In this document: one piece after another, positions 1 to 64,000 of the stretch | Layout of the letters: each line of letters starts with the position of its first letter | Numbering within the stretch: position 1 is the stretch's first letter | Notes under the pieces: generated by a model | What the model saw: only the letters and a program-made list of their open reading frames with translations | Database searches by the model: none | What the model was told of the DNA's origin: nothing | Made by a program: the position numbers and the translations under genes | From: a phage | Direction: 5' to 3' (one strand) | Sequence record: PV636258.1 | Length of the DNA stretch: 64,000 nucleotides

Positions 1-54
1 GTCAACAACCCAGAGCCGATAACAGACACCATATGGTTAAAACGCACAAACTGA

Positions 55-393
55 TTAAGGTGCGTTGGTATTGGAGCGGTTGGTAATTATTTCAAAATGC
101 GTCAGTAAACGGTACAGTAATTTCCCACCTATTCTATGGACTATGGTGGTTGACTTTAGGTTAACCACCACACCATCTAGTCTCCCCGTCAACACAAATG
201 TTAAACGAATGCGAAGGATATCACTGCCTTCAGAACGCATTATTTGACAGTCATGGATGTACCCTATTTCTTTCCCTTTGAGGACAAGAGGAACATGTGC
301 GCTTTCCTTTAACAGGGTATCTAAATTTTCAAATAAAGGTTCTTCTTTGTTATTGACGGAATACACCGTCTCTAATATCGGGAATTTATACAT
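55..393 (-). CDS. hypothetical protein (112 aa)
   Basis: ATG at 393..391; abuts upstream ORF stop; no recognisable motif. Confidence 0.45.
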   Translation of the reverse strand: MYKFPILETVYSVNNKEEPLFENLDTLLKESAHVPLVLKGKEIGYIHDCQIMRSEGSDILRIRLTFVLTGRLDGVVVNLKSTTIVHRIGGKLLYRLLTHFEIITNRSNTNAP

Positions 394-394
394 A

Positions 395-856
395 TCATGG
401 CACCAACGTAATCACAATCATGTTGAGTACCGTATCAACCGCGACACCAGAATCTTCTTCATGGATAGTTGATGCACGTAAATGAATGTCAGAAATATAA
501 TTGTCTATATGCATCGATGTCAAATAAGGGCGGTGCTGATACACAGGACGGTTGACCTGAACATATTCACGCAGAATGCTAAATGAAAAGTCTTCACATT
601 GAGTGGTGTCAATGCGCAAAAATCTTTGAGCATGGCAGGTCTTTAACTCGGTCACTTTCCCCAAATAATGGAGGTCTCCGGATGAACCGATACGGAACAT
701 CACGTCTACTTCAGATTTGAAAATTTCGCGTTCAATAAGGGTCGCTGGTGCCCAACAAACTTCTTCCTTGTCTTCTGGGAATAACGTATCGATCACTTCA
801 GGCAATTGGATGTAACCGAAGTTGTGACGAGGGTTGGTCAGTAATTTGTTAGACAT
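395..856 (-). CDS. hypothetical protein (153 aa)
   Basis: ATG at 856 with AGGGG Shine-Dalgarno upstream; start overlaps stop of 849..1091 ORF. Confidence 0.5.
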   Translation of the reverse strand: MSNKLLTNPRHNFGYIQLPEVIDTLFPEDKEEVCWAPATLIEREIFKSEVDVMFRIGSSGDLHYLGKVTELKTCHAQRFLRIDTTQCEDFSFSILREYVQVNRPVYQHRPYLTSMHIDNYISDIHLRASTIHEEDSGVAVDTVLNMIVITLVP

Positions 857-1091
857 TTTGTGCCCCTATTACGTGCTCCGAGGCTTGTTCATAAGCTGTA
901 CGGAGTTCAAGATAAGAATCGGCTAACAGAGGAGATTTTTCATTGCTTCGGTTCATGATTATTTGGTGGTTAACGACAGCACGGCGTAATCTGAGTTCTG
1001 CCACCCAGAATGCTTTTTGTTTGGCGTGTCCTGGACGGGCGCGTAGGTCGTGATAATGCATAGAAGCATGATATATTTCAGAGTTGGTCAT
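849..1091 (-). CDS. hypothetical protein (80 aa), first gene after an early promoter
   Basis: ATG at 1091; sigma70-like promoter and hairpin directly upstream. Confidence 0.5.
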   Translation of the reverse strand: MTNSEIYHASMHYHDLRARPGHAKQKAFWVAELRLRRAVVNHQIIMNRSNEKSPLLADSYLELRTAYEQASEHVIGAQNV

Positions 1092-1141
1092 GATGTAGTA
1101 CCCGCTTTCAATTTGTGGCGTTGGCCAATGAATTACTGGGA

Positions 1142-1170
1142 AGTATAAGCGCAGGATTTATAGAAGTAAA
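1142..1170 (-). promoter_or_regulatory. sigma70-like early promoter TTTACT-N17-TATACT
   Basis: minus strand reads TTTACTtctataaatcctgcgctTATACT immediately after hairpin 1171..1187. Confidence 0.4.
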
Positions 1171-1190
1171 GCCCCTCGATGAGGGGCTGG
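1171..1190 (-). terminator. GC hairpin (gcccctcgatgaggggc), putative terminator
   Basis: perfect stem with 3-4 nt loop downstream of 1196..1582 ORF; short T-run follows on minus strand. Confidence 0.4.
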
Positions 1191-1195
1191 TCGGG

Positions 1196-1582
1196 TTACT
1201 TGATGAAGAGTACCAGAGGCAGGTTTGTGCCCTTGTCTACCACGTACAGAGCGTCATCGCCCTTCTTGAACATCAGCTGGTCGTTCTCGTACATCAGCTG
1301 AGCTTTACGGGCGTCGTTTTGGAAATCTTGGTACAGTTCTGGTTCTTCAGATAACAGTTCCGGGTCGATCAGGTGCACTTCTTTAGATCGCAACTCTTCC
1401 TTGGTCAGCGCCGCCCCGTTACGCAGGGCATCACGCAGGGCACGCAGGATAGAGCGCGGGTATCTCTCCCCGTGGACGTTAAACGCAAAGGGGACTTGTT
1501 TAAGGAACGCTCTGGACTTCGCCAGGCCTTGGATAGGGAAAGAGATGGTGGCTTCTAATACGGCTGGTGTGTTCAGATACAT
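1196..1582 (-). CDS. hypothetical protein (128 aa)
   Basis: ATG at 1582; preceded by promoter-like element. Confidence 0.5.
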   Translation of the reverse strand: MYLNTPAVLEATISFPIQGLAKSRAFLKQVPFAFNVHGERYPRSILRALRDALRNGAALTKEELRSKEVHLIDPELLSEEPELYQDFQNDARKAQLMYENDQLMFKKGDDALYVVDKGTNLPLVLFIK

Positions 1583-1630
1583 GATATAGTCCTTCTGGTC
1601 AAATGTGGCGTTGTTGCCGTGACCTAGAAT

Positions 1631-1658
1631 ACTATAAACCAGGTTTTTGAAAAGTAAA
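1631..1658 (-). promoter_or_regulatory. sigma70-like early promoter TTTACT-N16-TATAGT
   Basis: minus strand TTTACTtttcaaaaacctggttTATAGT after hairpin 1659..1675. Confidence 0.4.
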
Positions 1659-1684
1659 GCCCCTGGGTTAGGGGCTTTGAAAGA

Positions 1685-1909
1685 TCAGCGTTTCAAACTT
1701 GCGGCGAGTCCAGTAACGTCGGTCACGGTTTGGTCAGCCAGAACAATCACGGGCATAGACATGCGTTGCTTACCAGTGATTTTCTGTAATTCTTCCAGCT
1801 TGTAGTCTTTGTCTAGCTTCAGAATTTGGTGTTCAATACCGCGAATGCGACAGATGTTTTCAGCTTGTAAACATTGCGCACAACCTTGTTTGGAATAAAT
1901 CGTAATCAT
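1685..1909 (-). CDS. glutaredoxin/NrdH-like redoxin (74 aa)
   Basis: CAQC active-site motif near N-terminus (KQGCAQC); sits directly downstream of nrdB; AGGTGA SD. Confidence 0.75.
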   Translation of the reverse strand: MITIYSKQGCAQCLQAENICRIRGIEHQILKLDKDYKLEELQKITGKQRMSMPVIVLADQTVTDVTGLAASLKR

Positions 1910-1918
1910 TTCTCACCT

Positions 1919-3022
1919 TTAGGCAAATTTCAGACCGTCGGAGACTGATCCAGTAAGGACACCAGTCAGATAATCAGGGGCTTCCGCTTCCTGTAATGCA
2001 TATTGCATTGTTTTATTATCTAGCCACTCATTTATCCATGGCACCGGATTGTCTTTACGGGCTTGTCCTGGATATGGGTGGCCAATAGCTCCCATACGGT
2101 GTGTTGCCAACCAGTCCACCATTTGATGAAGGATATTTGCATTCAGTCCCAGCATTGAGCCGTCTTTGAACAGATAATTCGCCCATTCTTTTTCTTGGTT
2201 GACAACGTCGACATACACCTGGGTCATTTCGCCGCGCAGTTCTTCTCTAATAATGGCAAAATCAGGGTCCATCAGTGGCAGACGGTTCAGGAAAGTCTGG
2301 GTCAGGATGAGGTGATCTTGCTCATCACGAGCAATCTGGCGGATGATTTTAGCGTTGCCTTCCATTTTGTTGAGGAATTGCATGAAAGCCCAAGAACACG
2401 CGAATGAAACATAGAAACGAACGCCTTCGAGGGAGTTAGCAGCAAACAGAGCACGCCAGAATGCACGCTTGGCGTTCATGATGTCTTCACGGGTGAACGC
2501 GCGTCCAGCCATACGCATCCCGCTGTAACGCACCATGTCGTCGTAGTATACGCTGATCTGTCCGGCGCAATCGACGATCTCCTGAACGTCCAGAACATGG
2601 TCAAAAACGATACCAGGATCATTCACTGTGTTACGAAGGATATGCGTGTAAGATAGTGAGTGGATGGCTTCTTGGCGCGTCCACTCCAGAATAGCAAATT
2701 GCGCTTCTGGTGTTGATGCCCATGGGCCAAACGCTTCGAACGGAGCAGCGCCCTGAATAGAGTCCAGCATGGTTTGGCGTTTCAGGTTGCTGAAGTAGAT
2801 GTGTTGTTCCGCAGCGGATAGAGTGGCAAAGTCCGCTTTGTCTTTGGTGACATCCACTTCTTCCGGACGCCAGAATTGGCTGAGGCCTTTTTCATACCAT
2901 TTTTGAACAAAAGGCCAAGCCACTTTGTCATAACGCTGGATACTTACAGGGTCGCCAAAGAACGGCAAACCTGTATTATCTGAAGATGGGTCAAATACTG
3001 AAAATTGCTTTTGTTCGTTCAT
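1919..3022 (-). CDS. nrdB: ribonucleotide reductase class Ia beta subunit
   Basis: 367 aa; strong resemblance to E. coli NrdB throughout; AGGAAA SD before ATG 3022. Confidence 0.95.
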   Translation of the reverse strand: MNEQKQFSVFDPSSDNTGLPFFGDPVSIQRYDKVAWPFVQKWYEKGLSQFWRPEEVDVTKDKADFATLSAAEQHIYFSNLKRQTMLDSIQGAAPFEAFGPWASTPEAQFAILEWTRQEAIHSLSYTHILRNTVNDPGIVFDHVLDVQEIVDCAGQISVYYDDMVRYSGMRMAGRAFTREDIMNAKRAFWRALFAANSLEGVRFYVSFACSWAFMQFLNKMEGNAKIIRQIARDEQDHLILTQTFLNRLPLMDPDFAIIREELRGEMTQVYVDVVNQEKEWANYLFKDGSMLGLNANILHQMVDWLATHRMGAIGHPYPGQARKDNPVPWINEWLDNKTMQYALQEAEAPDYLTGVLTGSVSDGLKFA

Positions 3023-3092
3023 GTTTATTTCCTGATGAATAAGGGGTGACGAATCACCCCTGATATTAAACGATTGTGTGGTATAGACCTAA

Positions 3093-5369
3093 TCAAACAA
3101 CACAGGTGTCACAAATTTCTTCAACTTGTTTCAGCTCCTCGTCTTCCTTGGAGTCTTTGTTGGTGTTGTAATACAGAGTTTTACCACCCCACATGTAGAA
3201 AGACAGAATATCCTGCATCATAAGAGAGCGCGGGATCTTGCCTTCTGGATATTTCTCTGGGTCATACCATGTGTTGGTGCTGATGGATTGATCTACCCAA
3301 CGTTGTATGACCGCCGCCGTCTTCAGGTATTCAATACAATCCAGATTCCATTTCAGGTCATATAGAGGACCAAGGGTTTCTACATCCGGAACGATCTGTT
3401 TATAGACGCCGTCCTTGCTGCCTTTGATGCTGATGAGACCTTTTGGTGGCTCTATACCGTTCGTTGCGTTCAGCACCTGAGAGGAGCTTTCAGTTGGTGC
3501 TACGGCTAACAACGTGGCGTTACGGATCCCATACTCGGATAGGTTCTGCTTCAGACCTTCCCAGTCAAGACCATAGGCTTGCCCAACAGGCTTTTTGCCA
3601 TTGGGTAGGATGTCCAGCGGGAGAGGCTGAAGGTCGGCTGTTACAAATCCGGAATCATGGATAGTTGACTTCTTACAAGATCCGAAACGCATGGCCAGAC
3701 GGTTGGACGCTTTGACCAAGTAGAAATGAAGATGCGCCATCCACTTGTCTAGAAGTTCTAATCCGATAGGCGATCCATAACCCGTGAAATTCTTGGCCAG
3801 GAAATGTGCGACGTTGACGATACCGATACCCAGAGGACGATATTCTTCTACGGCCAAACGGGCTTGGCGAGCTGGATAGTCCTGATATTCCAACAACATA
3901 TCCAAAGCTGAAACCAGAACGAAAGCAACATCTTCCATTTCTGTTGGATCTTCAAATGCCGTCAGGTTAAATGATGCGAGTGTACATAGGGCAATGCGAC
4001 CATCTTCATCATCATACTGTTGGAACTCACGAGTCGGGAGCGCGATTTCTAAACATAGATTAGAGCTATAAATCGTGTCCAAATTGAACGGACTATACTC
4101 GTTCATGTGATCAACGAATGCGATGTAGATCCGGCCAGTGTCAGAACGCTGGTCTAGTAGCATTTGGAACACTTCTTCAGCTTGCAGCTTTTTGGAACGA
4201 CATAATCCGGCGTCGGCGGCCTTGATCATATTGTCGTACATTTCGCGGAATTTATTGACGTCTGCGAAAAATGCTTCATACATTTCGCGGTTGTCTTTTG
4301 GATCAAACAGGTATAGAGGCTGTTTGTTCACCAGGCGCTCGAACATGACGCGGTTAATCTGAATCCCATAGTCGATACGGCGTTCACGGTTCTCTTCCAA
4401 TCCACGGTTGTTTTTGAGAACAACGACATCATCAAATTGATAATGCCAGATGGGAACATAGCATGTTGCCGATCCACCACGGATACCGCCTTGAGAGCAA
4501 GACTTCAGGGCACCAGTCAAATACTTGATGAATGGAACCAGACCTGTATGGACCATTTCCCCTTTACGGATAGGGCTACCGATGCCACGAATTGCCCCAA
4601 CATCGAATCCGATGCCAGCACGTTTGGAAACATAATCCACGATGCTTTTCGCAGTGGCATTAATTGAGTCCAATGTATCACCAGTTTTGATCAATACACA
4701 AGAGCTGAACTGTCGGGTCGGGGTGCGGACGCCGGACATAATAGGTGTTGGAAGACTGAATTTGCCTGTACTGGCGTATTCATAGAACTTCTTCACCATT
4801 GTCAGTCTGCTTTCTTTATCCCACGCTGAGAATAATGCCATAGCGATTGCCATGTACATGACTTGAGGGGTTTCATAATACACTTTGCTGTCAGAAGAAC
4901 GATCACGCAAAAGATATTTTTGAGTCAGCTGGCCCATTGCTGCCCAAGTGAAATTCTTGTCGCGTTTGTGGTTGATGACTGTGTTAAGTTCTTCGAATTC
5001 TTCTTTAGAGTAAAGTTCGAGGAATTCGCGGTCATAAACACCCAGCTTGGTGTTCTTTGCAAAGATATCCAGCAAATGAGGTGGCTTGTATTGACCATAG
5101 ACAACCTTTCGCAGGTCATACGACTTCAGGCGGGCAGCAACATATTGATAATTGGGTTTATCAACAGAAATTAAGGTGGCCGCAGCTTGGATAATGATAT
5201 CCTGAATGCGTTCGGTTTTCATGTTATCGGTGAATTGAATCTTCGATGCAGCTTCCACCTCAGACACCGATACTCCTTCAAGGCCGTCACATGCTCGTTC
5301 AATAACGGTATGGAGTTTTTCAATGTCAAAGGGGACAGAAGATCCGTCCCGCTTTATGATGTTAATCAT
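3093..5369 (-). CDS. nrdA: ribonucleotide reductase class Ia alpha subunit
   Basis: Near-colinear with E. coli NrdA (ATP cone MINIIKRDGS..., SLPTPIMSGVRTPTRQFSSCVLI, NLCLEIALP); start moved to ATG 5369 with GAGGAT SD rather than track start 5420. Confidence 0.95.
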   Translation of the reverse strand: MINIIKRDGSSVPFDIEKLHTVIERACDGLEGVSVSEVEAASKIQFTDNMKTERIQDIIIQAAATLISVDKPNYQYVAARLKSYDLRKVVYGQYKPPHLLDIFAKNTKLGVYDREFLELYSKEEFEELNTVINHKRDKNFTWAAMGQLTQKYLLRDRSSDSKVYYETPQVMYMAIAMALFSAWDKESRLTMVKKFYEYASTGKFSLPTPIMSGVRTPTRQFSSCVLIKTGDTLDSINATAKSIVDYVSKRAGIGFDVGAIRGIGSPIRKGEMVHTGLVPFIKYLTGALKSCSQGGIRGGSATCYVPIWHYQFDDVVVLKNNRGLEENRERRIDYGIQINRVMFERLVNKQPLYLFDPKDNREMYEAFFADVNKFREMYDNMIKAADAGLCRSKKLQAEEVFQMLLDQRSDTGRIYIAFVDHMNEYSPFNLDTIYSSNLCLEIALPTREFQQYDDEDGRIALCTLASFNLTAFEDPTEMEDVAFVLVSALDMLLEYQDYPARQARLAVEEYRPLGIGIVNVAHFLAKNFTGYGSPIGLELLDKWMAHLHFYLVKASNRLAMRFGSCKKSTIHDSGFVTADLQPLPLDILPNGKKPVGQAYGLDWEGLKQNLSEYGIRNATLLAVAPTESSSQVLNATNGIEPPKGLISIKGSKDGVYKQIVPDVETLGPLYDLKWNLDCIEYLKTAAVIQRWVDQSISTNTWYDPEKYPEGKIPRSLMMQDILSFYMWGGKTLYYNTNKDSKEDEELKQVEEICDTCVV

Positions 5370-5453
5370 AGCGATCCTCGGTTTGTGTTTATGCAGGCTG
5401 TTATTATACACCGCCTCCATGGATTGAAGGCGGCGGGGAAGTTCGTGTGGTAT

Positions 5454-6293
5454 TTAAATGTTGTACAGGTCGTTAATTTCTAACATCAGGCGGGTGAAGT
5501 TGCCGCGACCATTACGATCAGACTTATCGAATTCGATGATGCTGAATGGTTGAACCCACTCTGGATATTCATCTCCGATTTCTACACCGTCAATTTGCAA
5601 GGAACCTGTTTCCAGCTTATTGTTGAAGTCTTTAAAGGAATCCACATACGTCTGTAACGCACTGTCACGCAGTCGCTTGTTAGACTGTTTGATATCTCCA
5701 TTCACGAAGATGTACGAAGAATCTGAAGCACGAGTCAACAAGTTTTTCAGCTGCTCCATATCACATTCCTGTGCTTCTTCAATAATCAGGAAACAATCAT
5801 CGAAAGTCATCCCCTTTACAGTTTCAAGGTCTTGAATTTCTATGATGCGTTTCTCCCACAGATAGTTGAAGAAACCGTCGGAACCCGTATCTGTTTTGAG
5901 AACCTTTTTAAATGTCTGTATGAGCGGCATCAAATAAGGCATCAGCTTTTCATATGTGTCACCAGGCCGGAACCCTGCTGTGGTACCAGTTGGAAGGGGA
6001 GAACGTGTGATGATGATCTTGTTGATTGTTTTGTCTATCAGATGTTTTGCTGCAGCAGATGCACCGCAATAGGATTTGCCTGTACCTGCCGGACCGATTG
6101 CGATAGTGAGGTGTTCGTTTAATGCGGATTGATATGCGAGGTTCTGATTTTCTGAGAGGCCATTGAACGGAGCAATTTTGAAATCACCTTTAGAAAATTT
6201 CATCCAGTCTTCTTCTTTCTGGATGGTGTCTTTCTTACGAGCAGATTTTGTCTTCGCTGGCTTCATGGATACAACTTTAGACGCAGATTGCAT
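5454..6293 (-). CDS. phoH: PhoH-like ATPase
   Basis: Walker A GPAGTGKS, PhoH-like layout; track start is GTG at 6329, ATG 6293 with AGGAAGG SD preferred. Confidence 0.85.
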   Translation of the reverse strand: MQSASKVVSMKPAKTKSARKKDTIQKEEDWMKFSKGDFKIAPFNGLSENQNLAYQSALNEHLTIAIGPAGTGKSYCGASAAAKHLIDKTINKIIITRSPLPTGTTAGFRPGDTYEKLMPYLMPLIQTFKKVLKTDTGSDGFFNYLWEKRIIEIQDLETVKGMTFDDCFLIIEEAQECDMEQLKNLLTRASDSSYIFVNGDIKQSNKRLRDSALQTYVDSFKDFNNKLETGSLQIDGVEIGDEYPEWVQPFSIIEFDKSDRNGRGNFTRLMLEINDLYNI

Positions 6294-6370
6294 GTTGAAC
6301 CTTCCTATATCTACAGGGGTTGTCGACACCTTTAATTAAGCGACACGCCCAGCATACCTGTATATCAGAT

Positions 6371-6395
6371 AAAGAAAAAGGCCGTTTCCGGCCTT
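6371..6395 (-). terminator. rho-independent terminator after endolysin gene
   Basis: hairpin aaggccg/cggcctt followed by TTTTCTTT on the minus strand. Confidence 0.55.
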
Positions 6396-6400
6396 GAGAA

Positions 6401-7195
6401 TTAGCAGAAACTCTTGTATGCTGCCGCCAGTTTAGTATCATACTGGTTTTTCGCATATGCCGGACCATTGTACCGACGAGCAAACTCGGCCCAATTCTTG
6501 TTCTTCAGGGCTTTCCACATATTGGCATCTGCCTTGATGAACTTGACAAATGCCAGAAGGTGAGCGCGTTCACCAGTCAGGAAATCAGTGAACATCTCTT
6601 TGGCATTTGAATAGCCACAGATTTGGCAGTTGAACCCCATGATCTGGAATAGGCCGTAGGAAGCACTCTCGTAAGCGCAGTCCTCGTCAAGGGCGATTGC
6701 ACCCTGAAGGCGTTCCAACTCCGCGTCTCCGCCGATATACCCGCCAGAATTGGGGTTAACCAATGTTGGATAGAGTTGGTACAGAGCATTGGCTCTTGCT
6801 TGCCCGAATTTGGCCGTCACCTTTTTGTACATGATGTGGCGCTCAAACAGAGTTTTGATCTTGCCAGTTTTGGTAAAACCCGTGCCACGGGATTCTACCT
6901 GATTCACAGCTTTCATACTGGCCAGCTCAACACCAAGTTCACGTGCTGCGTCAACCAAGTCCGCTTCGGTCAGATGTTCCTGGTGAGCGTCTCCAGCGTT
7001 TCGGATAGCATAGAAGGTCTTTGGCCCAGCAATACCATCAATAACCAATCCAGCACCTGCCTGAACGGATTTGACAGCATTCTCTGTTGCCTTACCAAAT
7101 ATGCCATCGGCTGTAAGAGAGAAACCGATTTTGTTGAGGCTTTGTTGAAGTGCTTTGACTTCAGAACCTCGGTTGCCAAGTTTTAGAATGGCCAT
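6401..7195 (-). CDS. endolysin: N-terminal peptidoglycan-binding domain plus C-terminal muramidase-like (DUF3380-type) domain
   Basis: N-terminus LKLGNRGSEVKALQQSLNKIGF...DGIFGKATENAV matches PG_binding_1; C-terminal domain resembles phage N-acetylmuramidase family; GGAGGT SD before ATG 7195. Confidence 0.8.
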   Translation of the reverse strand: MAILKLGNRGSEVKALQQSLNKIGFSLTADGIFGKATENAVKSVQAGAGLVIDGIAGPKTFYAIRNAGDAHQEHLTEADLVDAARELGVELASMKAVNQVESRGTGFTKTGKIKTLFERHIMYKKVTAKFGQARANALYQLYPTLVNPNSGGYIGGDAELERLQGAIALDEDCAYESASYGLFQIMGFNCQICGYSNAKEMFTDFLTGERAHLLAFVKFIKADANMWKALKNKNWAEFARRYNGPAYAKNQYDTKLAAAYKSFC

Positions 7196-7262
7196 AAGAA
7201 AATACCTCCGCAATGTATGCGAAGGTATTTAAAGTGAAAGTCGAACTTGAGGAACTGCTGGG

Positions 7263-7598
7263 TCACATCTGAGGCAACAAGGCCGCTATTTTCTCGACCT
7301 TTTGGCGTAGATGGATATACGCTTCTGAAGCCGATATGCCACGTCCTTCTAATGAATCCCGCCCGATGATTTTCACCGACCAGAGTTTCTCATACTGGTG
7401 GTAAGTCATCAAAAAAGATCCACGACACATTTTGATGTCTGCGTCCTCTATGTTTCTGAGTACTTTCCAGTCCGCCTGGCCCAAAGAAATTCTGAGTTCA
7501 TACAGAGCGAGCCTTGACAATTCCAAGTTGCTCTTAGGACTTCCTTCTGGGAAGCCTGACTCGGTTATGACCAAAGCCTCTTGTTTTGTCGGTTTCAT
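7263..7598 (-). CDS. hypothetical protein (111 aa)
   Basis: ATG 7598, ATGA overlap with upstream ORF. Confidence 0.5.
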   Translation of the reverse strand: MKPTKQEALVITESGFPEGSPKSNLELSRLALYELRISLGQADWKVLRNIEDADIKMCRGSFLMTYHQYEKLWSVKIIGRDSLEGRGISASEAYIHLRQKVEKIAALLPQM

Positions 7599-7783
7599 CT
7601 TGATACCACCACTGGCATGATTTCGCTGAAGGACGTACGAACTTCGGTGTCGTACCCGTATTTTTCAAATATTTTCAACATTGCTTGTTCCAGTTCCTCT
7701 TGGAACTGAGGAAAGTGCGCGTTGGGAATTCGGTCGGCAACCCATAGAGCGCCAGGAGAGGCTTGGATAATTGCTCTACTCAT
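7595..7783 (-). CDS. hypothetical protein (62 aa)
   Basis: ATG 7783 with AGGAGA SD. Confidence 0.5.
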   Translation of the reverse strand: MSRAIIQASPGALWVADRIPNAHFPQFQEELEQAMLKIFEKYGYDTEVRTSFSEIMPVVVSR

Positions 7784-7838
7784 GTCTCATTCTCCTACCA
7801 AAACTTTGAAAAAGAGGGGAGAAACCTCCCCCTTGCGG

Positions 7839-8327
7839 TTAAGCCAATTTGTTCACCAGAGTTTCTACTGCGTCGGCGCTCAGTTTACCCATTTTGACAT
7901 ACTGGGATTTCGCTTCACCGCCAGCGGCTTTCACGATATCACTGTTGTCATAACCCTTTTTCGGGAATACCATCACGGAGAATGTTCCGTTGTTCAGCGG
8001 GTTCAGCTGAATACGACCTTTACCGACTACGATGGTGCCGTAAGTTTCGGTATTCGCTTCAACAACGTGGATGTCATGGCCCAGGTCTTTCAGCATGCCA
8101 ACTTTGTCAGCAGTCTTGGCAACTACGGCTTTGTCTACGACAACCTGCTCTACCAGGGTGAAGCCGTTGGTTGCTTTCACTTTGCCGTTCAGCAGATTCA
8201 TGAAGGAAGTTTTGCCACCAGTGAATCCAGCTGCCTGAGCGATGCGGAACATCTCAACTTTTGCAACTTCGGTGTTCAGCTCAAAAGAGATGGTGCCGTT
8301 GGTGATCAGAGTTTTGGTAGTAGCCAT
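7839..8327 (-). CDS. hypothetical protein (162 aa), first gene after early promoter
   Basis: ATG 8327 with GAGGA SD; track start 8363 rejected. Confidence 0.6.
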   Translation of the reverse strand: MATTKTLITNGTISFELNTEVAKVEMFRIAQAAGFTGGKTSFMNLLNGKVKATNGFTLVEQVVVDKAVVAKTADKVGMLKDLGHDIHVVEANTETYGTIVVGKGRIQLNPLNNGTFSVMVFPKKGYDNSDIVKAAGGEAKSQYVKMGKLSADAVETLVNKLA

Positions 8328-8404
8328 GATGTAATTCCTCATAATGTAGTTGGGTCGTTTCACTTTTCATTCGGCGGTGTGTTGTGTACCGCCCTATGTG
8401 AACT

Positions 8405-8433
8405 ATAATAGTGCATCATTATTGAAGAGTAAA
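8405..8433 (-). promoter_or_regulatory. sigma70-like early promoter TTTACTcttcaataa...TATTAT
   Basis: minus strand TTTACTcttcaataatgatgcacTATTAT in AT-rich spacer 8400..8520. Confidence 0.45.
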
Positions 8434-8469
8434 GTCTTTTTCAATAAATTTTTAAATTATTTTTGAAGT

Positions 8470-8500
8470 ATTTTAAAAGGCCTCATAGAACGAGGCCTGA
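8470..8500 (-). terminator. rho-independent terminator
   Basis: hairpin aggcctc/gaggcct followed by TTTTAAAATAC on minus strand, downstream of 8527..8736. Confidence 0.5.
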
Positions 8501-8526
8501 AGGGAAATAATTTGAGTTAAAAAGTT

Positions 8527-8736
8527 TTAGGTCGGCTTCTTTTTCAAATACTGGCGAGCCAAATCCATTTGTTCTTCAGTGATAGGACAACCGCCGAAGT
8601 CCACCATTCCATTCCTCCAACCATGGATGAAACTCTTAGATTCTAAGCCAGATAGGACATATCCTTCACGGGCTTGCATATACCCGCGAAGAATCTCTTC
8701 ATCGTCCATACTATTCAGTTCTTTCAAATCCATCAT
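8527..8736 (-). CDS. hypothetical protein (69 aa)
   Basis: ATG 8736, ATGA overlap with primase stop. Confidence 0.5.
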   Translation of the reverse strand: MMDLKELNSMDDEEILRGYMQAREGYVLSGLESKSFIHGWRNGMVDFGGCPITEEQMDLARQYLKKKPT

Positions 8737-9797
8737 ATCTTCCTCAAGTCAGAAAATCGTAAGGACGCCGACAGTCCCTGATATACGTTCTTGGCCATGA
8801 TCTGAAGCAGATCACGTATCGGGATATTTCCCTTGTCGGGGCGAACCATATCATTGATATCCTTCCACGGTATTTCCGGTGGAAACAGAACGACTTTGAC
8901 TCCGCTGTCTATCATCTTCTGTATACCGTCACAAACTTGTTTGTTCCTGTATTGGTTATCGGGGATATAGATGTCCCCCTTAGCACTTAATAAGTCGGCA
9001 TCGGCAGTCGCAAGACAATTAGGTAGAAACAAGCTATCAATTGGACCTTCTACTACCAACTTTGTTTTGTTCCAAATGATGCGCTCTTCCCCGTAAATCT
9101 TAGTGTCTTCGTTCTTAGGCTTGACAGTGGCATACCGTAATACCCCATCAGGAAGGTTATCGCCGAATGCGCGCCCCTGAACTATCTTCATGCGCCCGTC
9201 TTGGGTCCAGAATGGGATTACCAGCCGCTCATCTTCGGGTATCTTCTTCTGCTTCTCAACATCCGTTTCGAAACTCAGAAGATCTTGACGAAAATTTCTG
9301 CTGTAATATAACAAAGATAACGTGCTCTCCGGCATTCCCCTGCCTTCAACATAACGACGGGCGATATGATCACGGTCAAGAAGATCAAGGCGTATCATAT
9401 TCCCAAGGTGCTCTTCATCCCGTTTGGCGACCCGAGAACCGATACGTGCTGTCTGGGTCAGGCGCTGTAGTGGTTTGAGTTTTTGTAACGGGCGGGAACT
9501 GGTATCCCCCATGATTCTGAATTTTTCAAGGTTGTATTCATTATACAGACGCTCGTCAAACTTCTTCAACCAGAATTCAAACGCCCAACCGCTCATTTCA
9601 TTACAGTTGTGGCACTTGAAACGAAACACATCGTCATCACGATCATAAAAGAAGTGACCACGACGCTTGTTAGCACTCTTCTTAGAATCCCCACATAATG
9701 GGCAACGAAATTTGGCGACAGCGCCAACACGTTCCCAGCTGAATTTATCAAGTCGGGGGGCGAGAAAATTGATGTATTGTTCGTCAAGAAATTTCAT
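8733..9797 (-). CDS. 61: DNA primase (T4 gp61-like)
   Basis: N-terminal zinc ribbon CPLCGDSKKS...CHNC followed by TOPRIM-like region with EGPIDSL acidic motif; size 354 aa as T4 gp61. Confidence 0.85.
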   Translation of the reverse strand: MKFLDEQYINFLAPRLDKFSWERVGAVAKFRCPLCGDSKKSANKRRGHFFYDRDDDVFRFKCHNCNEMSGWAFEFWLKKFDERLYNEYNLEKFRIMGDTSSRPLQKLKPLQRLTQTARIGSRVAKRDEEHLGNMIRLDLLDRDHIARRYVEGRGMPESTLSLLYYSRNFRQDLLSFETDVEKQKKIPEDERLVIPFWTQDGRMKIVQGRAFGDNLPDGVLRYATVKPKNEDTKIYGEERIIWNKTKLVVEGPIDSLFLPNCLATADADLLSAKGDIYIPDNQYRNKQVCDGIQKMIDSGVKVVLFPPEIPWKDINDMVRPDKGNIPIRDLLQIMAKNVYQGLSASLRFSDLRKI

Positions 9798-10069
9798 TTA
9801 CCCCACCCGGTCCGGAAAAGGATAGATTTATATTCTTCTACCATGTTCTGGTCATAATGCGTAAGACGAGAATATGCTTTGGCTTCATAACTGTCAGCCC
9901 CAAGTTCAGTCGCCGCCATGGCCGCTTTCATGTTCAATGTGTTTTCATATCTGGATTCCATACCATGGGTTTCCAAATATTCTTTCGCCTGTACAAATCG
10001 GCGCTCACTCGCAAACAAGAAGTCATAATTTATTTCTGAAAATTCTTTGTTGTATGCTGCTAATGACAT
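9794..10069 (-). CDS. hypothetical protein (91 aa)
   Basis: ATG 10069 with AGAGGTG SD; track start 10114 would overlap upstream gene. Confidence 0.5.
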   Translation of the reverse strand: MSLAAYNKEFSEINYDFLFASERRFVQAKEYLETHGMESRYENTLNMKAAMAATELGADSYEAKAYSRLTHYDQNMVEEYKSILFRTGWGK

Positions 10070-10079
10070 AGTACACCTC

Positions 10080-10697
10080 TTAAATCGCGGGCCTCTGGAA
10101 CACTTCTGACACATTATAATCCACCCCGCGACTTTGAGCTATGCAAAGCTGTCTCCATGCACCATATAGAATATTCTGCTCTGCGACTTGATTGCGTTCA
10201 AAGTGGGCGAATTCTTCCAGCATCTGTTTGTACCCCAATAGATAAGGAGGGATATCTGTAGGTCTTCTTTTGCCCAAAGATTTAGACAAATATGATGCAT
10301 AATGTTCCGGTGAAGACAAAGATGAATATTGCATATTTGGAACGTGAACGGGCTTCAAAGATTTTCTAGGGGTGAAGTACAACAAACCCCACTTGGGAGG
10401 GAGGTCTTCAATTTTAATAACATCTGCTGGGCAAACATAGAAACGATATGCTCCCATGCCTATGGAAGGATTCATGCGATGAGGTTTCTTTTTGTCTGTC
10501 AGGAAGTCGGCGCGGGAGACTTTAACTTCCATTAATATAGAACAACCCCCAGGTCTGAACCCGATGGCGTCAGGGGATTCACGATTATCGAATGAATTTG
10601 GTTCTACGAACACAGCACCACAATTCATTTGTTTGTGTAGAAATTTTGCAGCGATTTGACAACCTTCTGAGTGAGAAGGTATAAAGATTTTGCCCAT
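10080..10697 (-). CDS. PD-(D/E)xK-type nuclease-like protein (205 aa)
   Basis: D...EVK arrangement (DAIGF...ILMEVKV) typical of restriction-endonuclease-fold nucleases; assignment by motif only. Confidence 0.5.
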   Translation of the reverse strand: MGKIFIPSHSEGCQIAAKFLHKQMNCGAVFVEPNSFDNRESPDAIGFRPGGCSILMEVKVSRADFLTDKKKPHRMNPSIGMGAYRFYVCPADVIKIEDLPPKWGLLYFTPRKSLKPVHVPNMQYSSLSSPEHYASYLSKSLGKRRPTDIPPYLLGYKQMLEEFAHFERNQVAEQNILYGAWRQLCIAQSRGVDYNVSEVFQRPAI

Positions 10698-10760
10698 TGT
10701 TATCTGTATCCTATTGATGACGAATGGGCAAAATTATAACCTGACGATGATCCTATTGAG

Positions 10761-11114
10761 TTAGGACAGTTGCTTCAGTTTGTAAATCGTTTGATAGCAC
10801 AGAGTCTTGATTTCGTCAAGCGTATTTTGTAAATGGCTATCACACTGATTGTAGATCCCATTAACGTCGATGATCACGCTGTTGATATACGATATCGGTT
10901 CAGGATTGTACAATTTGATGTTCTCGAATCCTGGAATGTATATACCTCCCGCACCAATATACGCTTCCGTAAAGGTGTCCAGCAAGTCCTCCAGTTCCCC
11001 GTAGAACTCCCCGAGTGCCTTGTGCTTGGCATAGGACGTTGTAACGAAGTGGAGGGCATGAGAGTGGGCTATAGCAAGCAGTCCACGGTTGATGAATATA
11101 CTCGCGTTAACCAT
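10761..11114 (-). CDS. hypothetical protein (117 aa), late-promoter context
   Basis: ATG 11114 with GAGGAA SD; CTAAATAC box 31 nt upstream. Confidence 0.55.
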   Translation of the reverse strand: MVNASIFINRGLLAIAHSHALHFVTTSYAKHKALGEFYGELEDLLDTFTEAYIGAGGIYIPGFENIKLYNPEPISYINSVIIDVNGIYNQCDSHLQNTLDEIKTLCYQTIYKLKQLS

Positions 11115-11128
11115 GATTGTTTCCTCAG

Positions 11129-11158
11129 AAAAAGAAATCCCCCTGTATTTAGGGGGAT
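11129..11158 (-). terminator. hairpin terminator containing CTAAATAC box
   Basis: stem atccccc/gggggat followed by TTCTTTTTCT on minus strand. Confidence 0.5.
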
Positions 11159-11163
11159 TGTCA

Positions 11164-11406
11164 TCAAGGCTTGATCAAAGTCAGCTTGACGGTTTCACCC
11201 GTGCTGGTGTTCGTCAGGGTCATAATGTTCTGTGCGTTCACAGACTTCACTTTCCCCTGATGTTTATCCCCGTTGCGATCATAGTAATCAATCAAATCGC
11301 CTTTGTTAGGGCGGCCAACGTCGGTGATGTCATACATGCCCTGCTGTCCAAGACGGCGATGGTCAACCTTTGCTTCCTTCAAGAGGAAGTCCTGGAATCC
11401 TTTCAT
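11164..11406 (-). CDS. hypothetical protein (80 aa)
   Basis: ATG 11406 with AAGGAGG SD. Confidence 0.55.
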   Translation of the reverse strand: MKGFQDFLLKEAKVDHRRLGQQGMYDITDVGRPNKGDLIDYYDRNGDKHQGKVKSVNAQNIMTLTNTSTGETVKLTLIKP

Positions 11407-11415
11407 ACAACCTCC

Positions 11416-11985
11416 TTAGACAGGTTTAACGCCGATATATTTGGCAATGTCCGCAGCTAGGGTTTTTCCCTTACTGATGTCATGCTGTTTGCCAGCGACT
11501 GTGACAATTACATATGGATCGTCTTCTCCGCCGAAGTCGATTGCGACAGGTTTTCCAATACCAGGAATACCGGAATATTCAAACTCTGTACGACCGCTTT
11601 TACGAGATTTGCCAACGCCCAGCGCTTTACCGATCATCTTATCCATGTTCGCCAATTCTTGGGCATAGGATTCTGTGACCTGACCTTTGCTGGCATCTTT
11701 CCCAAAGAAGAACTCAAAACCGTCATGAACGGCAACCACATCTTTACCGACAGAAACTGCATGAACCTGGTCCGGTGTGAGTTTTACTTTGGTGGTGTTG
11801 CCGTTAGTCAATTCCAGATTATAGATGTCGGCCTGATTATCTGGAGTGATCTGGGTTACGGTGGCACCAGTACACCATTGGGTTCCGTCGGCCTGTTTGG
11901 TGATGGTTACACTTTTGCCTTGTATGCCGCCATGAGTTTGCGGTTGTTGAGCTTGTTCTTTAAAATATTCGATAAACGGTTTCAT
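11416..11985 (-). CDS. hypothetical protein (189 aa), late-promoter context
   Basis: ATG 11985 with AGGAGA SD; CTAAATAC 25 nt upstream. Confidence 0.6.
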   Translation of the reverse strand: MKPFIEYFKEQAQQPQTHGGIQGKSVTITKQADGTQWCTGATVTQITPDNQADIYNLELTNGNTTKVKLTPDQVHAVSVGKDVVAVHDGFEFFFGKDASKGQVTESYAQELANMDKMIGKALGVGKSRKSGRTEFEYSGIPGIGKPVAIDFGGEDDPYVIVTVAGKQHDISKGKTLAADIAKYIGVKPV

Positions 11986-12010
11986 CGTGGATCTCCTAAG
12001 GATTTTGATG

Positions 12011-12017
12011 TATTTAG
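12011..12017 (-). promoter_or_regulatory. late-promoter-like box CTAAATA
   Basis: minus strand gggCTAAATACatc 25 nt upstream of ATG 11985. Confidence 0.4.
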
Positions 12018-12036
12018 CCCCCGAAGGGGCTATGAC

Positions 12037-14766
12037 TTATTTCAGACTAATCTGAAGATTACCACCCAGCGATTGTTCATATTCACTGTATGCACTATCA
12101 CCATTACTCATAGCCCATTCGTCGGATTGGCGAGCGCGTTCAAGGGTCATGAGATTTGGCTCGGTAGGATTATAGCCTTTAGATTTCGCGTCGTTGTATA
12201 CCGTTTGCAGGTATTGGTTGGCACGGTTGATCTGATCCTTGAATTCACGATATGCTCCTTCGGTCGTATTGCGACGGAAAGTGATATCCCAAGCAACATT
12301 CAGAACTGTACCATTACTGGCTGTGTATACCTGCCAATCCAGATCTCGTCCATTAGGAGCGCTGTCACGAATGGATTCGGCATAGGTGGCCAGATCACCT
12401 GCATTCTTACCTCCAGCAGCCTGATCTTTAGCCCGAGCCAGAGCATCAATGACTGCTGTGCGGTTCCTGGACTGCGCCAAATCTTTGTCTTGGAACATAA
12501 TCGCGCCAAATTTACTGACAGTGATGTCATTCAGGAACAGATTGTTAGGGTTATAGTTTGATGAACTGAGGTGGCTCAGTTGCGACGCTGCGTCTTTCAG
12601 GCGTCGAGAAATCTCATCCAATGCATCTTGCACTGATTTGACAGACAACGAAATATCATATCCATTGCTGTCTACTACATTTCGACCATTTTCAGTCAAC
12701 ATGGTGGTGATGTTGGCTTTGTTTCGATCGAAGTCGTAAGTTACGTTGGTAACGAATCTTGCGGCTTGCAACTTGCTGCCAGCAGGGAACTGGAAATCCC
12801 ACGCTACAGAGAAGCCATGAACGGTTTCACCAAAAAATTTAGCATTGCTTGGTACTTTGATGTTTGCAGTGATCACTGCATTTTCACTGGAATTGGTGTT
12901 GATTTCACCAAAGATAGTACGCTCGTCGGAAGATTGAACCAACAGAGTATCTTTTCCACGCCAATCATAGCGGACTTTGAATGTTGTACGAGGAAACTCT
13001 TTCATCAGATCAAGTTTGACCGCCTTGCCCAAGGTAAACCGATTCAGCAGAGCGTCAGCGATCTTCAATGTGAAAGAACCGCAATCAACGTAAGAATATC
13101 CCTGAGAACGGGAAATTTTTTGAATCGGATATGGGGCACCGTTAATAGGAACAACACGGCATTCTACTTCTCCTGCAAATTGAGAATCGGCTGCACGGGA
13201 GATTGCGCCCACTATTTCATAAGCGGCGTTTTTCACGTCTCCTTCCAGCATAAGTTGGTCATGACCAGACAAATCTGATACTACTTCTACAGAAAGTTTT
13301 CCGTTGACAATTCCCCAGAAATAAACCTGAATGTCCAGACCACCCGAAGTACGATATTTGCCCGCACCGATTCGTGTTAGTTTCTCACCTGCATACATAC
13401 CGACCTGTTGTGGAGCATATGTATCAACGATACCCAAGATGCGGGCGATATAACCCTGGTTGCGCAGATCATCCATAGAACCGGTTTTTGGAAGAGTTTT
13501 CATGTCGACGGGAGCAGTAGCCCCTATTCCAAATTCAACATATGCCACAATCTTGCCGCCGGACTTCAGTTCCCACCCCATTCCCTGACGGTCAGAAGCT
13601 GCCATGATTTTGCGATCCACTTCACCGCGACCGACATATTCTTTGTTGAATACGGTCACCTGAGCGATAGATTGGGAGCGGGCAATCTTCGCCATTGCGC
13701 CATCTTTGACCATGATGGCCAGATCATTGGAACTCAGAGTCACATCGTTCGCACCGACTACCTTCACAACAGAACTGAAGATACCGTTGGACTTCGCCAT
13801 GATTGAAATGTTCCAGTCAGGATTGGTAGAATCTGAATTGCTGGTGTCAACATCCACAACAAGTACAACCTGCCCGCCTTTCTTGAACGTGTACTGGTCA
13901 TACAACCCTTTCTTCTGTTTAGACATGTCTGCGCCGATTAAGTCCTGGTTGGTGAAACCGCGCTTCATGCTCCAGGATACTTCTGTGCCATCCAGGTATT
14001 TATCAAAATTGTAGCCATAGAAGGTGGCAACTTCACGGGAACCGCTCACCAGTCGGACGTAGTTTCCGCGGATAGGGTCGCGACCATTCTTCAATTCAAG
14101 GCTAGTGTCGGAAGAGTTATACCAATCACGGTTGACTTCAACCTCTGAACTGTTGTAAGAAGATGAAGTCCCCACATCCAGAGTATCGTTCTGAACCGGA
14201 ACGTCACCGACTTTGTCCGGATCATCCCATGTGACACCTTTCATTTTCGGGCCATCAAATACCTGAGCAGGATCCTTACCTTTACGCACAACCCATACAA
14301 ATGCACGATCAGGGATAGGGGTATACGTCAGGTCCATGACATTGAGCTTCTGCTTCAGGCCGGACTGACGGATGATCTTCGGCAGGAGGGTAACACCACG
14401 TTCCAATGCTTTCTTGGAGAAGTTAATTGCAAAGCCGTCAATGGTTTTACCCAAAGGCGTCGCCATGAATTGCTTTGTTGCTTCAATCATGGATGCGATA
14501 ACGCGCATCGGATTCTTGAAACGACCGATGGCATCGGGATATGTGGAACCACGCTTCTGACCGATAAAGACTTGGCGAACATTCTTGCCTAGACCTTGTG
14601 GGGTATAGAATTGAATACGGAATTCTTTTTCGTCTTCATCAACAAATGTGAAGAAAATGTCGCCAGCGTTCTTCTTGCCGAATGTCAATTCATACGGGGA
14701 TGAGTTAAACGCTTCGTCTAATTGTTTAGACTCTTCAAGAAAGTTCAAGAAAGATGGGATGGCCAT
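12037..14766 (-). CDS. large hypothetical protein (909 aa)
   Basis: long uninterrupted ORF, AGGAGA SD; no motif recognised. Confidence 0.7.
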   Translation of the reverse strand: MAIPSFLNFLEESKQLDEAFNSSPYELTFGKKNAGDIFFTFVDEDEKEFRIQFYTPQGLGKNVRQVFIGQKRGSTYPDAIGRFKNPMRVIASMIEATKQFMATPLGKTIDGFAINFSKKALERGVTLLPKIIRQSGLKQKLNVMDLTYTPIPDRAFVWVVRKGKDPAQVFDGPKMKGVTWDDPDKVGDVPVQNDTLDVGTSSSYNSSEVEVNRDWYNSSDTSLELKNGRDPIRGNYVRLVSGSREVATFYGYNFDKYLDGTEVSWSMKRGFTNQDLIGADMSKQKKGLYDQYTFKKGGQVVLVVDVDTSNSDSTNPDWNISIMAKSNGIFSSVVKVVGANDVTLSSNDLAIMVKDGAMAKIARSQSIAQVTVFNKEYVGRGEVDRKIMAASDRQGMGWELKSGGKIVAYVEFGIGATAPVDMKTLPKTGSMDDLRNQGYIARILGIVDTYAPQQVGMYAGEKLTRIGAGKYRTSGGLDIQVYFWGIVNGKLSVEVVSDLSGHDQLMLEGDVKNAAYEIVGAISRAADSQFAGEVECRVVPINGAPYPIQKISRSQGYSYVDCGSFTLKIADALLNRFTLGKAVKLDLMKEFPRTTFKVRYDWRGKDTLLVQSSDERTIFGEINTNSSENAVITANIKVPSNAKFFGETVHGFSVAWDFQFPAGSKLQAARFVTNVTYDFDRNKANITTMLTENGRNVVDSNGYDISLSVKSVQDALDEISRRLKDAASQLSHLSSSNYNPNNLFLNDITVSKFGAIMFQDKDLAQSRNRTAVIDALARAKDQAAGGKNAGDLATYAESIRDSAPNGRDLDWQVYTASNGTVLNVAWDITFRRNTTEGAYREFKDQINRANQYLQTVYNDAKSKGYNPTEPNLMTLERARQSDEWAMSNGDSAYSEYEQSLGGNLQISLK

Positions 14767-14834
14767 TGTAATTCTCCTGATTATAAAATCGGTGCGGTTT
14801 CCCTTAATTAGCGAAAAGAAAGGGGTGCTTCTTA

Positions 14835-15110
14835 TTAACGACGAAACGGGCGAGACGCGTTTTGGCGATTGTTGTAATTCTTATCAAATTGTGCCAACGC
14901 CGCCGGACTCCATTCGCGTTCCCATTCTTTGTCAACTTCGGTTTGGTTGGCAGGTTCAATCATTTCAGCAGTAGGAAAATCGCGTTTCATAATTTCACGC
15001 AATTGTTCAGAAGGGGCGGTTTGGGCGTGGACTAATTCTTCACCGTCGTAAACTTTGGCCATCAACCATTTGCTGCCGTAACGGATATATGCGTCGAGGA
15101 TGATTTTCAT
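14835..15110 (-). CDS. hypothetical protein (91 aa)
   Basis: ATG 15110 with AGGAA SD; early promoter upstream. Confidence 0.5.
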   Translation of the reverse strand: MKIILDAYIRYGSKWLMAKVYDGEELVHAQTAPSEQLREIMKRDFPTAEMIEPANQTEVDKEWEREWSPAALAQFDKNYNNRQNASRPFRR

Positions 15111-15158
15111 AATGTAGTTCCTGCTTTTCAAGTTGGTGTCGTACTGCTTATGTTTAGA

Positions 15159-15186
15159 ATTATACGTGGGTTATTGAAGAAGTAAA
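15159..15186 (-). promoter_or_regulatory. sigma70-like early promoter TTTACTtcttcaataa...TATAAT
   Basis: minus strand TTTACTtcttcaataacccacgTATAAT immediately after hairpin 15187..15200. Confidence 0.5.
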
Positions 15187-15206
15187 GGGGCTTTTGCCCC
15201 TTTTAT
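15187..15206 (-). terminator. hairpin terminator ggggcttttgcccc
   Basis: perfect 5-bp GC stem with flanking A/T runs downstream of 15215..15853. Confidence 0.5.
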
Positions 15207-15214
15207 TGAATAAT

Positions 15215-15853
15215 TTAAGGTGTTGGGTTGACAACGGGAATATGGAACCTGATCCCAGAGACAATGTCCTTCAACTGTGGCTGCCAACCCGTGACCAAAC
15301 GGGGTAGCGCATTAGAACCAGGATAGACAATAATGATATCGCTTCCGGTTACATTATGTTGAGGGAATTGTGACATGTATTGCTCCATCGTCACCCCTGG
15401 GTCTATCAACACAGGACCGACATCCGAAGATGCATATGTTGCCCCCAAACCGTCGACGCCCCATGCTAATATTCCATAATCAGGAATATTGGCTTCAGAA
15501 GTTATGGTGAATCCGAAGATACGATTCAGCGCAGAAAAATCATACACGCCGTGAGCACTGTCATATGTCAGATAACCCTTTGCCAGCATATCGGCGAATA
15601 TCGCGTCTGTGTCACCAGTTGCCGGAGTCGGTATGGTAAACAATAACTCACCAGCAGGAGGTGATGGATACGTGCCGAGCGCATAAAGGCACCAAGCGTC
15701 AATGCATTTCTTGATGAATGCTTCAGGCGCGACATAATCCGCAAGGCGCATTGTACCGGAATATTCTGAAGTAATGATCCCTTCCTTCGCGCCCTGAATA
15801 GCCAGAAACACCATTATGTGTTCATATCCGGTCTGAGATGGAGTGATATTCAT
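15215..15853 (-). CDS. hypothetical protein (212 aa)
   Basis: ATG 15853 overlapping stop of upstream gene (TAATG). Confidence 0.6.
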   Translation of the reverse strand: MNITPSQTGYEHIMVFLAIQGAKEGIITSEYSGTMRLADYVAPEAFIKKCIDAWCLYALGTYPSPPAGELLFTIPTPATGDTDAIFADMLAKGYLTYDSAHGVYDFSALNRIFGFTITSEANIPDYGILAWGVDGLGATYASSDVGPVLIDPGVTMEQYMSQFPQHNVTGSDIIIVYPGSNALPRLVTGWQPQLKDIVSGIRFHIPVVNPTP

Positions 15854-16470
15854 TATCTGGTCCTCTTGAGTTTCTCAATCGTGCGCTTATTCATGGCGAT
15901 CACTCCTGGGTCGACCTTTGGGTTTATTGCCATGCCTTTGAAAGACACACATCGTTGAAGATATTTAGCCTTCTTCACGACGTCGGCTGCATAAGAATTG
16001 GATTTCTGGTTACGATTGAACCCAGCATTGTAAGAGGAAAGGGATTTGCGGATGTTTTGGTTATGATATTCTAGCCAGAAATTCATTTCATCAAGGGCAG
16101 CATTGGCAGCATATTCTTGATTGACCAGTAATTTGATCGCGACATTGGCGTAACACTTCTGCGTTTTGCATCCCTCCCGTTTCCCGACGGTTTGGACGCG
16201 ATTTTGAAATGCCCCCATATTAGCCGATTTGAGGTTATTCCGCATGGATACAACATCTTCTCCGGCGCGGCTTTCCCTCCATGATATTGCGGCGAGAGTG
16301 AAACCAAGGTCTTGTTGTTTTCCCACGTGATAGGCTGTGGCCATGGTTGAAAGTTGTTGATCAGAAAACTCATAATCACATTGGGTGGTACTTTGGGAAG
16401 CGTGCACACTCCCGCTGGCAATGGTAAAGGTCACGGACAAGGCCATGGCCTTCAACGTTGTCATCGTCAT
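15853..16470 (-). CDS. secreted lytic transglycosylase-like protein (SLT domain) with signal peptide
   Basis: N-terminal signal peptide MTMTTLKAMALSVTFTIASGSVHA; catalytic-type ES motif (WRESRAGED) followed by GAFQ; AAGGAA SD. Confidence 0.6.
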   Translation of the reverse strand: MTMTTLKAMALSVTFTIASGSVHASQSTTQCDYEFSDQQLSTMATAYHVGKQQDLGFTLAAISWRESRAGEDVVSMRNNLKSANMGAFQNRVQTVGKREGCKTQKCYANVAIKLLVNQEYAANAALDEMNFWLEYHNQNIRKSLSSYNAGFNRNQKSNSYAADVVKKAKYLQRCVSFKGMAINPKVDPGVIAMNKRTIEKLKRTR

Positions 16471-16548
16471 GATGGCGTTCCTTATGTGTTTGTCGACTTG
16501 CAGCTCGCTGGAGCCTCCTGACAGGGTTAAAAGATAAAGGGCACGTGA

Positions 16549-16555
16549 TATTTAG
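16549..16555 (-). promoter_or_regulatory. late-promoter-like box CTAAATA in hairpin loop
   Basis: minus strand gggcaCTAAATATCacgtgccc, about 78 nt upstream of SLT gene start. Confidence 0.3.
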
Positions 16556-16566
16556 TGCCCTTCACC

Positions 16567-16851
16567 TTATTCGTAGATCAGATGGTATGATTCCTCGATG
16601 CATTCCAACCAACCGTAGACAAATTCCATAGGATCATCCCAAGCTGTATGGGAAGCAATAGTGAAATCCCCGTCCAAGATTTGCATATCAGTATATTTGT
16701 TGAAACCTAACACGGCATCAACGACTATTAAGCCACCTTGCTCTAGATAACGCTTTGGGGTCAACGTTACCTGATAATGTTTGTTTCGCTGATTCCATAA
16801 CTCGACAGCGATATCACAAGCAATCTGAATTTCATCTTTCTCTTCTGACAT
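16567..16851 (-). CDS. hypothetical protein (94 aa)
   Basis: ATG 16851; overlaps end of upstream ORF. Confidence 0.45.
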   Translation of the reverse strand: MSEEKDEIQIACDIAVELWNQRNKHYQVTLTPKRYLEQGGLIVVDAVLGFNKYTDMQILDGDFTIASHTAWDDPMEFVYGWLECIEESYHLIYE

Positions 16852-17161
16852 ATGTTTGTCTCAAATATTCAGTAAAAGATTTACCCAACTTGCGGAATAG
16901 TTTAATACGACCGATCACTTTGACATAAACATCTCCATGACATGGGCGCGGCTTACACCAGCATCCCAAGGTCTTTCCATCTAATTCAAGGAGTTCATCC
17001 TCGGTGATATCCCCTTCAATCAGGCGCACATACAAATCGTCTTCAAACAACTCAATACAGTTTCCCCGCCCGTGGTCTCTGACCTCGAACGGGTTTCCCC
17101 ATTTACCAGGGCGACCAATGTAGACGTCGTATGGCTCCTTCTTGAAGTGGACGACTTTCAT
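16832..17161 (-). CDS. DUF4326-like protein (109 aa)
   Basis: YDVYIGRPGKWGNPF ... GKTLGCWCKPRPCHGDV arrangement characteristic of DUF4326. Confidence 0.55.
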   Translation of the reverse strand: MKVVHFKKEPYDVYIGRPGKWGNPFEVRDHGRGNCIELFEDDLYVRLIEGDITEDELLELDGKTLGCWCKPRPCHGDVYVKVIGRIKLFRKLGKSFTEYLRQTYVRRER

Positions 17162-17466
17162 TCCAGTTCTTCATTGTCAGAGATTCTTACCAGAAACGCC
17201 TGGTCTCTGTTTGCTTCAAGATCAACGAATCTTCGACTTCCGATAGCTTCAATTTTCCACCAATCGAAAGAACACCAATTCTTGATGATACATTTGATAG
17301 CTTTTTGCTGCATACTACAATGAGCGCGGCGATAGCGTTCCTTGTATTTCTTTGTCCAACCGTGGTTGTCCGCCTTGTGATCATAAATAAACATCAGGCG
17401 AATAGCTTTGTACAGGCGCTTTTCAGCGCCCTTAGATTTCTTCGATACCCTGATCATGATATGCAT
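17158..17466 (-). CDS. hypothetical basic protein (102 aa)
   Basis: ATG 17466; ATGA overlap with downstream gene. Confidence 0.5.
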   Translation of the reverse strand: MHIMIRVSKKSKGAEKRLYKAIRLMFIYDHKADNHGWTKKYKERYRRAHCSMQQKAIKCIIKNWCSFDWWKIEAIGSRRFVDLEANRDQAFLVRISDNEELE

Positions 17467-17469
17467 GCG

Positions 17470-19803
17470 TTAATCCTTCTTAATCACTTCGGTCATGCCA
17501 TTACGCAGACCATAACGAATGTTGTGCTGGAAATATTCTTGGAACTCCTGTTCACGCTGACTGATGACAAACAGATTGTTCCCACCAAATTTATGTTTCA
17601 ACATCTCGACGGATTCTTGAACCCCTCGCTCACTCATGTTTTCGAGTATCTCATCCAACACGAAGAGGTTACATTGTACAGACGCCTTCAGGTTAGCGAC
17701 GTCCCGCAGGGCTAATGTCACCGCCAGATTGAGTCGGCTGCGTTGTCCCGTAGACAGGGAGAATATGCTTTGCCCTTTACGACCTGCAGCGCTCATGGTG
17801 ATTTCAAATGTATCATCAACCGCAATATCCAAGAACATATTGAGTGCTTCAAGATACTCGTTTATTTTACTATTGAGGAAAGGCAAATACAGGCTGATAA
17901 TTCGAGCCTTGGTCTGATCATCTTTTAGGAAGAACAGAAGATGGTTCAGGTCTTGCAATTTCTCATCCAACTCTACGCGCCGCGCATTCAGATCTTCCAT
18001 TAATGCCGTGATGCGAGCGATCTCTCCTTCCAGGGCGTCAGTTGGTGTCGGCTTAACCGCCAATTTACGCTCTAAATCGGCAATGGATGCCTCCAGAGGG
18101 GCACGGCGTGATTTCAGGCTGGTGAGTTTATCAGCCGTGTCGTTGATACTCTTAGAGAGCTGCTCACGGGCTTGGCGAATAGAAGTTGTGATATCTTCAT
18201 AACGGGTGTCTACGGCCTTGAGGACGTCGTTAATTTTGGACTGTTGTTCCCGCTGTAAAGATGTTTTCTCAACAGCAGCGACATCATAGAATCCTTGGAT
18301 GTCGCGTTTTAATGTAGTGATCGCTGATTCCGCTTCTCGGATTTCATTGCGCAAAGCATCCAGTTCTTTGTCAATAACCGAAATTTGAGAAGATAATTCT
18401 GAATCTCTGACATTGTAATTCTCAATCAGGGAATTCACTTCTTCTAGGGCTGTATCAACCTGAAGAATCTTGTCAGTCAGTTCACTGATTTGTGGATAAT
18501 ATTGACTTTCAATGCGTGATTTGGTATCGTCCGACACTAATTGCGTACACGTAGGGCAAGTGCCCATATCGTGGAAACGTTTGATGGCAGATTCATGTCC
18601 TTCCATTTCTGTTACGAATTTGATACGGAAGTTCTCACCCTGCTGACGCCGCGCTAATGCTTTGTTCAGTTCATCCAGGTTAGCATTCCGTTGGCTGACC
18701 AGATCATTTTTACGTTCCGCGACTACCGCCATTCTCTCCCGAATTTCTTGTAATGAACGTTCTCCATCAGACACCTCGATACGCTCATAGTCTTCAGCCT
18801 TGGTATCAGCCTCATCCTGAACCGCTTGGATTTTGGCCGCATACTCTTCATTGATGGCATCGATATCCCCTTTCATTTCGGCATTCAGTCTATTTCGAAC
18901 ATCTGATAATTCTGATTCCAATTTAGAGTCTTGAGCACGGGACTCTGTCAGTTGTTCCTGCACTGCGCCGATATCTGAATTCAGGCTATTCAGACGTTCC
19001 TTCTCTTGGACAAGAATATCCGCAGATTGTTGCTGGATCATCGCATTGGAATTATTGATCTGTTCCAACTGCGCTTGCTGGCCTTTTAGATTCACATCAT
19101 GAAAGGCGTAATCATTGGTGACCGTCGTGAGTTCATTCGTTACTGTCTTGATAGATGCTTTTACATCTTCATTCATCAGACTGAAGAACCCCAAATCCCA
19201 GATTGTCTCTACCATAGCGCGACGGTCGGCAGTGTACATTTCCGTGAATGGGATGAACTTCTCTTTGCCTAGAACCAGGGAGTTCTCAAACATCTTCTGG
19301 TCTACGCCAATCAGGTTCACGATATATTTGTTCATGTCGGCTTTGGCCGCATCATTCACGACCTGCTTCCACTGACCGTCTACCATCTGATAGACTTCTA
19401 CGAAATCAGGTTTGATACCACGACGGACTTTCCATTCACTTCCTCGAGTGGAGAACTCAACTTCACCCACGCATTCCTTTTTGTTTTGAGAGTTAACCAA
19501 TCCGGCTTTCTTTTCTTTCTTACTGTATGTGTCGTTGTACAGAACGAAGAATAACAACCAAACAAGCATGGTAGATTTACCAGCGCCATTGTCATCGGAT
19601 GTAACCAAGGTTGCCGAATTGCGTTGGTAATCAATTTCCATGAATTCATTACCGATGGAACGGAAGTTTTTAGCGCGACCGCGATGGAAAGTCAGTTTGT
19701 GGGTAATTTCCCCACGGATTTCAAATGGTGCTTCAACAGAAACAGGAGTGTCCGCTTCTTTCAACAGCGAACCAAATTTTGATAATAGGTCTACATTGCT
19801 CAT
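17470..19803 (-). CDS. 46: recombination endonuclease subunit, Rad50/SbcC-like (T4 gp46-like)
   Basis: Walker A DDNGAGKST, long coiled-coil, zinc hook CPTC, C-terminal signature and D-loop (LFVLDE); 777 aa. Confidence 0.9.
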   Translation of the reverse strand: MSNVDLLSKFGSLLKEADTPVSVEAPFEIRGEITHKLTFHRGRAKNFRSIGNEFMEIDYQRNSATLVTSDDNGAGKSTMLVWLLFFVLYNDTYSKKEKKAGLVNSQNKKECVGEVEFSTRGSEWKVRRGIKPDFVEVYQMVDGQWKQVVNDAAKADMNKYIVNLIGVDQKMFENSLVLGKEKFIPFTEMYTADRRAMVETIWDLGFFSLMNEDVKASIKTVTNELTTVTNDYAFHDVNLKGQQAQLEQINNSNAMIQQQSADILVQEKERLNSLNSDIGAVQEQLTESRAQDSKLESELSDVRNRLNAEMKGDIDAINEEYAAKIQAVQDEADTKAEDYERIEVSDGERSLQEIRERMAVVAERKNDLVSQRNANLDELNKALARRQQGENFRIKFVTEMEGHESAIKRFHDMGTCPTCTQLVSDDTKSRIESQYYPQISELTDKILQVDTALEEVNSLIENYNVRDSELSSQISVIDKELDALRNEIREAESAITTLKRDIQGFYDVAAVEKTSLQREQQSKINDVLKAVDTRYEDITTSIRQAREQLSKSINDTADKLTSLKSRRAPLEASIADLERKLAVKPTPTDALEGEIARITALMEDLNARRVELDEKLQDLNHLLFFLKDDQTKARIISLYLPFLNSKINEYLEALNMFLDIAVDDTFEITMSAAGRKGQSIFSLSTGQRSRLNLAVTLALRDVANLKASVQCNLFVLDEILENMSERGVQESVEMLKHKFGGNNLFVISQREQEFQEYFQHNIRYGLRNGMTEVIKKD

Positions 19804-19805
19804 TA

Positions 19806-20921
19806 TTATGCATCCAATGTGTTCAGGCGTTGTTGGGCAGCATTATAAAATTGTTCTGCAAGTTTGCAAACATTTTCAGGGCGCTGGATATTGTTGGCTG
19901 CGCGGATATCATTTTTCAAGACTTCCACCGCATCAGTAGCCACCATCTCTTCAGTGACTTCTACCTTCTCGGAAGCAACAGTAATCGTCCGATCGATGAA
20001 GTTGTAATCGATGCATTTACAGCGCTTCAATGCGTCACAGAACTTTTCATAATGCTTGGCATTGTCACGGTTCTGTACAATCACCTTAACGATTTGCCCT
20101 TCAATACCCAAAACATTGTTTAACCAATCGGGGTCGATCCAATTACCTTCAGTATCAGAAGACATTTGTGTGTAGTCGTATTCCACGAACCGGAACAACG
20201 TTTGTTGTTCGTTGTTGGGGATAAACAATTCCCCGCCATTCATGTCGTCTACATAGAATCCTCGGTTCGTCCCGTCTTTGTGGTCTTCCCAGGTAAGGTG
20301 ATAAGGAGTCCCAATATACTGAATGTTACCTTCCATCGAACGGGTATGGAAATGTCCGGTATCCACGCGCTCGAATTTCGAAAGGAGCGCCAAGTCGATC
20401 TGACCTTTATCACATACAGAGGACTGGTACATTTTGAACCCTGCCAACTCCAGATGCGCAAAACAGTACTTGGCGTCTGTATCTTGTATCGCTTTAATGG
20501 ACGCATCATAGTTCTCTTTGTTAATCCACGGCAGTAGGAGGGTCTTGACACCTTCAATCATTACTTCAGTTGGTTCACTGTAATAATGATAAACATCTGG
20601 TGCCAATTCATTAAGATAAGAAGGCCAGTTAATGCGATTGGACTCTTCTAACGTGATATCATGGTTGCCGACGATGCCATTCCATTTAATACCTGCTTTG
20701 CGCAGCGCTGGCGTCAATTCATCTTTCAACCAATCTTTATCGCGACCATACATGAATTTGCGAACATCAAACGTATCACCAAATTGCCACACTTCTTTAA
20801 TATCGGCGTCAACCAATTCTGGAATAAAATAATTGATGAGATAATTCTTTATGAATTCTCGAACGTAACGGGAACCATTACGGCTCCCGATATGTAAATC
20901 ACCAATTTTAGCAATCGCCAT
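19806..20921 (-). CDS. 47: recombination endonuclease subunit, Mre11/SbcD-like (T4 gp47-like)
   Basis: calcineurin-like phosphoesterase motifs (GDLH, GDTFD, GNHD, GHFH) colinear with T4 gp47. Confidence 0.9.
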   Translation of the reverse strand: MAIAKIGDLHIGSRNGSRYVREFIKNYLINYFIPELVDADIKEVWQFGDTFDVRKFMYGRDKDWLKDELTPALRKAGIKWNGIVGNHDITLEESNRINWPSYLNELAPDVYHYYSEPTEVMIEGVKTLLLPWINKENYDASIKAIQDTDAKYCFAHLELAGFKMYQSSVCDKGQIDLALLSKFERVDTGHFHTRSMEGNIQYIGTPYHLTWEDHKDGTNRGFYVDDMNGGELFIPNNEQQTLFRFVEYDYTQMSSDTEGNWIDPDWLNNVLGIEGQIVKVIVQNRDNAKHYEKFCDALKRCKCIDYNFIDRTITVASEKVEVTEEMVATDAVEVLKNDIRAANNIQRPENVCKLAEQFYNAAQQRLNTLDA

Positions 20922-21699
20922 TATTTTGTTGCTCCCGTTCTAATGCTCGTTTCTTTGCTTCTTCCCAATCTGGTTCCATAGAACATATTTCGTCTTCCAG
21001 ATTGAATTGAGTAGAGCCGAAGTCATAGTCTGAATTATCTTCGGCGTCGGCGGTAATGGTATTTTCACTCTTTGTGAGACATTGAAGTATACCGCGTGGA
21101 ATTTTCTTATTCTTTTCCTCTTCTTTGATGGCGATTTGCTTTTGGCGTTCCTTTTCGCGCTGGGCTTCTTTCTTAGTTTCAAAATTTCCGATACGCTCAC
21201 GAAAGTCCATTGTTATACCAGTGCTGTCTACGAACGTCTGTTGCTGGAAGTCTGGGTCATCTGATAATGCAGCGAAACCACCTGCTTCTTCAAATGAACG
21301 CAACTTGATATAATTGTGTTCTTCTTCACTGGTGAGTTTCTTGGCGAATGAACGGTCGGCGCACATCGTTACCCAAGAGAAGAAATTGATTTTTCCTTTC
21401 TTGCCGATATGACTGACGTCAAATGTATGGAGGTAACGAAGAATGTTAACAACGGCCTCACTGACCATGTCTTCGCGGTATGGATAATCACGATAGTTGT
21501 AGCGCATACTCATGTTCTTAATAATCATCTGAACATTCATGGCCACATAATTGGGGATTCTTGGTAGGGGTGTTCCTTCGGCCAAAGCCTTTTTGCGAGC
21601 CGGAATCCAATCTCTCAATATTCCAACAACACGGTCATTATCTTCGTCTGTGAAATATTTGGTGACGTTATCACCCCTGTCTACAAAATTCATACCCAT
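20908..21699 (-). CDS. 55: late-transcription sigma factor gp55-like, with C-terminal acidic extension
   Basis: central region resembles T4 gp55 (LHTFD...FFSWVTMCADRSF); start set at ATG 21699 with GAGGA SD (track start is TTG). Confidence 0.65.
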   Translation of the reverse strand: MGMNFVDRGDNVTKYFTDEDNDRVVGILRDWIPARKKALAEGTPLPRIPNYVAMNVQMIIKNMSMRYNYRDYPYREDMVSEAVVNILRYLHTFDVSHIGKKGKINFFSWVTMCADRSFAKKLTSEEEHNYIKLRSFEEAGGFAALSDDPDFQQQTFVDSTGITMDFRERIGNFETKKEAQREKERQKQIAIKEEEKNKKIPRGILQCLTKSENTITADAEDNSDYDFGSTQFNLEDEICSMEPDWEEAKKRALEREQQNNGDC

Positions 21700-21710
21700 C
21701 GTGATAATCC

Positions 21711-22238
21711 TCAAATACCAATGAATTCATTGAAAGAACCAACGACTTTCTTGACCGAGAAACGGTTATTTTCAAGAACCATTGAACTATCTTCTTTGGC
21801 TCTAACGCTCCACTGATCCGCAATTTCGTTGCCCATCGTTCCTGCATGACCTTTCACCCATTTTAATTCAAGTTCACAAATTGAACAAACTTTGTCATAA
21901 TAATCGAACAACTCGAGCAGAAGTTCTGTGTTCTTAGGCGGCATTCCTTCATATTCCCATTTACGACGCCACTCCAAAACGCTATTGATAACATATTGGC
22001 TGTCGGATATGATGCGGGCTGGGGGAATGCAGCGTTTACCGCAATTAGAGAATTTCCATAGGATCTTCATTGCGTTTATAACCCCGAGTAACTCAGCTAT
22101 ATTGTTCGTTGACGGCGGGGGTAAATACCCATAAAACACTTTCCATTGCTCTCCAGTGATTGGACTGATGGCAAATGCCCAACCAGCGGCTCGTGTCTTC
22201 TGAGGGGACGATGCCCCGTCAGTGTATATTTCAATCAT
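21711..22238 (-). CDS. ribonuclease HI (RnhA-type)
   Basis: IEIYTDGAS, NNIAEL, DSQYV, W.KGHAGTMGNEIAD catalytic motifs; ATG 22238 chosen over TTG 22253. Confidence 0.85.
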   Translation of the reverse strand: MIEIYTDGASSPQKTRAAGWAFAISPITGEQWKVFYGYLPPPSTNNIAELLGVINAMKILWKFSNCGKRCIPPARIISDSQYVINSVLEWRRKWEYEGMPPKNTELLLELFDYYDKVCSICELELKWVKGHAGTMGNEIADQWSVRAKEDSSMVLENNRFSVKKVVGSFNEFIGI

Positions 22239-22280
22239 GTATAAGTATCCCAAACTGGTTTTATCGATGAGGAACGAATC

Positions 22281-23048
22281 ATGTCAGAACGCGCATATCG
22301 TTTCAGTCTGACCGCCCCAGAAATTGAGCGTTTGCTCTTGTCTATAAATGATTCCATACAAAAGCTGGACATCATTTATGACTACACGGCGGGTGGGACT
22401 GAAGGTCAAGTCGCAGCTGCGTCAGCTGTCAAAAACATGTGGCTAAAACTTAATGAGATGGTCACAGGTGAAGGTCTTAAAGACGCAATCAATGCAGCTA
22501 ACGACAGCAACGTATTCACCGATTATTATAAGTCTATTTTAGATCGCGAAACCTGGAAATTTATTGGTTCTCCGGCAGATTTATTAGCAAGGGACGATAT
22601 AGACACTTCCAATTTTGAAGGCGGTGAAGTAATCCTCCTACAAAAGAACGCTTCGGGCAACCCAGAATTCCAATACTGGAAAAGAACTCCTGTGGCAGGA
22701 GGTGATCCAATATTTGGTTGGGGATCTGTTTATGAAGGAAACTCCAACGACTCTTCTATTGATATTCCGGTTGTTGGGACCAGCATACTGAAGACCATCC
22801 CAAAAGCATTGTTTCATATGGTCGAATTCCGAGTACATGCTCGAGAGTCTACCCTCGGTCATTGGCAGGACACTGATGGCAAAATCGGTTATCGTGGTGA
22901 AGATCTGATTTATAGCCTGTATAATCATGTTCAAACCAAACCGATCGCAAATATATCTTTCAGCCAAGATGTGGACAATATGATTATCACGATAACGACA
23001 CTTGAACCAAATATCAAGTGCCATTTATCGTTTATTGCGGGTTATTAA
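22281..23048 (+). CDS. hypothetical protein (255 aa) on opposite strand
   Basis: ATG 22281 with GAGGA SD 8 nt upstream; fills a gap with no convincing minus-strand gene; convergent overlap with helicase stop. Confidence 0.5.
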   Translation: MSERAYRFSLTAPEIERLLLSINDSIQKLDIIYDYTAGGTEGQVAAASAVKNMWLKLNEMVTGEGLKDAINAANDSNVFTDYYKSILDRETWKFIGSPADLLARDDIDTSNFEGGEVILLQKNASGNPEFQYWKRTPVAGGDPIFGWGSVYEGNSNDSSIDIPVVGTSILKTIPKALFHMVEFRVHARESTLGHWQDTDGKIGYRGEDLIYSLYNHVQTKPIANISFSQDVDNMIITITTLEPNIKCHLSFIAGY

Positions 23049-24766
23049 ACCTCAAACACTGCATCGGTGAACCAGGTTGGGAAGAATTCTGGGTTGCGCA
23101 TCATAAGAGATTCAAAGGATGAATCAATGATGTATGTCGCAGCCCAGTCATCAACACCCCTGACCGAACGCCCACACATTTGAACAATGCGCAGTACTGC
23201 ATTGCGGAAATATGCCGACGGATCCACTGAATTGATATGTGCTATCAGTGGATCGCCCAGATAATCATAAGGGACTTTGATCAGTATTTGGAAACGGCTG
23301 TAATCCCCTTTGAAATCATAACCTTCTTCCATAGCCGGACTGGCAATGACGCATGGGGACTTTGTTCTAAAAGCATTTTCCATAATATCCATCAACGCCT
23401 TTCGGGTGCGCGGAACATGGATAAAATTCTGATATTTACTGAATTTTTGTATTGCCAAGGCGCGATCATAACTCACTGTATGGATAATGCCGGACTGACC
23501 TGGGTGGAACGCGATTATTTCATCAATATATTCCGTCAACCTTTTCATTTCATAGTCGCCCATATTGTTAGTCATCTTCACTATGGGCATATAGTTGACT
23601 TTTCTGTTTTCAATTGGGATAGGGTTGCCGATCTGAATGGAATGATAATCCCCCTGTCGAATACCCAATGAACGAGCATAAGAATCTATGCCGCAGATCG
23701 TTGCTGACATATGAACGTGATAATCGGCTTTTCGGAATAACCCGAATTCACTTACATCAGAAGGCATAACAGGTTTAAACCGAATAAAATCTTCCCCCTT
23801 TTCTTGCACAATAAATGTACTTGCTTGGGTTTGTGACATAATACCGCAATAATCACTCAAGTTGTGCAAGACATCTATAATGTCTGCGAGTTTCATCACT
23901 TGGCTTTCACTCAAGCGATCATCTTCGACCAATTCTTCAAGGACTTCCAACAAATTTTCTACTTTGAGATGGAGGTCTTCAAACATTGAATGTAGTTCAC
24001 CAGACAAAGAATATAACTTGCCCAGGACATAGTCCTTGGTACGTTCTACGATATCACCAATGGTAGAGACGATCTCCTTGCCCTCAGGGATAGAACGCAG
24101 CCCCTCCACGGCCTTTGTATTGTATTCCATGATCGTGTGCTCTAGGAGCGTAGAGGGCATTTTATGGCACTCGTCAAGAATCAGCATATCGGAACGGTTT
24201 TCGGGCTTCATGCAGATGGTTGTACACATTTCGATCATCATGGCAGCATTAGTACAACGCAATGATGAAATATCCGTCCACAAATTACGCGCCTGTACAT
24301 AAGGACAGCGGCGTTTGCTACAATGCCCGTCACGGCATGCTATACGGCATTGGACAGCATTGTAATACACATCTGGATGTACGTGGCAACGATAATTCTT
24401 CTTGCCTTTTAGGATATCGATTGATACTGCTTTTTCAGCAGCATACTGATCTTGCAGACCTTTGGTCGGGGTGCTGATAGAAGTGCGAAATTGCCCATAA
24501 GGATCAGCCTGTAAAACTAGATGGCGAATCACTTTATGAATGGTAGTTCCAATCAAAGATTTACCGACGCCTGTCGGAGCTTCAATGATGACATGTTTAA
24601 CCTTTTTGTTGATAAGCGCATCTATGGCTTCGATGATGCATTCCATCTGGCCTGGGTTCGCTTTGTCATATGGGAATTCATCTTTGGCAAGGCGTTGTAT
24701 TTCTTCCATAGGAACCTTACGGCCTATGGCGTCAATCGCCTTTCGGTGTTGATTAAATGCTGTCAC
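23045..24766 (-). CDS. DinG/XPD (Rad3)-family Fe-S helicase-like protein
   Basis: Walker A APTGVGKS, DECH box, four-Cys cluster region CHVHPD...CRIACRDGHC...CPY between them; GTG start 24766 with AAGGAGG SD. Confidence 0.75.
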   Translation of the reverse strand: MTAFNQHRKAIDAIGRKVPMEEIQRLAKDEFPYDKANPGQMECIIEAIDALINKKVKHVIIEAPTGVGKSLIGTTIHKVIRHLVLQADPYGQFRTSISTPTKGLQDQYAAEKAVSIDILKGKKNYRCHVHPDVYYNAVQCRIACRDGHCSKRRCPYVQARNLWTDISSLRCTNAAMMIEMCTTICMKPENRSDMLILDECHKMPSTLLEHTIMEYNTKAVEGLRSIPEGKEIVSTIGDIVERTKDYVLGKLYSLSGELHSMFEDLHLKVENLLEVLEELVEDDRLSESQVMKLADIIDVLHNLSDYCGIMSQTQASTFIVQEKGEDFIRFKPVMPSDVSEFGLFRKADYHVHMSATICGIDSYARSLGIRQGDYHSIQIGNPIPIENRKVNYMPIVKMTNNMGDYEMKRLTEYIDEIIAFHPGQSGIIHTVSYDRALAIQKFSKYQNFIHVPRTRKALMDIMENAFRTKSPCVIASPAMEEGYDFKGDYSRFQILIKVPYDYLGDPLIAHINSVDPSAYFRNAVLRIVQMCGRSVRGVDDWAATYIIDSSFESLMMRNPEFFPTWFTDAVFEV

Positions 24767-24815
24767 GTTGTTCCTCCTTTGGATTCTGTTATAGTTTACC
24801 CGAATCCCAACAACG

Positions 24816-24850
24816 AAAAAGCCGAGGCATTAACCTCGGCTTTCTCTTTT
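24816..24850 (-). terminator. bidirectional rho-independent terminator
   Basis: hairpin gccgagg/cctcggc flanked by A-run and T-run. Confidence 0.6.
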
Positions 24851-24901
24851 AGCCTTGCGCCGCTGCACTGCAGACATGCGCTGGGCCGACGCCTGGTGTG
24901 A

Positions 24902-25180
24902 TTACTGGCCGTTGGCAGCAGCTTTCAGACCTTCACCGACTTTGAATTTAACTACATTTTTCGCTTCGATCTGGATCTGTTGTCCGTTCAGCGGGTTGCG
25001 GCCAGTGCGCGCTTCCTGATGTTTAACTTCGAACGCGCCGAAGCCTACGAATTGGACAGATTGGCCAGCCGCGACTGCAGTTTTCACGCCATTGATAAAA
25101 GATGCAACGATTTTCTCAGCTTCGCCTTTGGTCATACCCTGAGTCTGGGCGATGTGAGCGATAAAATCAGTACGGTTCAT
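24902..25180 (-). CDS. HU/IHF-family DNA-binding protein
   Basis: MNRTDFIAHIA...GFGAFEV...RNPLNGQ typical of HU; ATG 25180 with GGAGT SD. Confidence 0.85.
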   Translation of the reverse strand: MNRTDFIAHIAQTQGMTKGEAEKIVASFINGVKTAVAAGQSVQFVGFGAFEVKHQEARTGRNPLNGQQIQIEAKNVVKFKVGEGLKAAANGQ

Positions 25181-25263
25181 TCGGATTACTCCAGTTGGTT
25201 GTTTACGATGTTTCACTACAAGAGGACTACAGCTTACCTAACAAATATTATTGAATAAAGCGT

Positions 25264-26055
25264 TTATTTGCCGACGTTCAGAATTTTACCTGAGCCGGAT
25301 CCGTCAACGATCAGAGTACATTTCCCGCTGTTGGCGCAAGATTGCAACACCATGTTATATTCGTGTTGTAAATATTCAGATGTCAGAGATGTCGTCAGTT
25401 TCTGATTCGCCTTGGCTTCTTGGTCGCGAATTTCAACGTTCTTTCTTGCTGTATCCAAACGTTTGTCAGCCATGACATTATCACGGATAGATTGCTCAAT
25501 CGAAGGATCTGTCAGCGCCTTTTTCACCAACACGCGTGTGATTGTGAACATGCCAGGCGCAGCAGTTTCCAATTGCTGCTGGGTGCGTTCCTTGATCATC
25601 TTTTCTAACTCAGCCCGTTGGGTGTGAATTGTCATAGAATCCAAAGAAGAAACGGCGTCCATCGTTGAGGATGCTGCGGCGGTTTTAACCAGGTTGAATC
25701 CCACCGCTATCGTGCCGTCACCGAGTTCAGCGCTCTGACCTGCAAATTTGGTATGGAACCAAGGAACCTTCGCGACGTTCGGTGTGTAATAAACGTCCAC
25801 ATCCAGATCTTCCAAGGTCAGGTTGTCTTTGGCCTTTGGCGTCATTTTCGTCAGACTCACGACGGCTTCTTTAGTCGTATAGACATCTACACTTGAAACG
25901 AAACTGGTGTAGATACCTGCGGTTACAGGGTTCATGTCCACTTCACCCCATTGGGTTCGAACACCGACGTTTCCTTCATCGATAACACCGCCGCAGCCTG
26001 AAAGAAGGCTTGTTGCTAGGACCATAATTGCGCCAAATACCAGTTTCTTGAACAT
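25264..26055 (-). CDS. SPFH (band-7/stomatin-prohibitin)-domain lipoprotein
   Basis: lipobox LLSGC after hydrophobic leader; SPFH-like core (EGNVGV...TKEAV...KDNLTLEDLDVDVYYT); AAGGAG SD; ATGA-coupled to upstream small membrane ORF. Confidence 0.65.
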   Translation of the reverse strand: MFKKLVFGAIMVLATSLLSGCGGVIDEGNVGVRTQWGEVDMNPVTAGIYTSFVSSVDVYTTKEAVVSLTKMTPKAKDNLTLEDLDVDVYYTPNVAKVPWFHTKFAGQSAELGDGTIAVGFNLVKTAAASSTMDAVSSLDSMTIHTQRAELEKMIKERTQQQLETAAPGMFTITRVLVKKALTDPSIEQSIRDNVMADKRLDTARKNVEIRDQEAKANQKLTTSLTSEYLQHEYNMVLQSCANSGKCTLIVDGSGSGKILNVGK

Positions 26056-26264
26056 CAATGTACTCCTTCAAAAATGTAAATATAAGCACCCAATGTGAGT
26101 GCAGTTATTGTAACCGAAGAAATCAGCAGTAGGAAAGTTACTCTCACCCGTTTGCGCCAACGTTTACTTCGGTAGATTTTAGTCTCTTTCAAGTATTTGA
26201 AAAAGAAAAATAAAATGAATGTTGAAATTACGAATATGAACAGATAACGGATTAACCCGATCAT
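26055..26264 (-). CDS. small two-helix membrane protein (69 aa)
   Basis: two hydrophobic segments separated by a basic loop (RSKRWRKRVR); translationally coupled to SPFH gene. Confidence 0.5.
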   Translation of the reverse strand: MIGLIRYLFIFVISTFILFFFFKYLKETKIYRSKRWRKRVRVTFLLLISSVTITALTLGAYIYIFEGVH

Positions 26265-26581
26265 ATTTCCCACCCTGTGCTACGCAGATGATCAAAATAA
26301 TCGTTGAGTTCGTCAATATCTTCGATATCAACCCAACGATCATCCAGTCCCATATCATTTAGATCTTCTTCAGTCAGATCATGTTGATAAATCTGAATGC
26401 CCGAAGCATTACAATAATCCGGCTTGATATTGTTGTTGAACTGGAACAAATCATAATCAGCCAGAGTATTCTTCAGGCGCTGCGCTTCTTCAAATGTTGG
26501 AACCTCAACATGAAAAGCGATCCCAGGAACCTGGGGAATATGCCAAACACGAAATTTAAGTTCAAATGGTTTATTCGACAT
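26261..26581 (-). CDS. hypothetical acidic protein (106 aa)
   Basis: ATG 26581. Confidence 0.5.
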   Translation of the reverse strand: MSNKPFELKFRVWHIPQVPGIAFHVEVPTFEEAQRLKNTLADYDLFQFNNNIKPDYCNASGIQIYQHDLTEEDLNDMGLDDRWVDIEDIDELNDYFDHLRSTGWEI

Positions 26582-26858
26582 GTTGTTCTTCCTGCGCCAA
26601 TATTACTTTCATTTGCTCACGAGTAATGATGGTTTCAACAAGATTCTCGTCAATCATCATTTCGTTTAACAGTTCACAACCCAGCACGTGTGGTCGCGCC
26701 ATATACGGTATGGCGTTGAGTTTTTCTTCTATGTCAAGAACGCGCTTGACAGTCAGACCCATAGAAGAAAAGGGAACAGGATAAAAGAATGAAATGATCT
26801 GATTATCCATCCCGTTTGAAAATCTTACCAACAATACATCACACCATACGCCGGACAT
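26571..26858 (-). CDS. hypothetical protein (95 aa)
   Basis: ATG 26858 with GGAGGTG SD. Confidence 0.45.
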   Translation of the reverse strand: MSGVWCDVLLVRFSNGMDNQIISFFYPVPFSSMGLTVKRVLDIEEKLNAIPYMARPHVLGCELLNEMMIDENLVETIITREQMKVILAQEEQHVE

Positions 26859-26859
26859 A

Positions 26860-27528
26860 TTACACCTCCAGACGGTTACAATGAGAAAGCGCGTTATCAA
26901 TCTGTTCCCGAGACAGATATTCCAACGGGTTGCGAGAATACGCGTCTAACAGCAGCAGTTGGAGCACAGCGCGATTACGAGTTTCACTCTCCATCATGAT
27001 ACCGTTCATATGTGGTGAACGGGCTGTCCATACAACATACTGACCTAAATCGTCGTTGGCAGTCAGGCTAATGCGAAACTGATTACACAATTTGTCGATT
27101 AACGCATAATCATATGTGAACGTCCCTTCAGTTTTCCAGCTTGATTTCTTCACCTGAAGAGCTTCACCACGAGTTCTGAATTCTAACGTCACTCCATGAG
27201 TTTCATTGTCGAAATGAACAACTCTCTGAGTTTCATTTTTCAGAGTCCGGTTCATATTATATGCGAAGAAACGGGCGTCGATCTCCCTATTGCTCATGGA
27301 ATTAAAATCGATCGGCCAAAAACGAGCGCGCATAATCGCGCCTTCTGGCAATACAATTAGTCCATTTTCACGGGAGACATAGCAAAGACGTTTAACTGCA
27401 GGGTCAGGATGTTCCACACAATAAACGGAAATTCCAGTGGGAAGGATAGCGTGGGCGACAACACCAGATCTTTCAAAATATAAATTACCCTGGTCAGCCC
27501 CGATGATAATACGGCTCTTGTTGTTCAT
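26860..27528 (-). CDS. hypothetical protein (222 aa)
   Basis: ATG 27528; preceded by hairpin+ATTTGAGA element. Confidence 0.6.
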   Translation of the reverse strand: MNNKSRIIIGADQGNLYFERSGVVAHAILPTGISVYCVEHPDPAVKRLCYVSRENGLIVLPEGAIMRARFWPIDFNSMSNREIDARFFAYNMNRTLKNETQRVVHFDNETHGVTLEFRTRGEALQVKKSSWKTEGTFTYDYALIDKLCNQFRISLTANDDLGQYVVWTARSPHMNGIMMESETRNRAVLQLLLLDAYSRNPLEYLSREQIDNALSHCNRLEV

Positions 27529-27584
27529 AATATAGATCTCTCAAATAAAGGCGGTTTAATAATAACCGCCCTTGTATTATAGAA

Positions 27585-28376
27585 TTATTTTATATCACCG
27601 ACATACATGTTCAAACTTTCATCCCATTCTAAACGAACGCGGATGGTTCCGGAATCGTTAGGGAAAGACAACTTACTAGACATATGTTTGTTGGCATACG
27701 TTCCGCTCTTGTTTACAGGATAATCTTTACCTTCACCGATTGCGAATCGTTTGAAGTTCCGACTCACCATCATATTAATGTTAGGCCACTGCAATTGTTC
27801 CCGTAGGGTTTTGCACAATATAATCTTCCCATTAGACCGGAAAGACACGAATAAATCATTTGGTGAAGAAAATCGCCTTTCTTGCGGGCATAATTGCCTG
27901 ATTGAAATAAACTCAGATTCTTCTTTATTCTCAACTGGAGACTTCACGGGTTCTTCTTTTCGTTTTTCTGCATATTGCTCAACAGCCTTTTGGCTGATAG
28001 GCGGCAGATCAATAGAAGGGGAGATGACTGCGGGCTTAACGACTGGTGAAGTACGAGCGACTCGAAGTTTTTCCTGAGCCTCTAAAATCCTTTCTTGGCG
28101 GGTTTTGGGTTTAGTTTCAACCTTAGAGCTGAAATCGCAGACTGTAACCCAATCACCCTGATCATTGCGCTTGGCAACCAGAGTCAATTTATAGATGATG
28201 CCCTGCAGCTTGCTTTCGCGCATAGTATCTGCGAACCAGAAAGCGCAACCCTGCTCGAACTTTTCAGCGAAGATGACGCGCCCATCTTCGTGAATCAGAA
28301 TGACCTTTGCTTTGTTGGGTGCGAACATCTTATTCTTTTCAATGATCGATTCGGCGATCTTTTTGGTAATAATCAT
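27585..28376 (-). CDS. hypothetical protein (263 aa)
   Basis: ATG 28376. Confidence 0.6.
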   Translation of the reverse strand: MIITKKIAESIIEKNKMFAPNKAKVILIHEDGRVIFAEKFEQGCAFWFADTMRESKLQGIIYKLTLVAKRNDQGDWVTVCDFSSKVETKPKTRQERILEAQEKLRVARTSPVVKPAVISPSIDLPPISQKAVEQYAEKRKEEPVKSPVENKEESEFISIRQLCPQERRFSSPNDLFVSFRSNGKIILCKTLREQLQWPNINMMVSRNFKRFAIGEGKDYPVNKSGTYANKHMSSKLSFPNDSGTIRVRLEWDESLNMYVGDIK

Positions 28377-28426
28377 CACGAAGTATTTCCTTTCAGTTCA
28401 ATGGAAGTTAAATTTTAACCTGAAAA

Positions 28427-28747
28427 TTATCTTTGATTTCCAACGAAATTAGTTGCAATTTCACGGCACATAGTCAGATCTTTAATAGTCTGTTTGCTGT
28501 TGTCTGCGGCAGATTCCATCATAGATAAATCAAGCGCATTCTCTATCTGGTCCACACTATAGAGATCAAGGCGTTTCAATTCACCTTCATAATCAGATAA
28601 AAGAATTGATGTATCCTTATCATCCGGATGGAATTGTTGATATGTAGACAACCAAGCAGCACAAATATTCAACTTACTGGCCGGAGCTGCCAATACTTGG
28701 GAAGACATGAAAGTGCACAGGAATAACAATAAGATTTTGATTTTCAT
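28427..28747 (-). CDS. secreted protein with signal peptide (106 aa)
   Basis: MKIKILLLFLCTFMSSQVLAAP signal peptide; AAGGAG SD. Confidence 0.55.
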   Translation of the reverse strand: MKIKILLLFLCTFMSSQVLAAPASKLNICAAWLSTYQQFHPDDKDTSILLSDYEGELKRLDLYSVDQIENALDLSMMESAADNSKQTIKDLTMCREIATNFVGNQR

Positions 28748-29433
28748 CTTTCGTTCTCCTTCATCATATTATCACAGTCAATTCTTGTTTGCTTGAGTTC
28801 ACGGGAAAGCCTTGGATCATCAAGATTGACAGACAAATTAGTGGAAAGATCTTTCAAACCATTCTGAACACGGTCTTCATAATAATGATCATTTTCCACC
28901 AGCCATGCTCTCAGGCCAAGGGCGCGAGTCCGCCATTCCTTTTTCAAACGTCGATCAGATTCTTGATCAGCACTGTATTCAAATACTCGGATACATTGGT
29001 TGCCATCATTGATGAGATCCAGCTGACGTCGGCCAACCTGCACACCTTTTTGTAATGCTGGAGAAGGAAGAGAACGGCACTGTCTTACGGTCATTCGTCC
29101 TTGTGTGACCATACGACCAGTCATGATGAGATCGCCAGCCTCCATGCCTCCTCGGTTAAATTCTTCGTCGTTCATATATCCTTTCAGGTTGAATGCGCCT
29201 TGCTTATATCGATTAAACTCGATACCAGCATTTACAACGGCATCTGTGACATTACCTGTGGCCCAGAGTTCAGCAAAGTTCTCTATGGAACCAGTTTTGT
29301 CTATAGCCACGGCTTGGGAGAACCCAGCACAGTAGGAAAGATCAGACCACAGTTTTTCACCTGTGGAATTCAGCTTGGCTGTGGCAGGAAGTGCCAGACC
29401 AGCCAGCACAACCGCGATGATTAAACGTTTCAT
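28744..29433 (-). CDS. secreted/periplasmic protein with signal peptide (229 aa)
   Basis: MKRLIIAVVLAGLALPATA signal peptide from ATG 29433 with AAGGAG SD; early-type promoter upstream. Confidence 0.55.
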   Translation of the reverse strand: MKRLIIAVVLAGLALPATAKLNSTGEKLWSDLSYCAGFSQAVAIDKTGSIENFAELWATGNVTDAVVNAGIEFNRYKQGAFNLKGYMNDEEFNRGGMEAGDLIMTGRMVTQGRMTVRQCRSLPSPALQKGVQVGRRQLDLINDGNQCIRVFEYSADQESDRRLKKEWRTRALGLRAWLVENDHYYEDRVQNGLKDLSTNLSVNLDDPRLSRELKQTRIDCDNMMKENER

Positions 29434-29461
29434 GGTGATTCTCCTTATTTCATTGGATAAA

Positions 29462-29490
29462 ATGATAGGGCTGTCACCATGTTGAGTAAA
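29462..29490 (-). promoter_or_regulatory. sigma70-like early promoter TTTACT-N17-TATCAT
   Basis: minus strand TTTACTcaacatggtgacagcccTATCAT upstream of 29433. Confidence 0.35.
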
Positions 29491-29517
29491 GGGTTTCAAT
29501 AAACTATCGTATTCAGA

Positions 29518-29967
29518 TCAGTATCGACTATCACTGACCGTTCTGTATCGCACACCCTGAAACTGTTTAGCGAGTTTAACAAATTCCATCGCTGGCAAAT
29601 CAACTTTGTAGACCTTCATGCGCTGTTTGCCGTCCATGTTCAACGCAGCGACAAATCGGTGAGAACCGTCAACAACGTAATTGTCAGAAGACACCCAAAC
29701 TCGACCCATGGGCTTCTTATTTCTGATCTGCTTCATAATCTTCCAGACCTTCATTTTATTGATTTCGTTCTGGGTAAGACGAAGCATTTTGATAGGCACT
29801 TGCGCAGCATCTATAGACACGCCGTTGTCTTCAAGATATTTGTGAAAATCTTCTTGTTTGTCGGCATCGATTTGCGGCATCGAAGAACGAGAAAGCCCGA
29901 GGTTCCCAACAGGAATCCTCAGGCCATTTATGATATTCATCCAGTCAATAAAGGATGTAAGGAACAT
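29518..29967 (-). CDS. ParB/sulfiredoxin-like nuclease-domain protein
   Basis: YVVDGSHRFVAAL motif resembling ParB N-terminal DGHHR box. Confidence 0.5.
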   Translation of the reverse strand: MFLTSFIDWMNIINGLRIPVGNLGLSRSSMPQIDADKQEDFHKYLEDNGVSIDAAQVPIKMLRLTQNEINKMKVWKIMKQIRNKKPMGRVWVSSDNYVVDGSHRFVAALNMDGKQRMKVYKVDLPAMEFVKLAKQFQGVRYRTVSDSRY

Positions 29968-30004
29968 GACACACCTCGGGATATAGGGTTATCCCTTAGT
30001 TAGT

Positions 30005-30283
30005 TCATTCGGACTTAAACAGCAATTCGCGAACAGAAGTCCCAACGATATTCTGGGTGTTCAACAAACGAGTTAAATCATCCATGTCATATGCTGAATT
30101 GGTGATATGACGCAAGATAATCGCCAACATTCCCTCCAGCGCTCTCCGATTGTTATTCTCTTCAATGTCAAACTTAATTTCAACAAATCGAGATAGCATT
30201 CTGGATTGAGCATTTGTTTCGTTGGTTTTGCTCTGTATAATATCTTTGATTTCCGAACGAGCAATACTTCTTTGATCTGTCAT
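30005..30283 (-). CDS. hypothetical protein (92 aa)
   Basis: ATG 30283; hairpin+ATTTGAAA element directly upstream. Confidence 0.5.
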   Translation of the reverse strand: MTDQRSIARSEIKDIIQSKTNETNAQSRMLSRFVEIKFDIEENNNRRALEGMLAIILRHITNSAYDMDDLTRLLNTQNIVGTSVRELLFKSE

Positions 30284-30335
30284 GATATAGTTCCTTCATT
30301 TCAAATGGGCGGGGCAAAGATACCCCGCCGTGGGT

Positions 30336-30842
30336 TTATAGGGTAATAAGTGATACGGTAAAAACCATCGTCCCATCTGTTGCCATTTTTCTTGAAACTG
30401 GGAAGACGCGAGGCTGGCAGAATATCCATTCTTTCTCCATGGACGCCAAGTCCAGCATATCCATTTCTGATTCATCGTCTTTGTTCACAAATTTTTCTAG
30501 AGAACCAAAGACATTAAGCCCCTCTGGGAGTCCGTTTCGATGTTTGTAACAAATGCGAGCAACAGCTCTGGTTCCATACGATTTAGAAAATTGTTTGGCC
30601 ACATGCTTCAATTCACTGAAGCTGAGACAAGAATCCCATGTCTGGAACATGTCGCCTCGTTCAAACATCATCTCTAAACGCACAACGTCCTCTTTAGGCA
30701 ACCCACGATAAAGTGTGGTCATCTGCGGTTCGCGAAATTCTTGCACCAGATCACGGACGACAGGAGAAACAGTGCCAGGGCGCATAATATGGGACTTATC
30801 ATGGACGAGGTAAAATAAATCTTGAATTTGTTGATCGGTCAT
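30336..30842 (-). CDS. hypothetical protein (168 aa)
   Basis: ATG 30842 with AGGAA SD; hairpin+ATTTGAAA element upstream. Confidence 0.55.
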   Translation of the reverse strand: MTDQQIQDLFYLVHDKSHIMRPGTVSPVVRDLVQEFREPQMTTLYRGLPKEDVVRLEMMFERGDMFQTWDSCLSFSELKHVAKQFSKSYGTRAVARICYKHRNGLPEGLNVFGSLEKFVNKDDESEMDMLDLASMEKEWIFCQPRVFPVSRKMATDGTMVFTVSLITL

Positions 30843-30901
30843 GGTGTAGTTCCTGCATTTCAAATCGACGGGGTAATCATACCCCGCCCTAAGTTATAGA
30901 A

Positions 30902-31141
30902 TTAACTGACGTGCTTCAGAAGAGCGAAGAGGATCACGGCCTTGGCTTTCACCTTGCCGACGATGCCTGTCTCAACATCGACTTCTTCCGCAACCCACTC
31001 TTTACCCTTCTTGCTAATGATGACGTCGCGGCGCTGGACGTATACCTCTTTCGTCGCATACACACGACGGAACCCTTTAGCGCGGAGCAAGCCCCAATTA
31101 CGGTCAATCTCCACTGAAGTTTCTACCATTTTGTTCTTCAT
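30902..31141 (-). CDS. hypothetical protein (79 aa)
   Basis: ATG 31141; early promoter upstream. Confidence 0.5.
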   Translation of the reverse strand: MKNKMVETSVEIDRNWGLLRAKGFRRVYATKEVYVQRRDVIISKKGKEWVAEEVDVETGIVGKVKAKAVILFALLKHVS

Positions 31142-31192
31142 GATATAATCTTACCTTTCAACCTGGTGAACCCATCGTTCGCCAGTTATTGA

Positions 31193-31221
31193 ATAATACG
31201 CATTTGCCTTATAGAAGTAAA
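31193..31221 (-). promoter_or_regulatory. sigma70-like early promoter TTTACT-N17-TATTAT
   Basis: minus strand TTTACTtctataaggcaaatgcgTATTAT after hairpin 31237..31258. Confidence 0.4.
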
Positions 31222-31264
31222 CCCCTAAAAGTAAAAATCCCCAACGTTTGTTGGGGATCTTCAG

Positions 31265-31582
31265 TTACTTGCGCAGGGCAACGACGAGTTCAGCTAACTC
31301 TCCGAGGGTAGGATCATCTCCATGTTTACCCACCCACTCGTCACTAATTTCTACATCGTACTCTTCTTCGATTTCCATGACCAGCTCAATCATGTCAAGA
31401 TCGTCACCGCCGAGATCATTCTTAACCCGTAACGGCGCTAAAGCATCGATATTATCATCAATGTTATCAAACTTGTCCTTGTGATCCCCGTTGCGCCAAG
31501 TTTCCATGTTCAGGTTGTCACAAGCGTACTGAGCCAGAACACGCATTACTTCAACATAAGTTGGTTTGTTTGACATAAGCAT
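31265..31582 (-). CDS. acyl-carrier-protein-like protein with Asp in place of the phosphopantetheine-attachment Ser
   Basis: DLGGDDLDMIELVMEIEEEYDVEISDE aligns with ACP helix II ([27 protein letters not shown]); codons GAC GAT CTT GAC verified on the DNA. Confidence 0.7.
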   Translation of the reverse strand: MLMSNKPTYVEVMRVLAQYACDNLNMETWRNGDHKDKFDNIDDNIDALAPLRVKNDLGGDDLDMIELVMEIEEEYDVEISDEWVGKHGDDPTLGELAELVVALRK

Positions 31583-31619
31583 ATCTCAAAATGAAGGCGG
31601 GTTTCCCCGCCAGTTGAAT

Positions 31620-33836
31620 TTAGATTTTGACTTCTTTTTCAGCCAGTTCGGCAGTGACGGTGTATTTCACCCCATCAACTTCCACATCCATAGTGGATTC
31701 TTCCAAATCCAGGTCGGTAAACCAACCATGGCCTGCAACAATCCCATAAACTACCTTGGACAGCGTTTTGTTCAGGGCGCGGACTTCGTTGATAGCTGCT
31801 TTTGCTGCGTCTCCGATCCAACTTTCGATCAGCTTTTTCTGAGTCTCTTCCGGTACGCTGGTGATCATCGGTGATTTAACGAATGCATTGTATTCAGCCA
31901 GGGCATTAGCGATCAGCTGATCAGCGACATTCAGTTTTTTACCGTCCGTCTGTTTTTTGATAACAGACGCGATGCTCGGCAGTGAAGATGCGCCTTTGAT
32001 TTTCACATTCAATTCACGACTCATATAGACATCGGTTGATTCTACAGAAGAAGTCTTCGGTGAAAATCCATAGTCGCGAATGCCGTTTGCTGACAGGAAA
32101 TCAGCCGCTTCTTTGCCATATTTTGAAGCCAGACCAGTAGCGTTGCCTTTGCCAACCAGTTCATCACGGTAGAATTTCAGAACTTTCTGTTTTGCCTTCA
32201 ATGCTTCACGGCGCACATTGTCTGCAAAGAATTCAGCAGCACTGATATTCTTTGTCATGGCGCGGTTAACCATTGGGACACTTTCCAGATTTACAATGAA
32301 GACTTCCGGCCCACCAAACACATGAACACCCATGGCAGTCAAATCCTGTGCCACCTTAGCCCGAACAATCGGAGAATCTGCAGTGATAGGCATTGTTTTC
32401 AGGTTGATGATACCATCCTTGACAATAGTGTAATTACGATAACGCCAGGTTCCCAGCTCTTCAGGAAGTTCATATTTCTTCTGTACAAACTCAGGCACAA
32501 CAACCGTTCCGTGTTGAACTGTCTGCACACTGATGTTAGGACGTTCTGAATTATAGACCAAATTGCTGATCGGGACAATCCCTTTATCATCTGCTGGATT
32601 GAATTCGGGGGTCCAATCTTCGTGCTCGGCCAGTTTGAGCGCCAGGGCTTTACGCTCTTCTTTAGAAGTCGCATTCGCAATCTCTTCGGCCAACTTGTCT
32701 TCGGTGTCATCAACTTTCTGTACAGTACCGCGCCCAATGCTCTTGTAAGAGAATAGCGGATGCTTGGTGACGATAGAGACATCTGCTTCAGCCAGATACG
32801 TCAGAACATCAACAATGGTGGTGGCGTCTTCAGCCGGAACCATATTATAATCGATGCCATCAACTCCTCGCAGAGATTCGTCTACGATAGCCTGAGTCAG
32901 ATCGACTTTGATGTTGGAATAGTCCTGCTTGGTGAAACAGTTGCTGTATTGTTTGATGAAGCGGACGTCACCCGTCTTCTTCAGCGCGGCCCAGACCAAA
33001 TCGGCGTCCATGGTGTACACGCCATAGAATGCCAGCACGTATGCCGCCTGGGTGTCTGCCAGATTATCCAGCTGGTCGATCATGTTGGGGTTTACAACCC
33101 ACAGCTGAGAAACGCTTTCAGGGATGCTGACGTGGCCAATAGGGTGCTCTTCATCAGGATGCACGGCTAAAACAGTCGCCACACCATTTTCAACATAAAT
33201 GGCATGGGTGTAAACCAGGGGAACATCGACCACCACTTTCGGTGAAGAAGTTTTCAGCACGTTTTCCAATTCGGTCTGATATTCATTCTGGCCTTCGGCG
33301 AATACGTGGGTCGCACCAGAACGTTCTGCCATTAGCCCCAGCAGTTCGCGATTACAATACCAACCGTATTCGATGAAGGTAATGTTATCAAACGCTTTGG
33401 GCAGTACTTCAGCGGCATCCAGGATTTCATTAGAACGCCAGCAGTTGTCATATCCGTCGGTCATGAATGCCAGGTTATTAACATAACCAGGTTTATTCAG
33501 GCTAATGGCAGTTTCCGCAGCCAATTTCAGCGGCTCAACAAAACCAGTACAACCAGAAGGCTTCAGGAAACGGTCAATTAGATTATTGATCTCACTGAGA
33601 TCAGTTGCACTGTTAATCTGACGTCCGGCAAATACCGTTCCGAAATCACCGCGAGATGAAAAGTAAAGGATGCTCACAGTATCTTCCGGTTTCACCAGGG
33701 AAGGCAGGTTCTCCTTCAGATGCTTACGGACTTCTGGAAGTGAACGATACATGGAACCGGAGATATCCACAACGATTACATGGTTAGACGGCGCGACGGT
33801 CGCAACCGCATTCTTAAATGTTAATGATTCAATCAT
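31620..33836 (-). CDS. von Willebrand factor A-domain protein (738 aa)
   Basis: N-terminal vWA with MIDAS DISGS (VIVVDISGSM); long C-terminal region unassigned; ATG 33836 preferred to track start 33974 (TTG). Confidence 0.75.
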   Translation of the reverse strand: MIESLTFKNAVATVAPSNHVIVVDISGSMYRSLPEVRKHLKENLPSLVKPEDTVSILYFSSRGDFGTVFAGRQINSATDLSEINNLIDRFLKPSGCTGFVEPLKLAAETAISLNKPGYVNNLAFMTDGYDNCWRSNEILDAAEVLPKAFDNITFIEYGWYCNRELLGLMAERSGATHVFAEGQNEYQTELENVLKTSSPKVVVDVPLVYTHAIYVENGVATVLAVHPDEEHPIGHVSIPESVSQLWVVNPNMIDQLDNLADTQAAYVLAFYGVYTMDADLVWAALKKTGDVRFIKQYSNCFTKQDYSNIKVDLTQAIVDESLRGVDGIDYNMVPAEDATTIVDVLTYLAEADVSIVTKHPLFSYKSIGRGTVQKVDDTEDKLAEEIANATSKEERKALALKLAEHEDWTPEFNPADDKGIVPISNLVYNSERPNISVQTVQHGTVVVPEFVQKKYELPEELGTWRYRNYTIVKDGIINLKTMPITADSPIVRAKVAQDLTAMGVHVFGGPEVFIVNLESVPMVNRAMTKNISAAEFFADNVRREALKAKQKVLKFYRDELVGKGNATGLASKYGKEAADFLSANGIRDYGFSPKTSSVESTDVYMSRELNVKIKGASSLPSIASVIKKQTDGKKLNVADQLIANALAEYNAFVKSPMITSVPEETQKKLIESWIGDAAKAAINEVRALNKTLSKVVYGIVAGHGWFTDLDLEESTMDVEVDGVKYTVTAELAEKEVKI

Positions 33837-34005
33837 CGTTTTGACCTTTTTGGGCTTTGGAGTGTTTGGAGTTCGCGTCGGCGTTCTCCAGCATAGTTTC
33901 AATGAAATCCCGGTTGTTTTCCATTTGGGCGACCAGAACATCACTGGGACGGAATGAATTGTCAAGACAATCAAGTCCGGCGCGTTTTAATTTGTTGTCG
34001 GTCAT
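33829..34005 (-). CDS. small hypothetical protein (58 aa)
   Basis: ATG 34005 downstream of promoter-like TTGGCA...TATAAT; stop 2 nt before vWA ATG. Confidence 0.35.
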   Translation of the reverse strand: MTDNKLKRAGLDCLDNSFRPSDVLVAQMENNRDFIETMLENADANSKHSKAQKGQNDD

Positions 34006-34155
34006 CAGGCTCTCGTGAGTTATATTTCCCAACTATTTCAACATGGGACTATTATATTACGACAGGCGGTATTGATGCCAATTAATATAATAAAAATGCC
34101 CGATTGAATATAACCGGGCATTATATTATTGACAGGTTGAAATATTATTCAGAGC

Positions 34156-35028
34156 TTATTTAAAGGAGTCTACAATGGATTTGAAAATATAATCTTTGGA
34201 GCGTTGTTGTACCGGGAGTTCTCCATACGGAACCATGCAAGGGTGTTGCTTGGTCTGAGGGTCTTTGACTGGGCCATACACCCATCCCTCAGCCTCCTTC
34301 TCCGCCATCCAGCTCTCATGCGATTCGCTGGGCTTACGATCACCAGTGAGATGGAAGATAACACCTTTGCAAGCGCTCTCACGCTGCCAGGCCGGAGATT
34401 GTTCCCAAGGCAGTTGAGAGTCGTCACCAACAGACTTGCAGTATGCGCGGTTGGCTTCATGACAAATCTTGGCGATGCGCAGAACCAATGGCGAATAAGT
34501 GAGATTGAGTTTGGAGTTGGCGCGCAGGAAATCACTAACAGCCTTACGAGATTTGGCGTTGTGAGAGTCAACAACAAGTTCCATGTCATCCGGCCCACAA
34601 ACGAAAGACGCCAAGAAGCGCTCGCCATTTTCCGCTCTGAACATCACGTCCTGAATCATCACATTGAAGCCGAGGTGATAGGCCGGGCAGAGGGCGCTAC
34701 GTTCAACAGCGTATTGATCGATCCGGATCTCTGCCGTTTCCGTGGCTTTGGCCAACAGATCTTGTTCAACAAGCGCCCGGTACGCCTCCAGCTGCCACAG
34801 CTGGTCGAAGGTGTTATTGTAGGAAATCTCTTTGCCCAGGGCTTCATCGAAGTTGGCCGGGTCTATGGATGTGCTGGGCTTGGTGCCGTGAACGACGAAG
34901 CCGTTATCCATCTTGAAATGACAAGTGATAGCCCGGTGACCGCCGACTTCGCGGTCTTCGTAAATCACCTCAGCGATATGTGACTTCAGGACTTCAGGAG
35001 TGAGTTTGATGCCAGTACGAGTTGTCAT
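34156..35028 (-). CDS. RyR-domain protein (290 aa)
   Basis: C-terminal HESWMAEKEAEGWVYGPVKDPQTKQHPCMVPYGELP matches ryanodine-receptor (RyR) domain signature; AGGAT SD. Confidence 0.65.
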   Translation of the reverse strand: MTTRTGIKLTPEVLKSHIAEVIYEDREVGGHRAITCHFKMDNGFVVHGTKPSTSIDPANFDEALGKEISYNNTFDQLWQLEAYRALVEQDLLAKATETAEIRIDQYAVERSALCPAYHLGFNVMIQDVMFRAENGERFLASFVCGPDDMELVVDSHNAKSRKAVSDFLRANSKLNLTYSPLVLRIAKICHEANRAYCKSVGDDSQLPWEQSPAWQRESACKGVIFHLTGDRKPSESHESWMAEKEAEGWVYGPVKDPQTKQHPCMVPYGELPVQQRSKDYIFKSIVDSFK

Positions 35029-35036
35029 GTGTTATC

Positions 35037-35411
35037 CTATGATATTTGTTTACAGACCTCCACTACTTTACGGCACATGACGATATCGAACAAGCCGATA
35101 TGGCAATCGCGCTTCTTGATCCCCAGATTATGAGCCAGCCAGCTGTAAGCATCACTCCTGCTCCTCTGCCCACTTTTCCAGATAGGGTCAAACGACCTAT
35201 GAGCTTCCTGCTTAGCAGCACGGAGAGCGGCATTCGCCATCCTTCCCAGAGGTTGTCTACCATCCCCATGGGTATGGCAACCCACACGAGCGTCGCATGG
35301 CGAGCATCCCCAGAACTTCAGTTTGTGTAGATCTGGGCGATGAGGGTAGAGTACATCACCACTGACGTATTTGGCAGGAAGACCGCAATAATCACAAATA
35401 ACTTGTTTCAT
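35037..35411 (-). CDS. Cys-rich zinc-ribbon protein (124 aa)
   Basis: CDYCG...CSPCDARVGCHTH cysteine cluster. Confidence 0.55.
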   Translation of the reverse strand: MKQVICDYCGLPAKYVSGDVLYPHRPDLHKLKFWGCSPCDARVGCHTHGDGRQPLGRMANAALRAAKQEAHRSFDPIWKSGQRSRSDAYSWLAHNLGIKKRDCHIGLFDIVMCRKVVEVCKQIS

Positions 35412-35422
35412 ATTCTTTACCT

Positions 35423-35447
35423 AAAAGAAACCCCGCACACGGCGGGG
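35423..35447 (-). terminator. rho-independent terminator
   Basis: hairpin ccccgc/gcgggg followed by TTTCTTTT on minus strand. Confidence 0.55.
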
Positions 35448-35470
35448 TTGCTCAGGCCGGAGCCGACAGA

Positions 35471-35842
35471 TTATTTCAGGAGTTTTTCCAGTTCTTCAAC
35501 AGAGAGACCTTCCAGTTCCTGCTGTTTCTTACGCTGGATCAGTTCCATGATCGCCTGGTTATTCGCTTTACGTTCGGCGGCGGTTGCGCTTTCGTCACGT
35601 TCTTTCAGTTTAACACCGATGATCGCTTTCACGATATCGAAACGCAGTTGTAACTGAGAGTCGACTGCGCTTTTCACGCCGATGAAATCTTCTTCATCGC
35701 TGGCGGCTTCCTTCACCTGACGGCTGAGGTCTTTCGCCAGTTCGTTTAGGGCATTCAGGTTCAGATCCCAAACCTGCTCAACAGACAGCAGACCTTTGTT
35801 AGAGTTGAAACGCAGTTTTAAACGGGTTGCTTGATCAAACAT
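35471..35842 (-). CDS. hypothetical coiled-coil protein (123 aa)
   Basis: ATG 35842 with AAGGAA SD. Confidence 0.55.
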   Translation of the reverse strand: MFDQATRLKLRFNSNKGLLSVEQVWDLNLNALNELAKDLSRQVKEAASDEEDFIGVKSAVDSQLQLRFDIVKAIIGVKLKERDESATAAERKANNQAIMELIQRKKQQELEGLSVEELEKLLK

Positions 35843-35880
35843 TTCTTTGTTCCTTATTACGAATTTGTGGTCAAAATCAA

Positions 35881-37899
35881 TTAGAAAATGACTTTTACAG
35901 TACGGTTAAACGCGCCGGACACTTTGACGAACACGTGGTTGCGTTGCGTCGTTGAGAATCCCAGACCGGACAGTTGGTTTTCATTCGGCTGGACTTTCAT
36001 TTTACTACCCAACATTTCAAAAACCTTACGATGTTTATCCAGTTCTGGCTTCAGATATTCGTTGTAGAAACCACGAGTACCTTCAGGATTAGCACAGCCT
36101 TCAAGAATGAAGAACACGTGCTTGTTACCAGTTTGCTCCCCATCCCAATGGTTTGGTGAATTCAGGACCAGCTGTACTTTCTGGAAGGTCGCAGTCTTGA
36201 TACCCCAAACTTCTTTAGACTTATCAACATTAGCCAGTTCGGACTTAATGCCAACAACTTGTTTGTCTTTAACAGTCAGGATGACTGCAGTGATACGCCC
36301 CTGATCTTTCAGGCCAGGATGGCTGAAACGATGCGTTGCGCCTTTGTATTCTACTTCGACTTCAAACCCTTCGTCGATTTTTTCACGTTGATTGTAGTTG
36401 TGGATTTCGAAACGGTATTCACCATCGCGCAGCTTGCTTTCATCTGTAAAGATGATATTTTCCACCGGAGCGCGGTTTGGATCAATACCATCCATACCGT
36501 TCATATCGATATCCAGATGGGCACCTGTCATAGAGCGGCGATCGCGGAAGTAAACGTGCTCCATGTTGTTGAACATATGCAGATCGAGGTCGTCGTTATT
36601 GTGCCACGCCAAGGAAACGCGCAGATACCCGTCAACTTTACCACCAGCAGCCTTTACACGTTCTTTAATGGAATCGGTCACTTCACCGTTGTAAGACCAG
36701 GAGAAACCGTTGTTCCACTTGAACAGGTTAGGCGCATCTGGGTTCGCCGGAGCAACCAGGGACATCAGGTTGCTAGTGTGAGAATTCTCTACAAGCACTT
36801 CCATTGAATGCGCTTTTGGCAGAACATTGCTCAGGAAATCATCAACGCTGATCTCTTCAACTTTTTCCAGGGACTTGGTCGGAGTTTTCACTTCGGCGGC
36901 CAGCTGAGCAAACGGATCCATCGCTTTCTGAGCAGCCAGGTCGGCAAACAGAACGTTGTTGATGGTCAGATCATCGTAAACCGCATAACGACGCGCCAGT
37001 GAGTCTTCCAAACCCAGAGCAATAACTTCTTTCTGAGCGTTTTCGATCATGGATTTTGAAACCAGCGCTGTCGGACGTTTGTAGTTCGCCGGAGCAACTT
37101 TGGATTCAAACGATTTAACAGCCTTTTCCAGTTCCACGCCTTCGCTGATATCTGTCAGCAGAGTGCCGATAACTGTGTTACGGATGCCGTGTGGAACATG
37201 ATTGTTTGAACGGTATCCAGTATGCCATGCCCAAAGAGAACGGGCTGATTCGGGGACTTGTTCATATGCCTTTTTGGTTTCAACAAATCCCTTCACTGCT
37301 GCTTTGTGTTCTGCGCCGCGATACAGAGAATTCTGGTCAATCAGTTCCAGAACGATTTCAGCTGATTCCAGAGTAATTTCACGCAGACCGCGTTCAAACA
37401 ATTCAATAGCCTGGCGGATTTCACCTTTTTTCGAAGCGATTGCGTCCGGACGCAGAACATAGCTACCAAGTAATTGGGTATGGAAATGATTGTAAGTACG
37501 GATTTTGCCATCTTCACCAGATTCGTGATTGTGAGACAGGCCGACTTTGGCAGAATCGTTAAAATAAACATCGACGATTGCGTGTTGTTTGACATAAGCG
37601 GAAAGAGCCGCAGCCACCACGTCATATTCATTACCCAGATCAATGTTGTCCCAGATGGAAATCACGTTCAGCTCTGAATCGATGGTGACAACACCGCCGA
37701 TGTTACGGATGAATTGTTTACAGCAGGTGCAATCGTGTTCAGTACGTTCGCGGTACAGCGGGTTAGTACCAGCAGGGAAAGATGCCAGATACAGATCCCA
37801 AAGAGCATCTTTATCGATATTGGTCATGAACAGACCAGTTGCGGACATCGCCAGCACGTTGTTATTAACTGCCGTTGCGAAGGGTTTGAATTCTGCCAT
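35881..37899 (-). CDS. large hypothetical protein (672 aa)
   Basis: ATG 37899 with AGGAAG SD; no family-B polymerase, P-loop or other recognisable motif. Confidence 0.7.
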   Translation of the reverse strand: MAEFKPFATAVNNNVLAMSATGLFMTNIDKDALWDLYLASFPAGTNPLYRERTEHDCTCCKQFIRNIGGVVTIDSELNVISIWDNIDLGNEYDVVAAALSAYVKQHAIVDVYFNDSAKVGLSHNHESGEDGKIRTYNHFHTQLLGSYVLRPDAIASKKGEIRQAIELFERGLREITLESAEIVLELIDQNSLYRGAEHKAAVKGFVETKKAYEQVPESARSLWAWHTGYRSNNHVPHGIRNTVIGTLLTDISEGVELEKAVKSFESKVAPANYKRPTALVSKSMIENAQKEVIALGLEDSLARRYAVYDDLTINNVLFADLAAQKAMDPFAQLAAEVKTPTKSLEKVEEISVDDFLSNVLPKAHSMEVLVENSHTSNLMSLVAPANPDAPNLFKWNNGFSWSYNGEVTDSIKERVKAAGGKVDGYLRVSLAWHNNDDLDLHMFNNMEHVYFRDRRSMTGAHLDIDMNGMDGIDPNRAPVENIIFTDESKLRDGEYRFEIHNYNQREKIDEGFEVEVEYKGATHRFSHPGLKDQGRITAVILTVKDKQVVGIKSELANVDKSKEVWGIKTATFQKVQLVLNSPNHWDGEQTGNKHVFFILEGCANPEGTRGFYNEYLKPELDKHRKVFEMLGSKMKVQPNENQLSGLGFSTTQRNHVFVKVSGAFNRTVKVIF

Positions 37900-38018
37900 G
37901 GTATAGTCTTCCTGTTTCAGTTCAAATGTGCGCCCCGTTTGCCAGGGCGCTTCGTTTAAGTGAGGTCAATAATACGTTGAAAAGAGTTATTGAAGAATGA
38001 AGTAAAGGGAATCTTTAT

Positions 38019-38243
38019 TCAGACGATCTTACCGCCGTCACAAGGCCGAGTATCACCGGAGTTGTATGCCAGCATCCCCTGCTTCATCAAACGTCTCGGC
38101 CCAGAAACTGATTTCTGTTTCCTCAGCGTGTTGCAAAACCGAGTATTGCCTGGGTAAGGAGTGTACACGAGACGTCCTTCCATACGGGCTTTCAGAAGAA
38201 ACTCATCAGTCGCTTTACACAGTTTGAACAATTTCCAGCTCAT
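38019..38243 (-). CDS. hypothetical protein (74 aa)
   Basis: ATG 38243, ATGA overlap with HNH gene stop. Confidence 0.4.
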   Translation of the reverse strand: MSWKLFKLCKATDEFLLKARMEGRLVYTPYPGNTRFCNTLRKQKSVSGPRRLMKQGMLAYNSGDTRPCDGGKIV

Positions 38244-39169
38244 TTTTCACCCTTGTATCTTTTTAACCATTTTACGCATTTTAATGGTTCCCAGCCTTTA
38301 TTGAAACGTTCGATTATCCCACTGGTGGCATTAAACGCCTTCAGATCTTTTGTTCCATACACGAACAAGAGGGCTTCTGAACGTTTCATCGTATTCAGGG
38401 CTTCAAGGAATTGATCAGCTTTCTCCCAATATACGTCATTGTCGGGGTTCCATTTACCCTTCTCCCAAGGCATCTTAGCCAACATGCCTTTCTGAGCGTT
38501 TTCTTTCTGTTTGGCGCGTTGCTCTGGTGTGAATGAGTTGGTTAAGTCCTTCCCATAATTGGGATTGAGTTCCCCAAGTTTAGCTTTCCTGGCACGTTCA
38601 GAAAATTGTTCTAAATCCATGTTGGCGCGGCGTTTCTCTAAAACCCGCCTTTTATATTCAGGATCAGAAGCCATCCTTTCATGGATTTTCATCAATCCTT
38701 TGGTAATTTTCTTGACTTGCTCTGGAGTTCTCTTATACCCATATTGGGGATTATTCTTTCCTCTTCTCCCATACATTGGGTTGTTTGCCCCGACGCATTT
38801 AGAGACACCCTTTGTGAGTTTGGATATTCTTTGTCCAAATTCTTTCCTTAACTTTTCGTAAAGGTGAGAATTAAATTTTATGCCCGTTGGTGTATACCTA
38901 CCCCCACGGCTCATCAAAAGAACAGCATATACCATATCAGAATTCGGGAAAGCCAAGGCCAAACACACATGGGCAAGATAATGTTGCCTGCCAGTAAGTC
39001 TTGCCAAATTGATCTTGTCTTTGGAATATTCAGGGAACATGCTCTTGGGAAGGATGTGGTGTAATTCGGTGTAGTCACCATCAGGATATTTGAAAGATTG
39101 AATCATCCTCAAATACTTCTTGATAAAATGCGGTTTACCGCCTTTAGAAATCAATAATTCGTAAAACAT
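38240..39169 (-). CDS. HNH homing endonuclease with NUMOD-like repeats (free-standing)
   Basis: ELHHILPK...HYLAH His-Me finger motif; repeated NPMYG/NPQYG/NPNYG motifs; GGAG SD. Confidence 0.7.
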   Translation of the reverse strand: MFYELLISKGGKPHFIKKYLRMIQSFKYPDGDYTELHHILPKSMFPEYSKDKINLARLTGRQHYLAHVCLALAFPNSDMVYAVLLMSRGGRYTPTGIKFNSHLYEKLRKEFGQRISKLTKGVSKCVGANNPMYGRRGKNNPQYGYKRTPEQVKKITKGLMKIHERMASDPEYKRRVLEKRRANMDLEQFSERARKAKLGELNPNYGKDLTNSFTPEQRAKQKENAQKGMLAKMPWEKGKWNPDNDVYWEKADQFLEALNTMKRSEALLFVYGTKDLKAFNATSGIIERFNKGWEPLKCVKWLKRYKGEK

Positions 39170-39228
39170 AACAGGAACTCCAAATGAAAGTTCCTGTTAT
39201 AATATACTTTCTTAACTCACAAAGTAAG

Positions 39229-40431
39229 TTACTTTTTAAATAAATTTAGTAGGTTTTTAGAACCAGATGTCGTCGCTTTAGGTTGTCCTTCCCCATCGTA
39301 TCCAACCTTCCCGCGCGGTTTTTTACCTTGCTGTAAAGCCTCTACACAACGGGTGTATTTCTGAAGTTCACAAAACATATTTTCTCCTGCCATTATATTT
39401 AAATGGTGATCCCAAGGCTCTTCCGCAGACCAAAATTCTTCCCTGTTATACCCAAGAGGACCATAAACTGCGTCCTGATTATCCCGTAGCCAGAATATGC
39501 ATTCTTCATGAGTCATGCCGTCCTTATCCAGGAACATCAGGTCAATACCCGCACGGCAACCTGGACCAGCGATAGTGAAATGATTCTCACTGAATGGATA
39601 CTCAGGGATGTATGTGAAGTCCACCCAGATCTGATATGCCAGGAATGGCCCAAGCCCCTCAATGTCGTCATACATCGCCTGGTAAACAGAGTCGGGACGG
39701 CTAAATTCCCTGAGGCGATCAAAGTAATGAGGGTGTTTGTTGACGAATGCCTTCAAAGAGCGGATGACTCGCATTGGCATGTACGGCTCCCAACCCTCAA
39801 TCGTGTACTCCCCAGGATTCTCTTCAACCAGCTTCTTGGCGACCTTGTAATCCAATTCATCCACGACACCCTGGCCAACACGGTGTACCTTAACCATCAT
39901 GCCACCGAAGCGCTGCTCCTTGTGGTTGACAACCAGCTCAGGAAAAGCCAGGCATTGCTTCAGACCGCCCGTGTTGAAGGCATTGGTGAATACCTTACCA
40001 CCGTCGGCCTCGAACTTCTGAAGACGGGCGCGGGTCTCGTCCAGGTTGATTTTAGCAAAGTCTGAAATCGTCATAGCGCCCTCGAGCGCCACCTTGATCG
40101 GATCCCAGAGATTGAACATGCGGAACAGAACACAGTTGAACATTTTGTCGGCCATGCTCAGAGCGTCGTTCTTGACGATGTTGTTGATCAGGTTGAGGGA
40201 CTGCCTGTCGTGCTCTCTCCGGACGTTACAGAACTTGACCTGCCGTAGTATAGGATTATTCGTCCAAGGAGCAGGAAGACGCTGGACGTCCTTCTTGACG
40301 TGGATCTGGTAACGATCGTGCATCCATTCGTAAGACCACTTTACAATCTGCTGGTCCAGGACGGGTTTGGCAGATTTAATTTTAGCTTCCCGAACACCGC
40401 AATAAGGAATGTCACACGGTTTATCTTTCAT
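39229..40431 (-). CDS. hypothetical protein (400 aa)
   Basis: ATG 40431 with GAGGAT SD; own terminator upstream; no motif recognised. Confidence 0.65.
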   Translation of the reverse strand: MKDKPCDIPYCGVREAKIKSAKPVLDQQIVKWSYEWMHDRYQIHVKKDVQRLPAPWTNNPILRQVKFCNVRREHDRQSLNLINNIVKNDALSMADKMFNCVLFRMFNLWDPIKVALEGAMTISDFAKINLDETRARLQKFEADGGKVFTNAFNTGGLKQCLAFPELVVNHKEQRFGGMMVKVHRVGQGVVDELDYKVAKKLVEENPGEYTIEGWEPYMPMRVIRSLKAFVNKHPHYFDRLREFSRPDSVYQAMYDDIEGLGPFLAYQIWVDFTYIPEYPFSENHFTIAGPGCRAGIDLMFLDKDGMTHEECIFWLRDNQDAVYGPLGYNREEFWSAEEPWDHHLNIMAGENMFCELQKYTRCVEALQQGKKPRGKVGYDGEGQPKATTSGSKNLLNLFKK

Positions 40432-40448
40432 GGTATCCTCTCTAGAAT

Positions 40449-40477
40449 ACAAAAACAGAGGCCATTATAGCCTCTGT
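40449..40477 (-). terminator. rho-independent terminator
   Basis: hairpin cagagg/cctctg followed by TTTTTG on minus strand. Confidence 0.55.
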
Positions 40478-40500
40478 TGTTTAGTGAATAACGGATTATA

Positions 40501-41370
40501 TTAATCGAAGCGAGAGAGGTGTGTCACAGTGTTTTGAACAGGTGCGCACGCGTATACGCGAACATTAGCACCCCACACCCCACACAGCTTAGGCATATTG
40601 GTATCGTTAATGATATACGCTGGCACATAACTTTCAATTTGGCCGTTAACATCTACGGGTCGAGAAGATTTTTCAACTGCCATAGAAAGAATTACTTCCA
40701 ACGTTTTTGGAGATACCAATGCCACGCCGTTCAGATCATCAACAAATACCTGTCCTTCTTCAATTGCCATGCTGACAACGATGTCATTGATCTGACGGGA
40801 AGGGGTATTCGTCAGCATATCAGAGAAATCAGGCTCTTTGAACACAGCCATGTTTTTCAGGAATTTTCCTTTCGGATATTCTTTGCCATTCCACATCACA
40901 GTCTCATTCACTTTGATGCATGCCTGAGGGAATTCACCTTCAACGCGTAACTGGCCAACTGGGAAACCGCGTGAATAATAATATTCCAGTGCCGGACCGA
41001 CTTCATCTTCAGAGCGAATAAATTTGCTCATGTTGGAGGCATAAACACGCTGCAAGCACTCATCGCCGTTGAAACCAGCAATGTGTGCCACGCCGTCATT
41101 GACTGTTGTGATGTCGCCCTGAGCGTCCAAAATCTGGCGCATAATGTCTTTGATGTCGACAACAGCAGGTTCTTTCAGGACTCGCGGAGATGCAGTGAAC
41201 TCAATTTTCACCTCGTGGTCGAAATAAGCCGCTTCCAGTAATTCGCGGGTCTCTTCCAGAACCAGTTTGGCCTGATTGCGAATTTTACCGAAGTCAGGGG
41301 CTGTAATATCTCCAGCCGCATTACCAAAAGCCAAATTCAATCTCACGTTTTTATTAAATGTAGTTGTCAT
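40501..41370 (-). CDS. hypothetical protein (289 aa)
   Basis: ATG 41370 with TGGAG SD; follows regA. Confidence 0.6.
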   Translation of the reverse strand: MTTTFNKNVRLNLAFGNAAGDITAPDFGKIRNQAKLVLEETRELLEAAYFDHEVKIEFTASPRVLKEPAVVDIKDIMRQILDAQGDITTVNDGVAHIAGFNGDECLQRVYASNMSKFIRSEDEVGPALEYYYSRGFPVGQLRVEGEFPQACIKVNETVMWNGKEYPKGKFLKNMAVFKEPDFSDMLTNTPSRQINDIVVSMAIEEGQVFVDDLNGVALVSPKTLEVILSMAVEKSSRPVDVNGQIESYVPAYIINDTNMPKLCGVWGANVRVYACAPVQNTVTHLSRFD

Positions 41371-41386
41371 AATATAGCGACTCCAG

Positions 41387-41782
41387 TTATTCGCTTTTTG
41401 CCCGACTTGGGCGAATAGTGTATTTTGGAACCAATTTCCACTCAGAAACTTGGTCATGTTTTACAACTTTGATCCGAGACATGTCAGCCACTTCGGTTAT
41501 TTGTTCCGGATGCAAGATCTTAACCATATTCCATTGCTCCAGAAGCCGTATAATCCGATTCATACGCAGGACATCTTCACGCGTAAAGCCGTTGTAGTGC
41601 CCATCTAGCATGAACAAATGCTTGAAATGCACGATGTGATATCTGCCAAATTTATGCAGAATATGGCACGTTTGATACAAGGTGTTAGGCTCTTGACGAG
41701 TGTTAACCCCTATCCGACTCAGCGTTTCCTTGATACCCAGGAAAATCCCTGGTTTGTCTTGGTTCAATTGAACTTCAACCAT
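41387..41782 (-). CDS. regA: translational repressor RegA
   Basis: LYQTCHILHKFG...HFKH...EWKLVPKYTI closely parallels T4 RegA; start at internal ATG 41782. Confidence 0.8.
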   Translation of the reverse strand: MVEVQLNQDKPGIFLGIKETLSRIGVNTRQEPNTLYQTCHILHKFGRYHIVHFKHLFMLDGHYNGFTREDVLRMNRIIRLLEQWNMVKILHPEQITEVADMSRIKVVKHDQVSEWKLVPKYTIRPSRAKSE

Positions 41783-41880
41783 ACAGTCAACAATGCTGGC
41801 CTCATCGTTGACAGCTGAAAGTTTTAAGATGTCCAGCGTATTACGCGCCATGACTCATACCCCTTTAACAATTATTTGAA

Positions 41881-42303
41881 TTACTTAGCCTTGCGCGGTT
41901 TGGCTTTTTCGTTGCTGTTGGAACGTTCGACCTTCGCCTTGATTTCAGCCAGGACTTCTTTCGGCAGGAATCGAACATATTCTGAAGCCTTTTCAGGACT
42001 GATGTAATAATACTCAGAAATCAATTTTACATCAGGATCCATAGCTCCCTTCTTAGACCACTTGTCATAGCGACGTTTTGCCGGAATGCTATGAAACGCC
42101 AGGTTCCATTGCATCCAAGGAGTAATGGCATGGAAGCGGTTCATTTGTTCAGCAACCACAAGCGTGTCTTTACTCTGAGCAAGGCCGCGCCGAGTCATGA
42201 AAGGATCAAATGCCTTTCTGATTTCGGGGTCTTCGGTCATCAACAGATTCTCTTTGGTGCTATTCAACGCACCGAGGTAATCGAACAGTGACGGAGCGGC
42301 CAT
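41881..42303 (-). CDS. 62: clamp-loader small subunit (gp62-like)
   Basis: position between 44 and regA; IPAKRRYDKWSKK resembles T4 gp62 VPRGKRYGKWAK. Confidence 0.65.
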   Translation of the reverse strand: MAAPSLFDYLGALNSTKENLLMTEDPEIRKAFDPFMTRRGLAQSKDTLVVAEQMNRFHAITPWMQWNLAFHSIPAKRRYDKWSKKGAMDPDVKLISEYYYISPEKASEYVRFLPKEVLAEIKAKVERSNSNEKAKPRKAK

Positions 42304-42307
42304 AATA

Positions 42308-43297
42308 TTACTTCCATTTGATGTTGAGCATGACGTTAGTCAAGAAGTAAACGCCGTGTAACCAGACGTCGCCGACGGAACGATGTTCAATCTGAGACTG
42401 ACCACAGACACATACCAGATCAGGGATTGACTCTTTTTGAATCAAAGGAGCCTTTTCCTTGTTCTGGGGAACGCAGAAATGGAAGAAACGGGAATAAAAA
42501 TCTTCAGTGATGTAGTTTTGGTTGTCGGTCACCCACTGCTTCATCCCAGCCCAATCATTGGTTTTCAGGAAATCAACCAACGCTTGGAATTCCCCTGCTT
42601 TAACCTGTGCCAGAGCGCGTTCATCGATTTTACCAAACGTGGTGGCATTATCCTGAAGAGTTCCCATAATTTTGCGATTATCTGGGAAATATGATTTCAC
42701 AATGGAAGCAATTACACCAGCTTCATACGGAATACCTTCCTCTGTCAGGATAGTTGCGCAACGACGCATGAATTGGAGTTTAACTTCATCTGCTTCCTTT
42801 TCGGACCAGATAAAATCAATTTCACGACAGCGGGAACGCAGAGGTTCGTTAACGCGCTGTTTCGCATTAGTCGTCAGGATGAAGGAGCAGTTTTTGGAGA
42901 CTTTCTCTACGATGCCTTTCAGGGATTCCTGCGCCGCCATGGAAAGTCGCTCAACTTCATCGAGGATAACGACTTTGCGGCCACCGAAAACACTGACGCC
43001 AGTTGCGTATTGAATAACACGGTCACGGATGACATCAATGCTGTTATCCAGTGACGCATTGATCATCAACGGTTTGATGCAACCGATTTCGTTACACACA
43101 GCCAGAGCAGAAGTAGTCTTGCCCGTACCAGGCTGAGGGGAATAGAACAGCATTGAGGGGATGTTTCCATTGCCTGATGTAACATAGCCATGGATTTTTG
43201 CACGGACGTCTGAAGGGAGGACGATCTCATCCAGATTGTCAGGGCGATATTTGTTTTCCCACGCGTATTGATCTGTGACGATAGTGATGTTAGACAT
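42308..43297 (-). CDS. 44: clamp-loader large subunit, AAA+ ATPase (gp44-like)
   Basis: Walker A PQPGTGKTT, Walker B ILDEVE, SRC-like motif SRC (PLRSRCREI). Confidence 0.9.
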   Translation of the reverse strand: MSNITIVTDQYAWENKYRPDNLDEIVLPSDVRAKIHGYVTSGNGNIPSMLFYSPQPGTGKTTSALAVCNEIGCIKPLMINASLDNSIDVIRDRVIQYATGVSVFGGRKVVILDEVERLSMAAQESLKGIVEKVSKNCSFILTTNAKQRVNEPLRSRCREIDFIWSEKEADEVKLQFMRRCATILTEEGIPYEAGVIASIVKSYFPDNRKIMGTLQDNATTFGKIDERALAQVKAGEFQALVDFLKTNDWAGMKQWVTDNQNYITEDFYSRFFHFCVPQNKEKAPLIQKESIPDLVCVCGQSQIEHRSVGDVWLHGVYFLTNVMLNIKWK

Positions 43298-43375
43298 TGC
43301 AGCCTCTTTAGATAAAACGTTTCAAAGGGCGGGGAAACCCCCGCCACCGATAATAAAGCGCCGAATCGTTATTGA

Positions 43376-44044
43376 TTAATCCAGCTGCATGCCGACGTAA
43401 TAGTTGATGGTGCCGTCTGCGGATTGGAAGTTAACCAGTTGCATTTCGGCACAGGCGCGGATCACGTAGTTGCCTTCGATCATTTTCAGGTTGACCACAT
43501 CAACAGGCATAGCAAAATCACCCAGAGTTGTTTCACCCAACTCAACAGTGTAATCGTTGGAATTGTCGATAGTAGTGGTCGTGCCCACCAGACGAGTTTT
43601 ACCGCCGCTGGCAACCAGACGTACAGTTTTGTGACCCAGAGTAGAACAGGCGCGAGTCAGCTCTTTCATTTTTTCAGGAGTGACCGTTGCTTCAAATTCT
43701 ACAGACGGAAGATCGATGCTGTCTGCCGGAACGACAGTCAGTTCTTTAGCGGAACGCCAGAATTGCAGTTGGGAGTTTTCACCTTTCAGCAAAATGTGGT
43801 CTTCTGACATTTCAATTTTACCGCCTTTAAAACTCGGCAGACGCTGGATTGCCAGCAATTTGGTCAGATCCAGAATCGGGAATTCGAACGGGAAGTCTTC
43901 GTCGATGTCGGCAATAGCGATAACTGTACTGGAATCGTTAACAGTGCGCAACTTTTTACCAGGTGCCAGAACGATAGAGGGGCAGATGGTTTCAAAGTTA
44001 GCCAGCAGTTGTAAAGTGCGTTCGGAGAGAGTGATCTCTTGCAT
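43376..44044 (-). CDS. 45: sliding clamp (gp45-like)
   Basis: 222 aa; N-terminus LSERTLQLLANFETI parallels T4 gp45 LSKDTTALLKNFATI; GAGGA SD before ATG 44044. Confidence 0.8.
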   Translation of the reverse strand: MQEITLSERTLQLLANFETICPSIVLAPGKKLRTVNDSSTVIAIADIDEDFPFEFPILDLTKLLAIQRLPSFKGGKIEMSEDHILLKGENSQLQFWRSAKELTVVPADSIDLPSVEFEATVTPEKMKELTRACSTLGHKTVRLVASGGKTRLVGTTTTIDNSNDYTVELGETTLGDFAMPVDVVNLKMIEGNYVIRACAEMQLVNFQSADGTINYYVGMQLD

Positions 44045-44382
44045 TAGTTGTATCCTCAAAATATAGTGGGGTTCAAGTCATATTTGACGCAAATTAGTAT
44101 CGCGTGTTTGTAGTTATAGAACAAGTAATAAATTGCCCTACGCGCGATAAATAAATGCCTGACGGCATTTATAATATTCTGTTTTAATAAAACCTTTCTT
44201 TATCAGTCTACTCGCTTCGCTCGTGATAATACTCGTTGCTCGCAAAGCTCACAACTCGTATATTACGCACGGATTGTTCAACAAGAAAGCGATTTTTATT
44301 CAACAATTAAAATATTTTATTTGGTCTAAACAGAGCATGACATTATTATGTAGCCAAGTTTGCTAACACGCGAGAAATACAT

Positions 44383-44748
44383 ATGAAGCAATTTGTTGGT
44401 TTATACGCAGTAGGGGAAGACCAAGAAGCAATTCTTTCCATATCAGAACAACGTTCGTCATTAAAAGGCGTTTATTTACAAAGCCTTTTCTGTACATCGG
44501 GGTTTGTTGTGACACCGATGATGGTGATACCATTACTCCCAAATAACAAAGGTCTGTATGTTGGTATTATTCAACAAGGCCAGGCGCGGGAAGTGAAAGT
44601 TGTTCCATTGCTGGCATCTAATGAAGAATTGTTTTCTCAGATTCTTGAGCCGAAAGTGCTACAACAATGTATTGGCACGATCGACTGTTTATTTGGTTCC
44701 AACAAAGAAGGCGAGGCAACCCCCGCCTATGTGAACCAAGATCTTTGA
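44383..44748 (+). CDS. hypothetical protein (121 aa) on opposite strand
   Basis: only long ORF in the AT-rich divergent region; weak SD. Confidence 0.3.
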   Translation: MKQFVGLYAVGEDQEAILSISEQRSSLKGVYLQSLFCTSGFVVTPMMVIPLLPNNKGLYVGIIQQGQAREVKVVPLLASNEELFSQILEPKVLQQCIGTIDCLFGSNKEGEATPAYVNQDL

Positions 44749-44753
44749 AATAG

Positions 44754-46253
44754 TTAGAGCGCCACTTTTTTCATTTTAACAGGGTGGCGCTCCATAAGAT
44801 AAAATTTATATCTCTCATGAGAATGCCTGAGAGCATGGTTGTAGGAACCGTTGTAGCGCAGGTTGTCTACCAGGTCCCAGATTCGCGCAACATCCTTAGA
44901 GGAATGCTGACGCATCAAACGCCCCAATGTCTGTATAACACGGATATAAGATTTGCTGGGATGGGCCAATATCAGATGATGGAGTTTTTTGATAGATACG
45001 CCCTGTTGCATAGTACCATATGATGCTAACAGTGTTATATCTTCCCCTTCTTCCATAGCAGCCTGAATCTGTTTACGAACTTCTGTCTTGACTTCCCCGT
45101 TGATGACGAATACGTTTTTCTTGACTGCCGATAGCATTTCATAAACCAACATCATGTGTGCATCGATACGTTCGAACATTACTGCGACGTTCCCTTTCAA
45201 AGATAGAGCCATTCGGGCTATCAATTCATTGCGGCGTTCGTTAGCAATGAGGAATTCTATTTCCTTTTGATACTCAGCACCGTGCATTTCAATACAGTCT
45301 GCCATAGGATGTATGACTTCAATCATATTAACATTGATGTCCGCCGCATATCCTAGATCGATTAAATCGCGCGCTGTAATAATTTTATGATATGCACCAA
45401 AGTGAGCAACGACTTGTAACCCTGCGACCTTTGTATTCGCCAGGGTTCCGGTTACTCCCAAACGTTGATCAGCGTTAATACAGTTGTTCAAGATGTAAGA
45501 CAATTTATCTGATTTTGATGTATGTACTTCGTCGACGACGATATCTCCAAATTGATGGAACCACTCTTTGGGTTGGTTCTGGATACCTTGCCAAGTTGAA
45601 ATAACTATGGGTTTGAAAATCTCTTTCGTTGCCCCTTCGTATATTGTCTGGACGTTCATCAATGGCTTCCATTCTGTCCCGTGGCTATATTCTTCGAAGT
45701 TGTCATACAACTGAGTCACCAAATGAATGGATGGTACAACGATTAACGTTCTCAGATTACTTTCGAGGGCATCTCTGCGTTGCCTGTAGTAACGAGCCAT
45801 GATGTACAAAATAAAGGATTTGCCGGCACTCGTGGCAGCTTCGAGGACACATCTGCTTTGGCGTATTGCTGTGGAAACAGAATCAAATTGATAATCGCGG
45901 ACAATCGCTTTTTGATATTGTTTGTTTTCGTCTCGGTACACCGCATTCAATGTATCGATGAACGCATGAATTTCTTCATCCGGAATATCTTGAATATATT
46001 TTAAGGCCGGATCTAATTTGATGGTGTAACCGTTCATCTTACAGAATTTGAACACCTCAAATAACAGGCCGATGTCGATAAGCCCAGAACTCTTTGTGAA
46101 CAGCCGCACTACGCCGTCCCATTTACTGAACGGATTCGGTTGGAAATTAGGATCTTCAAATTTGAAGTAATCGTTGAGTTCTTCACGGATATAATCCTCG
46201 GCGAGGATCCGCATTCTAACTTCGTTCACTTTGACTATTTGGATCTCAGACAT
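44754..46253 (-). CDS. uvsW: UvsW-like DNA/RNA helicase
   Basis: colinear with T4 UvsW (TSAGKS, DEVH, SGEV..E.R, LHHLILAH, QTLGR); CTAAATAC box 26 nt upstream of ATG 46253. Confidence 0.9.
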   Translation of the reverse strand: MSEIQIVKVNEVRMRILAEDYIREELNDYFKFEDPNFQPNPFSKWDGVVRLFTKSSGLIDIGLLFEVFKFCKMNGYTIKLDPALKYIQDIPDEEIHAFIDTLNAVYRDENKQYQKAIVRDYQFDSVSTAIRQSRCVLEAATSAGKSFILYIMARYYRQRRDALESNLRTLIVVPSIHLVTQLYDNFEEYSHGTEWKPLMNVQTIYEGATKEIFKPIVISTWQGIQNQPKEWFHQFGDIVVDEVHTSKSDKLSYILNNCINADQRLGVTGTLANTKVAGLQVVAHFGAYHKIITARDLIDLGYAADINVNMIEVIHPMADCIEMHGAEYQKEIEFLIANERRNELIARMALSLKGNVAVMFERIDAHMMLVYEMLSAVKKNVFVINGEVKTEVRKQIQAAMEEGEDITLLASYGTMQQGVSIKKLHHLILAHPSKSYIRVIQTLGRLMRQHSSKDVARIWDLVDNLRYNGSYNHALRHSHERYKFYLMERHPVKMKKVAL

Positions 46254-46279
46254 CACTAATTTCCCCCAATATTATGGAG

Positions 46280-46286
46280 TATTTAG
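46280..46286 (-). promoter_or_regulatory. late-promoter-like box CTAAATA upstream of uvsW
   Basis: minus strand cgCTAAATACtcc overlapping stop of upstream gene. Confidence 0.45.
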
Positions 46287-47029
46287 CGATCCGCCCAGAT
46301 TCCTTTCTGTTCTTTATCCATTTTGTGATACAGACGGACACGGTCAAACATTTTAGAAATAACGTCTTTGCGATCGAATTCGATTATGGTGGGAACAAGG
46401 GCATTTTCGTTGGATATAATATTGATTAAACGCTCTATCTTGACATTAAACATTTGTTGAAACATGACTGAGTATAGACACAATTGAATACTATAATCTT
46501 CTATCATGCTTCGAGTTTTTAGGGTGTTAGATGTTTTGAAATCGATTATGCTTGGAATTCCTTCGTAAACCCCGATGAGGTCAACACGACCAGCAAGACC
46601 CAGGACTTCGCTATATAATGGAATCTCTTGTGCATATATCTTGCTCATTTTGTTAAGGTAGGGGAAAACCTGTTTGAACATAAACACGTATTCCCCTGCA
46701 GCTTCCAGAACTTCCTTCATTGGTCTGTTTTTGAGATACAACTCACAAGCCAAATGAAGTTTTTCCCCACGGTCTGCGCAACGATGTGTTTCTATATCAG
46801 CAGCTTCATGCCCCAACTTGTCCCGCCAGGCTTCTAACCATGTATGGTCACCAGTACGCCCTAACATGGTCGTCACTGAAGTTAGTTTGACTCCAGTGGG
46901 AGAAACATAGTGACGACCATTTTCGGTAGTTACGCAAGTCAGTTCCTTAAACGGCAAGGAATATTGCTGAAATGTATGATGACGATTTTCAAAGTCATTA
47001 AGTTTGCGCAAAGCCTGTAGAGAAACCAT
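46283..47029 (-). CDS. RecB-family PD-(D/E)xK nuclease-like protein
   Basis: GRVDLIGVYEG...IIDFKTS matches D / E.K-type RecB nuclease motifs; TAATG coupling with upstream gene. Confidence 0.55.
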   Translation of the reverse strand: MVSLQALRKLNDFENRHHTFQQYSLPFKELTCVTTENGRHYVSPTGVKLTSVTTMLGRTGDHTWLEAWRDKLGHEAADIETHRCADRGEKLHLACELYLKNRPMKEVLEAAGEYVFMFKQVFPYLNKMSKIYAQEIPLYSEVLGLAGRVDLIGVYEGIPSIIDFKTSNTLKTRSMIEDYSIQLCLYSVMFQQMFNVKIERLINIISNENALVPTIIEFDRKDVISKMFDRVRLYHKMDKEQKGIWADR

Positions 47030-47484
47030 TACATCCCATCCAAATATTTTCGCCAATCAATAGCATTCTTCACTTCATATCCGAGTTTGTTCAAACGATC
47101 TAAGCAACTTTCGATGAACTTGACTTTGGCTTTCTGCTCTTGAAGCATGCTAGACAATTCGATATAATCATCATCTGCTTTTACCCATACGTCTATATCA
47201 GATTTCAGGGGTCGAACTTTTAATGGGCGTTCAACATAAACGTTGGGCGGCAATTCCCCTGCATAAAATCGGCGTAAATAGAGATCTATTTGGCGGAATT
47301 TGCCAGTTAGATACTCCAGATATCTTCCTTCACGAATATAATGGCGTTGCACAGTCATCCACGAACGACCAATTTTCAATGACATTTGGTCTAAGTTCAT
47401 GTCTTCAGGATTTACCGAAATAAGAGGTTCCAATTCTACCATTATATCTTCGGTTTTCATCGTTTCAAGTTTTGTTTCGCTCAT
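47029..47484 (-). CDS. possible UvsY-like recombination mediator (151 aa)
   Basis: weak resemblance to T4 UvsY (LRRFYAGE vs LDYYSG) and proximity to uvsW; AGGGAA SD. Confidence 0.4.
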   Translation of the reverse strand: MSETKLETMKTEDIMVELEPLISVNPEDMNLDQMSLKIGRSWMTVQRHYIREGRYLEYLTGKFRQIDLYLRRFYAGELPPNVYVERPLKVRPLKSDIDVWVKADDDYIELSSMLQEQKAKVKFIESCLDRLNKLGYEVKNAIDWRKYLDGM

Positions 47485-47522
47485 GATTTATTCCCTGCTG
47501 TTTCAACTCTCTGTATTATAAC

Positions 47523-48020
47523 TTATTGTTTATCAATTTCGCGGGTGACGCGAGTCGGAGTCAGTTTCAAATATTTGAACGTGACAGTCGTGACCAGTTG
47601 GGGAACCGCAGCATCCACATCCACCAATACGTTATCCAAAGCTGTGGGACGGGCTTCTTCCAACAACAATTGTAGACCAACAGGTCGATTCATGTTATCA
47701 AGAAGGTCGATGGTGATGTCGCGGCTGACAGCTAAATCAGATCCAGCATTAGACGCAATCCAATTGTAAATCTGTTCCCAGTTGTACCAACTCTCATCGA
47801 TAACGAACGTAAATACGATGGGGTCATACGTGAGACGTTCTGAAGGTATGGAGTTGAGCACATCGCCAGGGGATGGTCCCTCGATACCTTCAGAATACAC
47901 TCCAGGAATACTGAAGTCATGTATTGAACGAGTAAGCAATATCAGGTCTCCGATAGTTAAGCGCCATTTATCGGAAGCCGCGAAATTAGGATTTTCGTTT
48001 TTGAATTGTACACCTGTCAT
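47523..48020 (-). CDS. tail-tube-family protein (gp19 paralogue; possibly tail tube terminator)
   Basis: pattern shared with the window's gp19 (DKWRLT vs QHRWRVT; PIVFTFV vs LPVTFINV; DLLDN vs ELLDAN). Confidence 0.45.
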   Translation of the reverse strand: MTGVQFKNENPNFAASDKWRLTIGDLILLTRSIHDFSIPGVYSEGIEGPSPGDVLNSIPSERLTYDPIVFTFVIDESWYNWEQIYNWIASNAGSDLAVSRDITIDLLDNMNRPVGLQLLLEEARPTALDNVLVDVDAAVPQLVTTVTFKYLKLTPTRVTREIDKQ

Positions 48021-48083
48021 GTTAGCACCTTTGCTGTGGAGAACGTTTTAGTGTTCCTGATACGCGGATTCAGAAAATGGATC

Positions 48084-48704
48084 ATGACGATGATAATGGT
48101 GCTTGCACTCACAAGTTGCCGTATCTTTGTCACGTCCGTCATTTCTGTAACCGACCTCTGGGATCCTGAAATCAGAACCATACCTGTTAACATCTCAGCC
48201 GACATTGATAAATGCAATAAAAATATTCTGAATCAAGTAGTATCTGATTTTCAGAACTTCCAGACTCTTCAAGCTGTTGGTTGTTTTGATGATAACAACC
48301 AGTCACTGAGACCATACTGGAAAACCACGATTCCCCTATTGAGGAAAGGTGACGAAGGAAAGATCCCATATCTATCCGCAAGTATTTATTACTCTCAGAA
48401 TAATAGCATCATAGCGACTTTCAATCCTTCTTTCTTTGACAAACTTAGAAGGAATACTCAAGCAAGGGACGTAGAAATCACCAGAGACGTTGCAATATCA
48501 TTTCAGATAGTTAATAACACCAAATCTCCGATCCGAATTGCCACTCAGGGTGTTTTCGTTAATGGATCTGCTGTGGGTAATGAAATGAACATCTATGAAA
48601 TAAGACCAGGCGGTAAAGTATGGATTCGAATGAGTGATGTTGGGGTGAACTCCCTGGTGATGGAAGGTATCGAACCAGTGGGAGTTCTCCCCGCTAGACA
48701 TTGA
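48084..48704 (+). CDS. putative lipoprotein (206 aa) on opposite strand
   Basis: MTMIMVLALTSC lipobox-type signal peptide; divergent from 47523..48020; abuts stop of 48705..49433. Confidence 0.4.
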   Translation: MTMIMVLALTSCRIFVTSVISVTDLWDPEIRTIPVNISADIDKCNKNILNQVVSDFQNFQTLQAVGCFDDNNQSLRPYWKTTIPLLRKGDEGKIPYLSASIYYSQNNSIIATFNPSFFDKLRRNTQARDVEITRDVAISFQIVNNTKSPIRIATQGVFVNGSAVGNEMNIYEIRPGGKVWIRMSDVGVNSLVMEGIEPVGVLPARH

Positions 48705-49433
48705 TTATTTCAGGGACTCTTTTAATTCTGGAGTCCCTATTTTATCAATAACGCCTCCAGCACAGAGATCTTTGGCCCATTCTCCAAGAACATTCGCAAA
48801 AGAGAAGTTTAGACATTCTTTGATCATACTTTCAATATGAGCAAGTTCTGCAGCTATCCCATCGGTGATATCGTTTATAACTCCATTGACGGCGGTTATT
48901 GCCTCATTGATATGTCCTGTTACTTCAGCAGCCAATTGCTGTAGTTTTGCCATACCTTCTGAGGCACCTTCCATAATCATGTCATACAATTCCGATATCT
49001 TGTTAGTCACAGTCTGGAGAGCGCCTTCCATAGCGTTTAACCATTGGCGGCCTAGATCCTGAACAACACCGAATGCTTTGTTGATCAGGTCACAATTGTT
49101 TGGTTCCCGTGATATACTTTTCAAACCTGATTTATATGAAACGGAAGTCCCAATTCTTGAATACGCTTCATTTATGCTCTGGTCGCCATATGTGTTCAGT
49201 GTCGTTATCCCCGTGTTGGCAGAGCTATACATGTTTGTGGCTGCTGTAAGTTTATCTGGTGTTAATCCACCTGCTGACATAGCCAACTGCATTTCCGGAG
49301 TCGCGTTGGCAGTTATCAATGGTATATTGGTACTACCACTGGTGATTAAATCCTGTGAGGGACCGGAGAGGGACGGAAGCGGGTTGCTAAATGCGTTACC
49401 AGAGGAAAGGACATCGTAGATTTGTGCGTTCAT
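48705..49433 (-). CDS. hypothetical protein (242 aa), late gene
   Basis: ATG 49433 preceded by TATAAATACCCCC embedded in 26-nt palindrome. Confidence 0.6.
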   Translation of the reverse strand: MNAQIYDVLSSGNAFSNPLPSLSGPSQDLITSGSTNIPLITANATPEMQLAMSAGGLTPDKLTAATNMYSSANTGITTLNTYGDQSINEAYSRIGTSVSYKSGLKSISREPNNCDLINKAFGVVQDLGRQWLNAMEGALQTVTNKISELYDMIMEGASEGMAKLQQLAAEVTGHINEAITAVNGVINDITDGIAAELAHIESMIKECLNFSFANVLGEWAKDLCAGGVIDKIGTPELKESLK

Positions 49434-49455
49434 AAAATACCCCCAATTTTGGGGG

Positions 49456-49463
49456 TATTTATA
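49456..49463 (-). promoter_or_regulatory. T4-type late promoter box TATAAATA within perfect palindrome 49435..49460
   Basis: minus strand TATAAATACCCCCAAAATTGGGGGTATTT, 22 nt upstream of ATG 49433. Confidence 0.5.
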
Positions 49464-49464
49464 A

Positions 49465-49635
49465 TCATGGAAGATGATAGATAAAATTCTCGCAGAACTT
49501 TTTGGTGTATTTCTTTAGAAATATAAATTTAGGTTCGCGTGGTGTATTTTTCAGATCATTTAGTGTGATATAACTGATTCGCGCCAGAAAGTACATGGTA
49601 AAAGCGACGCAAAGAATCAAAATTAATTGCAGCAT
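49465..49635 (-). CDS. small membrane protein (56 aa)
   Basis: hydrophobic helix LILILCVAFTMYFLA; GGAG SD; TATAAATA box at 49667..49674. Confidence 0.45.
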   Translation of the reverse strand: MLQLILILCVAFTMYFLARISYITLNDLKNTPREPKFIFLKKYTKKFCENFIYHLP

Positions 49636-49666
49636 AGCTAACTCCATATGGGTGTGAAGGCAAACA

Positions 49667-49674
49667 TATTTATA
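49667..49674 (-). promoter_or_regulatory. late promoter box TATAAATA
   Basis: exact T4 late consensus on minus strand upstream of small membrane ORF. Confidence 0.45.
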
Positions 49675-50092
49675 ACAATCGTTTGGTTTTGGGTTTGCCC
49701 ATGAGAGTGATATTGACATTGACTCCTGCTTTTTTCATGCGGGTAATCATGTCTTGCGTCCCAGTAGACGAACCATCCCATAACGCAATTCCAAAGACCT
49801 CAAGACCTTTTTGTTTGGCCAGGGTTGTAGCTTTGTCTAACATATCTTTGTTACGTTGGTTTCCTGCGCCTTTCCCATATATCGTGTGATAATCCTTAGG
49901 GATCCCCATTGGCGTAACATGGACATAATTGATTTCACACCAATCACGAGATATCAAGTCCACACCAACCGCTTCACCTTCTATAAAAGTTTCGATCTCG
50001 TGGGGATCTAACAGTTCATCCAGTTTGGCGAAGATTTTATCCCGCTCGGTTATTGAGCGGGAACCTGTAATGAGCACGACATATTTCTTCAT
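49670..50092 (-). CDS. SLOG/DprA-like (DUF2493-type) protein
   Basis: YVVLITGSR and WDGSSTGT motifs. Confidence 0.45.
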   Translation of the reverse strand: MKKYVVLITGSRSITERDKIFAKLDELLDPHEIETFIEGEAVGVDLISRDWCEINYVHVTPMGIPKDYHTIYGKGAGNQRNKDMLDKATTLAKQKGLEVFGIALWDGSSTGTQDMITRMKKAGVNVNITLMGKPKTKRLL

Positions 50093-50097
50093 AGAAC

Positions 50098-50415
50098 TCA
50101 CAGCGCCCCAAGATTGCCGATGACATAAAGGGAGCACAGGGGAGTCCCTGACGAGCGGGGTTCGATTGTCATCCCACTCAGGCGGATCAGTTCCAGCAAG
50201 CCGTCGGTGGTCTGATACGCACGAGTCGAACCGTTTGGACGATATAGCTCCAACTCGGTTCGCCCTTCCTTTAATGCGTTACGGATGCGTGTGAATACGC
50301 TGTGGGCTTGATATTTTTGACGTAGAATATCTAAACGGGTGATGAGATTTCGACTGCGGCTGCGACGCCCCTTTGAAGAAACAACTAATTTCATTTCTGG
50401 TGTTTTACAAGCCAT
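50098..50415 (-). CDS. hypothetical basic protein (105 aa)
   Basis: ATG 50415. Confidence 0.5.
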   Translation of the reverse strand: MACKTPEMKLVVSSKGRRSRSRNLITRLDILRQKYQAHSVFTRIRNALKEGRTELELYRPNGSTRAYQTTDGLLELIRLSGMTIEPRSSGTPLCSLYVIGNLGAL

Positions 50416-50483
50416 GTTATAGTCCTCTATTTGTAGGGGTTGGGTATGATTTTAACATACCCGTTCAAATGGTTTAGAACAAA

Positions 50484-50948
50484 TTACAGATCTTGGCACT
50501 GATCGCAATATTCGTCGTATGTGAATGTCTCATCACACAGGCCATCACGCATCATATCGGCCTTGGCTTCGCCAAACATTTTCAGGGTGATAACGTTGCC
50601 GTCTAAATCTTTACGAAGTTCGTTCGGCTTGGTTTCTATGAAGTCGAACACCACAAAGAACCCTTCGGTGACATATTTGATGGTTTTGTTGCTCAGCTTA
50701 CGGATGCCACCATTCTTTTTGAAGATAGAGGTGCGGAGGTTTTCGAATTCAGCCAGATTGTCATCGTGATTCTTGATGGCGTTCAGCATTGCGTCAAGGT
50801 CGATTTCAGGACGAAGCATTTTGACCTGATCTTCGCGGTCATAAGAAGTGAAAGATTCTATGTTGGTGATGCCCAGAGCGTTTTTAACAAACGCGTCAAA
50901 TTTGGTGAAATTGTTGAATGCCCAGACGGAGATTTTTACGGTTGTCAT
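50484..50948 (-). CDS. hypothetical protein (154 aa)
   Basis: ATG 50948 downstream of early promoter. Confidence 0.55.
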   Translation of the reverse strand: MTTVKISVWAFNNFTKFDAFVKNALGITNIESFTSYDREDQVKMLRPEIDLDAMLNAIKNHDDNLAEFENLRTSIFKKNGGIRKLSNKTIKYVTEGFFVVFDFIETKPNELRKDLDGNVITLKMFGEAKADMMRDGLCDETFTYDEYCDQCQDL

Positions 50949-50997
50949 GATGTAGATCCTTCATTTCAGAGTCAGTGTTGTGCTGCTTATGGAATGA

Positions 50998-51025
50998 AGT
51001 ATACGGGGTTTATTGAAGAAGTAAA
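50998..51025 (-). promoter_or_regulatory. sigma70-like early promoter TTTACTtcttcaataa...TATACT
   Basis: minus strand TTTACTtcttcaataaaccccgTATACT overlapping hairpin 51004..51030. Confidence 0.5.
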
Positions 51026-51051
51026 CCCCGTTTATTGAATAAATTTTAAAT

Positions 51052-51306
51052 TTATTTGAAGCGATCAGGAAGAGTGTCGTGAACCTCAGCGCTCAGCACC
51101 AGGAACTTGCCGTCTTTAGTAGGGAAGCAGTAGTCTTTCTTGATGTGGCGCATGTGTTCAGCCGTAGCCGCTACACAGTCGTTAGTCACGTCGGTCTTCT
51201 CACCTACCCACATACTGGTTTTGGTATTCAATGTACCTTGGAAGATAGTGCCCGTCAACGGGCTTGCTCCAATCTTTTTGATTCTCATAATTTCTCCCAA
51301 GTCCAT
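51052..51306 (-). CDS. hypothetical protein (84 aa)
   Basis: ATG 51306 with AAGG SD. Confidence 0.45.
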   Translation of the reverse strand: MDLGEIMRIKKIGASPLTGTIFQGTLNTKTSMWVGEKTDVTNDCVAATAEHMRHIKKDYCFPTKDGKFLVLSAEVHDTLPDRFK

Positions 51307-51659
51307 GTTTGCGCCTTGGCTTTTCCGACTACTGGAACGTTACGGTGCATGTTTCTGAAGCTGCCTGTCTGATAAAAACAGATCCTGATGCGTTCATTTT
51401 CGGTATGCTGTGCCCAAACATGATGACCGTCTGGGTATGGGTCGTGACCAGCGCTACCTCCTTGTAGAGCTGTTTTGGTAACGACATAATGCCCTTGCAT
51501 GTAACCGAAGAATCCCTCAGGGGTGATATAACCAGAGTCCGTTTGCCAATCTCCCTTGCAATTAGAATACAAGAAATGCTTAGGCACCTGAGTTTCAATG
51601 GTCATTTCTTCTGTGAGAACGAACACATCGCCGACTTGAAGCAGTGGTAAATTGCTCAT
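51285..51659 (-). CDS. hypothetical protein (124 aa)
   Basis: ATG 51659 with GAGAG SD. Confidence 0.5.
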   Translation of the reverse strand: MSNLPLLQVGDVFVLTEEMTIETQVPKHFLYSNCKGDWQTDSGYITPEGFFGYMQGHYVVTKTALQGGSAGHDPYPDGHHVWAQHTENERIRICFYQTGSFRNMHRNVPVVGKAKAQTWTWEKL

Positions 51660-51670
51660 ATATTAATCTC

Positions 51671-52117
51671 TCACATGTTGCTGATTTTAAATAAAGTCGG
51701 AACATAGCACGGGTGTTGTTCACAGGACATGAAGGTATCAAAACGGGAACCTTTAACCAAGCCAGGCAGTTCGCCTTTCTTCAGGAGATCACGCACTAAC
51801 TCTTGCGTGTCATACCAACTTTTTGCCGGATTGGATTGGACTTCTGAAACTCGGATTTTCAACTCCCCAGTCGAATAATATTTACCGCTTTCCTTCATAT
51901 AATAAAGGTTGACGGTCAGATATTGAGGAGAATCTATTTCTTCCCAACCGTTATCAACCAAGTCTTGGCGGTCATTGTCGTGACTTTGATAATCAATGCC
52001 ACCGCTGGCCAATTTATAGCATTTGAAAATGCGAAAACCTTCGATAGGTGTATCGATGTCGCTACGAAAAAACTGGGAACGTCCTGGACTAATAAAGATA
52101 TAATTTTGTTTAGACAT
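51671..52117 (-). CDS. hypothetical protein (148 aa)
   Basis: ATG 52117 with GAGAG SD. Confidence 0.55.
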   Translation of the reverse strand: MSKQNYIFISPGRSQFFRSDIDTPIEGFRIFKCYKLASGGIDYQSHDNDRQDLVDNGWEEIDSPQYLTVNLYYMKESGKYYSTGELKIRVSEVQSNPAKSWYDTQELVRDLLKKGELPGLVKGSRFDTFMSCEQHPCYVPTLFKISNM

Positions 52118-52132
52118 GATGTAGTTCTCTCT

Positions 52133-52366
52133 TCAAAGTGATAAATGGTTGCATGAGTCTTCTTGACTTGCCAACTCCCAACGAATGATCGTGCCGTCCA
52201 TTTGGGTTATGTCGCAATTCAAATTACTTCCTGGGAGATAAAGGTCTGGCTTCAGATAATATCTCGTTTCACCGTCTTCAAATATTTTTTGAGCCGTGAA
52301 AACTTCGATTTTAGATTCCAAATAGTTCTTATCCAGATATATCTTACGGATTAGAGTCGGCATCAT
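52133..52366 (-). CDS. hypothetical protein (about 77 aa)
   Basis: ATG pair at 52366/52363; N-terminal part of track ORF overlaps neighbouring gene. Confidence 0.4.
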   Translation of the reverse strand: MMPTLIRKIYLDKNYLESKIEVFTAQKIFEDGETRYYLKPDLYLPGSNLNCDITQMDGTIIRWELASQEDSCNHLSL

Positions 52367-52538
52367 CCCACCCCCATTCGTCTTCCCAAGCCTGACGTGG
52401 AGTTTTGCCAGATTCATAATCTTCACGCCAAGCATCTGCATCAGCGGCAGAACCATGTTGAGAACGGGCAACGCGCTCTAATTCGGTATGCCATTCTGCA
52501 AAGTTGGAGTTTTCATTGTTAAGAGTTTCTTTTGCCAT
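52344..52538 (-). CDS. small acidic Trp-rich protein (64 aa)
   Basis: ATG 52538 with AGGAAT SD. Confidence 0.4.
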   Translation of the reverse strand: MAKETLNNENSNFAEWHTELERVARSQHGSAADADAWREDYESGKTPRQAWEDEWGWDDADSNP

Positions 52539-52599
52539 GAGTTGTATTCCTATTGTGAAAGTTGGGTAATGATGGTTCATTACCCATTTATTGAAAATA

Positions 52600-52914
52600 T
52601 TAACAATTATCTTTAGACTCGTTTTCACAATTTGGGTGATAAAACGTTCCCAGTTTAGTATGGATGACGTCCATGTGGGCATTGATTCTATCGATGATAT
52701 CGTCCTGCTCTCCTTGTATGTTAAGGATAGCACCAACAAGACCTGGATTGTGTGTTGATTTTTCTTCAGAATCAGATTCGGGAAATTCACCATCTAATTG
52801 TCGACGAATATTGATCACATTAGTAAGGATGTCAAAAAGACGTTCTTTTTGGGTGCGGGAATTAATGAGGATTTGTGACACGGATTGTTCAGAGGTAATA
52901 TTTCGGGTTGTCAT
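52600..52914 (-). CDS. hypothetical protein (104 aa)
   Basis: ATG 52914 with AGGAG SD. Confidence 0.5.
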   Translation of the reverse strand: MTTRNITSEQSVSQILINSRTQKERLFDILTNVINIRRQLDGEFPESDSEEKSTHNPGLVGAILNIQGEQDDIIDRINAHMDVIHTKLGTFYHPNCENESKDNC

Positions 52915-53001
52915 GACTGATACTCCTGTTGTAAGAAAGTTATATCGTACAACAGGAATTGTTATTGAACTATTCGCGTATTAAATCGTTACGATAAACA
53001 A

Positions 53002-53238
53002 TCACGTATTTTGAGAAACATATTTCAGATATGCGTATTTGTAACCTTCCTCGGTGAGTACACACAGATGTGTATCTCGACCTTTTGGTACGTTTTTAAC
53101 ATCAACTCGTTTACAAAACCCCAGGGATGCCAATTCGGCTTCTCCAGATTTAGCAGGTATTTCCCCAGCTTCACGAGGTCCAAACCAGAAAAGAACGAAT
53201 AGAGTATCGATGGCACCGCCGGATAATTGATGAGACAT
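53002..53238 (-). CDS. hypothetical protein (78 aa)
   Basis: ATG 53238 with AAGGAGG SD, just downstream of gp23 terminator. Confidence 0.5.
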   Translation of the reverse strand: MSHQLSGGAIDTLFVLFWFGPREAGEIPAKSGEAELASLGFCKRVDVKNVPKGRDTHLCVLTEEGYKYAYLKYVSQNT

Positions 53239-53284
53239 TTTAACCTCCTTTGATAAATGAGGCTTTATTATCTTACATATCCCT

Positions 53285-53311
53285 ATAAAGAAAAACCCCG
53301 CCGAAGCGGGG
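53285..53311 (-). terminator. rho-independent terminator after major capsid gene
   Basis: hairpin ccccgc-cgaa-gcgggg followed by TTTTTCTTT on minus strand; identical hairpin recurs at 59652..59667. Confidence 0.65.
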
Positions 53312-53332
53312 TTTGTTATCAAAACCTGTCGA

Positions 53333-54655
53333 TTAGAACAGAGATTTGATCAGACCTTTGCGGAAATACGGGTTGCTGTCTTGAGCAATACCGTCAGCAG
53401 TCACGTAAACCTGCGGGTCTTGGTTCGCCGGAATCTGTACGAACGGGTTAGCACAGATGCCGTAACGGGTTTTGAACGCCATACGCGGAGCGAAGGTGGT
53501 TTCACCCTGGGTGCGGTACATTTCCAGCGGCACATACGGCGCGAAGAAGATACCAGCATCCAGCGCAGTTGCGCCTTTGTATGCCAGAGTGATATATTCT
53601 GCTACAGCATACGGGTCAACATAGACGCGCATACCGTTGGACAGAACACCAGCGAAGGTCTGGCCAGTCGGGTCAACAGCCAGTTTAGTGTTTTCCTGCA
53701 GAACCGGAGCATAGTCCAGCATGCCAGACATCGCCAGAGCGGATGCCACGTTCGGAGAACACAGAACACGGTTGCCTTTACCACGACGGGTGTCAACACC
53801 GATACCGTTCGCTTCAACTTCCAGCATGAAAGTCAGGAACTTCCATTTTTCCAGCGCCCAACGACCGGAGATGTCCTGCGCGATATCAACAACACCGTTG
53901 GTACCGAATTTTTTGAAGCGAACAGCACTGAAGTTCATGGTACGGATGAATTCACGGTTCATTTCCGCCTGAATTTCAGTTACCATCACGTCAGACAGGA
54001 TATTATCCACGTCTTCGCCGTGAATCGCCATCATGTCCTGACGCAGTTCGTGGCTGTAATCAGCGTACAGGCCGCGAGACTTGGCAGTAACGGTCGCTTT
54101 CTGAACAGTGATACCAACACGCGCCCAAGGGTTGGTGGTAGTACCCAGCAGTTCAGCGTCACTTGACGGCATACCTTTACCGATAGTGGTCACGCCAGAG
54201 CCAGAACCTTCGATTTCAGCCTGACTAAAGCCAGACGGGTCGCCAGCCTGTACAGTACCATCACCGGAATAGCCGGAATCGGCTTCCTGCATGAACAGTT
54301 CTTTACGAGACTGTGCGGTGTTGGAACTGTCGCCAACGCCCTGGCGAGCGCGCAGTGCAAAGATCTGACCGTCAGGACCAGACAGCGGCTGAACACCGAA
54401 GAAGTCCATCGCGATGTTGATCGGCGCCAGACGTTTTGCCATGTCGATCAGAACTGGCTGCCATTTACCGACAGTGCTGTTCACAGAACCAGGTGCGTCA
54501 GATTCGCCCAGGTTTTTTGCGTTCCATTCAGCCTGGTTCTGCATCAGACGGATGGTTACGTTTTCGACAGACAGAGGTTGAATAGCTTCAGATTCTTTTT
54601 GGAGAACTGGCAGCCACTGTTTGCGCATTTCTTCGGTTACAAGTTTCTTAGTCAT
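53333..54655 (-). CDS. 23: major capsid protein (gp23-like)
   Basis: FFGVQPLSGPDGQIFALRAR and KTRYGICANPF blocks parallel T4 gp23; AAGGAA SD. Confidence 0.92.
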   Translation of the reverse strand: MTKKLVTEEMRKQWLPVLQKESEAIQPLSVENVTIRLMQNQAEWNAKNLGESDAPGSVNSTVGKWQPVLIDMAKRLAPINIAMDFFGVQPLSGPDGQIFALRARQGVGDSSNTAQSRKELFMQEADSGYSGDGTVQAGDPSGFSQAEIEGSGSGVTTIGKGMPSSDAELLGTTTNPWARVGITVQKATVTAKSRGLYADYSHELRQDMMAIHGEDVDNILSDVMVTEIQAEMNREFIRTMNFSAVRFKKFGTNGVVDIAQDISGRWALEKWKFLTFMLEVEANGIGVDTRRGKGNRVLCSPNVASALAMSGMLDYAPVLQENTKLAVDPTGQTFAGVLSNGMRVYVDPYAVAEYITLAYKGATALDAGIFFAPYVPLEMYRTQGETTFAPRMAFKTRYGICANPFVQIPANQDPQVYVTADGIAQDSNPYFRKGLIKSLF

Positions 54656-54746
54656 GATGCTCGTTCCTTACATTGATATTCAGTTAAGTTGAAATTACTT
54701 AGTAGTTCAAAATCAAGCCCCCTTTCGAGGGCTGTGGCTGCTAAAA

Positions 54747-55586
54747 TTAGCCGTTCAGCAAAGCACTGATCTGGCGACGGACGGCTTCGTTGACTTCTTT
54801 GCCAACTTCGTCTTTGTCATCATCGTCATCGTCATCATCGTCGGCTTCACCTTCTTTCTTCGGTTTTTTACCTTCTTTGATGTCTTTTTCAGACTTGTCG
54901 CCATCCGGCTTGCCTTTTTCATTGTCTTTGCCGACTTTATCAGAGAAGTCATCTTTGCCTTCTACCAGGTTACGGAAGGTGCGCACACGGGATTCAAATT
55001 CAGACTCGGTCTGGAATTCAATACCTTCCAGCAGGTTGACAACAGTGTCTTTCTTGGTGTCAACCATACCTTCACAAATACGATCAATGACATCATTGCG
55101 CTGGCGTTTGGTTTCACTTTCTTTGAGCTGAGCCAATTCAGTATTGGCAATGCTGGCGCGTTTCTCTGCTTCAGCCAGGCGGTTGGTGAGAGCTGCAATC
55201 TGACCGTCTGGGTCAGTGGCGAAACTAACACCTGCTTCTTTCAGAACATTAGAGAAACCAGTGAGGAAGCGTTCAGCAGCTTCGGTTTTGATCTGAGCGT
55301 CAATAGCTGGGGCATTTTTGTTAGCCCATTCTTCAACAACCGCGTTGAGGAACGAATCAACTTTTTCCGCCAACTGAAGAGTGAAATTTTCTTTAAGGTC
55401 TGCGACTTCTTTCTGGTGAGCTTCTACCAGAGTCAGGCGCTCAACGTTACCAGCCGCTTCAGTTTCTTGAATAGCTTGCAGACGGGCGGCTTCAACTTTA
55501 GATTCCAGCAGACCAGATACTTTGTCCAAGAAATCGGTGCTGAGGCCATTAACGCCTTCAAACAGTTTTTGCAATTCAGGTTTCAT
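54747..55586 (-). CDS. 22: prohead scaffold protein (gp22-like)
   Basis: alpha-helical, acidic C-terminal poly-Asp run; position between gp21 and gp23; CTAAATAC box 28 nt upstream. Confidence 0.8.
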   Translation of the reverse strand: MKPELQKLFEGVNGLSTDFLDKVSGLLESKVEAARLQAIQETEAAGNVERLTLVEAHQKEVADLKENFTLQLAEKVDSFLNAVVEEWANKNAPAIDAQIKTEAAERFLTGFSNVLKEAGVSFATDPDGQIAALTNRLAEAEKRASIANTELAQLKESETKRQRNDVIDRICEGMVDTKKDTVVNLLEGIEFQTESEFESRVRTFRNLVEGKDDFSDKVGKDNEKGKPDGDKSEKDIKEGKKPKKEGEADDDDDDDDDKDEVGKEVNEAVRRQISALLNG

Positions 55587-55614
55587 GATAGTTTCCTTCT
55601 GAACGATTTTTCAG

Positions 55615-55621
55615 TATTTAG
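55615..55621 (-). promoter_or_regulatory. late-promoter-like box CTAAATA upstream of gp22
   Basis: minus strand cactaaatactg, 28 nt before ATG 55586. Confidence 0.45.
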
Positions 55622-55632
55622 TGAGCTGAATT

Positions 55633-56301
55633 TCAGCCCAGATGATTCAATGCTGCATCAAGGCGGCGCAGGAAGTCGTCTTCTACTTGAATATTGGCTT
55701 TCACCAACTGATCAACAACGTTTCCTTTAACATCCCGAGGCATCCAAATACCAGAAGCCTCATCAAGCTGCCATTCAACAGATTCACTCACAGCCTTAAC
55801 ATAACAAACTTGTCCAGAAGGACGGTCGACTGCATCAACAGCGGTGAGCATAAAGCCAGGCTGAACGTCATCATAACCGTTTACTGACTTGGTCTCACCC
55901 AGGCCACGTGTAGACACGGCCAGATTGAAGTCTGCTTCAGCCAATGCACGTATGATTTGGCCTTTTGGTGTATTTAAAATTCGCGCCCGACCGATGGCAT
56001 TAGTGCCTTCCCAGCGAAGGGATTCGGTTTTGAGCGCTGCTTCCACCAGATTAGGGAAAGGATAGTCAGGATGTGTGACTTCACCGATTGCGCGACGATC
56101 TTGGATATACTCTTTGTCGTATGCTTCGACAGCAGGAATACCCACTTTCTGCAGATCATAGTTACGCCCGTTACGGTTGACTTGGTTACACATCACAAAC
56201 GGACCTTCGATGAACATGGCCTTCCCACCAGTTGAGGTTGTGGCCTCACCGATTTGAAGATCCTTCCCTATCGCTGTGATCTCACGCAACAGTTTCATCA
56301 T
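55633..56301 (-). CDS. 21: prohead protease (gp21-like)
   Basis: size and position as T4 gp21; GEVTHPDYP and catalytic-type Ser/His regions; AAGGAG SD. Confidence 0.85.
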   Translation of the reverse strand: MMKLLREITAIGKDLQIGEATTSTGGKAMFIEGPFVMCNQVNRNGRNYDLQKVGIPAVEAYDKEYIQDRRAIGEVTHPDYPFPNLVEAALKTESLRWEGTNAIGRARILNTPKGQIIRALAEADFNLAVSTRGLGETKSVNGYDDVQPGFMLTAVDAVDRPSGQVCYVKAVSESVEWQLDEASGIWMPRDVKGNVVDQLVKANIQVEDDFLRRLDAALNHLG

Positions 56302-56308
56302 AAACTCC

Positions 56309-56626
56309 TTACTTGTTCTTACTCAGTCCCATCATTTTGCGGAACTTCATAGCCTTTTTCTTACGACGCTCGATTTTACGTTGATAGCCCATTCCCATAC
56401 GCTTTTTAGAGCGGAGGGCTTTGCGGTTGCCGATCTTGCGAACACGACGTTCGCTGGCATCCATGACTTCACAACGTGAACCATCAGCCGACAATTTGAA
56501 CCCAGGGGCACATTTCAGACGGCGGCGGCGTTTACCACGAGCGTTCACTTTATCGATGACTCGCTGCTCGTCCATACGAGAGGCCAGGAAATCAGCGAAC
56601 GTGGCGATCTCTGTGATTTCCATCAT
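56309..56626 (-). CDS. prohead core protein-like (very basic C-terminus)
   Basis: position between portal and protease as T4 gp67/gp68; Arg/Lys-rich tail; AAGGAG SD. Confidence 0.45.
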   Translation of the reverse strand: MMEITEIATFADFLASRMDEQRVIDKVNARGKRRRRLKCAPGFKLSADGSRCEVMDASERRVRKIGNRKALRSKKRMGMGYQRKIERRKKKAMKFRKMMGLSKNK

Positions 56627-56634
56627 GCATCTCC

Positions 56635-56805
56635 TTACTGGCCGTTGTTGTTTGAATTCATATCAGCTGCGATAGAATCCAGAACATATGCTGTGCCTTG
56701 GTTTAATAGTTCTTGACTACGTGCATCAAGTTCCATGTTGCATTCTGCAACAGCAGTTTCAGTGTCACCGTCAATTACTGCACGAACGATATCAATTGCG
56801 CTCAT
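56635..56805 (-). CDS. small acidic protein (56 aa), possible prohead core component
   Basis: ORF below track cutoff found by hand: ATG 56805 with GGAGAT SD and CTAAATAT box 27 nt upstream. Confidence 0.35.
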   Translation of the reverse strand: MSAIDIVRAVIDGDTETAVAECNMELDARSQELLNQGTAYVLDSIAADMNSNNNGQ

Positions 56806-56832
56806 GATTTTGATCTCCGAATTAATTTTCTA

Positions 56833-56839
56833 TATTTAG
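56833..56839 (-). promoter_or_regulatory. late-promoter-like box CTAAATA
   Basis: minus strand aactaaatatag immediately after portal stop. Confidence 0.4.
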
Positions 56840-56846
56840 TTGAACT

Positions 56847-58529
56847 TTAAATACTATCGTCTGTTGAACCGGAGAATGGGATAGTCTCAGGTTTAAACTT
56901 CAACGGACTAACATCTGAACCGCTATAATTGCCAGTTTCATCTGCTTGAACCTTCGGATAGAGACCTTTCTTCTTCTCTTCCGCGATCTTCGTTTGTTGT
57001 TCTTTAACTTCTTCATCAGACATACGCAATACATTTCTCATGACGTAGTCTATGGAGAAAATGGAACCAACGAATGGCTCAACAGTGTTCAATGAAGCCA
57101 GACGATCATTCAAGATAGCGTTTTCTTGTTGTTCACGAATGTAACTATCTGATGTGAATTCAAACTTTATAAACGGTTTGATCTTCTCATTCCAATCCTT
57201 TTCATCCGTAACGCCTTTCAAAATTAACTGGCGGCGCAAGAATTCCATAAAGAAATGGGAGTAACGGCGTCGTAACCCAGCACAGAACTTGCTGAAGCGC
57301 AGCTCTTCCTGTGTAATCTCCGCAAGGTTAGAACCCCCAATGTTAATGGAACCTTCTTCCTGAAGACGGCTCTTGGGGATCATCAGTGCATCATAGAGTT
57401 TTTCACGGAAATAATTCACATGGTCCATTTCACCCAATTGATTCCCACCACCAACAGTTGCAATTTCTGTGGCGTTTTGGCCTTCACGACGAGGCAACCA
57501 ATAATCTTCTGCAATCCCCATGAGGTGGGCGTTGCCTGTAATTTTACCAGTGGTCCTGTCGTATGCATTACGGTTTTTGAATTTACCCATCATCATAGTC
57601 ATGTATTCTTCAGCAGATTTCTTGCCGAGAGTACCGACGTCGAGATAGAATGCGCGTTTCTCGGGGGCACGAGTGATGGCATAAATTACTGTTGCGTCTT
57701 CAGTCGTAACCAAGTTGTTCAACGGACGGATTGCAGGATTTAAAAGCCCTGGGACAATACCGTTAGCCAATGGTTCTTCACCACTATCGATATAAACGAT
57801 ACTTTCATCATCAAACACGAGTTCTTGTTGTGAAGGTTGGAAGTTTTGAGAAGTACCTGATTGACCAGTGAATTGATTCCGGTTGTAATTCGGATTGTAA
57901 TAGTATTTCAGCGTTACAGATTCGATCGCTTCTATACCACCTTCACGCATTGCCTTTTCAACGATGTACACAGGACGAATACAACGAGAATCCAGCATGA
58001 CCAATTTCTTGATCCCACCCTTCTTATTCGTTGGGTCAACAATCACATGATACGCTTGTCGACCATCTACATACCATTTCCGAATTTTTTGATACGCCGT
58101 ATTTTCAAAATCCATCAAATGAATCACTTCTTTGAAACATTCGGTGATAGATTCTTTGACTGATTCAGAAATACCATCAACTTTGTCAAGATTGACTGTC
58201 ACCGGAGTTTCGTCTTCCTCACATGTGACAACGTCATTAACAATGATGTCCACAGCTTTGCGTATTTCTGGCTGCTGGGCCATGGACTGATATTCTTCCA
58301 CAACTGTTTTAACGCTGAGAAGTTCACTCTCAACGCCAACATAGTTGTAGGTGTTTGCACCGCCCTGAAGGATTATAGAACCGTCTTGAGCATCGTCCAG
58401 AGCAACAACTGTCGCCTTGGTGAGCAACAATTCATCTTGTTTTTGGGCTAACTTATCGGTGTCGACTTTGGCATTGACTAAACCGCCGCCACCAAACAAA
58501 CCGAAGAACCCTCTGCCGTATCCAGCCAT
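56847..58529 (-). CDS. 20: portal vertex protein (gp20-like)
   Basis: 560 aa; position upstream of prohead core/protease/scaffold/capsid; GAGGAC SD. Confidence 0.88.
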   Translation of the reverse strand: MAGYGRGFFGLFGGGGLVNAKVDTDKLAQKQDELLLTKATVVALDDAQDGSIILQGGANTYNYVGVESELLSVKTVVEEYQSMAQQPEIRKAVDIIVNDVVTCEEDETPVTVNLDKVDGISESVKESITECFKEVIHLMDFENTAYQKIRKWYVDGRQAYHVIVDPTNKKGGIKKLVMLDSRCIRPVYIVEKAMREGGIEAIESVTLKYYYNPNYNRNQFTGQSGTSQNFQPSQQELVFDDESIVYIDSGEEPLANGIVPGLLNPAIRPLNNLVTTEDATVIYAITRAPEKRAFYLDVGTLGKKSAEEYMTMMMGKFKNRNAYDRTTGKITGNAHLMGIAEDYWLPRREGQNATEIATVGGGNQLGEMDHVNYFREKLYDALMIPKSRLQEEGSINIGGSNLAEITQEELRFSKFCAGLRRRYSHFFMEFLRRQLILKGVTDEKDWNEKIKPFIKFEFTSDSYIREQQENAILNDRLASLNTVEPFVGSIFSIDYVMRNVLRMSDEEVKEQQTKIAEEKKKGLYPKVQADETGNYSGSDVSPLKFKPETIPFSGSTDDSI

Positions 58530-58596
58530 GATCTAAGTCCTCAACATTTTCTTGTAATTAGTGAGGGGGAATAACATTCCCCCAGCACCGAGGACA

Positions 58597-59130
58597 TTAC
58601 AATGACTTGTCAGAAACGGCTTGGAAATAACGCAAGTCGACAGTGAACTGTGTGTAAGAGTCCATTGCCGACATATCGAGTTCCAGTTGGCCGAGGTTTT
58701 GAGGCCAGCCGCCCTGTAAAGTCCATGTCTTAGTCACGTTGTCATTCGCGTCCAGAAGTTCCATGATGATATCACGGAAATAATCATCTGGATTCGCGCT
58801 GGCGCGGTTGTTTTCACTACCGTTGATGAATTGCTGCCACACTTCAAAAGCATTGTATGGAGCGTTGTTCACCACGTTAATGAACGTCACAGGAAGCGCT
58901 TCGAAACGACGATCCCCTGGGAACGGAAGTTCACGACCACCCCAGGGCACCAGAATTTCGCCCAGCTGACCTGTTGGGGTGTTGGTGGTTACAGCCAGCA
59001 AGGACACGTCACGAATTGTGTCGGAACCAGCAACAAAAGAAGGAAAGTTTACAGTCACACGCCAGCGGTGTTGGCGTTGTACGCCGCCCCCTCGTGACAT
59101 GGCTGCGCGAAACTCATTGACTGTCGCCAT
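58597..59130 (-). CDS. 19: tail tube protein (gp19-like)
   Basis: 177 aa immediately downstream of sheath gene region; GGAGAT SD. Confidence 0.8.
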   Translation of the reverse strand: MATVNEFRAAMSRGGGVQRQHRWRVTVNFPSFVAGSDTIRDVSLLAVTTNTPTGQLGEILVPWGGRELPFPGDRRFEALPVTFINVVNNAPYNAFEVWQQFINGSENNRASANPDDYFRDIIMELLDANDNVTKTWTLQGGWPQNLGQLELDMSAMDSYTQFTVDLRYFQAVSDKSL

Positions 59131-59160
59131 TTTTATATCTCCAAATAAGAGTACACAATT

Positions 59161-59619
59161 CTAATTAGTCGTCAATCTTTTAATCTTCATGGAAGAAAAA
59201 TCAAATCCGTGGTCAACATTGCTTAAAACGGGTTCGATTTCACACAATTCCCAACGGGGATCTATGAGAGAAACAAGACCAATGTGTTCACCTGTGGATG
59301 TCAATTTTGCTGCAGTTTTACCCAGCATATGACTTCCATCATTACCGCCTTTATTCATGTTGTAACCCATCTCATAAGAATTATATTGAGCGATGAGTTG
59401 CTTCTCTAATTCCCATTTATGGACTTCATCGGTCTGAGCAATTACAACGAAAGTAAATCCAGATGTTCCATACTTACGCATAGCATCATACAATTCACTT
59501 TGGACTCCATGATGAAAAGCATTCGCAAAATGCTGATCATATCTTCGTTGTGGGTGATTGGTCACACCGATGTAGACCTTTCCATTAGTTATCGTTTCAA
59601 TTTTGTATGCGTATATCAT
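59161..59619 (-). CDS. GIY-YIG homing endonuclease (free-standing, between genes 18 and 19)
   Basis: N-terminal IYAYKIETITNGKVYIGVT...RRYDQH GIY-YIG motif. Confidence 0.8.
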   Translation of the reverse strand: MIYAYKIETITNGKVYIGVTNHPQRRYDQHFANAFHHGVQSELYDAMRKYGTSGFTFVVIAQTDEVHKWELEKQLIAQYNSYEMGYNMNKGGNDGSHMLGKTAAKLTSTGEHIGLVSLIDPRWELCEIEPVLSNVDHGFDFSSMKIKRLTTN

Positions 59620-59640
59620 TCAATAACTCAAATCAATAAG

Positions 59641-59667
59641 ACAAAGGAAAACCCCGCCGAAGCGGGG
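59641..59667 (-). terminator. rho-independent terminator after tail sheath gene
   Basis: hairpin ccccgc-cgaa-gcgggg followed by TTTTCCTTTG on minus strand. Confidence 0.65.
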
Positions 59668-59675
59668 TTGGTCAT

Positions 59676-61571
59676 TTATGAAGCAGCAACGATGCCGCCA
59701 CCGGATTCGATTTCCGAGAATTCCATGTCCGGACGAACGGCAGCAAAGTCAAGATACACCCAATTTATGCTGTATTCCGGTTTCAACCAAATGCCTGCAA
59801 CCATTTGGTTTGCCGCAATGACATCAGCAGTGTTGTTGTCTTCATCACATTTGACTTTACCATCGTAAATCGCGCCCATATTTGCCAGCTGGCGAATATA
59901 TGGACGAACCGCATTGCTGAACAGACCACGTGTAAACGCGTCATTGTTCTCACCAAGATAGTATTTGGCGATTGCGGCGATGTTCTGCTCAGCCATGATG
60001 AACAGACCACGAACGTTGATGCGGTCAAACGCCGACGGGCGGGTCAAGCCAGTTTTGTCACCATACAGGACGATGCCTTCATTGGAGAAGGTTACGATGC
60101 TGTTGATCTGATTGCGGTACAACACAGCACGTTCATCAGAAGACGCGGACCACGCCATTCGATTATAGTTGTTGTATTTACCACGGTTGTGGAACGCCGG
60201 AGATTTGTAGATACCCGCGATTTCAATGCTTCGCGCCCAAACACCTGCGGTGCCACCACAAGCCGGAATCCAACGCATTTTGTCGTTGTACTTGTCGTAC
60301 ACGTATGCCCAGTTATCATCCATGAAGAAATAAGAAGAGTCGCGAACAAGGCTTTCACGCCAAGCAACGACATCATCCATTTCACGACCACGGTTGCCAA
60401 CAACCGTATCACGGAGCGGGGATACGAAAGATACGGTATCTTTTCGCTCAGTAGATAAGTCGATCAATGCTTGTTGCTCAATCAGTTCTTCACAGTACGC
60501 AAATACTGGCTTCGCATCATATGCTTCAGCGTTGTTCAAGACTTGGATAGCTGCCACGCGGTTGATGTTATAATCGTCTACGCCGCCTTCTAATTCAACG
60601 ACACCTGCTACCAGTTCACTCGCGAAGGTATACACCCAATTTGAAGTATCGTTGATCACGTCTTTGAAGTACGCATTCGCACCATCGGATTTTTTAGAAC
60701 CCTGGGTATTCTGCATCAGTTCGTATTTTTCAATGATGGAACCAGAAGCGCCAACAGTAGTGATTACGGCTGTTGCAGTCAGTCCTTTATCATCAGGAAC
60801 GATAGCTGTAACGGCCTGAGGACCGATAGCTTTATGGGTCACGATGACAGTGTTGGACTTCACGACAACAGAAGAATAAACACTTGTCAGGGAAGTCAGC
60901 GCTGTACCGATTTTGGTTGCCAAAGTGGCTGGAGTATCAGTATCCAGATATGCGATATCTTCACCCGCCACACTGATGGTGCCAGCAGCAGTAGCCGTAC
61001 CAGAAACGGAGATACGGTCAACCTGACCGACCGCGCCAGCAGAGTCGGTAATGCGACCAACTTTGTCTACGACAACTACATGGAATTCACCAGACTGAGG
61101 TGCGTATGCAAAGTTATTACGGAATTCCCAAGTCGAGAACCCAGCAGCATCACAAACATTGATAGCAATATCATTGCCCAGGGAACCTGGATAACGACCA
61201 GTCCAAGTGATGGACGCCGAAGGACTTGCTGTTTCAAAATCCAGTTTGTTTTTGATCGCAATCGCTGTCTGACCTTTGGTAACAGAGTTCTTGGCTAGAG
61301 GACCAACAACACGGGTCACCCATGCCATAGAGCTGTAAGACAAAAAGTCCGCGATTACGAGAAAATCGGTCGCAGTACTGTCGTTGGGTTTGAAGAATTT
61401 CTTCACCAAACCTGTCTCACCACCAGTCACCAGCACTGGAAGTTCAACTTCACCCCATTGAAATTTGCCGACGGTCGCGCCCTGAACAACAACGGACGGA
61501 GACGTCTGAAGCGTGGCATCACGCTCAGTCCACTGAACGGACGGCGCAACGCTGAAGCTTTGAGTTGCCAT
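59676..61571 (-). CDS. 18: tail sheath protein (gp18-like)
   Basis: 631 aa; ATG 61571 with GAAGGAA SD; track start is non-ATG; CTAAATAT box upstream. Confidence 0.9.
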   Translation of the reverse strand: MATQSFSVAPSVQWTERDATLQTSPSVVVQGATVGKFQWGEVELPVLVTGGETGLVKKFFKPNDSTATDFLVIADFLSYSSMAWVTRVVGPLAKNSVTKGQTAIAIKNKLDFETASPSASITWTGRYPGSLGNDIAINVCDAAGFSTWEFRNNFAYAPQSGEFHVVVVDKVGRITDSAGAVGQVDRISVSGTATAAGTISVAGEDIAYLDTDTPATLATKIGTALTSLTSVYSSVVVKSNTVIVTHKAIGPQAVTAIVPDDKGLTATAVITTVGASGSIIEKYELMQNTQGSKKSDGANAYFKDVINDTSNWVYTFASELVAGVVELEGGVDDYNINRVAAIQVLNNAEAYDAKPVFAYCEELIEQQALIDLSTERKDTVSFVSPLRDTVVGNRGREMDDVVAWRESLVRDSSYFFMDDNWAYVYDKYNDKMRWIPACGGTAGVWARSIEIAGIYKSPAFHNRGKYNNYNRMAWSASSDERAVLYRNQINSIVTFSNEGIVLYGDKTGLTRPSAFDRINVRGLFIMAEQNIAAIAKYYLGENNDAFTRGLFSNAVRPYIRQLANMGAIYDGKVKCDEDNNTADVIAANQMVAGIWLKPEYSINWVYLDFAAVRPDMEFSEIESGGGIVAAS

Positions 61572-61613
61572 AATATCATTCCTTCTCGGTAGAGTTTCGC
61601 TCAATTTGAAAGA

Positions 61614-61620
61614 TATTTAG
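61614..61620 (-). promoter_or_regulatory. late-promoter-like box CTAAATA upstream of gp18
   Basis: minus strand cactaaatatc between terminase stop and sheath start. Confidence 0.45.
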
Positions 61621-61623
61621 TGA

Positions 61624-63834
61624 TCAATTCTTAAACCACTCATCCATGGTCATCCCTGACATTTCGTTGAAAACTTGAATACCCCCGAAACCAGGCAAAT
61701 GCTCAGTTTCGGATGGGGTGTCTCCAACGACTAAACCGCCAAATGGGAATACCTGCTGAGATTCAGTTGAAGACATTCGGTTTCTCATGTCCTGAGAAAT
61801 ACTTGTAGACGTCAAGTCACTGAACCATTCTTGTTTTACCGCCCATGAATATAAGACCAACGGCATGACACAGTCATCGTGACAACCGTCATCGGCTTCA
61901 TACCGAGCGCCTTTGAACACAAATGTACTGAGTTCATCTATCGTGTCCTGGTCTTCTATCACCAACATTTCTTTCTCAATGAGCGCTTTCAAGTTAGCAC
62001 AACCGATAGATCGGACTTTTCTGTTGGTATTGATACCAGGTTCCGGTTTACGCCCACCAATCCGTTTCCCCGTCCCTTTGTTATCTGTTGATGTGAATAT
62101 GATTTCTGGATATTCTATCTCTTGATAAAGAATTGTAATAACCTGACCGCCGACGTCGTTGTTTGTTTCAACAAGGACAGGACATTCCCCGTATTCGGTG
62201 CACATATCAGCTATCGTGTATGCATACATCATAGGAGGTATCGTATTATTCCTGTACTTGGCTGCTATGACATGCGGATATTCAGTTATATCCAGAATTG
62301 TTAAGACGGAATAATCTCCTTCCACTCCCTTCCCAGTGTCCGCAATCCCAAAGTAGAGACGTTGTGGGTCGTATTCCTTATAAATCTTGGTGAATTCATT
62401 AGGTTCCCGATACAACTTGGACGTCATTTTATCTAAGCATTTGGCCGGAATCAATGAACCCACGGAACCACGGAACTTAATGCCAAATTCTTGATCGAAA
62501 CGAGCATCCCCCAGACGGGCACGTTGTTTGGTTTCCCAATCTGGATCTTTGGTATATGCCGGAACCTTATACCATGGGACTTCAGTTAGGTGGAAGTCGT
62601 TGTATTGTGGATGGCGTGGATCTGCTTTGGTGACAATATCATAGAACAACCCTCGCTGGCCTTTCGGAGTACTTGTCAAAATACAGCGTGATGTATCGGC
62701 AGATGCAATGGCTGGGAAAGTTGATTCCCAAAATTCAAAGTCGTTTTCGATAAACGCGACTTCGTCAACATACAAGAGCGATACAGAACGACCACGGATG
62801 GAGTCCGAAGACGTGGCATAAGCGTATATCTTAGAACCATTCTCAAACTCTATCAGGGTAGAACCAAACTTCTCACAACCCTGCTGAAGGAAGAATGGAA
62901 GGTCTTGGTATGCCTTTCTGATACGATCAAGAATTTCTATCGCTTGTTTCTCTTTGTTTGCCAGTACTGCGATTTCCTTATCAGAATGGAACATCGCGTA
63001 CCAAAGAAGAAACGCCGCCACCACGGTCGTGTTATGACTGAGAAAGCCATTCGTGTAATAACGTTGATCACTAGATTTGACCTGCAGATCGTACATATGG
63101 TGATATTCACCAGTCTGCCAAATCTCACGGATTTCTTCTGGACCTTCTGTCGTCATGATGTATGACCCAGCATTCAGGTCTTTGGCAAATATCTCCTTCA
63201 TGTCCGAAGTGAAGAACATATGTTCATCGGCCACGTTAATTCGCCTTCCGGTAACGGTGACAATAACGAATTCCGCATATTTCTTCGTCTTATGCGCTGC
63301 GATAACCGGAACCCAGCCACTATCGGATTGTACAAAGTAACGTTTGCCGAAGCGGCTGTCCACGAACTTGTCATGGTTGCCAATGGTATTCAGCGGCACA
63401 GCGTGGTTGACGTCCTCGAAGCGGCTGTGAAGCTCCCCTATGGTCAGGAGCAACTCCTCTTGGCTGAGAGTATCGTAAACTGTGACAAGCGTGTCGCCTT
63501 TTACACATTTTCCAGACTGACGAGCCTGGACGACCGCATTAAATCGATAGTCCTGAAAGTCATGGAACAACTGTTTCTGATAATCATGCATATCGAAAAG
63601 GATAAAGCCTTTATCGATCGTGGTTATCTTGTAATAGTTGGCGGCGAAGTAGTGTGCATCCATAGAACATTCAACGAATTCGTCTTCTTGTTCATCTGTC
63701 AGCATTAACTCGACTCGAGGAGCACGCACAGAAGGTTTGCGCATAAACGTTTGGTCCATACGCAATTTCACATCGTCTATTTTGAACCCCGTTTTAATTG
63801 GGGCATATTCTATATCACGCTTCTGATACGCCAT
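61624..63834 (-). CDS. 17: terminase large subunit (gp17-like) interrupted by an in-frame mini-intein
   Basis: 736 aa; Walker A region VVQARQSGK / TT split by insertion; C-terminal nuclease region colinear with T4-type terminases. Confidence 0.9.
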   Translation of the reverse strand: MAYQKRDIEYAPIKTGFKIDDVKLRMDQTFMRKPSVRAPRVELMLTDEQEDEFVECSMDAHYFAANYYKITTIDKGFILFDMHDYQKQLFHDFQDYRFNAVVQARQSGKCVKGDTLVTVYDTLSQEELLLTIGELHSRFEDVNHAVPLNTIGNHDKFVDSRFGKRYFVQSDSGWVPVIAAHKTKKYAEFVIVTVTGRRINVADEHMFFTSDMKEIFAKDLNAGSYIMTTEGPEEIREIWQTGEYHHMYDLQVKSSDQRYYTNGFLSHNTTVVAAFLLWYAMFHSDKEIAVLANKEKQAIEILDRIRKAYQDLPFFLQQGCEKFGSTLIEFENGSKIYAYATSSDSIRGRSVSLLYVDEVAFIENDFEFWESTFPAIASADTSRCILTSTPKGQRGLFYDIVTKADPRHPQYNDFHLTEVPWYKVPAYTKDPDWETKQRARLGDARFDQEFGIKFRGSVGSLIPAKCLDKMTSKLYREPNEFTKIYKEYDPQRLYFGIADTGKGVEGDYSVLTILDITEYPHVIAAKYRNNTIPPMMYAYTIADMCTEYGECPVLVETNNDVGGQVITILYQEIEYPEIIFTSTDNKGTGKRIGGRKPEPGINTNRKVRSIGCANLKALIEKEMLVIEDQDTIDELSTFVFKGARYEADDGCHDDCVMPLVLYSWAVKQEWFSDLTSTSISQDMRNRMSSTESQQVFPFGGLVVGDTPSETEHLPGFGGIQVFNEMSGMTMDEWFKN
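63031..63507 (-). mobile_element. mini-intein (about 159 aa) inserted in terminase P-loop
   Basis: insertion begins CVKGDTLV (Cys1) and ends FLSHN followed by Thr +1; interrupts GK|T of Walker A. Confidence 0.75.
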
Positions 63835-64000
63835 CGTCTTCTTCCTTCACATCAACTGTTTCACCATCAATGATTTCATCTTCTGGTTGTTGTGCGGCCT
63901 TTGCTTGTGCTCTTTCTTCAGCGCGACGACGGGCATCTTCAATCGTCTTCAATAAATCGCGAGAAGATCGCGCCTTTTTCCCAACCGATACTGTTGTTGT
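63815..64000 (-). CDS. partial CDS, probable terminase small subunit C-terminus
   Basis: open frame running off window end; stop TGA at 63817..63815 overlaps gp17 start as in T4 gene 16/17. Confidence 0.4.
   Translation of the reverse strand, partial: TTTVSVGKKARSSRDLLKTIEDARRRAEERAQAKAAQQPEDEIIDGETVDVKEEDDGVSEA

Follow-up and report, generated by a model that had tools for sequence, protein, structure and literature searches.

Viral genomes often carry SPFH genes, among them ORFs of the T4-like phages 44RR, Aeh1 and RB43 (PMC1524935). The locus described here raises the question of what a virulent phage may do with such a gene when it is directly preceded by a gene for a very small membrane protein: which face of which membrane the SPFH protein occupies, and whether the two products belong to one structure. 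In Vi01-like phages, annotation of the SPFH domain in this gene goes back to 2011 (PMC3220722), and the gene's novelty is, given that annotation, below what an earlier note on this DNA implied. Several GenBank records name the product 'SPFH domain band 7 family protein' or 'lipoprotein', and no published functional study of the gene was found, the literature giving annotations only. What is new here is the hairpin ORF directly upstream of the SPFH gene as a pairing found in phage context.

A coupled gene pair among replication genes

The window, i.e. the whole 64-kb stretch of DNA that was analysed, comes from the Salmonella phage Chennai, a virulent Kuttervirus; its relevant features are collected in Table 1. 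The pair is located among replication and recombination genes. On the minus strand, the small ORF runs from an ATG at 26264 to a stop at 26055-26057 and is unannotated in the Chennai record, and the SPFH ORF runs from an ATG at 26055 to a stop at 25264-25266. The two genes are translationally coupled: they meet in a TGATG junction in which stop and ATG share one nucleotide (26055), and a Shine-Dalgarno sequence, GAAGGAG, lies at 26063-26069 before the SPFH ATG with a spacer of 7 nt. The earlier note had described the pair as joined by an ATGA overlap; the coupling stands, through TGATG, while the ATGA belongs one gene further upstream, where it joins the small ORF to a homologue of P22 gp17 ('superinfection exclusion gene product 17', PF17420). 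With both overlaps, three genes are therefore coupled in a row. Note that in Erwinia phage Bue1 the gp17-like gene lies apart from the pair, and that it is absent from the families that recur near the pair in more distant loci.

Table 1. Positions of the genes, junctions and protein segments of the locus within the window
Feature	Coordinates	Strand	Identity or basis
SPFH/Band-7 lipoprotein gene	25264..26055	-	263 aa + stop; = Chennai C152, CBA120 orf126, Sajous1 gp200
Putative periplasmic disulfide, Cys240-x5-Cys246 pair	25318..25338	-	homologue alignment
Long helix (aa 184-223) and second helix (aa 226-242), predicted	25330..25506	-	AlphaFold2, Foldseek
SPFH alpha/beta domain (aa 22-182), predicted	25510..25992	-	Pfam envelope 24-209; AlphaFold2 secondary structure, high pLDDT
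Predicted lipoprotein signal peptide (aa 1-20) and Cys21	25993..26055	-	sequence; homologue conservation
Coupling junction, small ORF/SPFH gene	26053..26069	-	read from sequence
Small helical-hairpin membrane protein gene	26055..26264	-	69 aa + stop; = CBA120 orf127A
ATGA overlap, gp17-like gene stop/small ORF start	26261..26264	-	read from sequence
gp17-like gene, context outside the conserved module	26261..26581	-	Pfam PF17420, E 9e-50

No T4-type late promoter (TATAAATA) was found near the pair, the only two sites in the window lying at 49.5 kb, and promoter and terminator scans returned weak consensus matches only; the promoter motif thus suggests that these genes are not of the late class. 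Peptides of the Sajous1 SPFH orthologue were detected by mass spectrometry. The module is dispensable, since GG32-type Kutterviruses have lost both genes together in one deletion. When the neighbours were compared all-against-all in 26 loci in search of a conserved third gene, only those for RNA ligase (6 loci), RNase T (5) and RtcB (3) recurred, and none of lysis or exclusion type did. PADLOC gave no defence-system match for the pair or its neighbours. A reading of the locus as an RtcB/Band-7/'b7a-tRNA' system was rejected, as no tRNA-like gene adjoins the pair in 23 of 24 loci and none lies anywhere in the window; moreover, the periplasmic orientation described below does not fit RNA binding.

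Fold, anchor and orientation of the SPFH protein

The description of the 263-aa product as an SPFH/band-7 protein is borne out by profile search, Pfam Band_7 (PF01145) matching residues 24-209 with an E value of 1.1e-12 and 48.7 bits against a curated cutoff of 23.6 bits. The same domain is present in all 49 homologues having precomputed Pfam annotation, and the PHROG match is phrog_200 'lipoprotein' (E 3e-56), while no match, HflK and HflC included, was obtained in NCBIfam. The AlphaFold2 model (pLDDT 86; models are of single chains only) comprises the SPFH domain followed by the two helices of Table 1 and is closed by short C-terminal strands. Over its full length, Foldseek matched it to prohibitin (8rrh), erlin (9vvj), HflK/C (9cz2/7vhq/7wi3), stomatin (9z7u) and QmcA-YbbJ (8z5g), with probability 1.0 and E values of 1e-12 to 1e-8 over 230-280 aligned columns; all of these listed matches are ring or cage formers. 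In the model, helices 184-223 and 226-242 correspond to CC1/CC2, the helices that form the wall in SPFH cages, and the predicted structure has every element of cage-forming SPFH scaffolds, namely domain, wall helix, second helix and C-terminal strand. Identity to HflK/C amounts to 14-18%, no better than to stomatin or QmcA, and the family profile searched against the PDB found no solved SPFH protein by sequence, so that only the fold comparison connects this family to solved SPFH proteins.

Fold matches in BFVD were to other virus-encoded SPFH proteins, including those of Vibrio, Rhizobium and Streptomyces phages and of giant viruses. These other viral SPFH/Band-7 proteins belong to different subfamilies, being 10-22% identical in structure-based alignment, and no hairpin partner has been described for them. 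An SPFH lipoprotein of Acinetobacter phage Ab15 (24% identity) likewise differs from the Chennai protein in having no such partner. The HflK/C-like PM0222 of a Pasteurella prophage island was found in outer-membrane vesicles (PMC9872710).

The N-terminus of the SPFH protein, MFKKLVFGAIMVLATSLLSG followed by Cys, is composed of a basic n-region (MFKK), a 14-residue hydrophobic core (LVFGAIMVLATSL) and the lipobox LLSG-Cys21 (L-S-G-C under the pattern [LVI][ASTVI][GAS]C applied here; Cys21 codon at 25993-25995). The lipobox pointed out in the earlier note is thus present. Of 35 aligned homologues, 31 retain its Cys, as do about 70% of 87 full-length family representatives; Cys21 is the likely site of lipidation. 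The first SPFH strand of the model (E22-25) comes right after Cys21, and the strand starting at aa 22 therefore leaves no tether between the predicted lipid anchor and the SPFH domain: as expected of a member of the SPFH superfamily, the predicted membrane anchor lies directly N-terminal of the domain. Homologues without a lipobox carry, at the same place before the first strand, an uncleaved N-terminal TM helix that follows Arg/Lys (N-in), and they align with the Chennai-type protein from the first SPFH strand on. One such TM-anchored homologue, from cyanophage S-CREM1, has retained the hairpin partner. At the other end of the protein, Cys240-x5-Cys246 stands just before the conserved C-terminal strand T-L-I-V-D-G, and the equivalents of the two cysteines are both present or both absent in 43 of 44 loci, which suggests a periplasmic disulfide. 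From the conserved lipobox, the N-in TM anchors of other homologues and the paired C-terminal cysteines, the SPFH family is predicted to face the periplasm.

Which membrane bears the protein is a separate issue. In E. coli, the canonical '+2 rule' has Asp at +2 keeping a lipoprotein in the inner membrane (PMC4623201). The +2 residue of the SPFH lipoprotein is Gly (Cys-Gly-Gly), for which the canonical rule predicts the outer membrane, and such a location would part the SPFH protein from the hairpin. Seydel and colleagues reportedly found in 1999 that lipoproteins may stay in the inner membrane with Gly, Phe, Tyr, Trp or Pro at +2 as well, a finding not drawn on here. We infer that the SPFH protein resides in the inner membrane, since this is the only membrane open to the TM-anchored homologues, the S-CREM1 homologue keeps its partner and the hairpin is an integral membrane protein.

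A hairpin partner specific to phage loci

Hydropathy of the 69-aa ORF displays two hydrophobic segments flanking a strongly basic loop (KYLKETKIYRSKRWRKRVRV), and AlphaFold2 predicts a helical hairpin (helices 2-27 and 34-65, pLDDT 78.5). This model and the TGATG overlap agree with the earlier description of a small two-helix membrane protein coupled to the SPFH gene. Its basic residues cluster between the two helices, and it ends in a short, acidic C-terminus. The PHROG match is phrog_11680, and within the window this is the only small two-TM ORF called.

In 24 of 26 phage-context loci, the SPFH gene is directly preceded by a hairpin ORF of 53-80 aa, often unannotated, as against only 2 of 18 homologues from bacterial genomes (Fisher p 5e-8, with independence overstated as the loci are related by descent). 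The pairing persists down to 26% SPFH identity. Small two-TM ORFs make up 17 of the 459 genes called in the same DNA, and 11 of these 17 are the partners themselves; in a search with a partner profile, all three new matches checked precede a Band_7 gene. The partners have in common an N-terminal M-I-x-R/K, the basic loop and an acidic residue past helix 2. Sequence homology between hairpins is marginal in a jackknife (13.5 bits for the real sequence vs 12.3 for the best of 2000 shuffles), hence the notion of one partner family relies mainly on position and architecture. As bacterial homologues do without the hairpin, it is not required for SPFH assembly as such. Overall, the pairing of hairpin and SPFH genes is conserved in many large phages and is probably functional.

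The earlier note had likened the pair to the bacterial arrangement of an SPFH gene with an NfeD-like partner, and had called for a profile search for NfeD. The gene order holds: the small ORF is adjacent to, and by its TGATG overlap co-transcribed with, the SPFH gene, as NfeD-type genes are, and adjacency recurs in the 24 phage loci. The rest of the likeness does not: neither Pfam nor NCBIfam gave an NfeD match in the partner at E≤0.1, and with about 55 of its 69 aa forming two TM helices, the partner is too short for the OB-fold domain by which NfeD is defined. It was therefore rejected as an NfeD protein, and the analogy is positional only. Likewise in QmcA-YbbJ, FloT-YuaF/NfeD2 and PH1511-PH1510, a gene for a small membrane protein lies directly upstream of the SPFH gene and is co-expressed with it, and in the phage pair as in these operons the partner is probably built into the SPFH assembly. 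In those operons, however, the partner has an OB-fold/NfeD domain and the SPFH domain is on the cytoplasmic side (QmcA/YbbK-YbbJ, NfeD-paired SPFH proteins, face the cytoplasm; PMC13086221), whereas the phage SPFH domain is predicted to be periplasmic, its partner has no such domain, and the pairing is specific to phage genomes.

Other known types of membrane partner were considered and rejected. For a class II holin, no holin match was found in Pfam or PHROGs, and the predicted topology, with a basic loop and a short acidic C-end, differs. A two-component spanin would pair an inner-membrane protein bearing a long periplasmic coiled coil with a small outer-membrane lipoprotein, usually inside a lysis cassette; here, the membrane partner is almost without periplasmic part, and the lipoprotein is a 263-aa SPFH protein.

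Possible roles of the module

We favor, with a probability of about 0.55, a model in which the two genes form an accessory envelope module: the SPFH protein, together with a hairpin dedicated to it, would build a ring or cage that sits on the cytoplasmic membrane and faces the periplasm. The hairpin would span this membrane twice, exposing its two short ends to the periplasm and its very basic loop to the cytoplasm. Translated in step with it, the SPFH protein would be exported, lipid-modified on Cys21 and seated directly on the membrane surface, facing the periplasm, where it would oligomerize, most likely into a ring or dome of HflK/C-, prohibitin- or erlin-like topology; that it forms an oligomeric cage is suggested by the predicted fold. 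The dome would fence off a patch of cytoplasmic membrane. Physical contact between the two proteins is likely: at a stoichiometry of roughly 1:1, the hairpin would either form the transmembrane palisade of the dome or be the client held inside it. As for the role, our preferred guess is a modification of the envelope in early or mid infection that protects the infection, by excluding superinfecting DNA or by insulating against membrane-directed damage.

Like the phage protein, HflK/HflC, prohibitin and erlin combine an SPFH domain with long helices and a C-terminal strand, and have their bulk on the non-cytoplasmic side with an anchor at the extreme N-terminus. HflK/HflC are, however, a K/C paralogue pair with N-terminal TM helices, whereas the phage has a single, dispensable gene whose product has a predicted lipid anchor and a dedicated hairpin partner; the paralogue pair, the TM helices and the family-model matches that define HflK/HflC are all missing from the phage protein. 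T5 Llp, Cor and T4 Imm/Sp offer another comparison, being likewise accessory non-late genes for a lipoprotein and/or a small inner-membrane protein that acts on the envelope, but they are small, non-scaffold proteins with no sequence or fold relation to the phage pair.

Early lipoproteins such as T5 Llp exclude superinfection, an established phage strategy, and the SPFH protein could be an outer-membrane lipoprotein of this Llp/Cor kind, masking or immobilizing a receptor or entry route from the inner face of that membrane; the hairpin would then either act on its own in the inner membrane, as an exclusion factor like T4 Imm, or only help in assembly. Besides the Gly at +2, where the canonical rule would need Asp for the inner membrane, this would fit the coupling to a 'superinfection exclusion' homologue and the two genes for signal-peptide proteins that lie in the same strand cluster, 2.4-3.4 kb upstream. 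We nevertheless consider it unlikely, as members with an uncleaved TM anchor cannot get to the outer membrane, the hairpin pairing outlasts the gp17-like neighbor by far, and no similarity to Llp, Cor or Imm was found in Pfam, PHROGs or NCBIfam; P22 gp17 itself is soluble, and its family name says little on the pair.

The cage might also mimic HflK/C, capturing or shielding host FtsH or another inner-membrane protease from the periplasmic side and so shifting the turnover of membrane or regulatory proteins to the benefit of the phage. HflK/C and prohibitin are reported to interact with FtsH-type AAA proteases (PMC2636767, PMC12048511), and prohibitin, erlin and HflK/C are among the best structural matches, with an orientation equal to that predicted here. 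Yet the low identity to HflK/C, the failure of the family profile to match any solved SPFH protein by sequence, the lack of an NCBIfam HflK or HflC match, and a single gene without N-terminal TM helix in place of a K/C pair make such mimicry quite improbable, the more so in a virulent phage that has no lysogeny decision to tune.

A part in lysis timing is more doubtful still. SPFH proteins regulate membrane channels and proteases, and the partner is small, with two membrane helices; it could be holin-like or otherwise perturb the membrane, with the SPFH scaffold corralling it or guarding against premature holin triggering. In Kuttervirus and in Bue1, genes annotated as Rz-like spanin and i-spanin are found upstream of the pair, but these annotations are themselves doubtful, and in distant phages the neighbours that recur are RNA ligase, RNase T and RtcB rather than lysis genes. 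Class II holins are N-in, C-in, with a charged cytoplasmic C-tail, and the predicted hairpin topology is opposite to theirs; to this are added the lack of any holin family match (Pfam, PHROGs) and the viability of GG32-type isolates, which have no pair. Finally, a genuine SPFH-NfeD operon acquired from bacteria is barely credible: a membrane-protein gene does directly precede the SPFH gene, as in many nfeD-SPFH operons (PMC2636767), and QmcA-YbbJ is among the structural matches, but the NfeD match is missing and its OB-fold cannot fit, the QmcA/YbbK-YbbJ type faces the opposite side (PMC13086221), and bacterial homologues of the phage subfamily mostly have no partner at all (hairpin ORF in 2/18).

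With this pair, Kutterviruses, which are phages of biocontrol and therapy use, gain a conserved envelope module, whose annotation is mostly incomplete, many records lacking the hairpin gene. Should the pair exclude phages or alter the host envelope, this would matter for the design of cocktails, and the GG32-type natural deletion variants are available for comparison. This two-gene version of an SPFH system is small, portable and dispensable, its tiny partner is obligate and its predicted lipid anchor unusual; the module could therefore open cage assembly and client selection to easy experiments. Going further, one may speculate that large virulent phages build their own SPFH cage, facing the periplasm on the host's cytoplasmic membrane, with a mini-hairpin subunit as an infection-protecting device of a new kind, whose patch might stop the entry of competing phage DNA or neutralize membrane-acting abortive-infection effectors or FtsH. 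We regard this as distinctly unlikely; if true, an SPFH scaffold would for the first time have a defined part in the conflict between phage and host, and two proteins would make a minimal model of how SPFH cages choose their contents.

Gene order and coupling around the SPFH gene

The two open reading frames put forward in the earlier note, one encoding an SPFH/Band-7 lipoprotein and the other a small membrane protein, were both found on the minus strand (see table). A longer reading of the small ORF, from a GTG start, is not conserved in relatives. At the junction between the two genes, TGATG, the stop of one and the start of the other share one base, with GAAGGAG and a 7-nt spacer ahead of it, in agreement with the translational coupling of the SPFH gene to the small ORF that had been proposed. 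The ATGA overlap mentioned in the earlier note does exist; it joins the gp17-like gene to the small ORF, not the small ORF to the SPFH gene. The ATGA and TGATG junctions indicate that three genes are coupled consecutively, within a longer same-strand cluster. The HU-like gene cluster and the helicase region converge, and the perfect GC-rich DNA hairpin between them, AAAGCCGAGG…CCTCGGCTTT, is probably the terminator of the cluster holding the pair. Erwinia phage Bue1 has a longer homologue (157 aa) of the gp17-like gene, and there it follows the SPFH gene, two genes downstream.

Features of the locus, in window coordinates
Feature	Position	Strand	Details	Basis
SPFH gene (large ORF)	25264-26055	-	ATG 26055, stop 25264-25266; 263 aa	ORF read from sequence
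Hairpin gene (small ORF)	26055-26264	-	ATG 26264, stop 26055-26057; 69 aa	ORF read from sequence
ATGA overlap	26261-26264	-	gp17-like gene to small ORF	read from sequence
P22 gp17 homologue	26261-26581	-	'superinfection exclusion gene product 17'	PF17420, E 9e-50
GC-rich DNA hairpin	24818-24843		perfect, 10 bp; after HU-like gene	sequence
'Rz-like spanin' of related records	28427-28747	-	phrog_3843	
'i-spanin' of related records	28744-29433	-		

The 1.9-kb stretch around the pair matches Salmonella phage Chennai (MN953776; Ackermannviridae, Kuttervirus) at 100% identity and ~170 other Kuttervirus genomes, CBA120, Vi01, Det7 and Sajous1 among them, at 97-99%. The large ORF is 'hypothetical protein C152' in the Chennai record, orf126 in CBA120 (the small ORF being orf127A), and already 'SPFH domain band 7 family protein' or 'lipoprotein' in other records. 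The hairpin gene is missing from the Chennai record, which leaves a gap between C152 and C153, and from the RefSeq record of Bue1 (2804-2998 of that locus, L003), though it is conserved and runs into the SPFH start; fewer genes are also listed at this locus in many Kuttervirus records. Note that a 7.9-kb record, OR844945.1 ('Enterococcus phage Efm 3-10'), shares 97% identity with the Kuttervirus region across the full query and is probably mislabelled or contaminating sequence.

Fold and membrane orientation of the SPFH protein

Pfam Band_7 matches residues 24-209 (48.7 bits, cutoff 23.6), PHROGs assigns the protein to phrog_200, 'lipoprotein', and the N-terminus, MFKKLVFGAIMVLATSLLSG/CGG, with its lipobox L-S-G-C at Cys21, reads as a textbook lipoprotein signal; the SPFH lipoprotein assignment of the earlier note is thereby borne out. 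NCBIfam and PADLOC searches gave no match, and a profile of 35 homologues recovered no SPFH chain by sequence among solved structures. The same profile, run against 1.84 billion cluster representatives, retrieved just 125 clusters at E<=1e-30, rising to 1629 at E<=1e-3. Judged by sequence, the protein is a divergent SPFH, and its subfamily is small and separate. In the AlphaFold2 model (pLDDT 86), residues 22-182 form an alpha/beta domain, followed by one helix of 40 residues (184-223), another at 226-242 and short strands at the C-terminus. Foldseek aligned this model over 230-280 columns, at probability 1.0, with the ring- or cage-forming SPFH proteins prohibitin, erlin, HflK/C, stomatin, QmcA, flotillin and major vault protein, so that every part known to build such cages is present in the model.

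Three lines of evidence point to the periplasmic side of the membrane. Of 35 aligned homologues, 31 have the lipobox Cys, as do ~70% of the 87 full-length sequences that represent the wider subfamily; it always stands 1-4 residues ahead of the first SPFH strand, which leaves the domain without a flexible tether. Members lacking the lipobox have an uncleaved hydrophobic helix at the equivalent place, preceded by Arg/Lys, which argues for an N-in topology with the SPFH domain outside. Finally, the C-terminal cysteines C240-x5-C246 are both present or both absent in 43/44 loci, the pattern expected of a disulfide in an oxidising compartment. The predicted topology is like that of HflK/C, prohibitin and erlin and unlike that of QmcA or flotillins. 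In the metagenome homologue P0013 (51% identity), the lipobox Cys is replaced by Trp (LTGW). This substitution may stem from one changed base (TGY to TGG), from a sequencing error, or from lipidation having been lost naturally.

Which membrane carries the protein is less directly indicated. The canonical +2 rule reserves the inner membrane for lipoproteins with Asp at +2 and directs those with other residues outward (PMC4623201), so that Cys-Gly-Gly predicts the outer membrane. TM-anchored homologues, however, can only be confined to the inner membrane, and one of them, from cyanophage S-CREM1, retains the hairpin partner, itself an integral membrane protein. On these grounds the inner membrane, in its outer leaflet, is our preferred location, although this is only an inference.

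The hairpin partner

Hydropathy and AlphaFold2 (pLDDT 78.5) describe the 69-aa partner as a helical hairpin with helices 2-27 and 34-65. The very basic inter-helix loop, KYLKETKIYRSKRWRKRVRV, predicts through the positive-inside rule a cytoplasmic loop and two short periplasmic ends. A direct protein search returned three close clusters only, and by sequence search alone the partner looks like an orphan. Hairpin ORFs were found in more distant relatives by their position before the SPFH gene: an unannotated 64-aa ORF overlapping the SPFH start in Bue1 (SPFH identity 53%), 66-aa ORFs in a Burkholderia-associated contig and soil viral contigs (46-47%), and further ORFs in IMG/VR contigs (down to 32-37%) and S-CREM1 (26-27%). 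When loci were scored uniformly, with the hairpin ORF required to end no more than a few dozen bases from where the SPFH gene starts, it was present at 24/26 phage-context loci versus 2/18 homologous loci of bacterial genomes (Fisher p 5e-8, which overstates independence because loci share descent). Small two-TM ORFs amount to 17 of the 459 genes called in the same DNA, and partners account for 11 of these 17.

A partner profile retrieved 12 proteins, and the three new ones looked up all directly precede a 263-274-aa Band_7 gene, one of them on a Ralstonia pickettii chromosome, within a region that resembles phage DNA. This last pair (locus L060, 5001-6036; CP104381, a 3.49-Mb chromosome record) has phage-type neighbours (ThyX, RNase T, Phage_phiTE_072) and could belong to an integrated large phage or to an assembly chimera. 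Partners share an N-terminal M-I-x-R/K, the basic loop and an acidic residue right after helix 2; sequence homology among them is marginal (13.5 bits versus 12.3 for the best of 2000 shuffles). That the partner was kept while its sequence drifted past recognition argues for selection on the pair.

The partner had been likened to NfeD, and nfeD-SPFH operons do have a similar gene order (PMC2636767). This identification fails: Pfam and NCBIfam gave no NfeD match, 69 aa leave no room for the soluble OB-fold domain that defines NfeD, and the NfeD-paired complex YbbK/QmcA-YbbJ extends into the cytoplasm (PMC13086221), opposite to the side predicted for the phage SPFH protein. In both systems a small membrane subunit is made together with a scaffold, a likeness that is functional at most. 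We consider a periplasm-facing SPFH ring, which would assemble with the hairpin subunit, slightly better than an even bet (probability about 0.55) as a structural model of the pair.

Neighbourhood, distribution and possible role

No neighbour of the SPFH gene other than the hairpin gene is conserved across loci. RNA ligase, RNase T and RtcB genes lie nearby in some distant phages (loci L004, L018, L020, L024, L026, L034, L061 and others), and in some bacteria Band-7 proteins adjoin RtcB and a tRNA-like gene (bioRxiv 10.1101/312249), PaFlo8 being a Band-7 protein within an rtc locus. The phage pairs had no tRNA-like gene next to them, and a periplasmic protein could not bind cytoplasmic RNA; we take the arrangement as co-location in accessory regions, possibly coincidental. 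Genes named 'Rz-like spanin' and 'i-spanin' lie upstream of the pair in Kuttervirus and Bue1. Their products carry ordinary cleavable-looking signal peptides (…SSQVLA/AP and …LALPATA/KL), whereas spanins would be expected to combine a TM anchor with a lipoprotein, and these labels therefore look doubtful; spanin-annotated genes are absent near the pair in other phages.

Kuttervirus and the Erwinia Bue1 group are the only Ackermannviridae in which the SPFH gene turned up. The match in GG32, SeHz-1 and STP55 is limited to the last 66 SPFH residues (198-263). In GG32 (locus L059, 2145-2701), an in-frame deletion joins hairpin residues 1-17 to SPFH residues ~199-263, and between the gp17-like gene and this remnant lies an inserted ORF of 102 aa with a LysM domain; both genes were lost in one event from a still viable isolate. 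SeHz-1 and STP55 may carry the same rearrangement, inspected in GG32 only. The Sajous1 orthologue, gp200, gave three spectra from a CsCl-purified preparation, indicating that the protein is made. The cluster lies amid helicase, HU, RNase H, recombination and late-sigma genes, and no T4-type late promoter motif was found near the pair, which suggests early or middle expression. As to role, our guess places envelope protection or superinfection exclusion first, then modulation of FtsH or a protease, and last the lysis timing also raised in the earlier note.

A 2011 table for PhiSH19 and Vi01 already lists the SPFH domain of this gene (PMC3220722), SPFH ORFs of T4-like phages were listed in 2006 (PMC1524935), Pseudomonas phage papers speculate on an HflK/C-like role in lysogeny (PMC8540360, PMC4936722), and one paper examined an SPFH protein from a Pasteurella prophage as a virulence factor carried in outer-membrane vesicles (PMC9872710); SPFH models of viral origin are also common in BFVD. 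We found no published description of the hairpin partner, of the periplasmic orientation of the subfamily or of any function. The SPFH gene itself was already annotated, and what is new is a conserved, phage-specific SPFH-hairpin module.

Follow-up and report, generated by a model that had tools for sequence, protein, structure and literature searches.

Repeated, probably PeSL-like hairpin cassettes at early and middle genes in a ViI-like Salmonella phage

Six intergenic sites in the 64,000-nt stretch of phage DNA analysed here (PV636258.1; the window) are, as judged from sequence, probably compact regulatory cassettes that recur in the early/middle gene region, similar to the promoter-early stem-loop (PeSL) cassettes found in T4-like phages. 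The window belongs to a Kuttervirus (Ackermannviridae), a ViI-like Salmonella phage with 99.5% identity to Salmonella phage Chennai. Each cassette spans 30–95 nt, from the stop codon of one gene to the ATG of the next, and has four layers: a promoter-like box and hexamer, a GC hairpin, an (A)TTTGA tail and a ribosome-binding leader. A sequence-only reading had pointed to a hairpin followed by ATTTGAAA before at least six start codons, and had offered a terminator plus promoter, an RNA processing site or a regulator-binding site as its meaning. The repeat is real, as all six hairpins were found on the minus (coding) strand, just 5' of the named starts. The first of the three meanings fits best, except that the promoter-like parts lie upstream of or inside the hairpin and not in or after ATTTGAAA.

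Anatomy, position and conservation of the cassettes

The hairpin has a G-rich 5' arm and a C-rich 3' arm, and (A)TTTGA follows one or two nt after the stem (Table 1). Folding gives −16 to −19 kcal/mol at five sites, with z-scores of −2.5 to −4.2, and the leader is predicted to be unstructured. The GGCGGGG/CCCCGCC stem given earlier for the group is present at four sites, the stems of cassettes A and E being GGGCGG/CCGCC and GCGCCC/GGGCGC, respectively. Similarly, the exact ATTTGA(A/G)A is found in cassettes A, B and C, and the other three sites carry one-off variants. The motif lies 1–22 nt from the ATG, where 15–25 nt had been claimed. For the acyl-carrier-protein gene, the Chennai annotation and orthologs make 31576 a more probable start than 31582.

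The composite pattern GGCGG-N5-16-CCGYC-N0-6-TTTGA matches five times in the window against 0.03 expected, each time on the minus strand before a start codon, and ATTTGARA by itself is weakly enriched there (18 matches versus 11.0 expected). The whole Chennai genome has nine intergenic copies of hairpin plus TTTGA, all of them co-oriented with a start codon and 13–60 nt 5' of it; a positional bias relative to start codons is therefore present (nine of nine). We take the nine weak-stem matches in the 145 kb of Chennai coding sequence as chance.

At five of the six sites, a box [A/T]TC[A/T]ATAA is found 12–13 nt 5' of a TATAAT-like hexamer, and the hairpin either overlaps the hexamer, which sits in the loop at three sites, or begins a few to ~20 nt after it. 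The box is 15-fold enriched in intergenic DNA and is most often 12 nt away from the hexamer (10 of 21 cases). Of the forward-read intergenic hairpins, 13 of 74 match TATAAT in at least five of six positions at the apex, compared with 3 of 90 reverse-read hairpins, 15 of 507 coding hairpins, and 2.2 ± 1.4 in shuffles (maximum 8 in 2000). No acceptable −35 hexamer lies 16–18 bp from the −10-like hexamer at any of the six sites, and a sigma-70 scan called none of them, so sigma-70 alone may not use these sites. Site D is without box, −10-like hexamer and CTAYAYC leader; it is the most terminator-like of the six and the sole one to pass a coding-strand terminator scan.

Orthologous cassettes are conserved over several Ackermannviridae genera, and their spacers diverge. 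Cassette A is kept in nine Kuttervirus contigs, its box alternating between TTCTATAA and TTCAATAA. In a 20-sequence alignment of cassette C, GGGGTATGAT, CCCG, the loop TATGAT and ATTTGA are all invariant, whereas box and stem are separated by 5 nt that vary freely. Of the 180 stem cells 179 are paired, and one pair shows double changes; with sequences this similar, covariation gives the stem modest support. Cassette E retains box-N12(±1)-hexamer and TTTGAACTGAAACAGGAAGACTAYAYC over ~20 contigs, with diverging spacer and stem/loop sequences. Across five genera, cassette F keeps its hexamer and an invariant TTTGA, and three different stem sequences retain the hairpin and its G-then-C polarity.

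Table 1. Cassettes and related features of the window, all on the minus strand
Feature	Position	Context	Box and hexamer	Hairpin	Tail and leader
Cassette A	27529–27584	before gene 26860–27528	box TTCTATAA 27577–27584; TATTAT 27559–27564 in loop, 12 nt after box	27547–27573	tail ATTTGAGA 27539–27546; leader GAGAGATCTATATT 27529–27542
Cassette B	30284–30343	before 92-aa gene 30005–30283	degenerate box CCCTATAA; TATCTT in loop	30308–30329	tail ATTTGAAA 30299–30306; leader GAAGGAACTATATC 30284–30297
Cassette C	30843–30901	before 168-aa gene 30336–30842	box TTCTATAA 30894–30901; TATGAT 30876–30881 in loop, 12 nt after box	30867–30888	tail ATTTGAAA 30858–30865; leader GCAGGAACTACACC 30843–30856
Site D	31583–31611	before acyl-carrier-protein gene 31265–31576/31582		31596–31611 (GGCGGGgaaaCCCGCC)	tail motif ATTTTGAGA; tail TTCATTTTGAGA
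Cassette E	37900–37994	before 672-aa gene 35881–37899	box TTCAATAA 37987–37994; TATTAT 37969–37974 (N12)	37930–37950	tail ATTTGAAC 37920–37927; leader CAGGAAGACTATACC 37900–37914
Cassette F	43298–43376	between sliding-clamp gene and clamp-loader gene (42308–43297)	box ATCAATAA 43369–43376; TATTAT 43350–43355 (N13)	43328–43345, begins 4 nt after hexamer	tail CTTTGAAA 43320–43327; SD AAAGAGG
Direct repeat D1, copy in cassette B	30272–30336	65 nt, 82% identity to 30831–30895			
Direct repeat D1, copy in cassette C	30831–30895	559 nt spacing between copies			
Related early-promoter cassette	15108–15203		T-tail of hairpin is the −35 (TTTACT); then TTCAATAA-N6-TATAAT	terminator hairpin 15184–15203	no ATTTGA at hairpin foot; leader ending CTTGAAAAGCAGGAACTACATT, then ATG
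Hairpin with perfect TATAAT at apex	40454–40478	22 nt before gene 39229–40431		AACAGAGGCTAtaaTGGCCTCTGTT	tail TTTGTATTC
Hairpin with TAAAAT at apex	50442–50462	26 nt before gene 50098–50415			leader GAGGACTATAAC
CTAYAYY-ATG leader, start codon without hairpin at leader foot	1089–1098				
Further hairpin-less CTAYAYY-ATG leaders	1580–1589, 41368–41377, 50946–50955, 52115–52124				
RegA homolog	41387–41851	full length; Pfam Translat_reg PF01818, E=4.1e-35			

Gene replacement and resemblance to PeSL and MotA promoters

Cassettes B and C share a direct repeat, D1, that covers the hairpin, ATTTGAAA, the leader, the ATG and the first 11 nt of coding sequence. The pair flanks the 168-aa ORF, and related phages have denV there or lack the ORF. 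We found that cassette C precedes four unrelated proteins in different phages (168, 151 (denV), 122 and 92 aa). Homology to phage aagejoakim is lost 5 nt past the start of the ORF behind cassette C and regained within the cassette B leader; in ECML-4, L059 and L061, a single chimeric cassette stands immediately in front of the 92-aa gene. The region is hypervariable, being at least 80% covered in only 41 of 278 phage records. Unrelated genes have replaced one another behind one and the same cassette, which is also how PeSL cassettes behave in T4-like phages; the replacement is documented in detail at this locus only. The link to gene shuffling, a PeSL-like behaviour, did not figure in the sequence-only reading.

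PeSL cassettes have been described in the T4-like phages RB49/phi1, PST/T4 and nt-1/KVP40. In RB49/phi1 their order is stop codon, AT-rich stretch, −35, polyG...polyC stem-loop, SD and ATG, with the stem-loop mostly between −35 and −10 or overlapping the −10; promoter and terminator activity were demonstrated, and crossovers were mapped between the −10, the SD and the ATG (Arbiol et al. 2010, PMC2839356; Comeau et al. 2014, PMC4122927). The cassettes described here have the same order of parts, with a G-run/C-run stem-loop between promoter elements or over the −10, and many near-identical copies per genome. They likewise lie in early hypervariable regions beside small genes of unknown function, have different genes behind the same cassette in related phages with crossovers between hairpin and ATG, and show a cassette-ORF-cassette topology with a single chimeric cassette in relatives. 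This is a likeness of sequence, any promoter activity, terminator activity or mini-circles being putative here. There are also differences: the phages with PeSLs are Straboviridae, whereas ours belongs to the Ackermannviridae; in place of a sigma-70-type −35 there is a TTCAATAA-type box 12 nt from the hexamer, which is nearer to the 'PmSL' variant of nt-1; and the hairpin foot carries an invariant ATTTGA, with a conserved leader (CTAYAYC-ATG) longer than that of PeSLs. Our literature search found no description of such cassettes, and no TSS or 3'-end mapping, for any Ackermannviridae.

The box also invites comparison with the MotA-dependent middle promoters of T4, which have a MotA box at −30, ~12 bp 5' of a sigma-70 −10, and no −35. 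Both have an 8-nt box, a gap of 12 ± 1 bp, TAnnnT and no usable −35, and in both the elements lie before replication and early-middle genes, but the box here is TTCAATAA and that of T4 is (t/a)(t/a)TGCTT(t/c)A. We know of no activator for promoters with a TTCAATAA-type box. MotA and AsiA are reported absent from ViI-like phages (PMC3184105).

Other readings of hairpin, tail and leader

The sites might be ordinary intrinsic terminators beside ordinary ribosome-binding sites, with TTTGA as the end of a short T-tract entering the purine-rich SD region and the remainder due to coincidence or shared ancestry. Like intrinsic terminators, the cassettes have a GC-rich stem of 6–10 bp, a short loop and following U's, and lie after stop codons (6–30 nt after them at four sites). 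In addition, orthologous hairpins are labelled terminators in the LIMEstone1 and Magnus records, many other leaders in the genome read TTTGAGG, which is a T-run plus SD, and TTGAAA is just 2-fold enriched in intergenic DNA. However, the U-tail consists of only three U's, 1–2 nt off the stem, and five of the six sites fail the standard terminator rule. A terminator puts no constraint on loop sequence, yet the loop TATGAT is invariant across genera while adjacent nucleotides vary, and so is ATTTGA, whose invariance a generic U-tract does not explain. Further points against this account are the 6-fold enrichment of −10-like hexamers at hairpin apices and the box at a fixed 12 nt from the hexamer. 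Cassettes E and F also have a conserved promoter-like element ahead of the hairpin. We consider it rather unlikely that the sites are terminators of the ordinary kind.

We hold it quite improbable that the cassettes are RNA processing or stability modules. In that case RNase E of the host, or an endonuclease of the phage, would cut within the single-stranded AUUUGAA; the hairpin would then shield the 3' end of the upstream fragment or, at E and F, stabilise the new mRNA at its 5' end. AU-rich single-stranded RNA beside a stem-loop is a preferred target of RNase E, and E. coli and T4 mRNAs are made more stable by a stem-loop at the 5' terminus. In favour of such a module, the ATTTGA segment is AU-rich and predicted single-stranded, its position is fixed to the hairpin foot and not to the ATG or the predicted start site, and the cassette F hairpin begins close to the start site expected for the conserved TATTAT. 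But AUUU may be preceded by G, T, C or A, which does not fit a RAUUW-type RNase E consensus well, the RegB annotation in Chennai is without Pfam support, and the box and hexamer are left unexplained.

The stretch after ATTTGAAA reads as a conserved translation-initiation leader and appears to be an independent module. AGGAaCTAYAYC-ATG is conserved at four of the six sites, often as ...TGAA..AGGAaCTAYAYC-ATG. CTAYAYYATG matches 11 times in the window against 0.72 expected, always on the minus strand, and TAYAYY directly precedes the ATG in 20 of 205 Chennai genes against 0.4 expected, with or without a hairpin. The top 10 genome matches to a leader PWM are all at annotated starts, and the leader also follows early promoters with no hairpin at its foot. 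The RegA homolog encoded in the window makes the earlier suggestion of RegA binding legitimate. Its gene immediately follows the clamp-loader genes, as regA follows genes 44 and 62 in T4; the ECML-4 counterpart is annotated RegA, and the conserved leaders are candidate binding sites for the homolog.

The leader (ATTTGAA...AGGAaCTAYAYC-AUG) as putative operator of this homolog, shutting off translation of a set of early mRNAs, is nevertheless very doubtful. T4 RegA binds the translation-initiation regions of many early mRNAs, from the SD to just past the AUG, and here ~20 mostly small early genes have 12–25 nt around the AUG in common, resembling T4 operators in that the shared sequence covers the SD–AUG interval. 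T4 RegA sites, however, are A/U-rich and poorly conserved, unlike CUAYAYC, and the leaders have no sequence resemblance to known RegA sites. Moreover, the classical RegA targets (genes 44, 45 and regA) are here without the CTAYAYC leader. The leader resembles strong phage ribosome-binding sites, which accounts for its conservation with no need of a repressor.

Hardly tenable, and already disfavoured by geometry, is the view of ATTTGAAA itself as a promoter element, a −35 or MotA-like box paired with a CTATAT −10: TTGAAA matches five of six positions of TTGACA, and the LIMEstone1 record annotates TGA...CTATAT before gene 44 as a putative middle promoter, by pattern matching to T4 consensus sequences (PMC3296691), but the TTGAAA-to-TATATC spacing is only ~9 nt, ATTTGA and CTAYAYC are a variable 3–13 nt apart, there is no −10 at 17 nt downstream, the genes that follow differ, and the putative −10 adjoins the ATG, so that the transcript would start inside the ORF without an SD or ribosome-binding site.

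Proposed working of the cassettes

From the arrangement of the parts we infer a PeSL-like cassette with both promoter and terminator activity. Several observations speak against it: the missing −35, a tail of just three U's with five sites failing the terminator rule, the absence of box and hexamer from site D, the invariance of ATTTGA across genera, and the hairpin position in cassettes E and F, where efficient termination would abort the transcripts of the cassette itself. In read-through RNA from the upstream gene, the hairpin and its short U-tail would attenuate or leakily terminate transcription and would also protect the 3' end. Transcription would restart for the next gene from the promoter embedded in the hairpin or adjacent to it, the new transcript starting in the 3' arm of the hairpin or carrying the hairpin near its own 5' end, and the leader would drive efficient, independent translation of the first cistron. 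Because 50–65 nt of near-identical sequence recurs at many junctions, homologous recombination between cassette copies would insert, delete or replace the genes behind them.

Composite hairpin cassettes in the early region

The window comes from a Kuttervirus of the family Ackermannviridae (ViI-like phages) and shares 99.5–99.6% identity with Salmonella phage Chennai (MN953776.1), in whose record window position 1 falls at 85261. Motif counts relative to gene starts were made on the whole Chennai genome (205 annotated CDSs; the origin-crossing CDS was left out). The cassettes fall in the minus-strand early/middle region, among replication genes and many small genes annotated without function. 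A sequence-only reading had reported a hairpin followed by ATTTGA(A/G)A before at least six gene starts, six of them named. We found all six hairpins directly upstream of the named starts, and the octamer is exact at three of them; the other three read ATTTTGAGA, ATTTGAAC and CTTTGAAA.

A motif search anchored on hairpin plus TTTGA returned nine intergenic copies in Chennai, all co-oriented with a start codon 13–60 nt downstream. Matches in Chennai coding DNA have weak stems only and are taken to be chance. The pattern GGCGG-N5-16-CCGYC-N0-6-TTTGA matches the window five times against 0.03 expected, always on the coding strand and before a start codon. ATTTGARA by itself is barely enriched (18 in the window versus 11 expected), so the signal is its composite with the hairpin. 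The cassette observation is real and non-random.

The stems have the form GGCGGGG...CCCCGCC, a G-tract followed by a C-tract as in the promoter-early stem-loop (PeSL) cassettes of T4-like phages. Predicted folding energies run from about −16 to −19 kcal/mol; no structure is predicted for the leader. Rfam covariance models run over 26000–45000 gave no match at or near the gathering score of any family. When an intrinsic terminator is defined as a GC-rich stem-loop with a U-rich tract (5 or more U in 8 nt) immediately after it, only 31596–31611 passes on the coding strand; the other five sites have NAUUUGA, and the cassette tails hold three U's only.

Promoter-like elements and the translation leader

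The commonest intergenic 8-mer in the Chennai genome is TTCAATAA, which occurs in 18 intergenic regions and is 15-fold enriched. The distance from the box [A/T]TC[A/T]ATAA to a hexamer matching TATAAT at 5 or more of 6 positions has a sharp peak at 12 nt (10 of 21 intergenic cases), and a second group spaced by 6 nt corresponds to early promoters of the form TTTACTTC-TTCAATAA-N6-TATAAT. TATAAT-like hexamers (at least 5/6) also occupy the hairpin apex in 13 of 74 forward-read intergenic cases, compared with 3 of 90 reverse-read and 15 of 507 coding cases in Chennai; a shuffled control gave 2.2 ± 1.4 against the 13 observed.

At five of the six sites, box, −10-like hexamer, hairpin and leader all lie within 56–95 nt, the composite arrangement of a PeSL. 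The hexamers of the sites match TATAAT at 4–6 of 6 positions, and the box at −30 geometry replaces a −35; at two of the six sites the hairpin is downstream of the promoter-like element. A sigma-70 scan called none of the six, there being no acceptable −35 at 16–18 bp from the hexamer. Reading ATTTGAAA as a −35 was rejected, with a spacing of about 9 nt and CTAYAYC abutting the ATG, as was a sigma-32-like reading (CTTGAAA...CCCCAT), for which inspection found no CCCCAT downstream.

Positions of cassette sites and associated features (window coordinates unless marked Chennai; cassette sites are named by gene start, all minus strand)
Feature	Position	Box and hexamer	Hexamer relative to hairpin
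Cassette	27528	box-N12-hexamer	in hairpin loop
Cassette	30283	N13, box and hexamer degenerate	in hairpin loop
Cassette	30842	box-N12-hexamer	in hairpin loop
Hairpin site	31582	neither box nor hexamer	
Cassette	37899	box-N12-hexamer	18 nt before hairpin
Cassette	43297	box-N13-hexamer	4 nt before hairpin
Early-promoter cassettes with T-tail as −35	15184–15203, 1656–1678, 51003–51031; also Chennai genome-wide		
CTAAATAcccc inverted repeats	7200–7230, 49435–49460; Chennai 9894–9930, 21878–21904, 32745–32772		
RegA homolog	41387–41851 (−)		
Gene annotated as RegB	15853–16470 (−)		
65-nt direct repeat	30272–30336 / 30831–30895		
Homing endonuclease insertion	38019–39293		
Variable spot	~51285–52117; Chennai 136563–137003		

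In strong early-promoter cassettes a terminator T-tail doubles as the −35 (CCCCTTTACTTC) and is followed by TTCAATAA-N6-TATAAT, an arrangement in which the TTCAATAA box is found in the spacer of early promoters as well as around −30 in the N12 class. Of the 21 CTAAATA copies in the genome 16 are intergenic, and motifs of the late-promoter-like form CTAAATAcccc are frequent. They often make up the 5' arm of an inverted repeat of 11–14 bp; its 3' arm (GGGGTATTT) stops 1–4 nt short of the ATG, a layout suggestive of a folded late leader with the potential to block the ribosome-binding site.

The leader AGGAaCTAYAYC-ATG is tied to gene starts. TAYAYY directly precedes the ATG of 20 of the 205 Chennai genes against 0.4 expected, and the ten best genome matches to a weight matrix spanning positions −16 to −1 (consensus AAGGAGGAACTATATC) are all at annotated starts. 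In the window CTAYAYYATG is found 11 times where 0.72 would be expected; every copy is on the minus strand and either marks a start or shares the reading frame of one. Most leader copies have (T)TGAA 3–8 nt upstream of the SD. The leader is present at four of the six sites (27528, 30283, 30842 and 37899). Because it also follows strong early promoters where no hairpin stands at the leader's foot (for example at window 15108–15203, 1089 and 1580), we regard the SD part as a separate, widely used translation-initiation module. The gene at 7839–8327 has tandem in-frame leaders, CTACATT-ATG and TTACATC-ATG, 15 nt apart (8327–8349); either its start is at 8342 or the leader is duplicated.

RegA binding had been offered as one role for these leaders, and the phage does encode a full-length homolog of this translational repressor (PF01818, E = 4.1e-35). 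It is Chennai gene 174, annotated 'hypothetical protein', and stands right after the clamp-loader genes, as regA does in T4. With such a candidate binder encoded, the leader may be a RegA operator, and we keep this idea; the CTAYAYC leader is absent from genes 44, 45 and regA. The gene annotated as RegB endoribonuclease (Chennai gene 141) gives only a marginal Pfam match to transglycosylase SLT (E = 1.6e-4), and since the annotation has no Pfam support we built no RegB-cleavage explanation on it.

Conservation and gene exchange at the cassettes

The exact full-leader pattern matched only eight IMG/VR contigs, all Kuttervirus-sized, and was too strict for a wider comparison, so protein-anchored loci were used instead. 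At site 43297, between clamp and clamp loader, the alignment covered five genera and 21 IMG/VR contigs. The hexamer is retained; so is the hairpin, in three stem versions that differ in sequence and share the G-then-C polarity, and TTTGA is invariant directly after it across the five genera. At site 37899 (about 20 contigs), box-N12(±1)-hexamer is retained next to a diverging spacer; the hairpin still pairs although its stem and loop differ in sequence, and TTTGAACTGAAACAGGAAGACTAYAYC is invariant.

For cassette 30842 the alignment held 20 sequences, Taipeivirus and Limestonevirus among them. GGGGTATGAT, CCCG and ATTTGA are invariant, with free variation in the 5 nt that separate box from stem and in the nucleotide separating the stem from ATTTGA. 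Stem cells are paired in 179 of 180 cases; the element varies so little that covariation is weak. A plain terminator does not predict this invariant loop sequence. The position of ATTTGA is fixed to the hairpin and not to the ATG, from which it lies 12 nt in two contigs and 18–20 nt in the other 18 sequences; its invariance may just as well stem from cleavage by an RNase, from protein binding or from enhancement of translation at this sequence.

Many conserved cassette copies per genome, in variable early regions beside ORFans, are a property of PeSLs that we also found here. The region 29950–31700 is hypervariable, being at least 80% covered by only 41 of 278 matching phage records, and the flanking genes have no Pfam match. 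Comparing 20 genomes, we found one and the same cassette joined to four unrelated proteins (168 aa; denV, 151 aa; 122 aa with a hydrophobic N-terminus; 92 aa) and to one 8-codon remnant. The 168-aa ORF is flanked by a 65-nt pair, 82% identical, that is the largest direct repeat in 26–45 kb. Where the window has this ORF and a second cassette, aagejoakim has denV: its homology ends at window 30837, 5 nt into the ORF behind cassette 30842, and resumes at 30298 in the leader of cassette 30283. ECML-4 and contigs L059 and L061 have one chimeric cassette directly before the 92-aa gene. Breakpoints of insertions, deletions and replacements thus fall inside cassettes, as in PeSLs, seen in detail at one locus. 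At 27528 the cassette stays constant in front of downstream-gene alleles that diverge and are distributed among phages as a mosaic. Homology breaks versus ECML-4 abut three of the six sites, for which we claim no statistical significance, since gene boundaries are where such breaks tend to lie in any case.

Other variable loci were noted. Relative to ECML-4, about 1.27 kb comprising a homing endonuclease gene and a 74-aa ORF is inserted between gene 39229–40431 and the promoter box of cassette 37899. Another variable spot holds about 374 nt more than Chennai, including a 124-aa ORF (51285–51659), beside leader-class starts at 50946 and 52115. In three Limestonevirus contigs (L005, which is LIMEstone1, at 800–830; L033; L034) an inserted stretch upstream of gene 44 ends in AAACTATATCATGGGAATTCATA-ATG, which looks like the remnant of a leader-class start that is not in frame with gene 44, and resembles a recombination scar.

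Relation to T4-type signals and significance

In RB49 and phi1, Arbiol et al. (2010) described PeSLs with the order stop codon, AT-rich stretch, −35, polyG...polyC stem-loop, SD and ATG, the stem-loop mostly lying between −35 and −10 or over the −10; promoter and terminator activity were demonstrated, and recombination mapped to the −10/SD/ATG interval yielded insertions, deletions, replacements and mini-circles (PMC2839356). Comeau et al. (2014) extended PeSLs to further T4-like groups, including 'PmSL' on Mot-box middle promoters (PMC4122927). By their sequence features, the Kuttervirus elements appear to match PeSLs in architecture and behaviour, and the loop hexamers at 27528, 30283 and 30842 share the stem-loop position over the −10. 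They differ in belonging to another phage family, in having a box at −30 geometry instead of a −35, and in their invariant ATTTGA and longer leader.

The terminator-plus-promoter cassette proposed in the sequence-only reading thus appears best supported, with its parts relocated upstream of or inside the hairpin and a role in recombination added. Under this terminator-plus-promoter reading, the hairpin and short U-tail would form a leaky terminator or attenuator for read-through RNA and also protect the 3' end, and the overlapping or adjacent promoter-like element would restart transcription. The unstructured AU-rich leader, with its AAGGA-type SD and CUAYAYC spacer, would then give strong, independent translation, and the repeated 50–65 nt would supply homology for modular exchange.

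It is unlikely that the cassettes reveal an undescribed middle-transcription system common to Ackermannviridae, with the ATTTGA/CTAYAYC leader as a second control point. In its favour, the geometry of MotA-dependent T4 middle promoters (a box, 12 ± 1 bp, then TAnnnT, and no −35) recurs here: the spacing mode is 12 and is kept across genera. The T4 MotA box is TGCTTtA centred at −30, a consensus that [A/T]TC[A/T]ATAA does not follow. The TTCAATAA-type box thus shows the geometry of MotA/AsiA sigma appropriation in phages reported to have no recognisable MotA or AsiA. The CBA120 paper reported MotA/AsiA absent from ViI-like phages and their early and middle promoters as not identifiable (PMC3184105). 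The AG3 and LIMEstone1 (PMC3296691) papers gave promoter signals by consensus matching only; the LIMEstone1 record's 'putative middle promoter' (TGA...CTATAT before gene 44) is not supported by its geometry. Our literature search on Ackermannviridae transcript mapping, the TTCAATAA box and PeSLs beyond T4-likes returned generic promoter-prediction statements only, and no description of such cassettes in Ackermannviridae.

Were the middle-transcription reading true, an undescribed phage activator would be implied; with the TTCAATAA box also in the early-promoter spacer, one factor could switch early promoters off and middle promoters on, and a second, post-transcriptional control would act at the ATTTGA/CTAYAYC leader, with the RegA homolog as one candidate. 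Box-N12-hexamer, hairpin, ATTTGA and CTAYAYC leader together offer a testable grammar. Phages of the Ackermannviridae are widely used in biocontrol of Salmonella, E. coli O157 and Dickeya, and the cassettes may serve phage engineering as natural insertion points with putative portable expression signals. Judged by their features, the cassettes appear to be PeSL-type elements in a family whose regulatory signals are still poorly defined. This suggests that PeSL-type gene shuffling may operate outside the T4-like family, which would account for the exchange of accessory genes, denV for example, at fixed junctions.

Follow-up and report, generated by a model that had tools for sequence, protein, structure and literature searches.

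A phage vWA-domain protein with a conserved MIDAS motif and a C-terminal module without solved relatives, and its serine-less ACP-like neighbour in Ackermannviridae

Introduction

The described proteins closest in build to the phage protein analysed here are ArnB and ArnE (vWA2) of Sulfolobus acidocaldarius and the Catenulispora protein of structure 4FX5, which share with it the succession of vWA domain, beta-sandwich and helical bundle; the same arrangement is predicted for E. coli YfbK. Proteins of this type end after the helical bundle, at 365 to 430 aa, whereas the phage protein runs about 420 residues further, and sequence identity between the two is only 12 to 17%. ArnB partners the FHA/zinc-finger protein ArnA under the control of a kinase and a phosphatase, but no FHA or kinase gene was found in the phage operon or among its neighbours. 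The trunk, beta-barrel and helical domains of the Sec23/Sec24 core of COPII are also akin to the phage module. However, a zinc finger and a gelsolin domain are both missing from the phage protein, its cellular context has nothing in common with that of COPII, and the Sec23/24 trunks are without a working MIDAS, whereas the MIDAS motif of the phage protein is perfect. Other vWA proteins, namely ViaA, NorD, CoxE, CobT, ChlD and BchD, are defined by an AAA+ partner that is encoded nearby or fused. No such partner was found with the phage gene, nor with its relatives in 30 of 33 lineages.

The gene that follows the one for the vWA protein encodes a protein resembling AcpP (PF00550). Both are small and acidic, and the region of helix II aligns well (DLGGDDLDMIELVMEIEEEYDVEISDE on the phage side). 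The phage protein differs from AcpP in that all its members have an Asp or Glu instead of Ser36, the N-terminal part is about 25 residues longer and a 'GxxGDDPT' motif is inserted before the last helix. It also falls below the curated ACP cut-offs and is confined to one phage family.

Results

The window, a stretch of 64,000 nucleotides from sequence record PV636258.1, is 100% identical to Salmonella phage Chennai (Kuttervirus, Ackermannviridae). A previous sequence-only reading had described three genes, in the order small ORF, vWA gene and ACP-like gene, and all three lie where that reading had placed them, on the minus strand (Table 1). Read along this strand, the elements are a terminator hairpin, a sigma70-like promoter, the 58-aa ORF, the 738-aa vWA gene, the ACP-like gene and a strong terminator. 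The small ORF had been taken to be translationally linked to the vWA gene; its stop codon indeed overlaps the vWA ATG by 8 nt (ATGATTGA), and the overlap is kept in three more genera of Ackermannviridae (Agtrevirus, Limestonevirus and Taipeivirus). The ACP-like gene, which has an alternative ATG at 31582, begins about 40 nt past the vWA gene, and the gene order is constant in the four genera. There are at least 236 full-length homologs of the vWA protein and 38 clusters of homologs of the ACP-like protein. The three genes are real and conserved and not chance ORFs. Genes of about 110 aa that lie upstream in T4-like phages were considered as counterparts of the small ORF and rejected, as there is no similarity.

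Table 1. Features of the transcription unit and of its protein products
Feature	Position	Strand	Details
Intrinsic-terminator-like hairpin with U-run	34095..34122	(-)	-18.4 kcal/mol, z -4.9; ends transcript of upstream 290-aa gene
Sigma70-like promoter	34051..34081	(-)	TTGGCA, 16 nt, TAATAT (34081..34054); overlapping perfect TATAAT 2 nt on; consensus match only
Small ORF	33829..34005	(-)	58 aa from ATG at 34005, acidic; phrog_11447
vWA protein	31620..33836	(-)	738 aa; chennai_164; phrog_2426
vWA domain, residues 1-195	33252..33836	(-)	MIDAS D24, S26, S28, T97, D127
MIDAS motif DISGS, residues 24-28	33753..33767	(-)	in VVDISGSMY
Beta-sandwich (~196-249) and helical bundle (~250-320)	32877..33251	(-)	completes ArnB/4FX5/Sec23-24-type tripartite module (predicted)
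C-terminal module, residues ~321-738	31623..32876	(-)	mixed alpha/beta; many invariant polar residues; basic segment 521-620, pI 9.7
GC-rich hairpin between vWA stop and ACP-like start	31596..31611	(-)	-13.8 kcal/mol, z -2.95
ACP-like protein	31265..31576	(-)	103 aa, pI 4.2; chennai_163; phrog_4154
Codon GAT, Asp59	31400..31402	(-)	at phosphopantetheine-attachment serine position (E. coli AcpP Ser36), from alignments
Strong intrinsic terminator closing the unit	31226..31263	(-)	14-bp stem (31263..31232) and U-run; -19.8 kcal/mol, z -5.1

Both the promoter-like element and the terminator that had been proposed ahead of the small ORF were found. The promoter is the weakest element of the whole observation, because it matches 9 of 12 consensus positions and the region holds 12 such matches where 5.8 are expected. 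Neither the terminator after the ACP-like gene nor the weaker, GC-rich hairpin that separates this gene from the vWA gene had been mentioned before; the latter is a candidate for a weak terminator or a stabiliser. The operon had also been called early. This fits with the sigma70-like promoter and with a search for a T4-type late promoter at the unit, which found none, but the homolog in Bacillus phage AR9, g068, has a late profile (FPKM of 0.96, 105.6 and 431.5 at 5, 20 and 40 min), so the unit can be called early only tentatively. A literature search on Kuttervirus transcriptomes found nothing specific. Late expression in AR9 is as compatible with a role in assembly as with one as an effector.

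The vWA assignment and the DISGS motif held up. Pfam VWA (PF00092) matches residues 20 to 182 only, at 30.9 bits against a cut-off of 23.8, and the domain has the Rossmann-like alpha/beta fold. The five MIDAS residues are invariant in 54 homologs and also in the AR9 and Rhizobium-phage proteins, which are 22 to 26% identical, and DxSxS is kept in 69 of 69 full-length IMG/VR homologs. As judged from the sequence, the metal site (DxSxS, Thr and Asp) is complete. The 738-aa protein has no TM-like segment and is predicted to be soluble. An AF2 model (pLDDT 88, pTM 0.74) has an N-terminal strand at residues 4 to 6, five strands at 200 to 248 and five helices at 250 to 318, and fold alignment covers 293 residues with 4fx5 and 266 with ArnB. 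According to this model, residues 1 to about 320 are a module of the ArnB/YfbK/Sec23-24 type, with the vWA domain in a beta-sandwich that is followed by a helical bundle. The C-terminal region of about 550 aa that had been left unassigned therefore has to be divided: about 420 aa are still without assignment, but the first 125 residues or so (~196 to 320) belong to the predicted module.

According to the sequence-only reading, a match of the C-terminal region to a well-known family such as CobT would speak against a novel effector. No match to CobT or any other known family was found for this region in Pfam, NCBIfam, PADLOC or PDB sequences, and in the vWA protein as a whole neither Pfam nor NCBIfam returned the CobT, CobT_C or ViaA families. 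Fold searches with residues ~321 to 738 gave no solved structural relative; since they covered the PDB only, "no relative" stands for no solved relative. There is no Ku-type beta-barrel core after the vWA domain, which sets the protein apart from the Ku70/80-like and Integrator INTS13/14-like proteins, and a Ku-like reading (vWA, barrel and arm) was rejected as unsupported by the fold comparison. The PADLOC models of anti-phage defence matched none of the five proteins tested. A profile of the C-terminal region matches 1,319 representative proteins, and in nearly all of the 150 matches listed the region begins at residue ~200 to 230 of a protein of 700 to 800 aa. About a dozen shorter proteins among these 150 start inside the region; such family members without a vWA domain look like truncated gene calls. 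The C-terminal region may be a novel effector, the hypothesis put forward at the outset.

The ACP-like protein matches Pfam PP-binding at 30.7 bits against a cut-off of 20.8, but with all 12 NCBIfam ACP models it scores far below the cut-offs, by 30 to 60 bits (at best 40.5 against 71). Its DLGGDDLD aligns with DLGADSLD of a Bacillus ACP, and where the phosphopantetheine serine would be, all 12 aligned phage sequences and phiMAM1 have Asp or Glu. With this replacement in every homolog examined, the protein is not a carrier and can act only via protein-protein contacts. The genome annotation lists neither a phosphopantetheinyl transferase nor an acyl-chain enzyme, and a literature search on serine-less phage ACPs found nothing specific. 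By tblastn the gene occurs in 271 phage records, all Ackermannviridae, and it adjoins the vWA gene in two of the 33 vWA lineages. Co-conservation of the two genes, which had been proposed as a test, gave a divided answer: they are syntenic within Ackermannviridae, where the synteny could reflect a true partnership, but the ACP-like gene is absent elsewhere. Given this distribution, the MIDAS must have had some other ancestral or general ligand than the ACP-like protein, if it has one.

With clustering at 50% identity the vWA family comprises about 1,300 clusters, and it is present in 505 sequenced phages of at least four families. Straboviridae, AR9 and Rhizobium phages have it, and the hosts range from Bacillus to marine bacteria. 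Among the 505 phages are candidates for therapy directed at Salmonella, Klebsiella and E. coli O157. Rare chromosomal copies occur in Achromobacter and Novimethylophilus, so the family is not absolutely phage specific; a prophage setting for these two copies was rejected, their neighbours being without PHROG matches. One "bacterial" locus turned out to lie on a contig of a T4-like phage that had been misbinned. A literature search for a characterised member of the family found nothing specific.

Neighbours of the vWA gene were surveyed in 75 IMG/VR loci, which correspond to 33 lineages. Across these there is no conserved neighbour of any kind, and no neighbour family is common to more than four lineages. 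P-loop proteins are encoded next to the vWA gene in three of them, and no adjoining AAA+ gene is conserved. The window contains no MoxR/CobS-like ATPase, as had been stated before, and the recommended search elsewhere in the genome, run on a 98%-identical relative (annotation, Pfam scan of 10 unassigned ORFs and Walker-A scan), did not find one either. A DUF3268 zinc-finger protein is encoded three genes upstream and co-occurs in only 2 of the 33 lineages. The neighbouring 672-aa protein was rejected as a partner because it is distributed quite differently among phages. The 5-hmdU DNA kinase (thymidine hypermodification) encoded nearby was likewise rejected as context, as Straboviridae, AR9 and Rhizobium phages have the vWA family without a nearby HMUDK.

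Discussion

The best reading of these results, to which we give a probability of about 0.45, is that the vWA protein is a stand-alone, phage-specific MIDAS adaptor or effector, joined in one lineage by an ACP decoy. The promoter, the three genes and the terminator would make up a self-contained transcription unit. The 738-aa protein would be soluble and non-virion and would work alone, almost only in large tailed phages; its homolog was retrieved as a single peptide in the virion proteome of a Vi01-like phage, which we count for the non-virion status. The intact MIDAS would bind a partner protein through one of its acidic side chains, and the phage-specific module of about 420 residues would add a second function, either binding or catalysis on the MIDAS-held target. 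No AAA+ ATPase would take part. The ACP-like protein would be a decoy that has kept the acidic ACP recognition helix and lost the serine, and it would be an Ackermannviridae-specific accessory rather than an obligatory partner of the vWA protein. Three parts of this reading are inferred: a protein as the ligand of the MIDAS, the C-terminal module as the seat of the function, and mimicry by the ACP-like protein.

Possibly the C-terminal module does more than this. Residues ~321 to 738 may be a new fold with an activity of its own, which the MIDAS clamp aims at a target common to the Bacillus, Rhizobium, enterobacterial and marine bacterial hosts. About 12 invariant polar residues (including D290, R323, N434, S436, R467, D474, R525, K551, D602, K614 and S617) would then mark an active or binding site. 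Its companion in Ackermannviridae, the serine-less ACP, would either plug the MIDAS or hijack the interaction network around the host's ACP. We hold this extended reading tentatively and regard it as rather doubtful.

Alternatively, the three Ackermannviridae proteins may form a complex in which the MIDAS ligand comes from the same operon, being either Asp59 of the ACP-like protein, where helix II has its tip, or the acidic tail (..NDD) of the 58-aa protein. The basic segment 521-620 might be a docking site for the ACP-like recognition helix. It is an Asp or Glu of the ligand that a MIDAS site binds (PMC6509490), and the order of the genes, the 8-nt overlap and the gap of about 40 nt are constant in four genera. 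The three genes lie between a single promoter and a single terminator, the ACP-like protein is very acidic, and the vWA protein has one conserved basic segment. Nevertheless, such a complex is unlikely, as the ACP-like neighbour is found in only 2 of at least 33 vWA lineages, three genes stand between the vWA and ACP-like genes in phiMAM1, and the overlap with the vWA start codon places a constraint on the NDD that ends the small ORF.

By analogy with vWA co-chaperones in the assembly of virus tails, the vWA protein might also serve in morphogenesis, as a chaperone or scaffold of virion assembly that is non-structural or present in low copy and whose MIDAS would hold a structural protein. MoxR-vWA chaperones are known to act in virus assembly (PMC7824862). 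AR9 g068 is late, like the portal and virion genes, the family is confined to large phages with contractile tails, and two GenBank records carry the label 'minor tail protein'; the single peptide from the virion preparation can be counted for this role as well. However, the Kuttervirus gene lies amid replication and nucleotide-metabolism genes and has a sigma70-like instead of a T4-type late promoter, and in other lineages it is flanked by small genes of early type or by genes of DNA metabolism. The protein is also absent from the list of AR9 virion proteins, and the AAA+ partner was not found. A function in assembly thus seems quite improbable.

Much less probable still is an ATPase-coupled vWA subunit (of the MoxR/RavA-ViaA, CobS-CobT or ChlI-ChlD type) that borrows an AAA+ ATPase of the host. 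RavA-ViaA is encoded by enterobacterial hosts, which counts in favour of such a subunit. So does the frequent pairing of MIDAS-bearing vWA proteins with MoxR-type ATPases (PMC7824862). Against it are the results of the family searches and of the neighbour survey, the range of hosts from Bacillus to marine bacteria, and the separate pair of AAA and peptidase-vWA genes in AR9 (g028/g029), which is distinct from g068. A reading of the ACP-like gene as an auxiliary metabolic gene for a true acyl or peptidyl carrier, with the vWA gene unrelated, would agree with the Pfam match and with the PHROG and GenBank labels 'acyl carrier protein', but is effectively refuted by the Asp or Glu at the attachment site, besides the low scores with curated models and the missing carrier enzymes in the genome annotation.

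The value of these observations lies in a sharply defined, testable question rather than in a mechanism. A large family with a perfectly conserved metal site departs from the usual pairing of a vWA protein with an AAA+ ATPase, and a region of 420 residues without a match among solved structures, in a confident model, is a defined target for structural and interaction studies. Because the ACP is serine-less, the GenBank label 'acyl carrier protein' on about 270 phage genomes is functionally wrong; the loss of the serine hints at a possible mimic of a central hub protein of the host. If the C-terminal module is a new fold with its own activity, few non-structural functions that await characterisation in large myoviruses would be as widespread as this one.

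Results

Every gene in the part of the window that holds the unit lies on the minus strand; the surrounding 4.5 kb matches Salmonella phage Chennai, MN953776.1 (a Kuttervirus of the Ackermannviridae), at 100% identity and dozens of ViI-like phages at 97-99%. The small ORF, the vWA and ACP-like genes, the promoter-like element and the upstream terminator were all found where the sequence-only reading had put them, the promoter being a consensus match only, and the ends of its interval coincide exactly with the ACP-like stop (31265) and the small ORF's ATG (34005). Missing from its list was the strong terminator beyond the ACP-like gene. With a promoter-like element and hairpins or terminators on both sides, the three genes form one bracketed unit. 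The proposed translational link between small ORF and vWA gene held up: they overlap by 8 nt, an arrangement that in sequence terms is typical of translational coupling, and a homologous small ORF with the identical overlap is present in Agtrevirus, Limestonevirus and Taipeivirus. The 290-aa upstream protein is conserved in phiMAM1.

Features of the three-gene unit and neighbouring genes
Feature	Coordinates	Strand	Remarks
175-aa protein	30336..30863	minus	PHROG 832 'RNA polymerase ADP-ribosylase', E 1.5e-16
Strong terminator, U-run	31263..31232	minus	-19.8 kcal/mol, z -5.1; 3' of ACP-like gene
ACP-like gene	31265..31576	minus	
GC hairpin	31611..31596	minus	between vWA stop and ACP-like gene
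vWA protein, 738 aa	31620..33836	minus	Pfam VWA match, residues 20-182 only; motif VVDISGSMY
Small ORF, 58 aa	33829..34005	minus	its end AACGATGATTGA includes ATG of 738-aa gene
Sigma70-like element	34081..34054	minus	TTGGCA-16-TAATAT, overlaps perfect TATAAT; consensus match only
Hairpin, U-run	34122..34095	minus	-18.4 kcal/mol, z -4.9; 3' of 290-aa gene
290-aa protein	34156..35028	minus	N4 gp49 / Sf6 gp66 family domain (9-84), C-terminal RyR (235-279)
672-aa protein	35881..37899	minus	phrog_1735
Mosaic segment	38019..40431	minus	looks homing-endonuclease-associated
NUMOD3 homing endonuclease	38240..39169		in Chennai, absent from dinky, with adjoining 74-aa ORF
5-hmdU DNA kinase	39229..40431	minus	PF18723, E 3e-80

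The AlphaFold2 model of the vWA protein (54-sequence alignment; pLDDT 88.2, pTM 0.74) has, in order, an N-terminal strand, the vWA domain, five strands (200-248) and five helices (250-318). ArnB, vWA2 and 4FX5 share a tripartite architecture, in which a vWA domain is set into a beta-sandwich and a helical bundle comes next; Sec23/24 have this arrangement as their core, and E. coli YfbK is predicted to share it (PMC6509490, PMC12852372). The phage model has the matching strand, vWA, sandwich and bundle elements, and the only PDB sequences matched by the family profile were ArnB (E 3.4e-4) and ITIH1 (E 4.1e-4). About 125 residues of the C-terminal region, which had been described as some 550 unassigned residues, therefore belong to a known module.

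For the remaining ~420 residues (~321-738) that description stands. A known family such as CobT was looked for in the C-terminal region, and no match was obtained in Pfam (13 family members), NCBIfam, PADLOC or a PDB sequence-profile search. Foldseek comparison of a separate model of residues 196-738 (25 sequences; pLDDT 88.1, pTM 0.75) with 350,542 PDB chains gave no match below E 0.2. In the model the C-terminal module is mixed alpha/beta, with a beta-rich part (~411-520), two beta-hairpins and two long helices (533-561 and 663-701). Overall the module is acidic; a single segment (521-620, pI 9.7) is basic, and none is membrane-like.

A word-seeded search returned 236 homologs, and the 120 listed are 34-99% identical to the query and, with one exception, cover 96-100% of it. 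Residues D24, S26, S28, T97 and D127 of the MIDAS are invariant in the 54-sequence alignment, as are about 30 further positions across the C-terminal two thirds. By tblastn the gene is present in 505 phage records, not only of Ackermannviridae; Straboviridae homologs (Slopekvirus, Pseudotevenvirus, Karamvirus-type Cronobacter and Enterobacter phages, Shewanella Thanatos) are ~48% identical, and the distant ones of Bacillus phage AR9 (26%) and Rhizobium Kleczkowskaviridae (23%) still have the MIDAS and many C-terminal residues invariant. A profile of residues 196-738 alone, searched against 1.84 billion representative proteins, had 1,319 matches, 852 of them below 1e-30. Nearly all of the 150 listed have the region beginning at ~200-230 of a 700-800-aa protein, indicating that it is always fused to a vWA domain; about a dozen shorter proteins among the 150 begin inside it, and a few shorter entries look like truncated gene calls.

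A scan of bacteria and archaea with one genome per species (185,579 species) found five loci with a vWA homolog. Two of them, in Achromobacter anxifer (L019, 5236..7416) and Novimethylophilus kurashikiensis (L018, 5140..7287), are full-length and chromosomal; 35-37% identical and with DISGS intact, they sit in islands whose genes are unrecognisable. They lie beside cellular genes (MYG1 exonuclease, HlyD/OEP efflux) on chromosomal contigs, and adjoining ORFs have no Pfam or PHROG match; downstream of the Achromobacter copy come two small ORFs that match AAA_16 weakly. One of the five loci was rejected as a misbinned T4-like phage contig. The 178-kb Flagellimonas marina contig (NZ_JBHSCL010000010.1), from a marine Flavobacteriia assembly, has genes that share 85-91% identity with T4-like phages of enterobacteria (Pseudotevenvirus, Slopekvirus) and is almost certainly a phage contaminant.

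Neither the ACP-like gene, the small ORF, the 672-aa protein nor the 5-hmdU DNA kinase occurs within 5-7 kb of the vWA gene at six loci of other phage families. A set of 75 IMG/VR loci groups at 55% identity into 33 lineages, of which no more than 4 share any one neighbour family within 4 kb; ACP-like neighbours were seen in two and P-loop neighbours in three. Co-conservation of the vWA and ACP-like genes is thus not maintained outside the Ackermannviridae. DxSxS is kept in 69 of 69 full-length vWA proteins from these loci and, with no conserved neighbour, this makes the vWA protein a stand-alone gene whose metal site is strictly maintained. An operon-encoded complex, in which Asp59 of the ACP-like protein or the acidic tail of the small protein fills the MIDAS, would suit the coupled layout and not this distribution; we consider it unlikely.

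The sequence-only reading called the operon early. The sigma70-like promoter type makes this plausible for the Kuttervirus unit, and no T4-type late promoter (TATAAATA) lies near it, but the AR9 homolog g068 has FPKM values of 0.96, 105.6 and 431.5 at 5, 20 and 40 min (PMC5312081, Table S4), a profile like that of late genes, so early expression does not hold for the whole family. The literature yielded no Kuttervirus transcriptome. Late transcription of g068 begins at a primary start site of its own, and AR9 has a separate, continuously expressed AAA ATPase and peptidase-vWA gene pair, g028/g029 (PMC5312081, Table S4). In a Vi01-like virion proteome, the vWA and ACP-like proteins had one peptide retrieval each and were among the non-structural products detected, so neither is a structural component. 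A late morphogenesis factor, a role for which the AR9 profile speaks, is somewhat less likely than the operon-encoded complex.

The reported lack of a MoxR/CobS-like ATPase extends to the whole genome of the 98%-identical phage dinky: none is annotated there, ten unassigned mid-size ORFs have no AAA+ domain (two are thymidine-hypermodification enzymes), and a Walker-A scan matched helicases, PhoH, a kinase and two small ORFs, nothing else. We regard a vWA subunit coupled to a host ATPase as very improbable.

The ACP-like protein (pI 4.2, very acidic) can be aligned over helix II with the ACPs of Bacillus and E. coli, with DLGGDDLD in place of DLGADSLD and Asp59 at the phosphopantetheine-serine site. 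All aligned homologs, including the divergent phiMAM1 copy (DLWFDELD), have Asp or Glu there, and the protein falls below every curated NCBIfam ACP threshold. It is therefore a conserved acidic protein of putative ACP fold that cannot be a carrier; a true carrier protein can be dismissed almost entirely, and the GenBank label 'acyl carrier protein' is functionally misleading. The gene was found in 271 phage records, every one from a host of Ackermannviridae, and a 5.8-billion-protein collection has only 38 clusters of the protein.

Other genes in the window were also inspected. The 672-aa protein is found in 561 phage records of very different groups (Ackermannviridae, Caulobacter phiCbK-like, Bacillus BCP78-like, Vibrio, Stenotrophomonas, cyanophage MaMV), has no Pfam or NCBIfam match and is labelled 'putative DNA-directed RNA polymerase' or 'SAP domain protein' in some; its distribution does not follow that of the vWA protein. 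The 175-aa protein has R / S-x-S / E-x-E-like motifs (TLYRG, CLSFSE, MEKEW) and no Pfam match; the 'pyrimidine dimer DNA glycosylase' label of its dinky counterpart looks like a mis-annotation. The 5-hmdU DNA kinases of Chennai and dinky are only 76% identical, with flanking genes at 98-100%.

Discussion

The best-supported joint reading, to which we give a probability of about 0.45, has the vWA protein as a stand-alone MIDAS adaptor or effector and the ACP-like protein as a lineage-specific decoy. The 738-aa protein, found almost only in large tailed phages, would join an ArnB/Sec23-type binding module to a C-terminal module of new fold, and the decoy would work via protein contacts. The family has long been visible in databases (phrog_2426, VOG3102, RB43 ORF119c), and its sequences are not new. 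What is new here is the demonstration that the vWA protein lacks a conserved partner, the loss of the phosphopantetheine serine from the ACP-like protein, and the domain dissection of the vWA protein, with its 420 residues without any solved structural relative.
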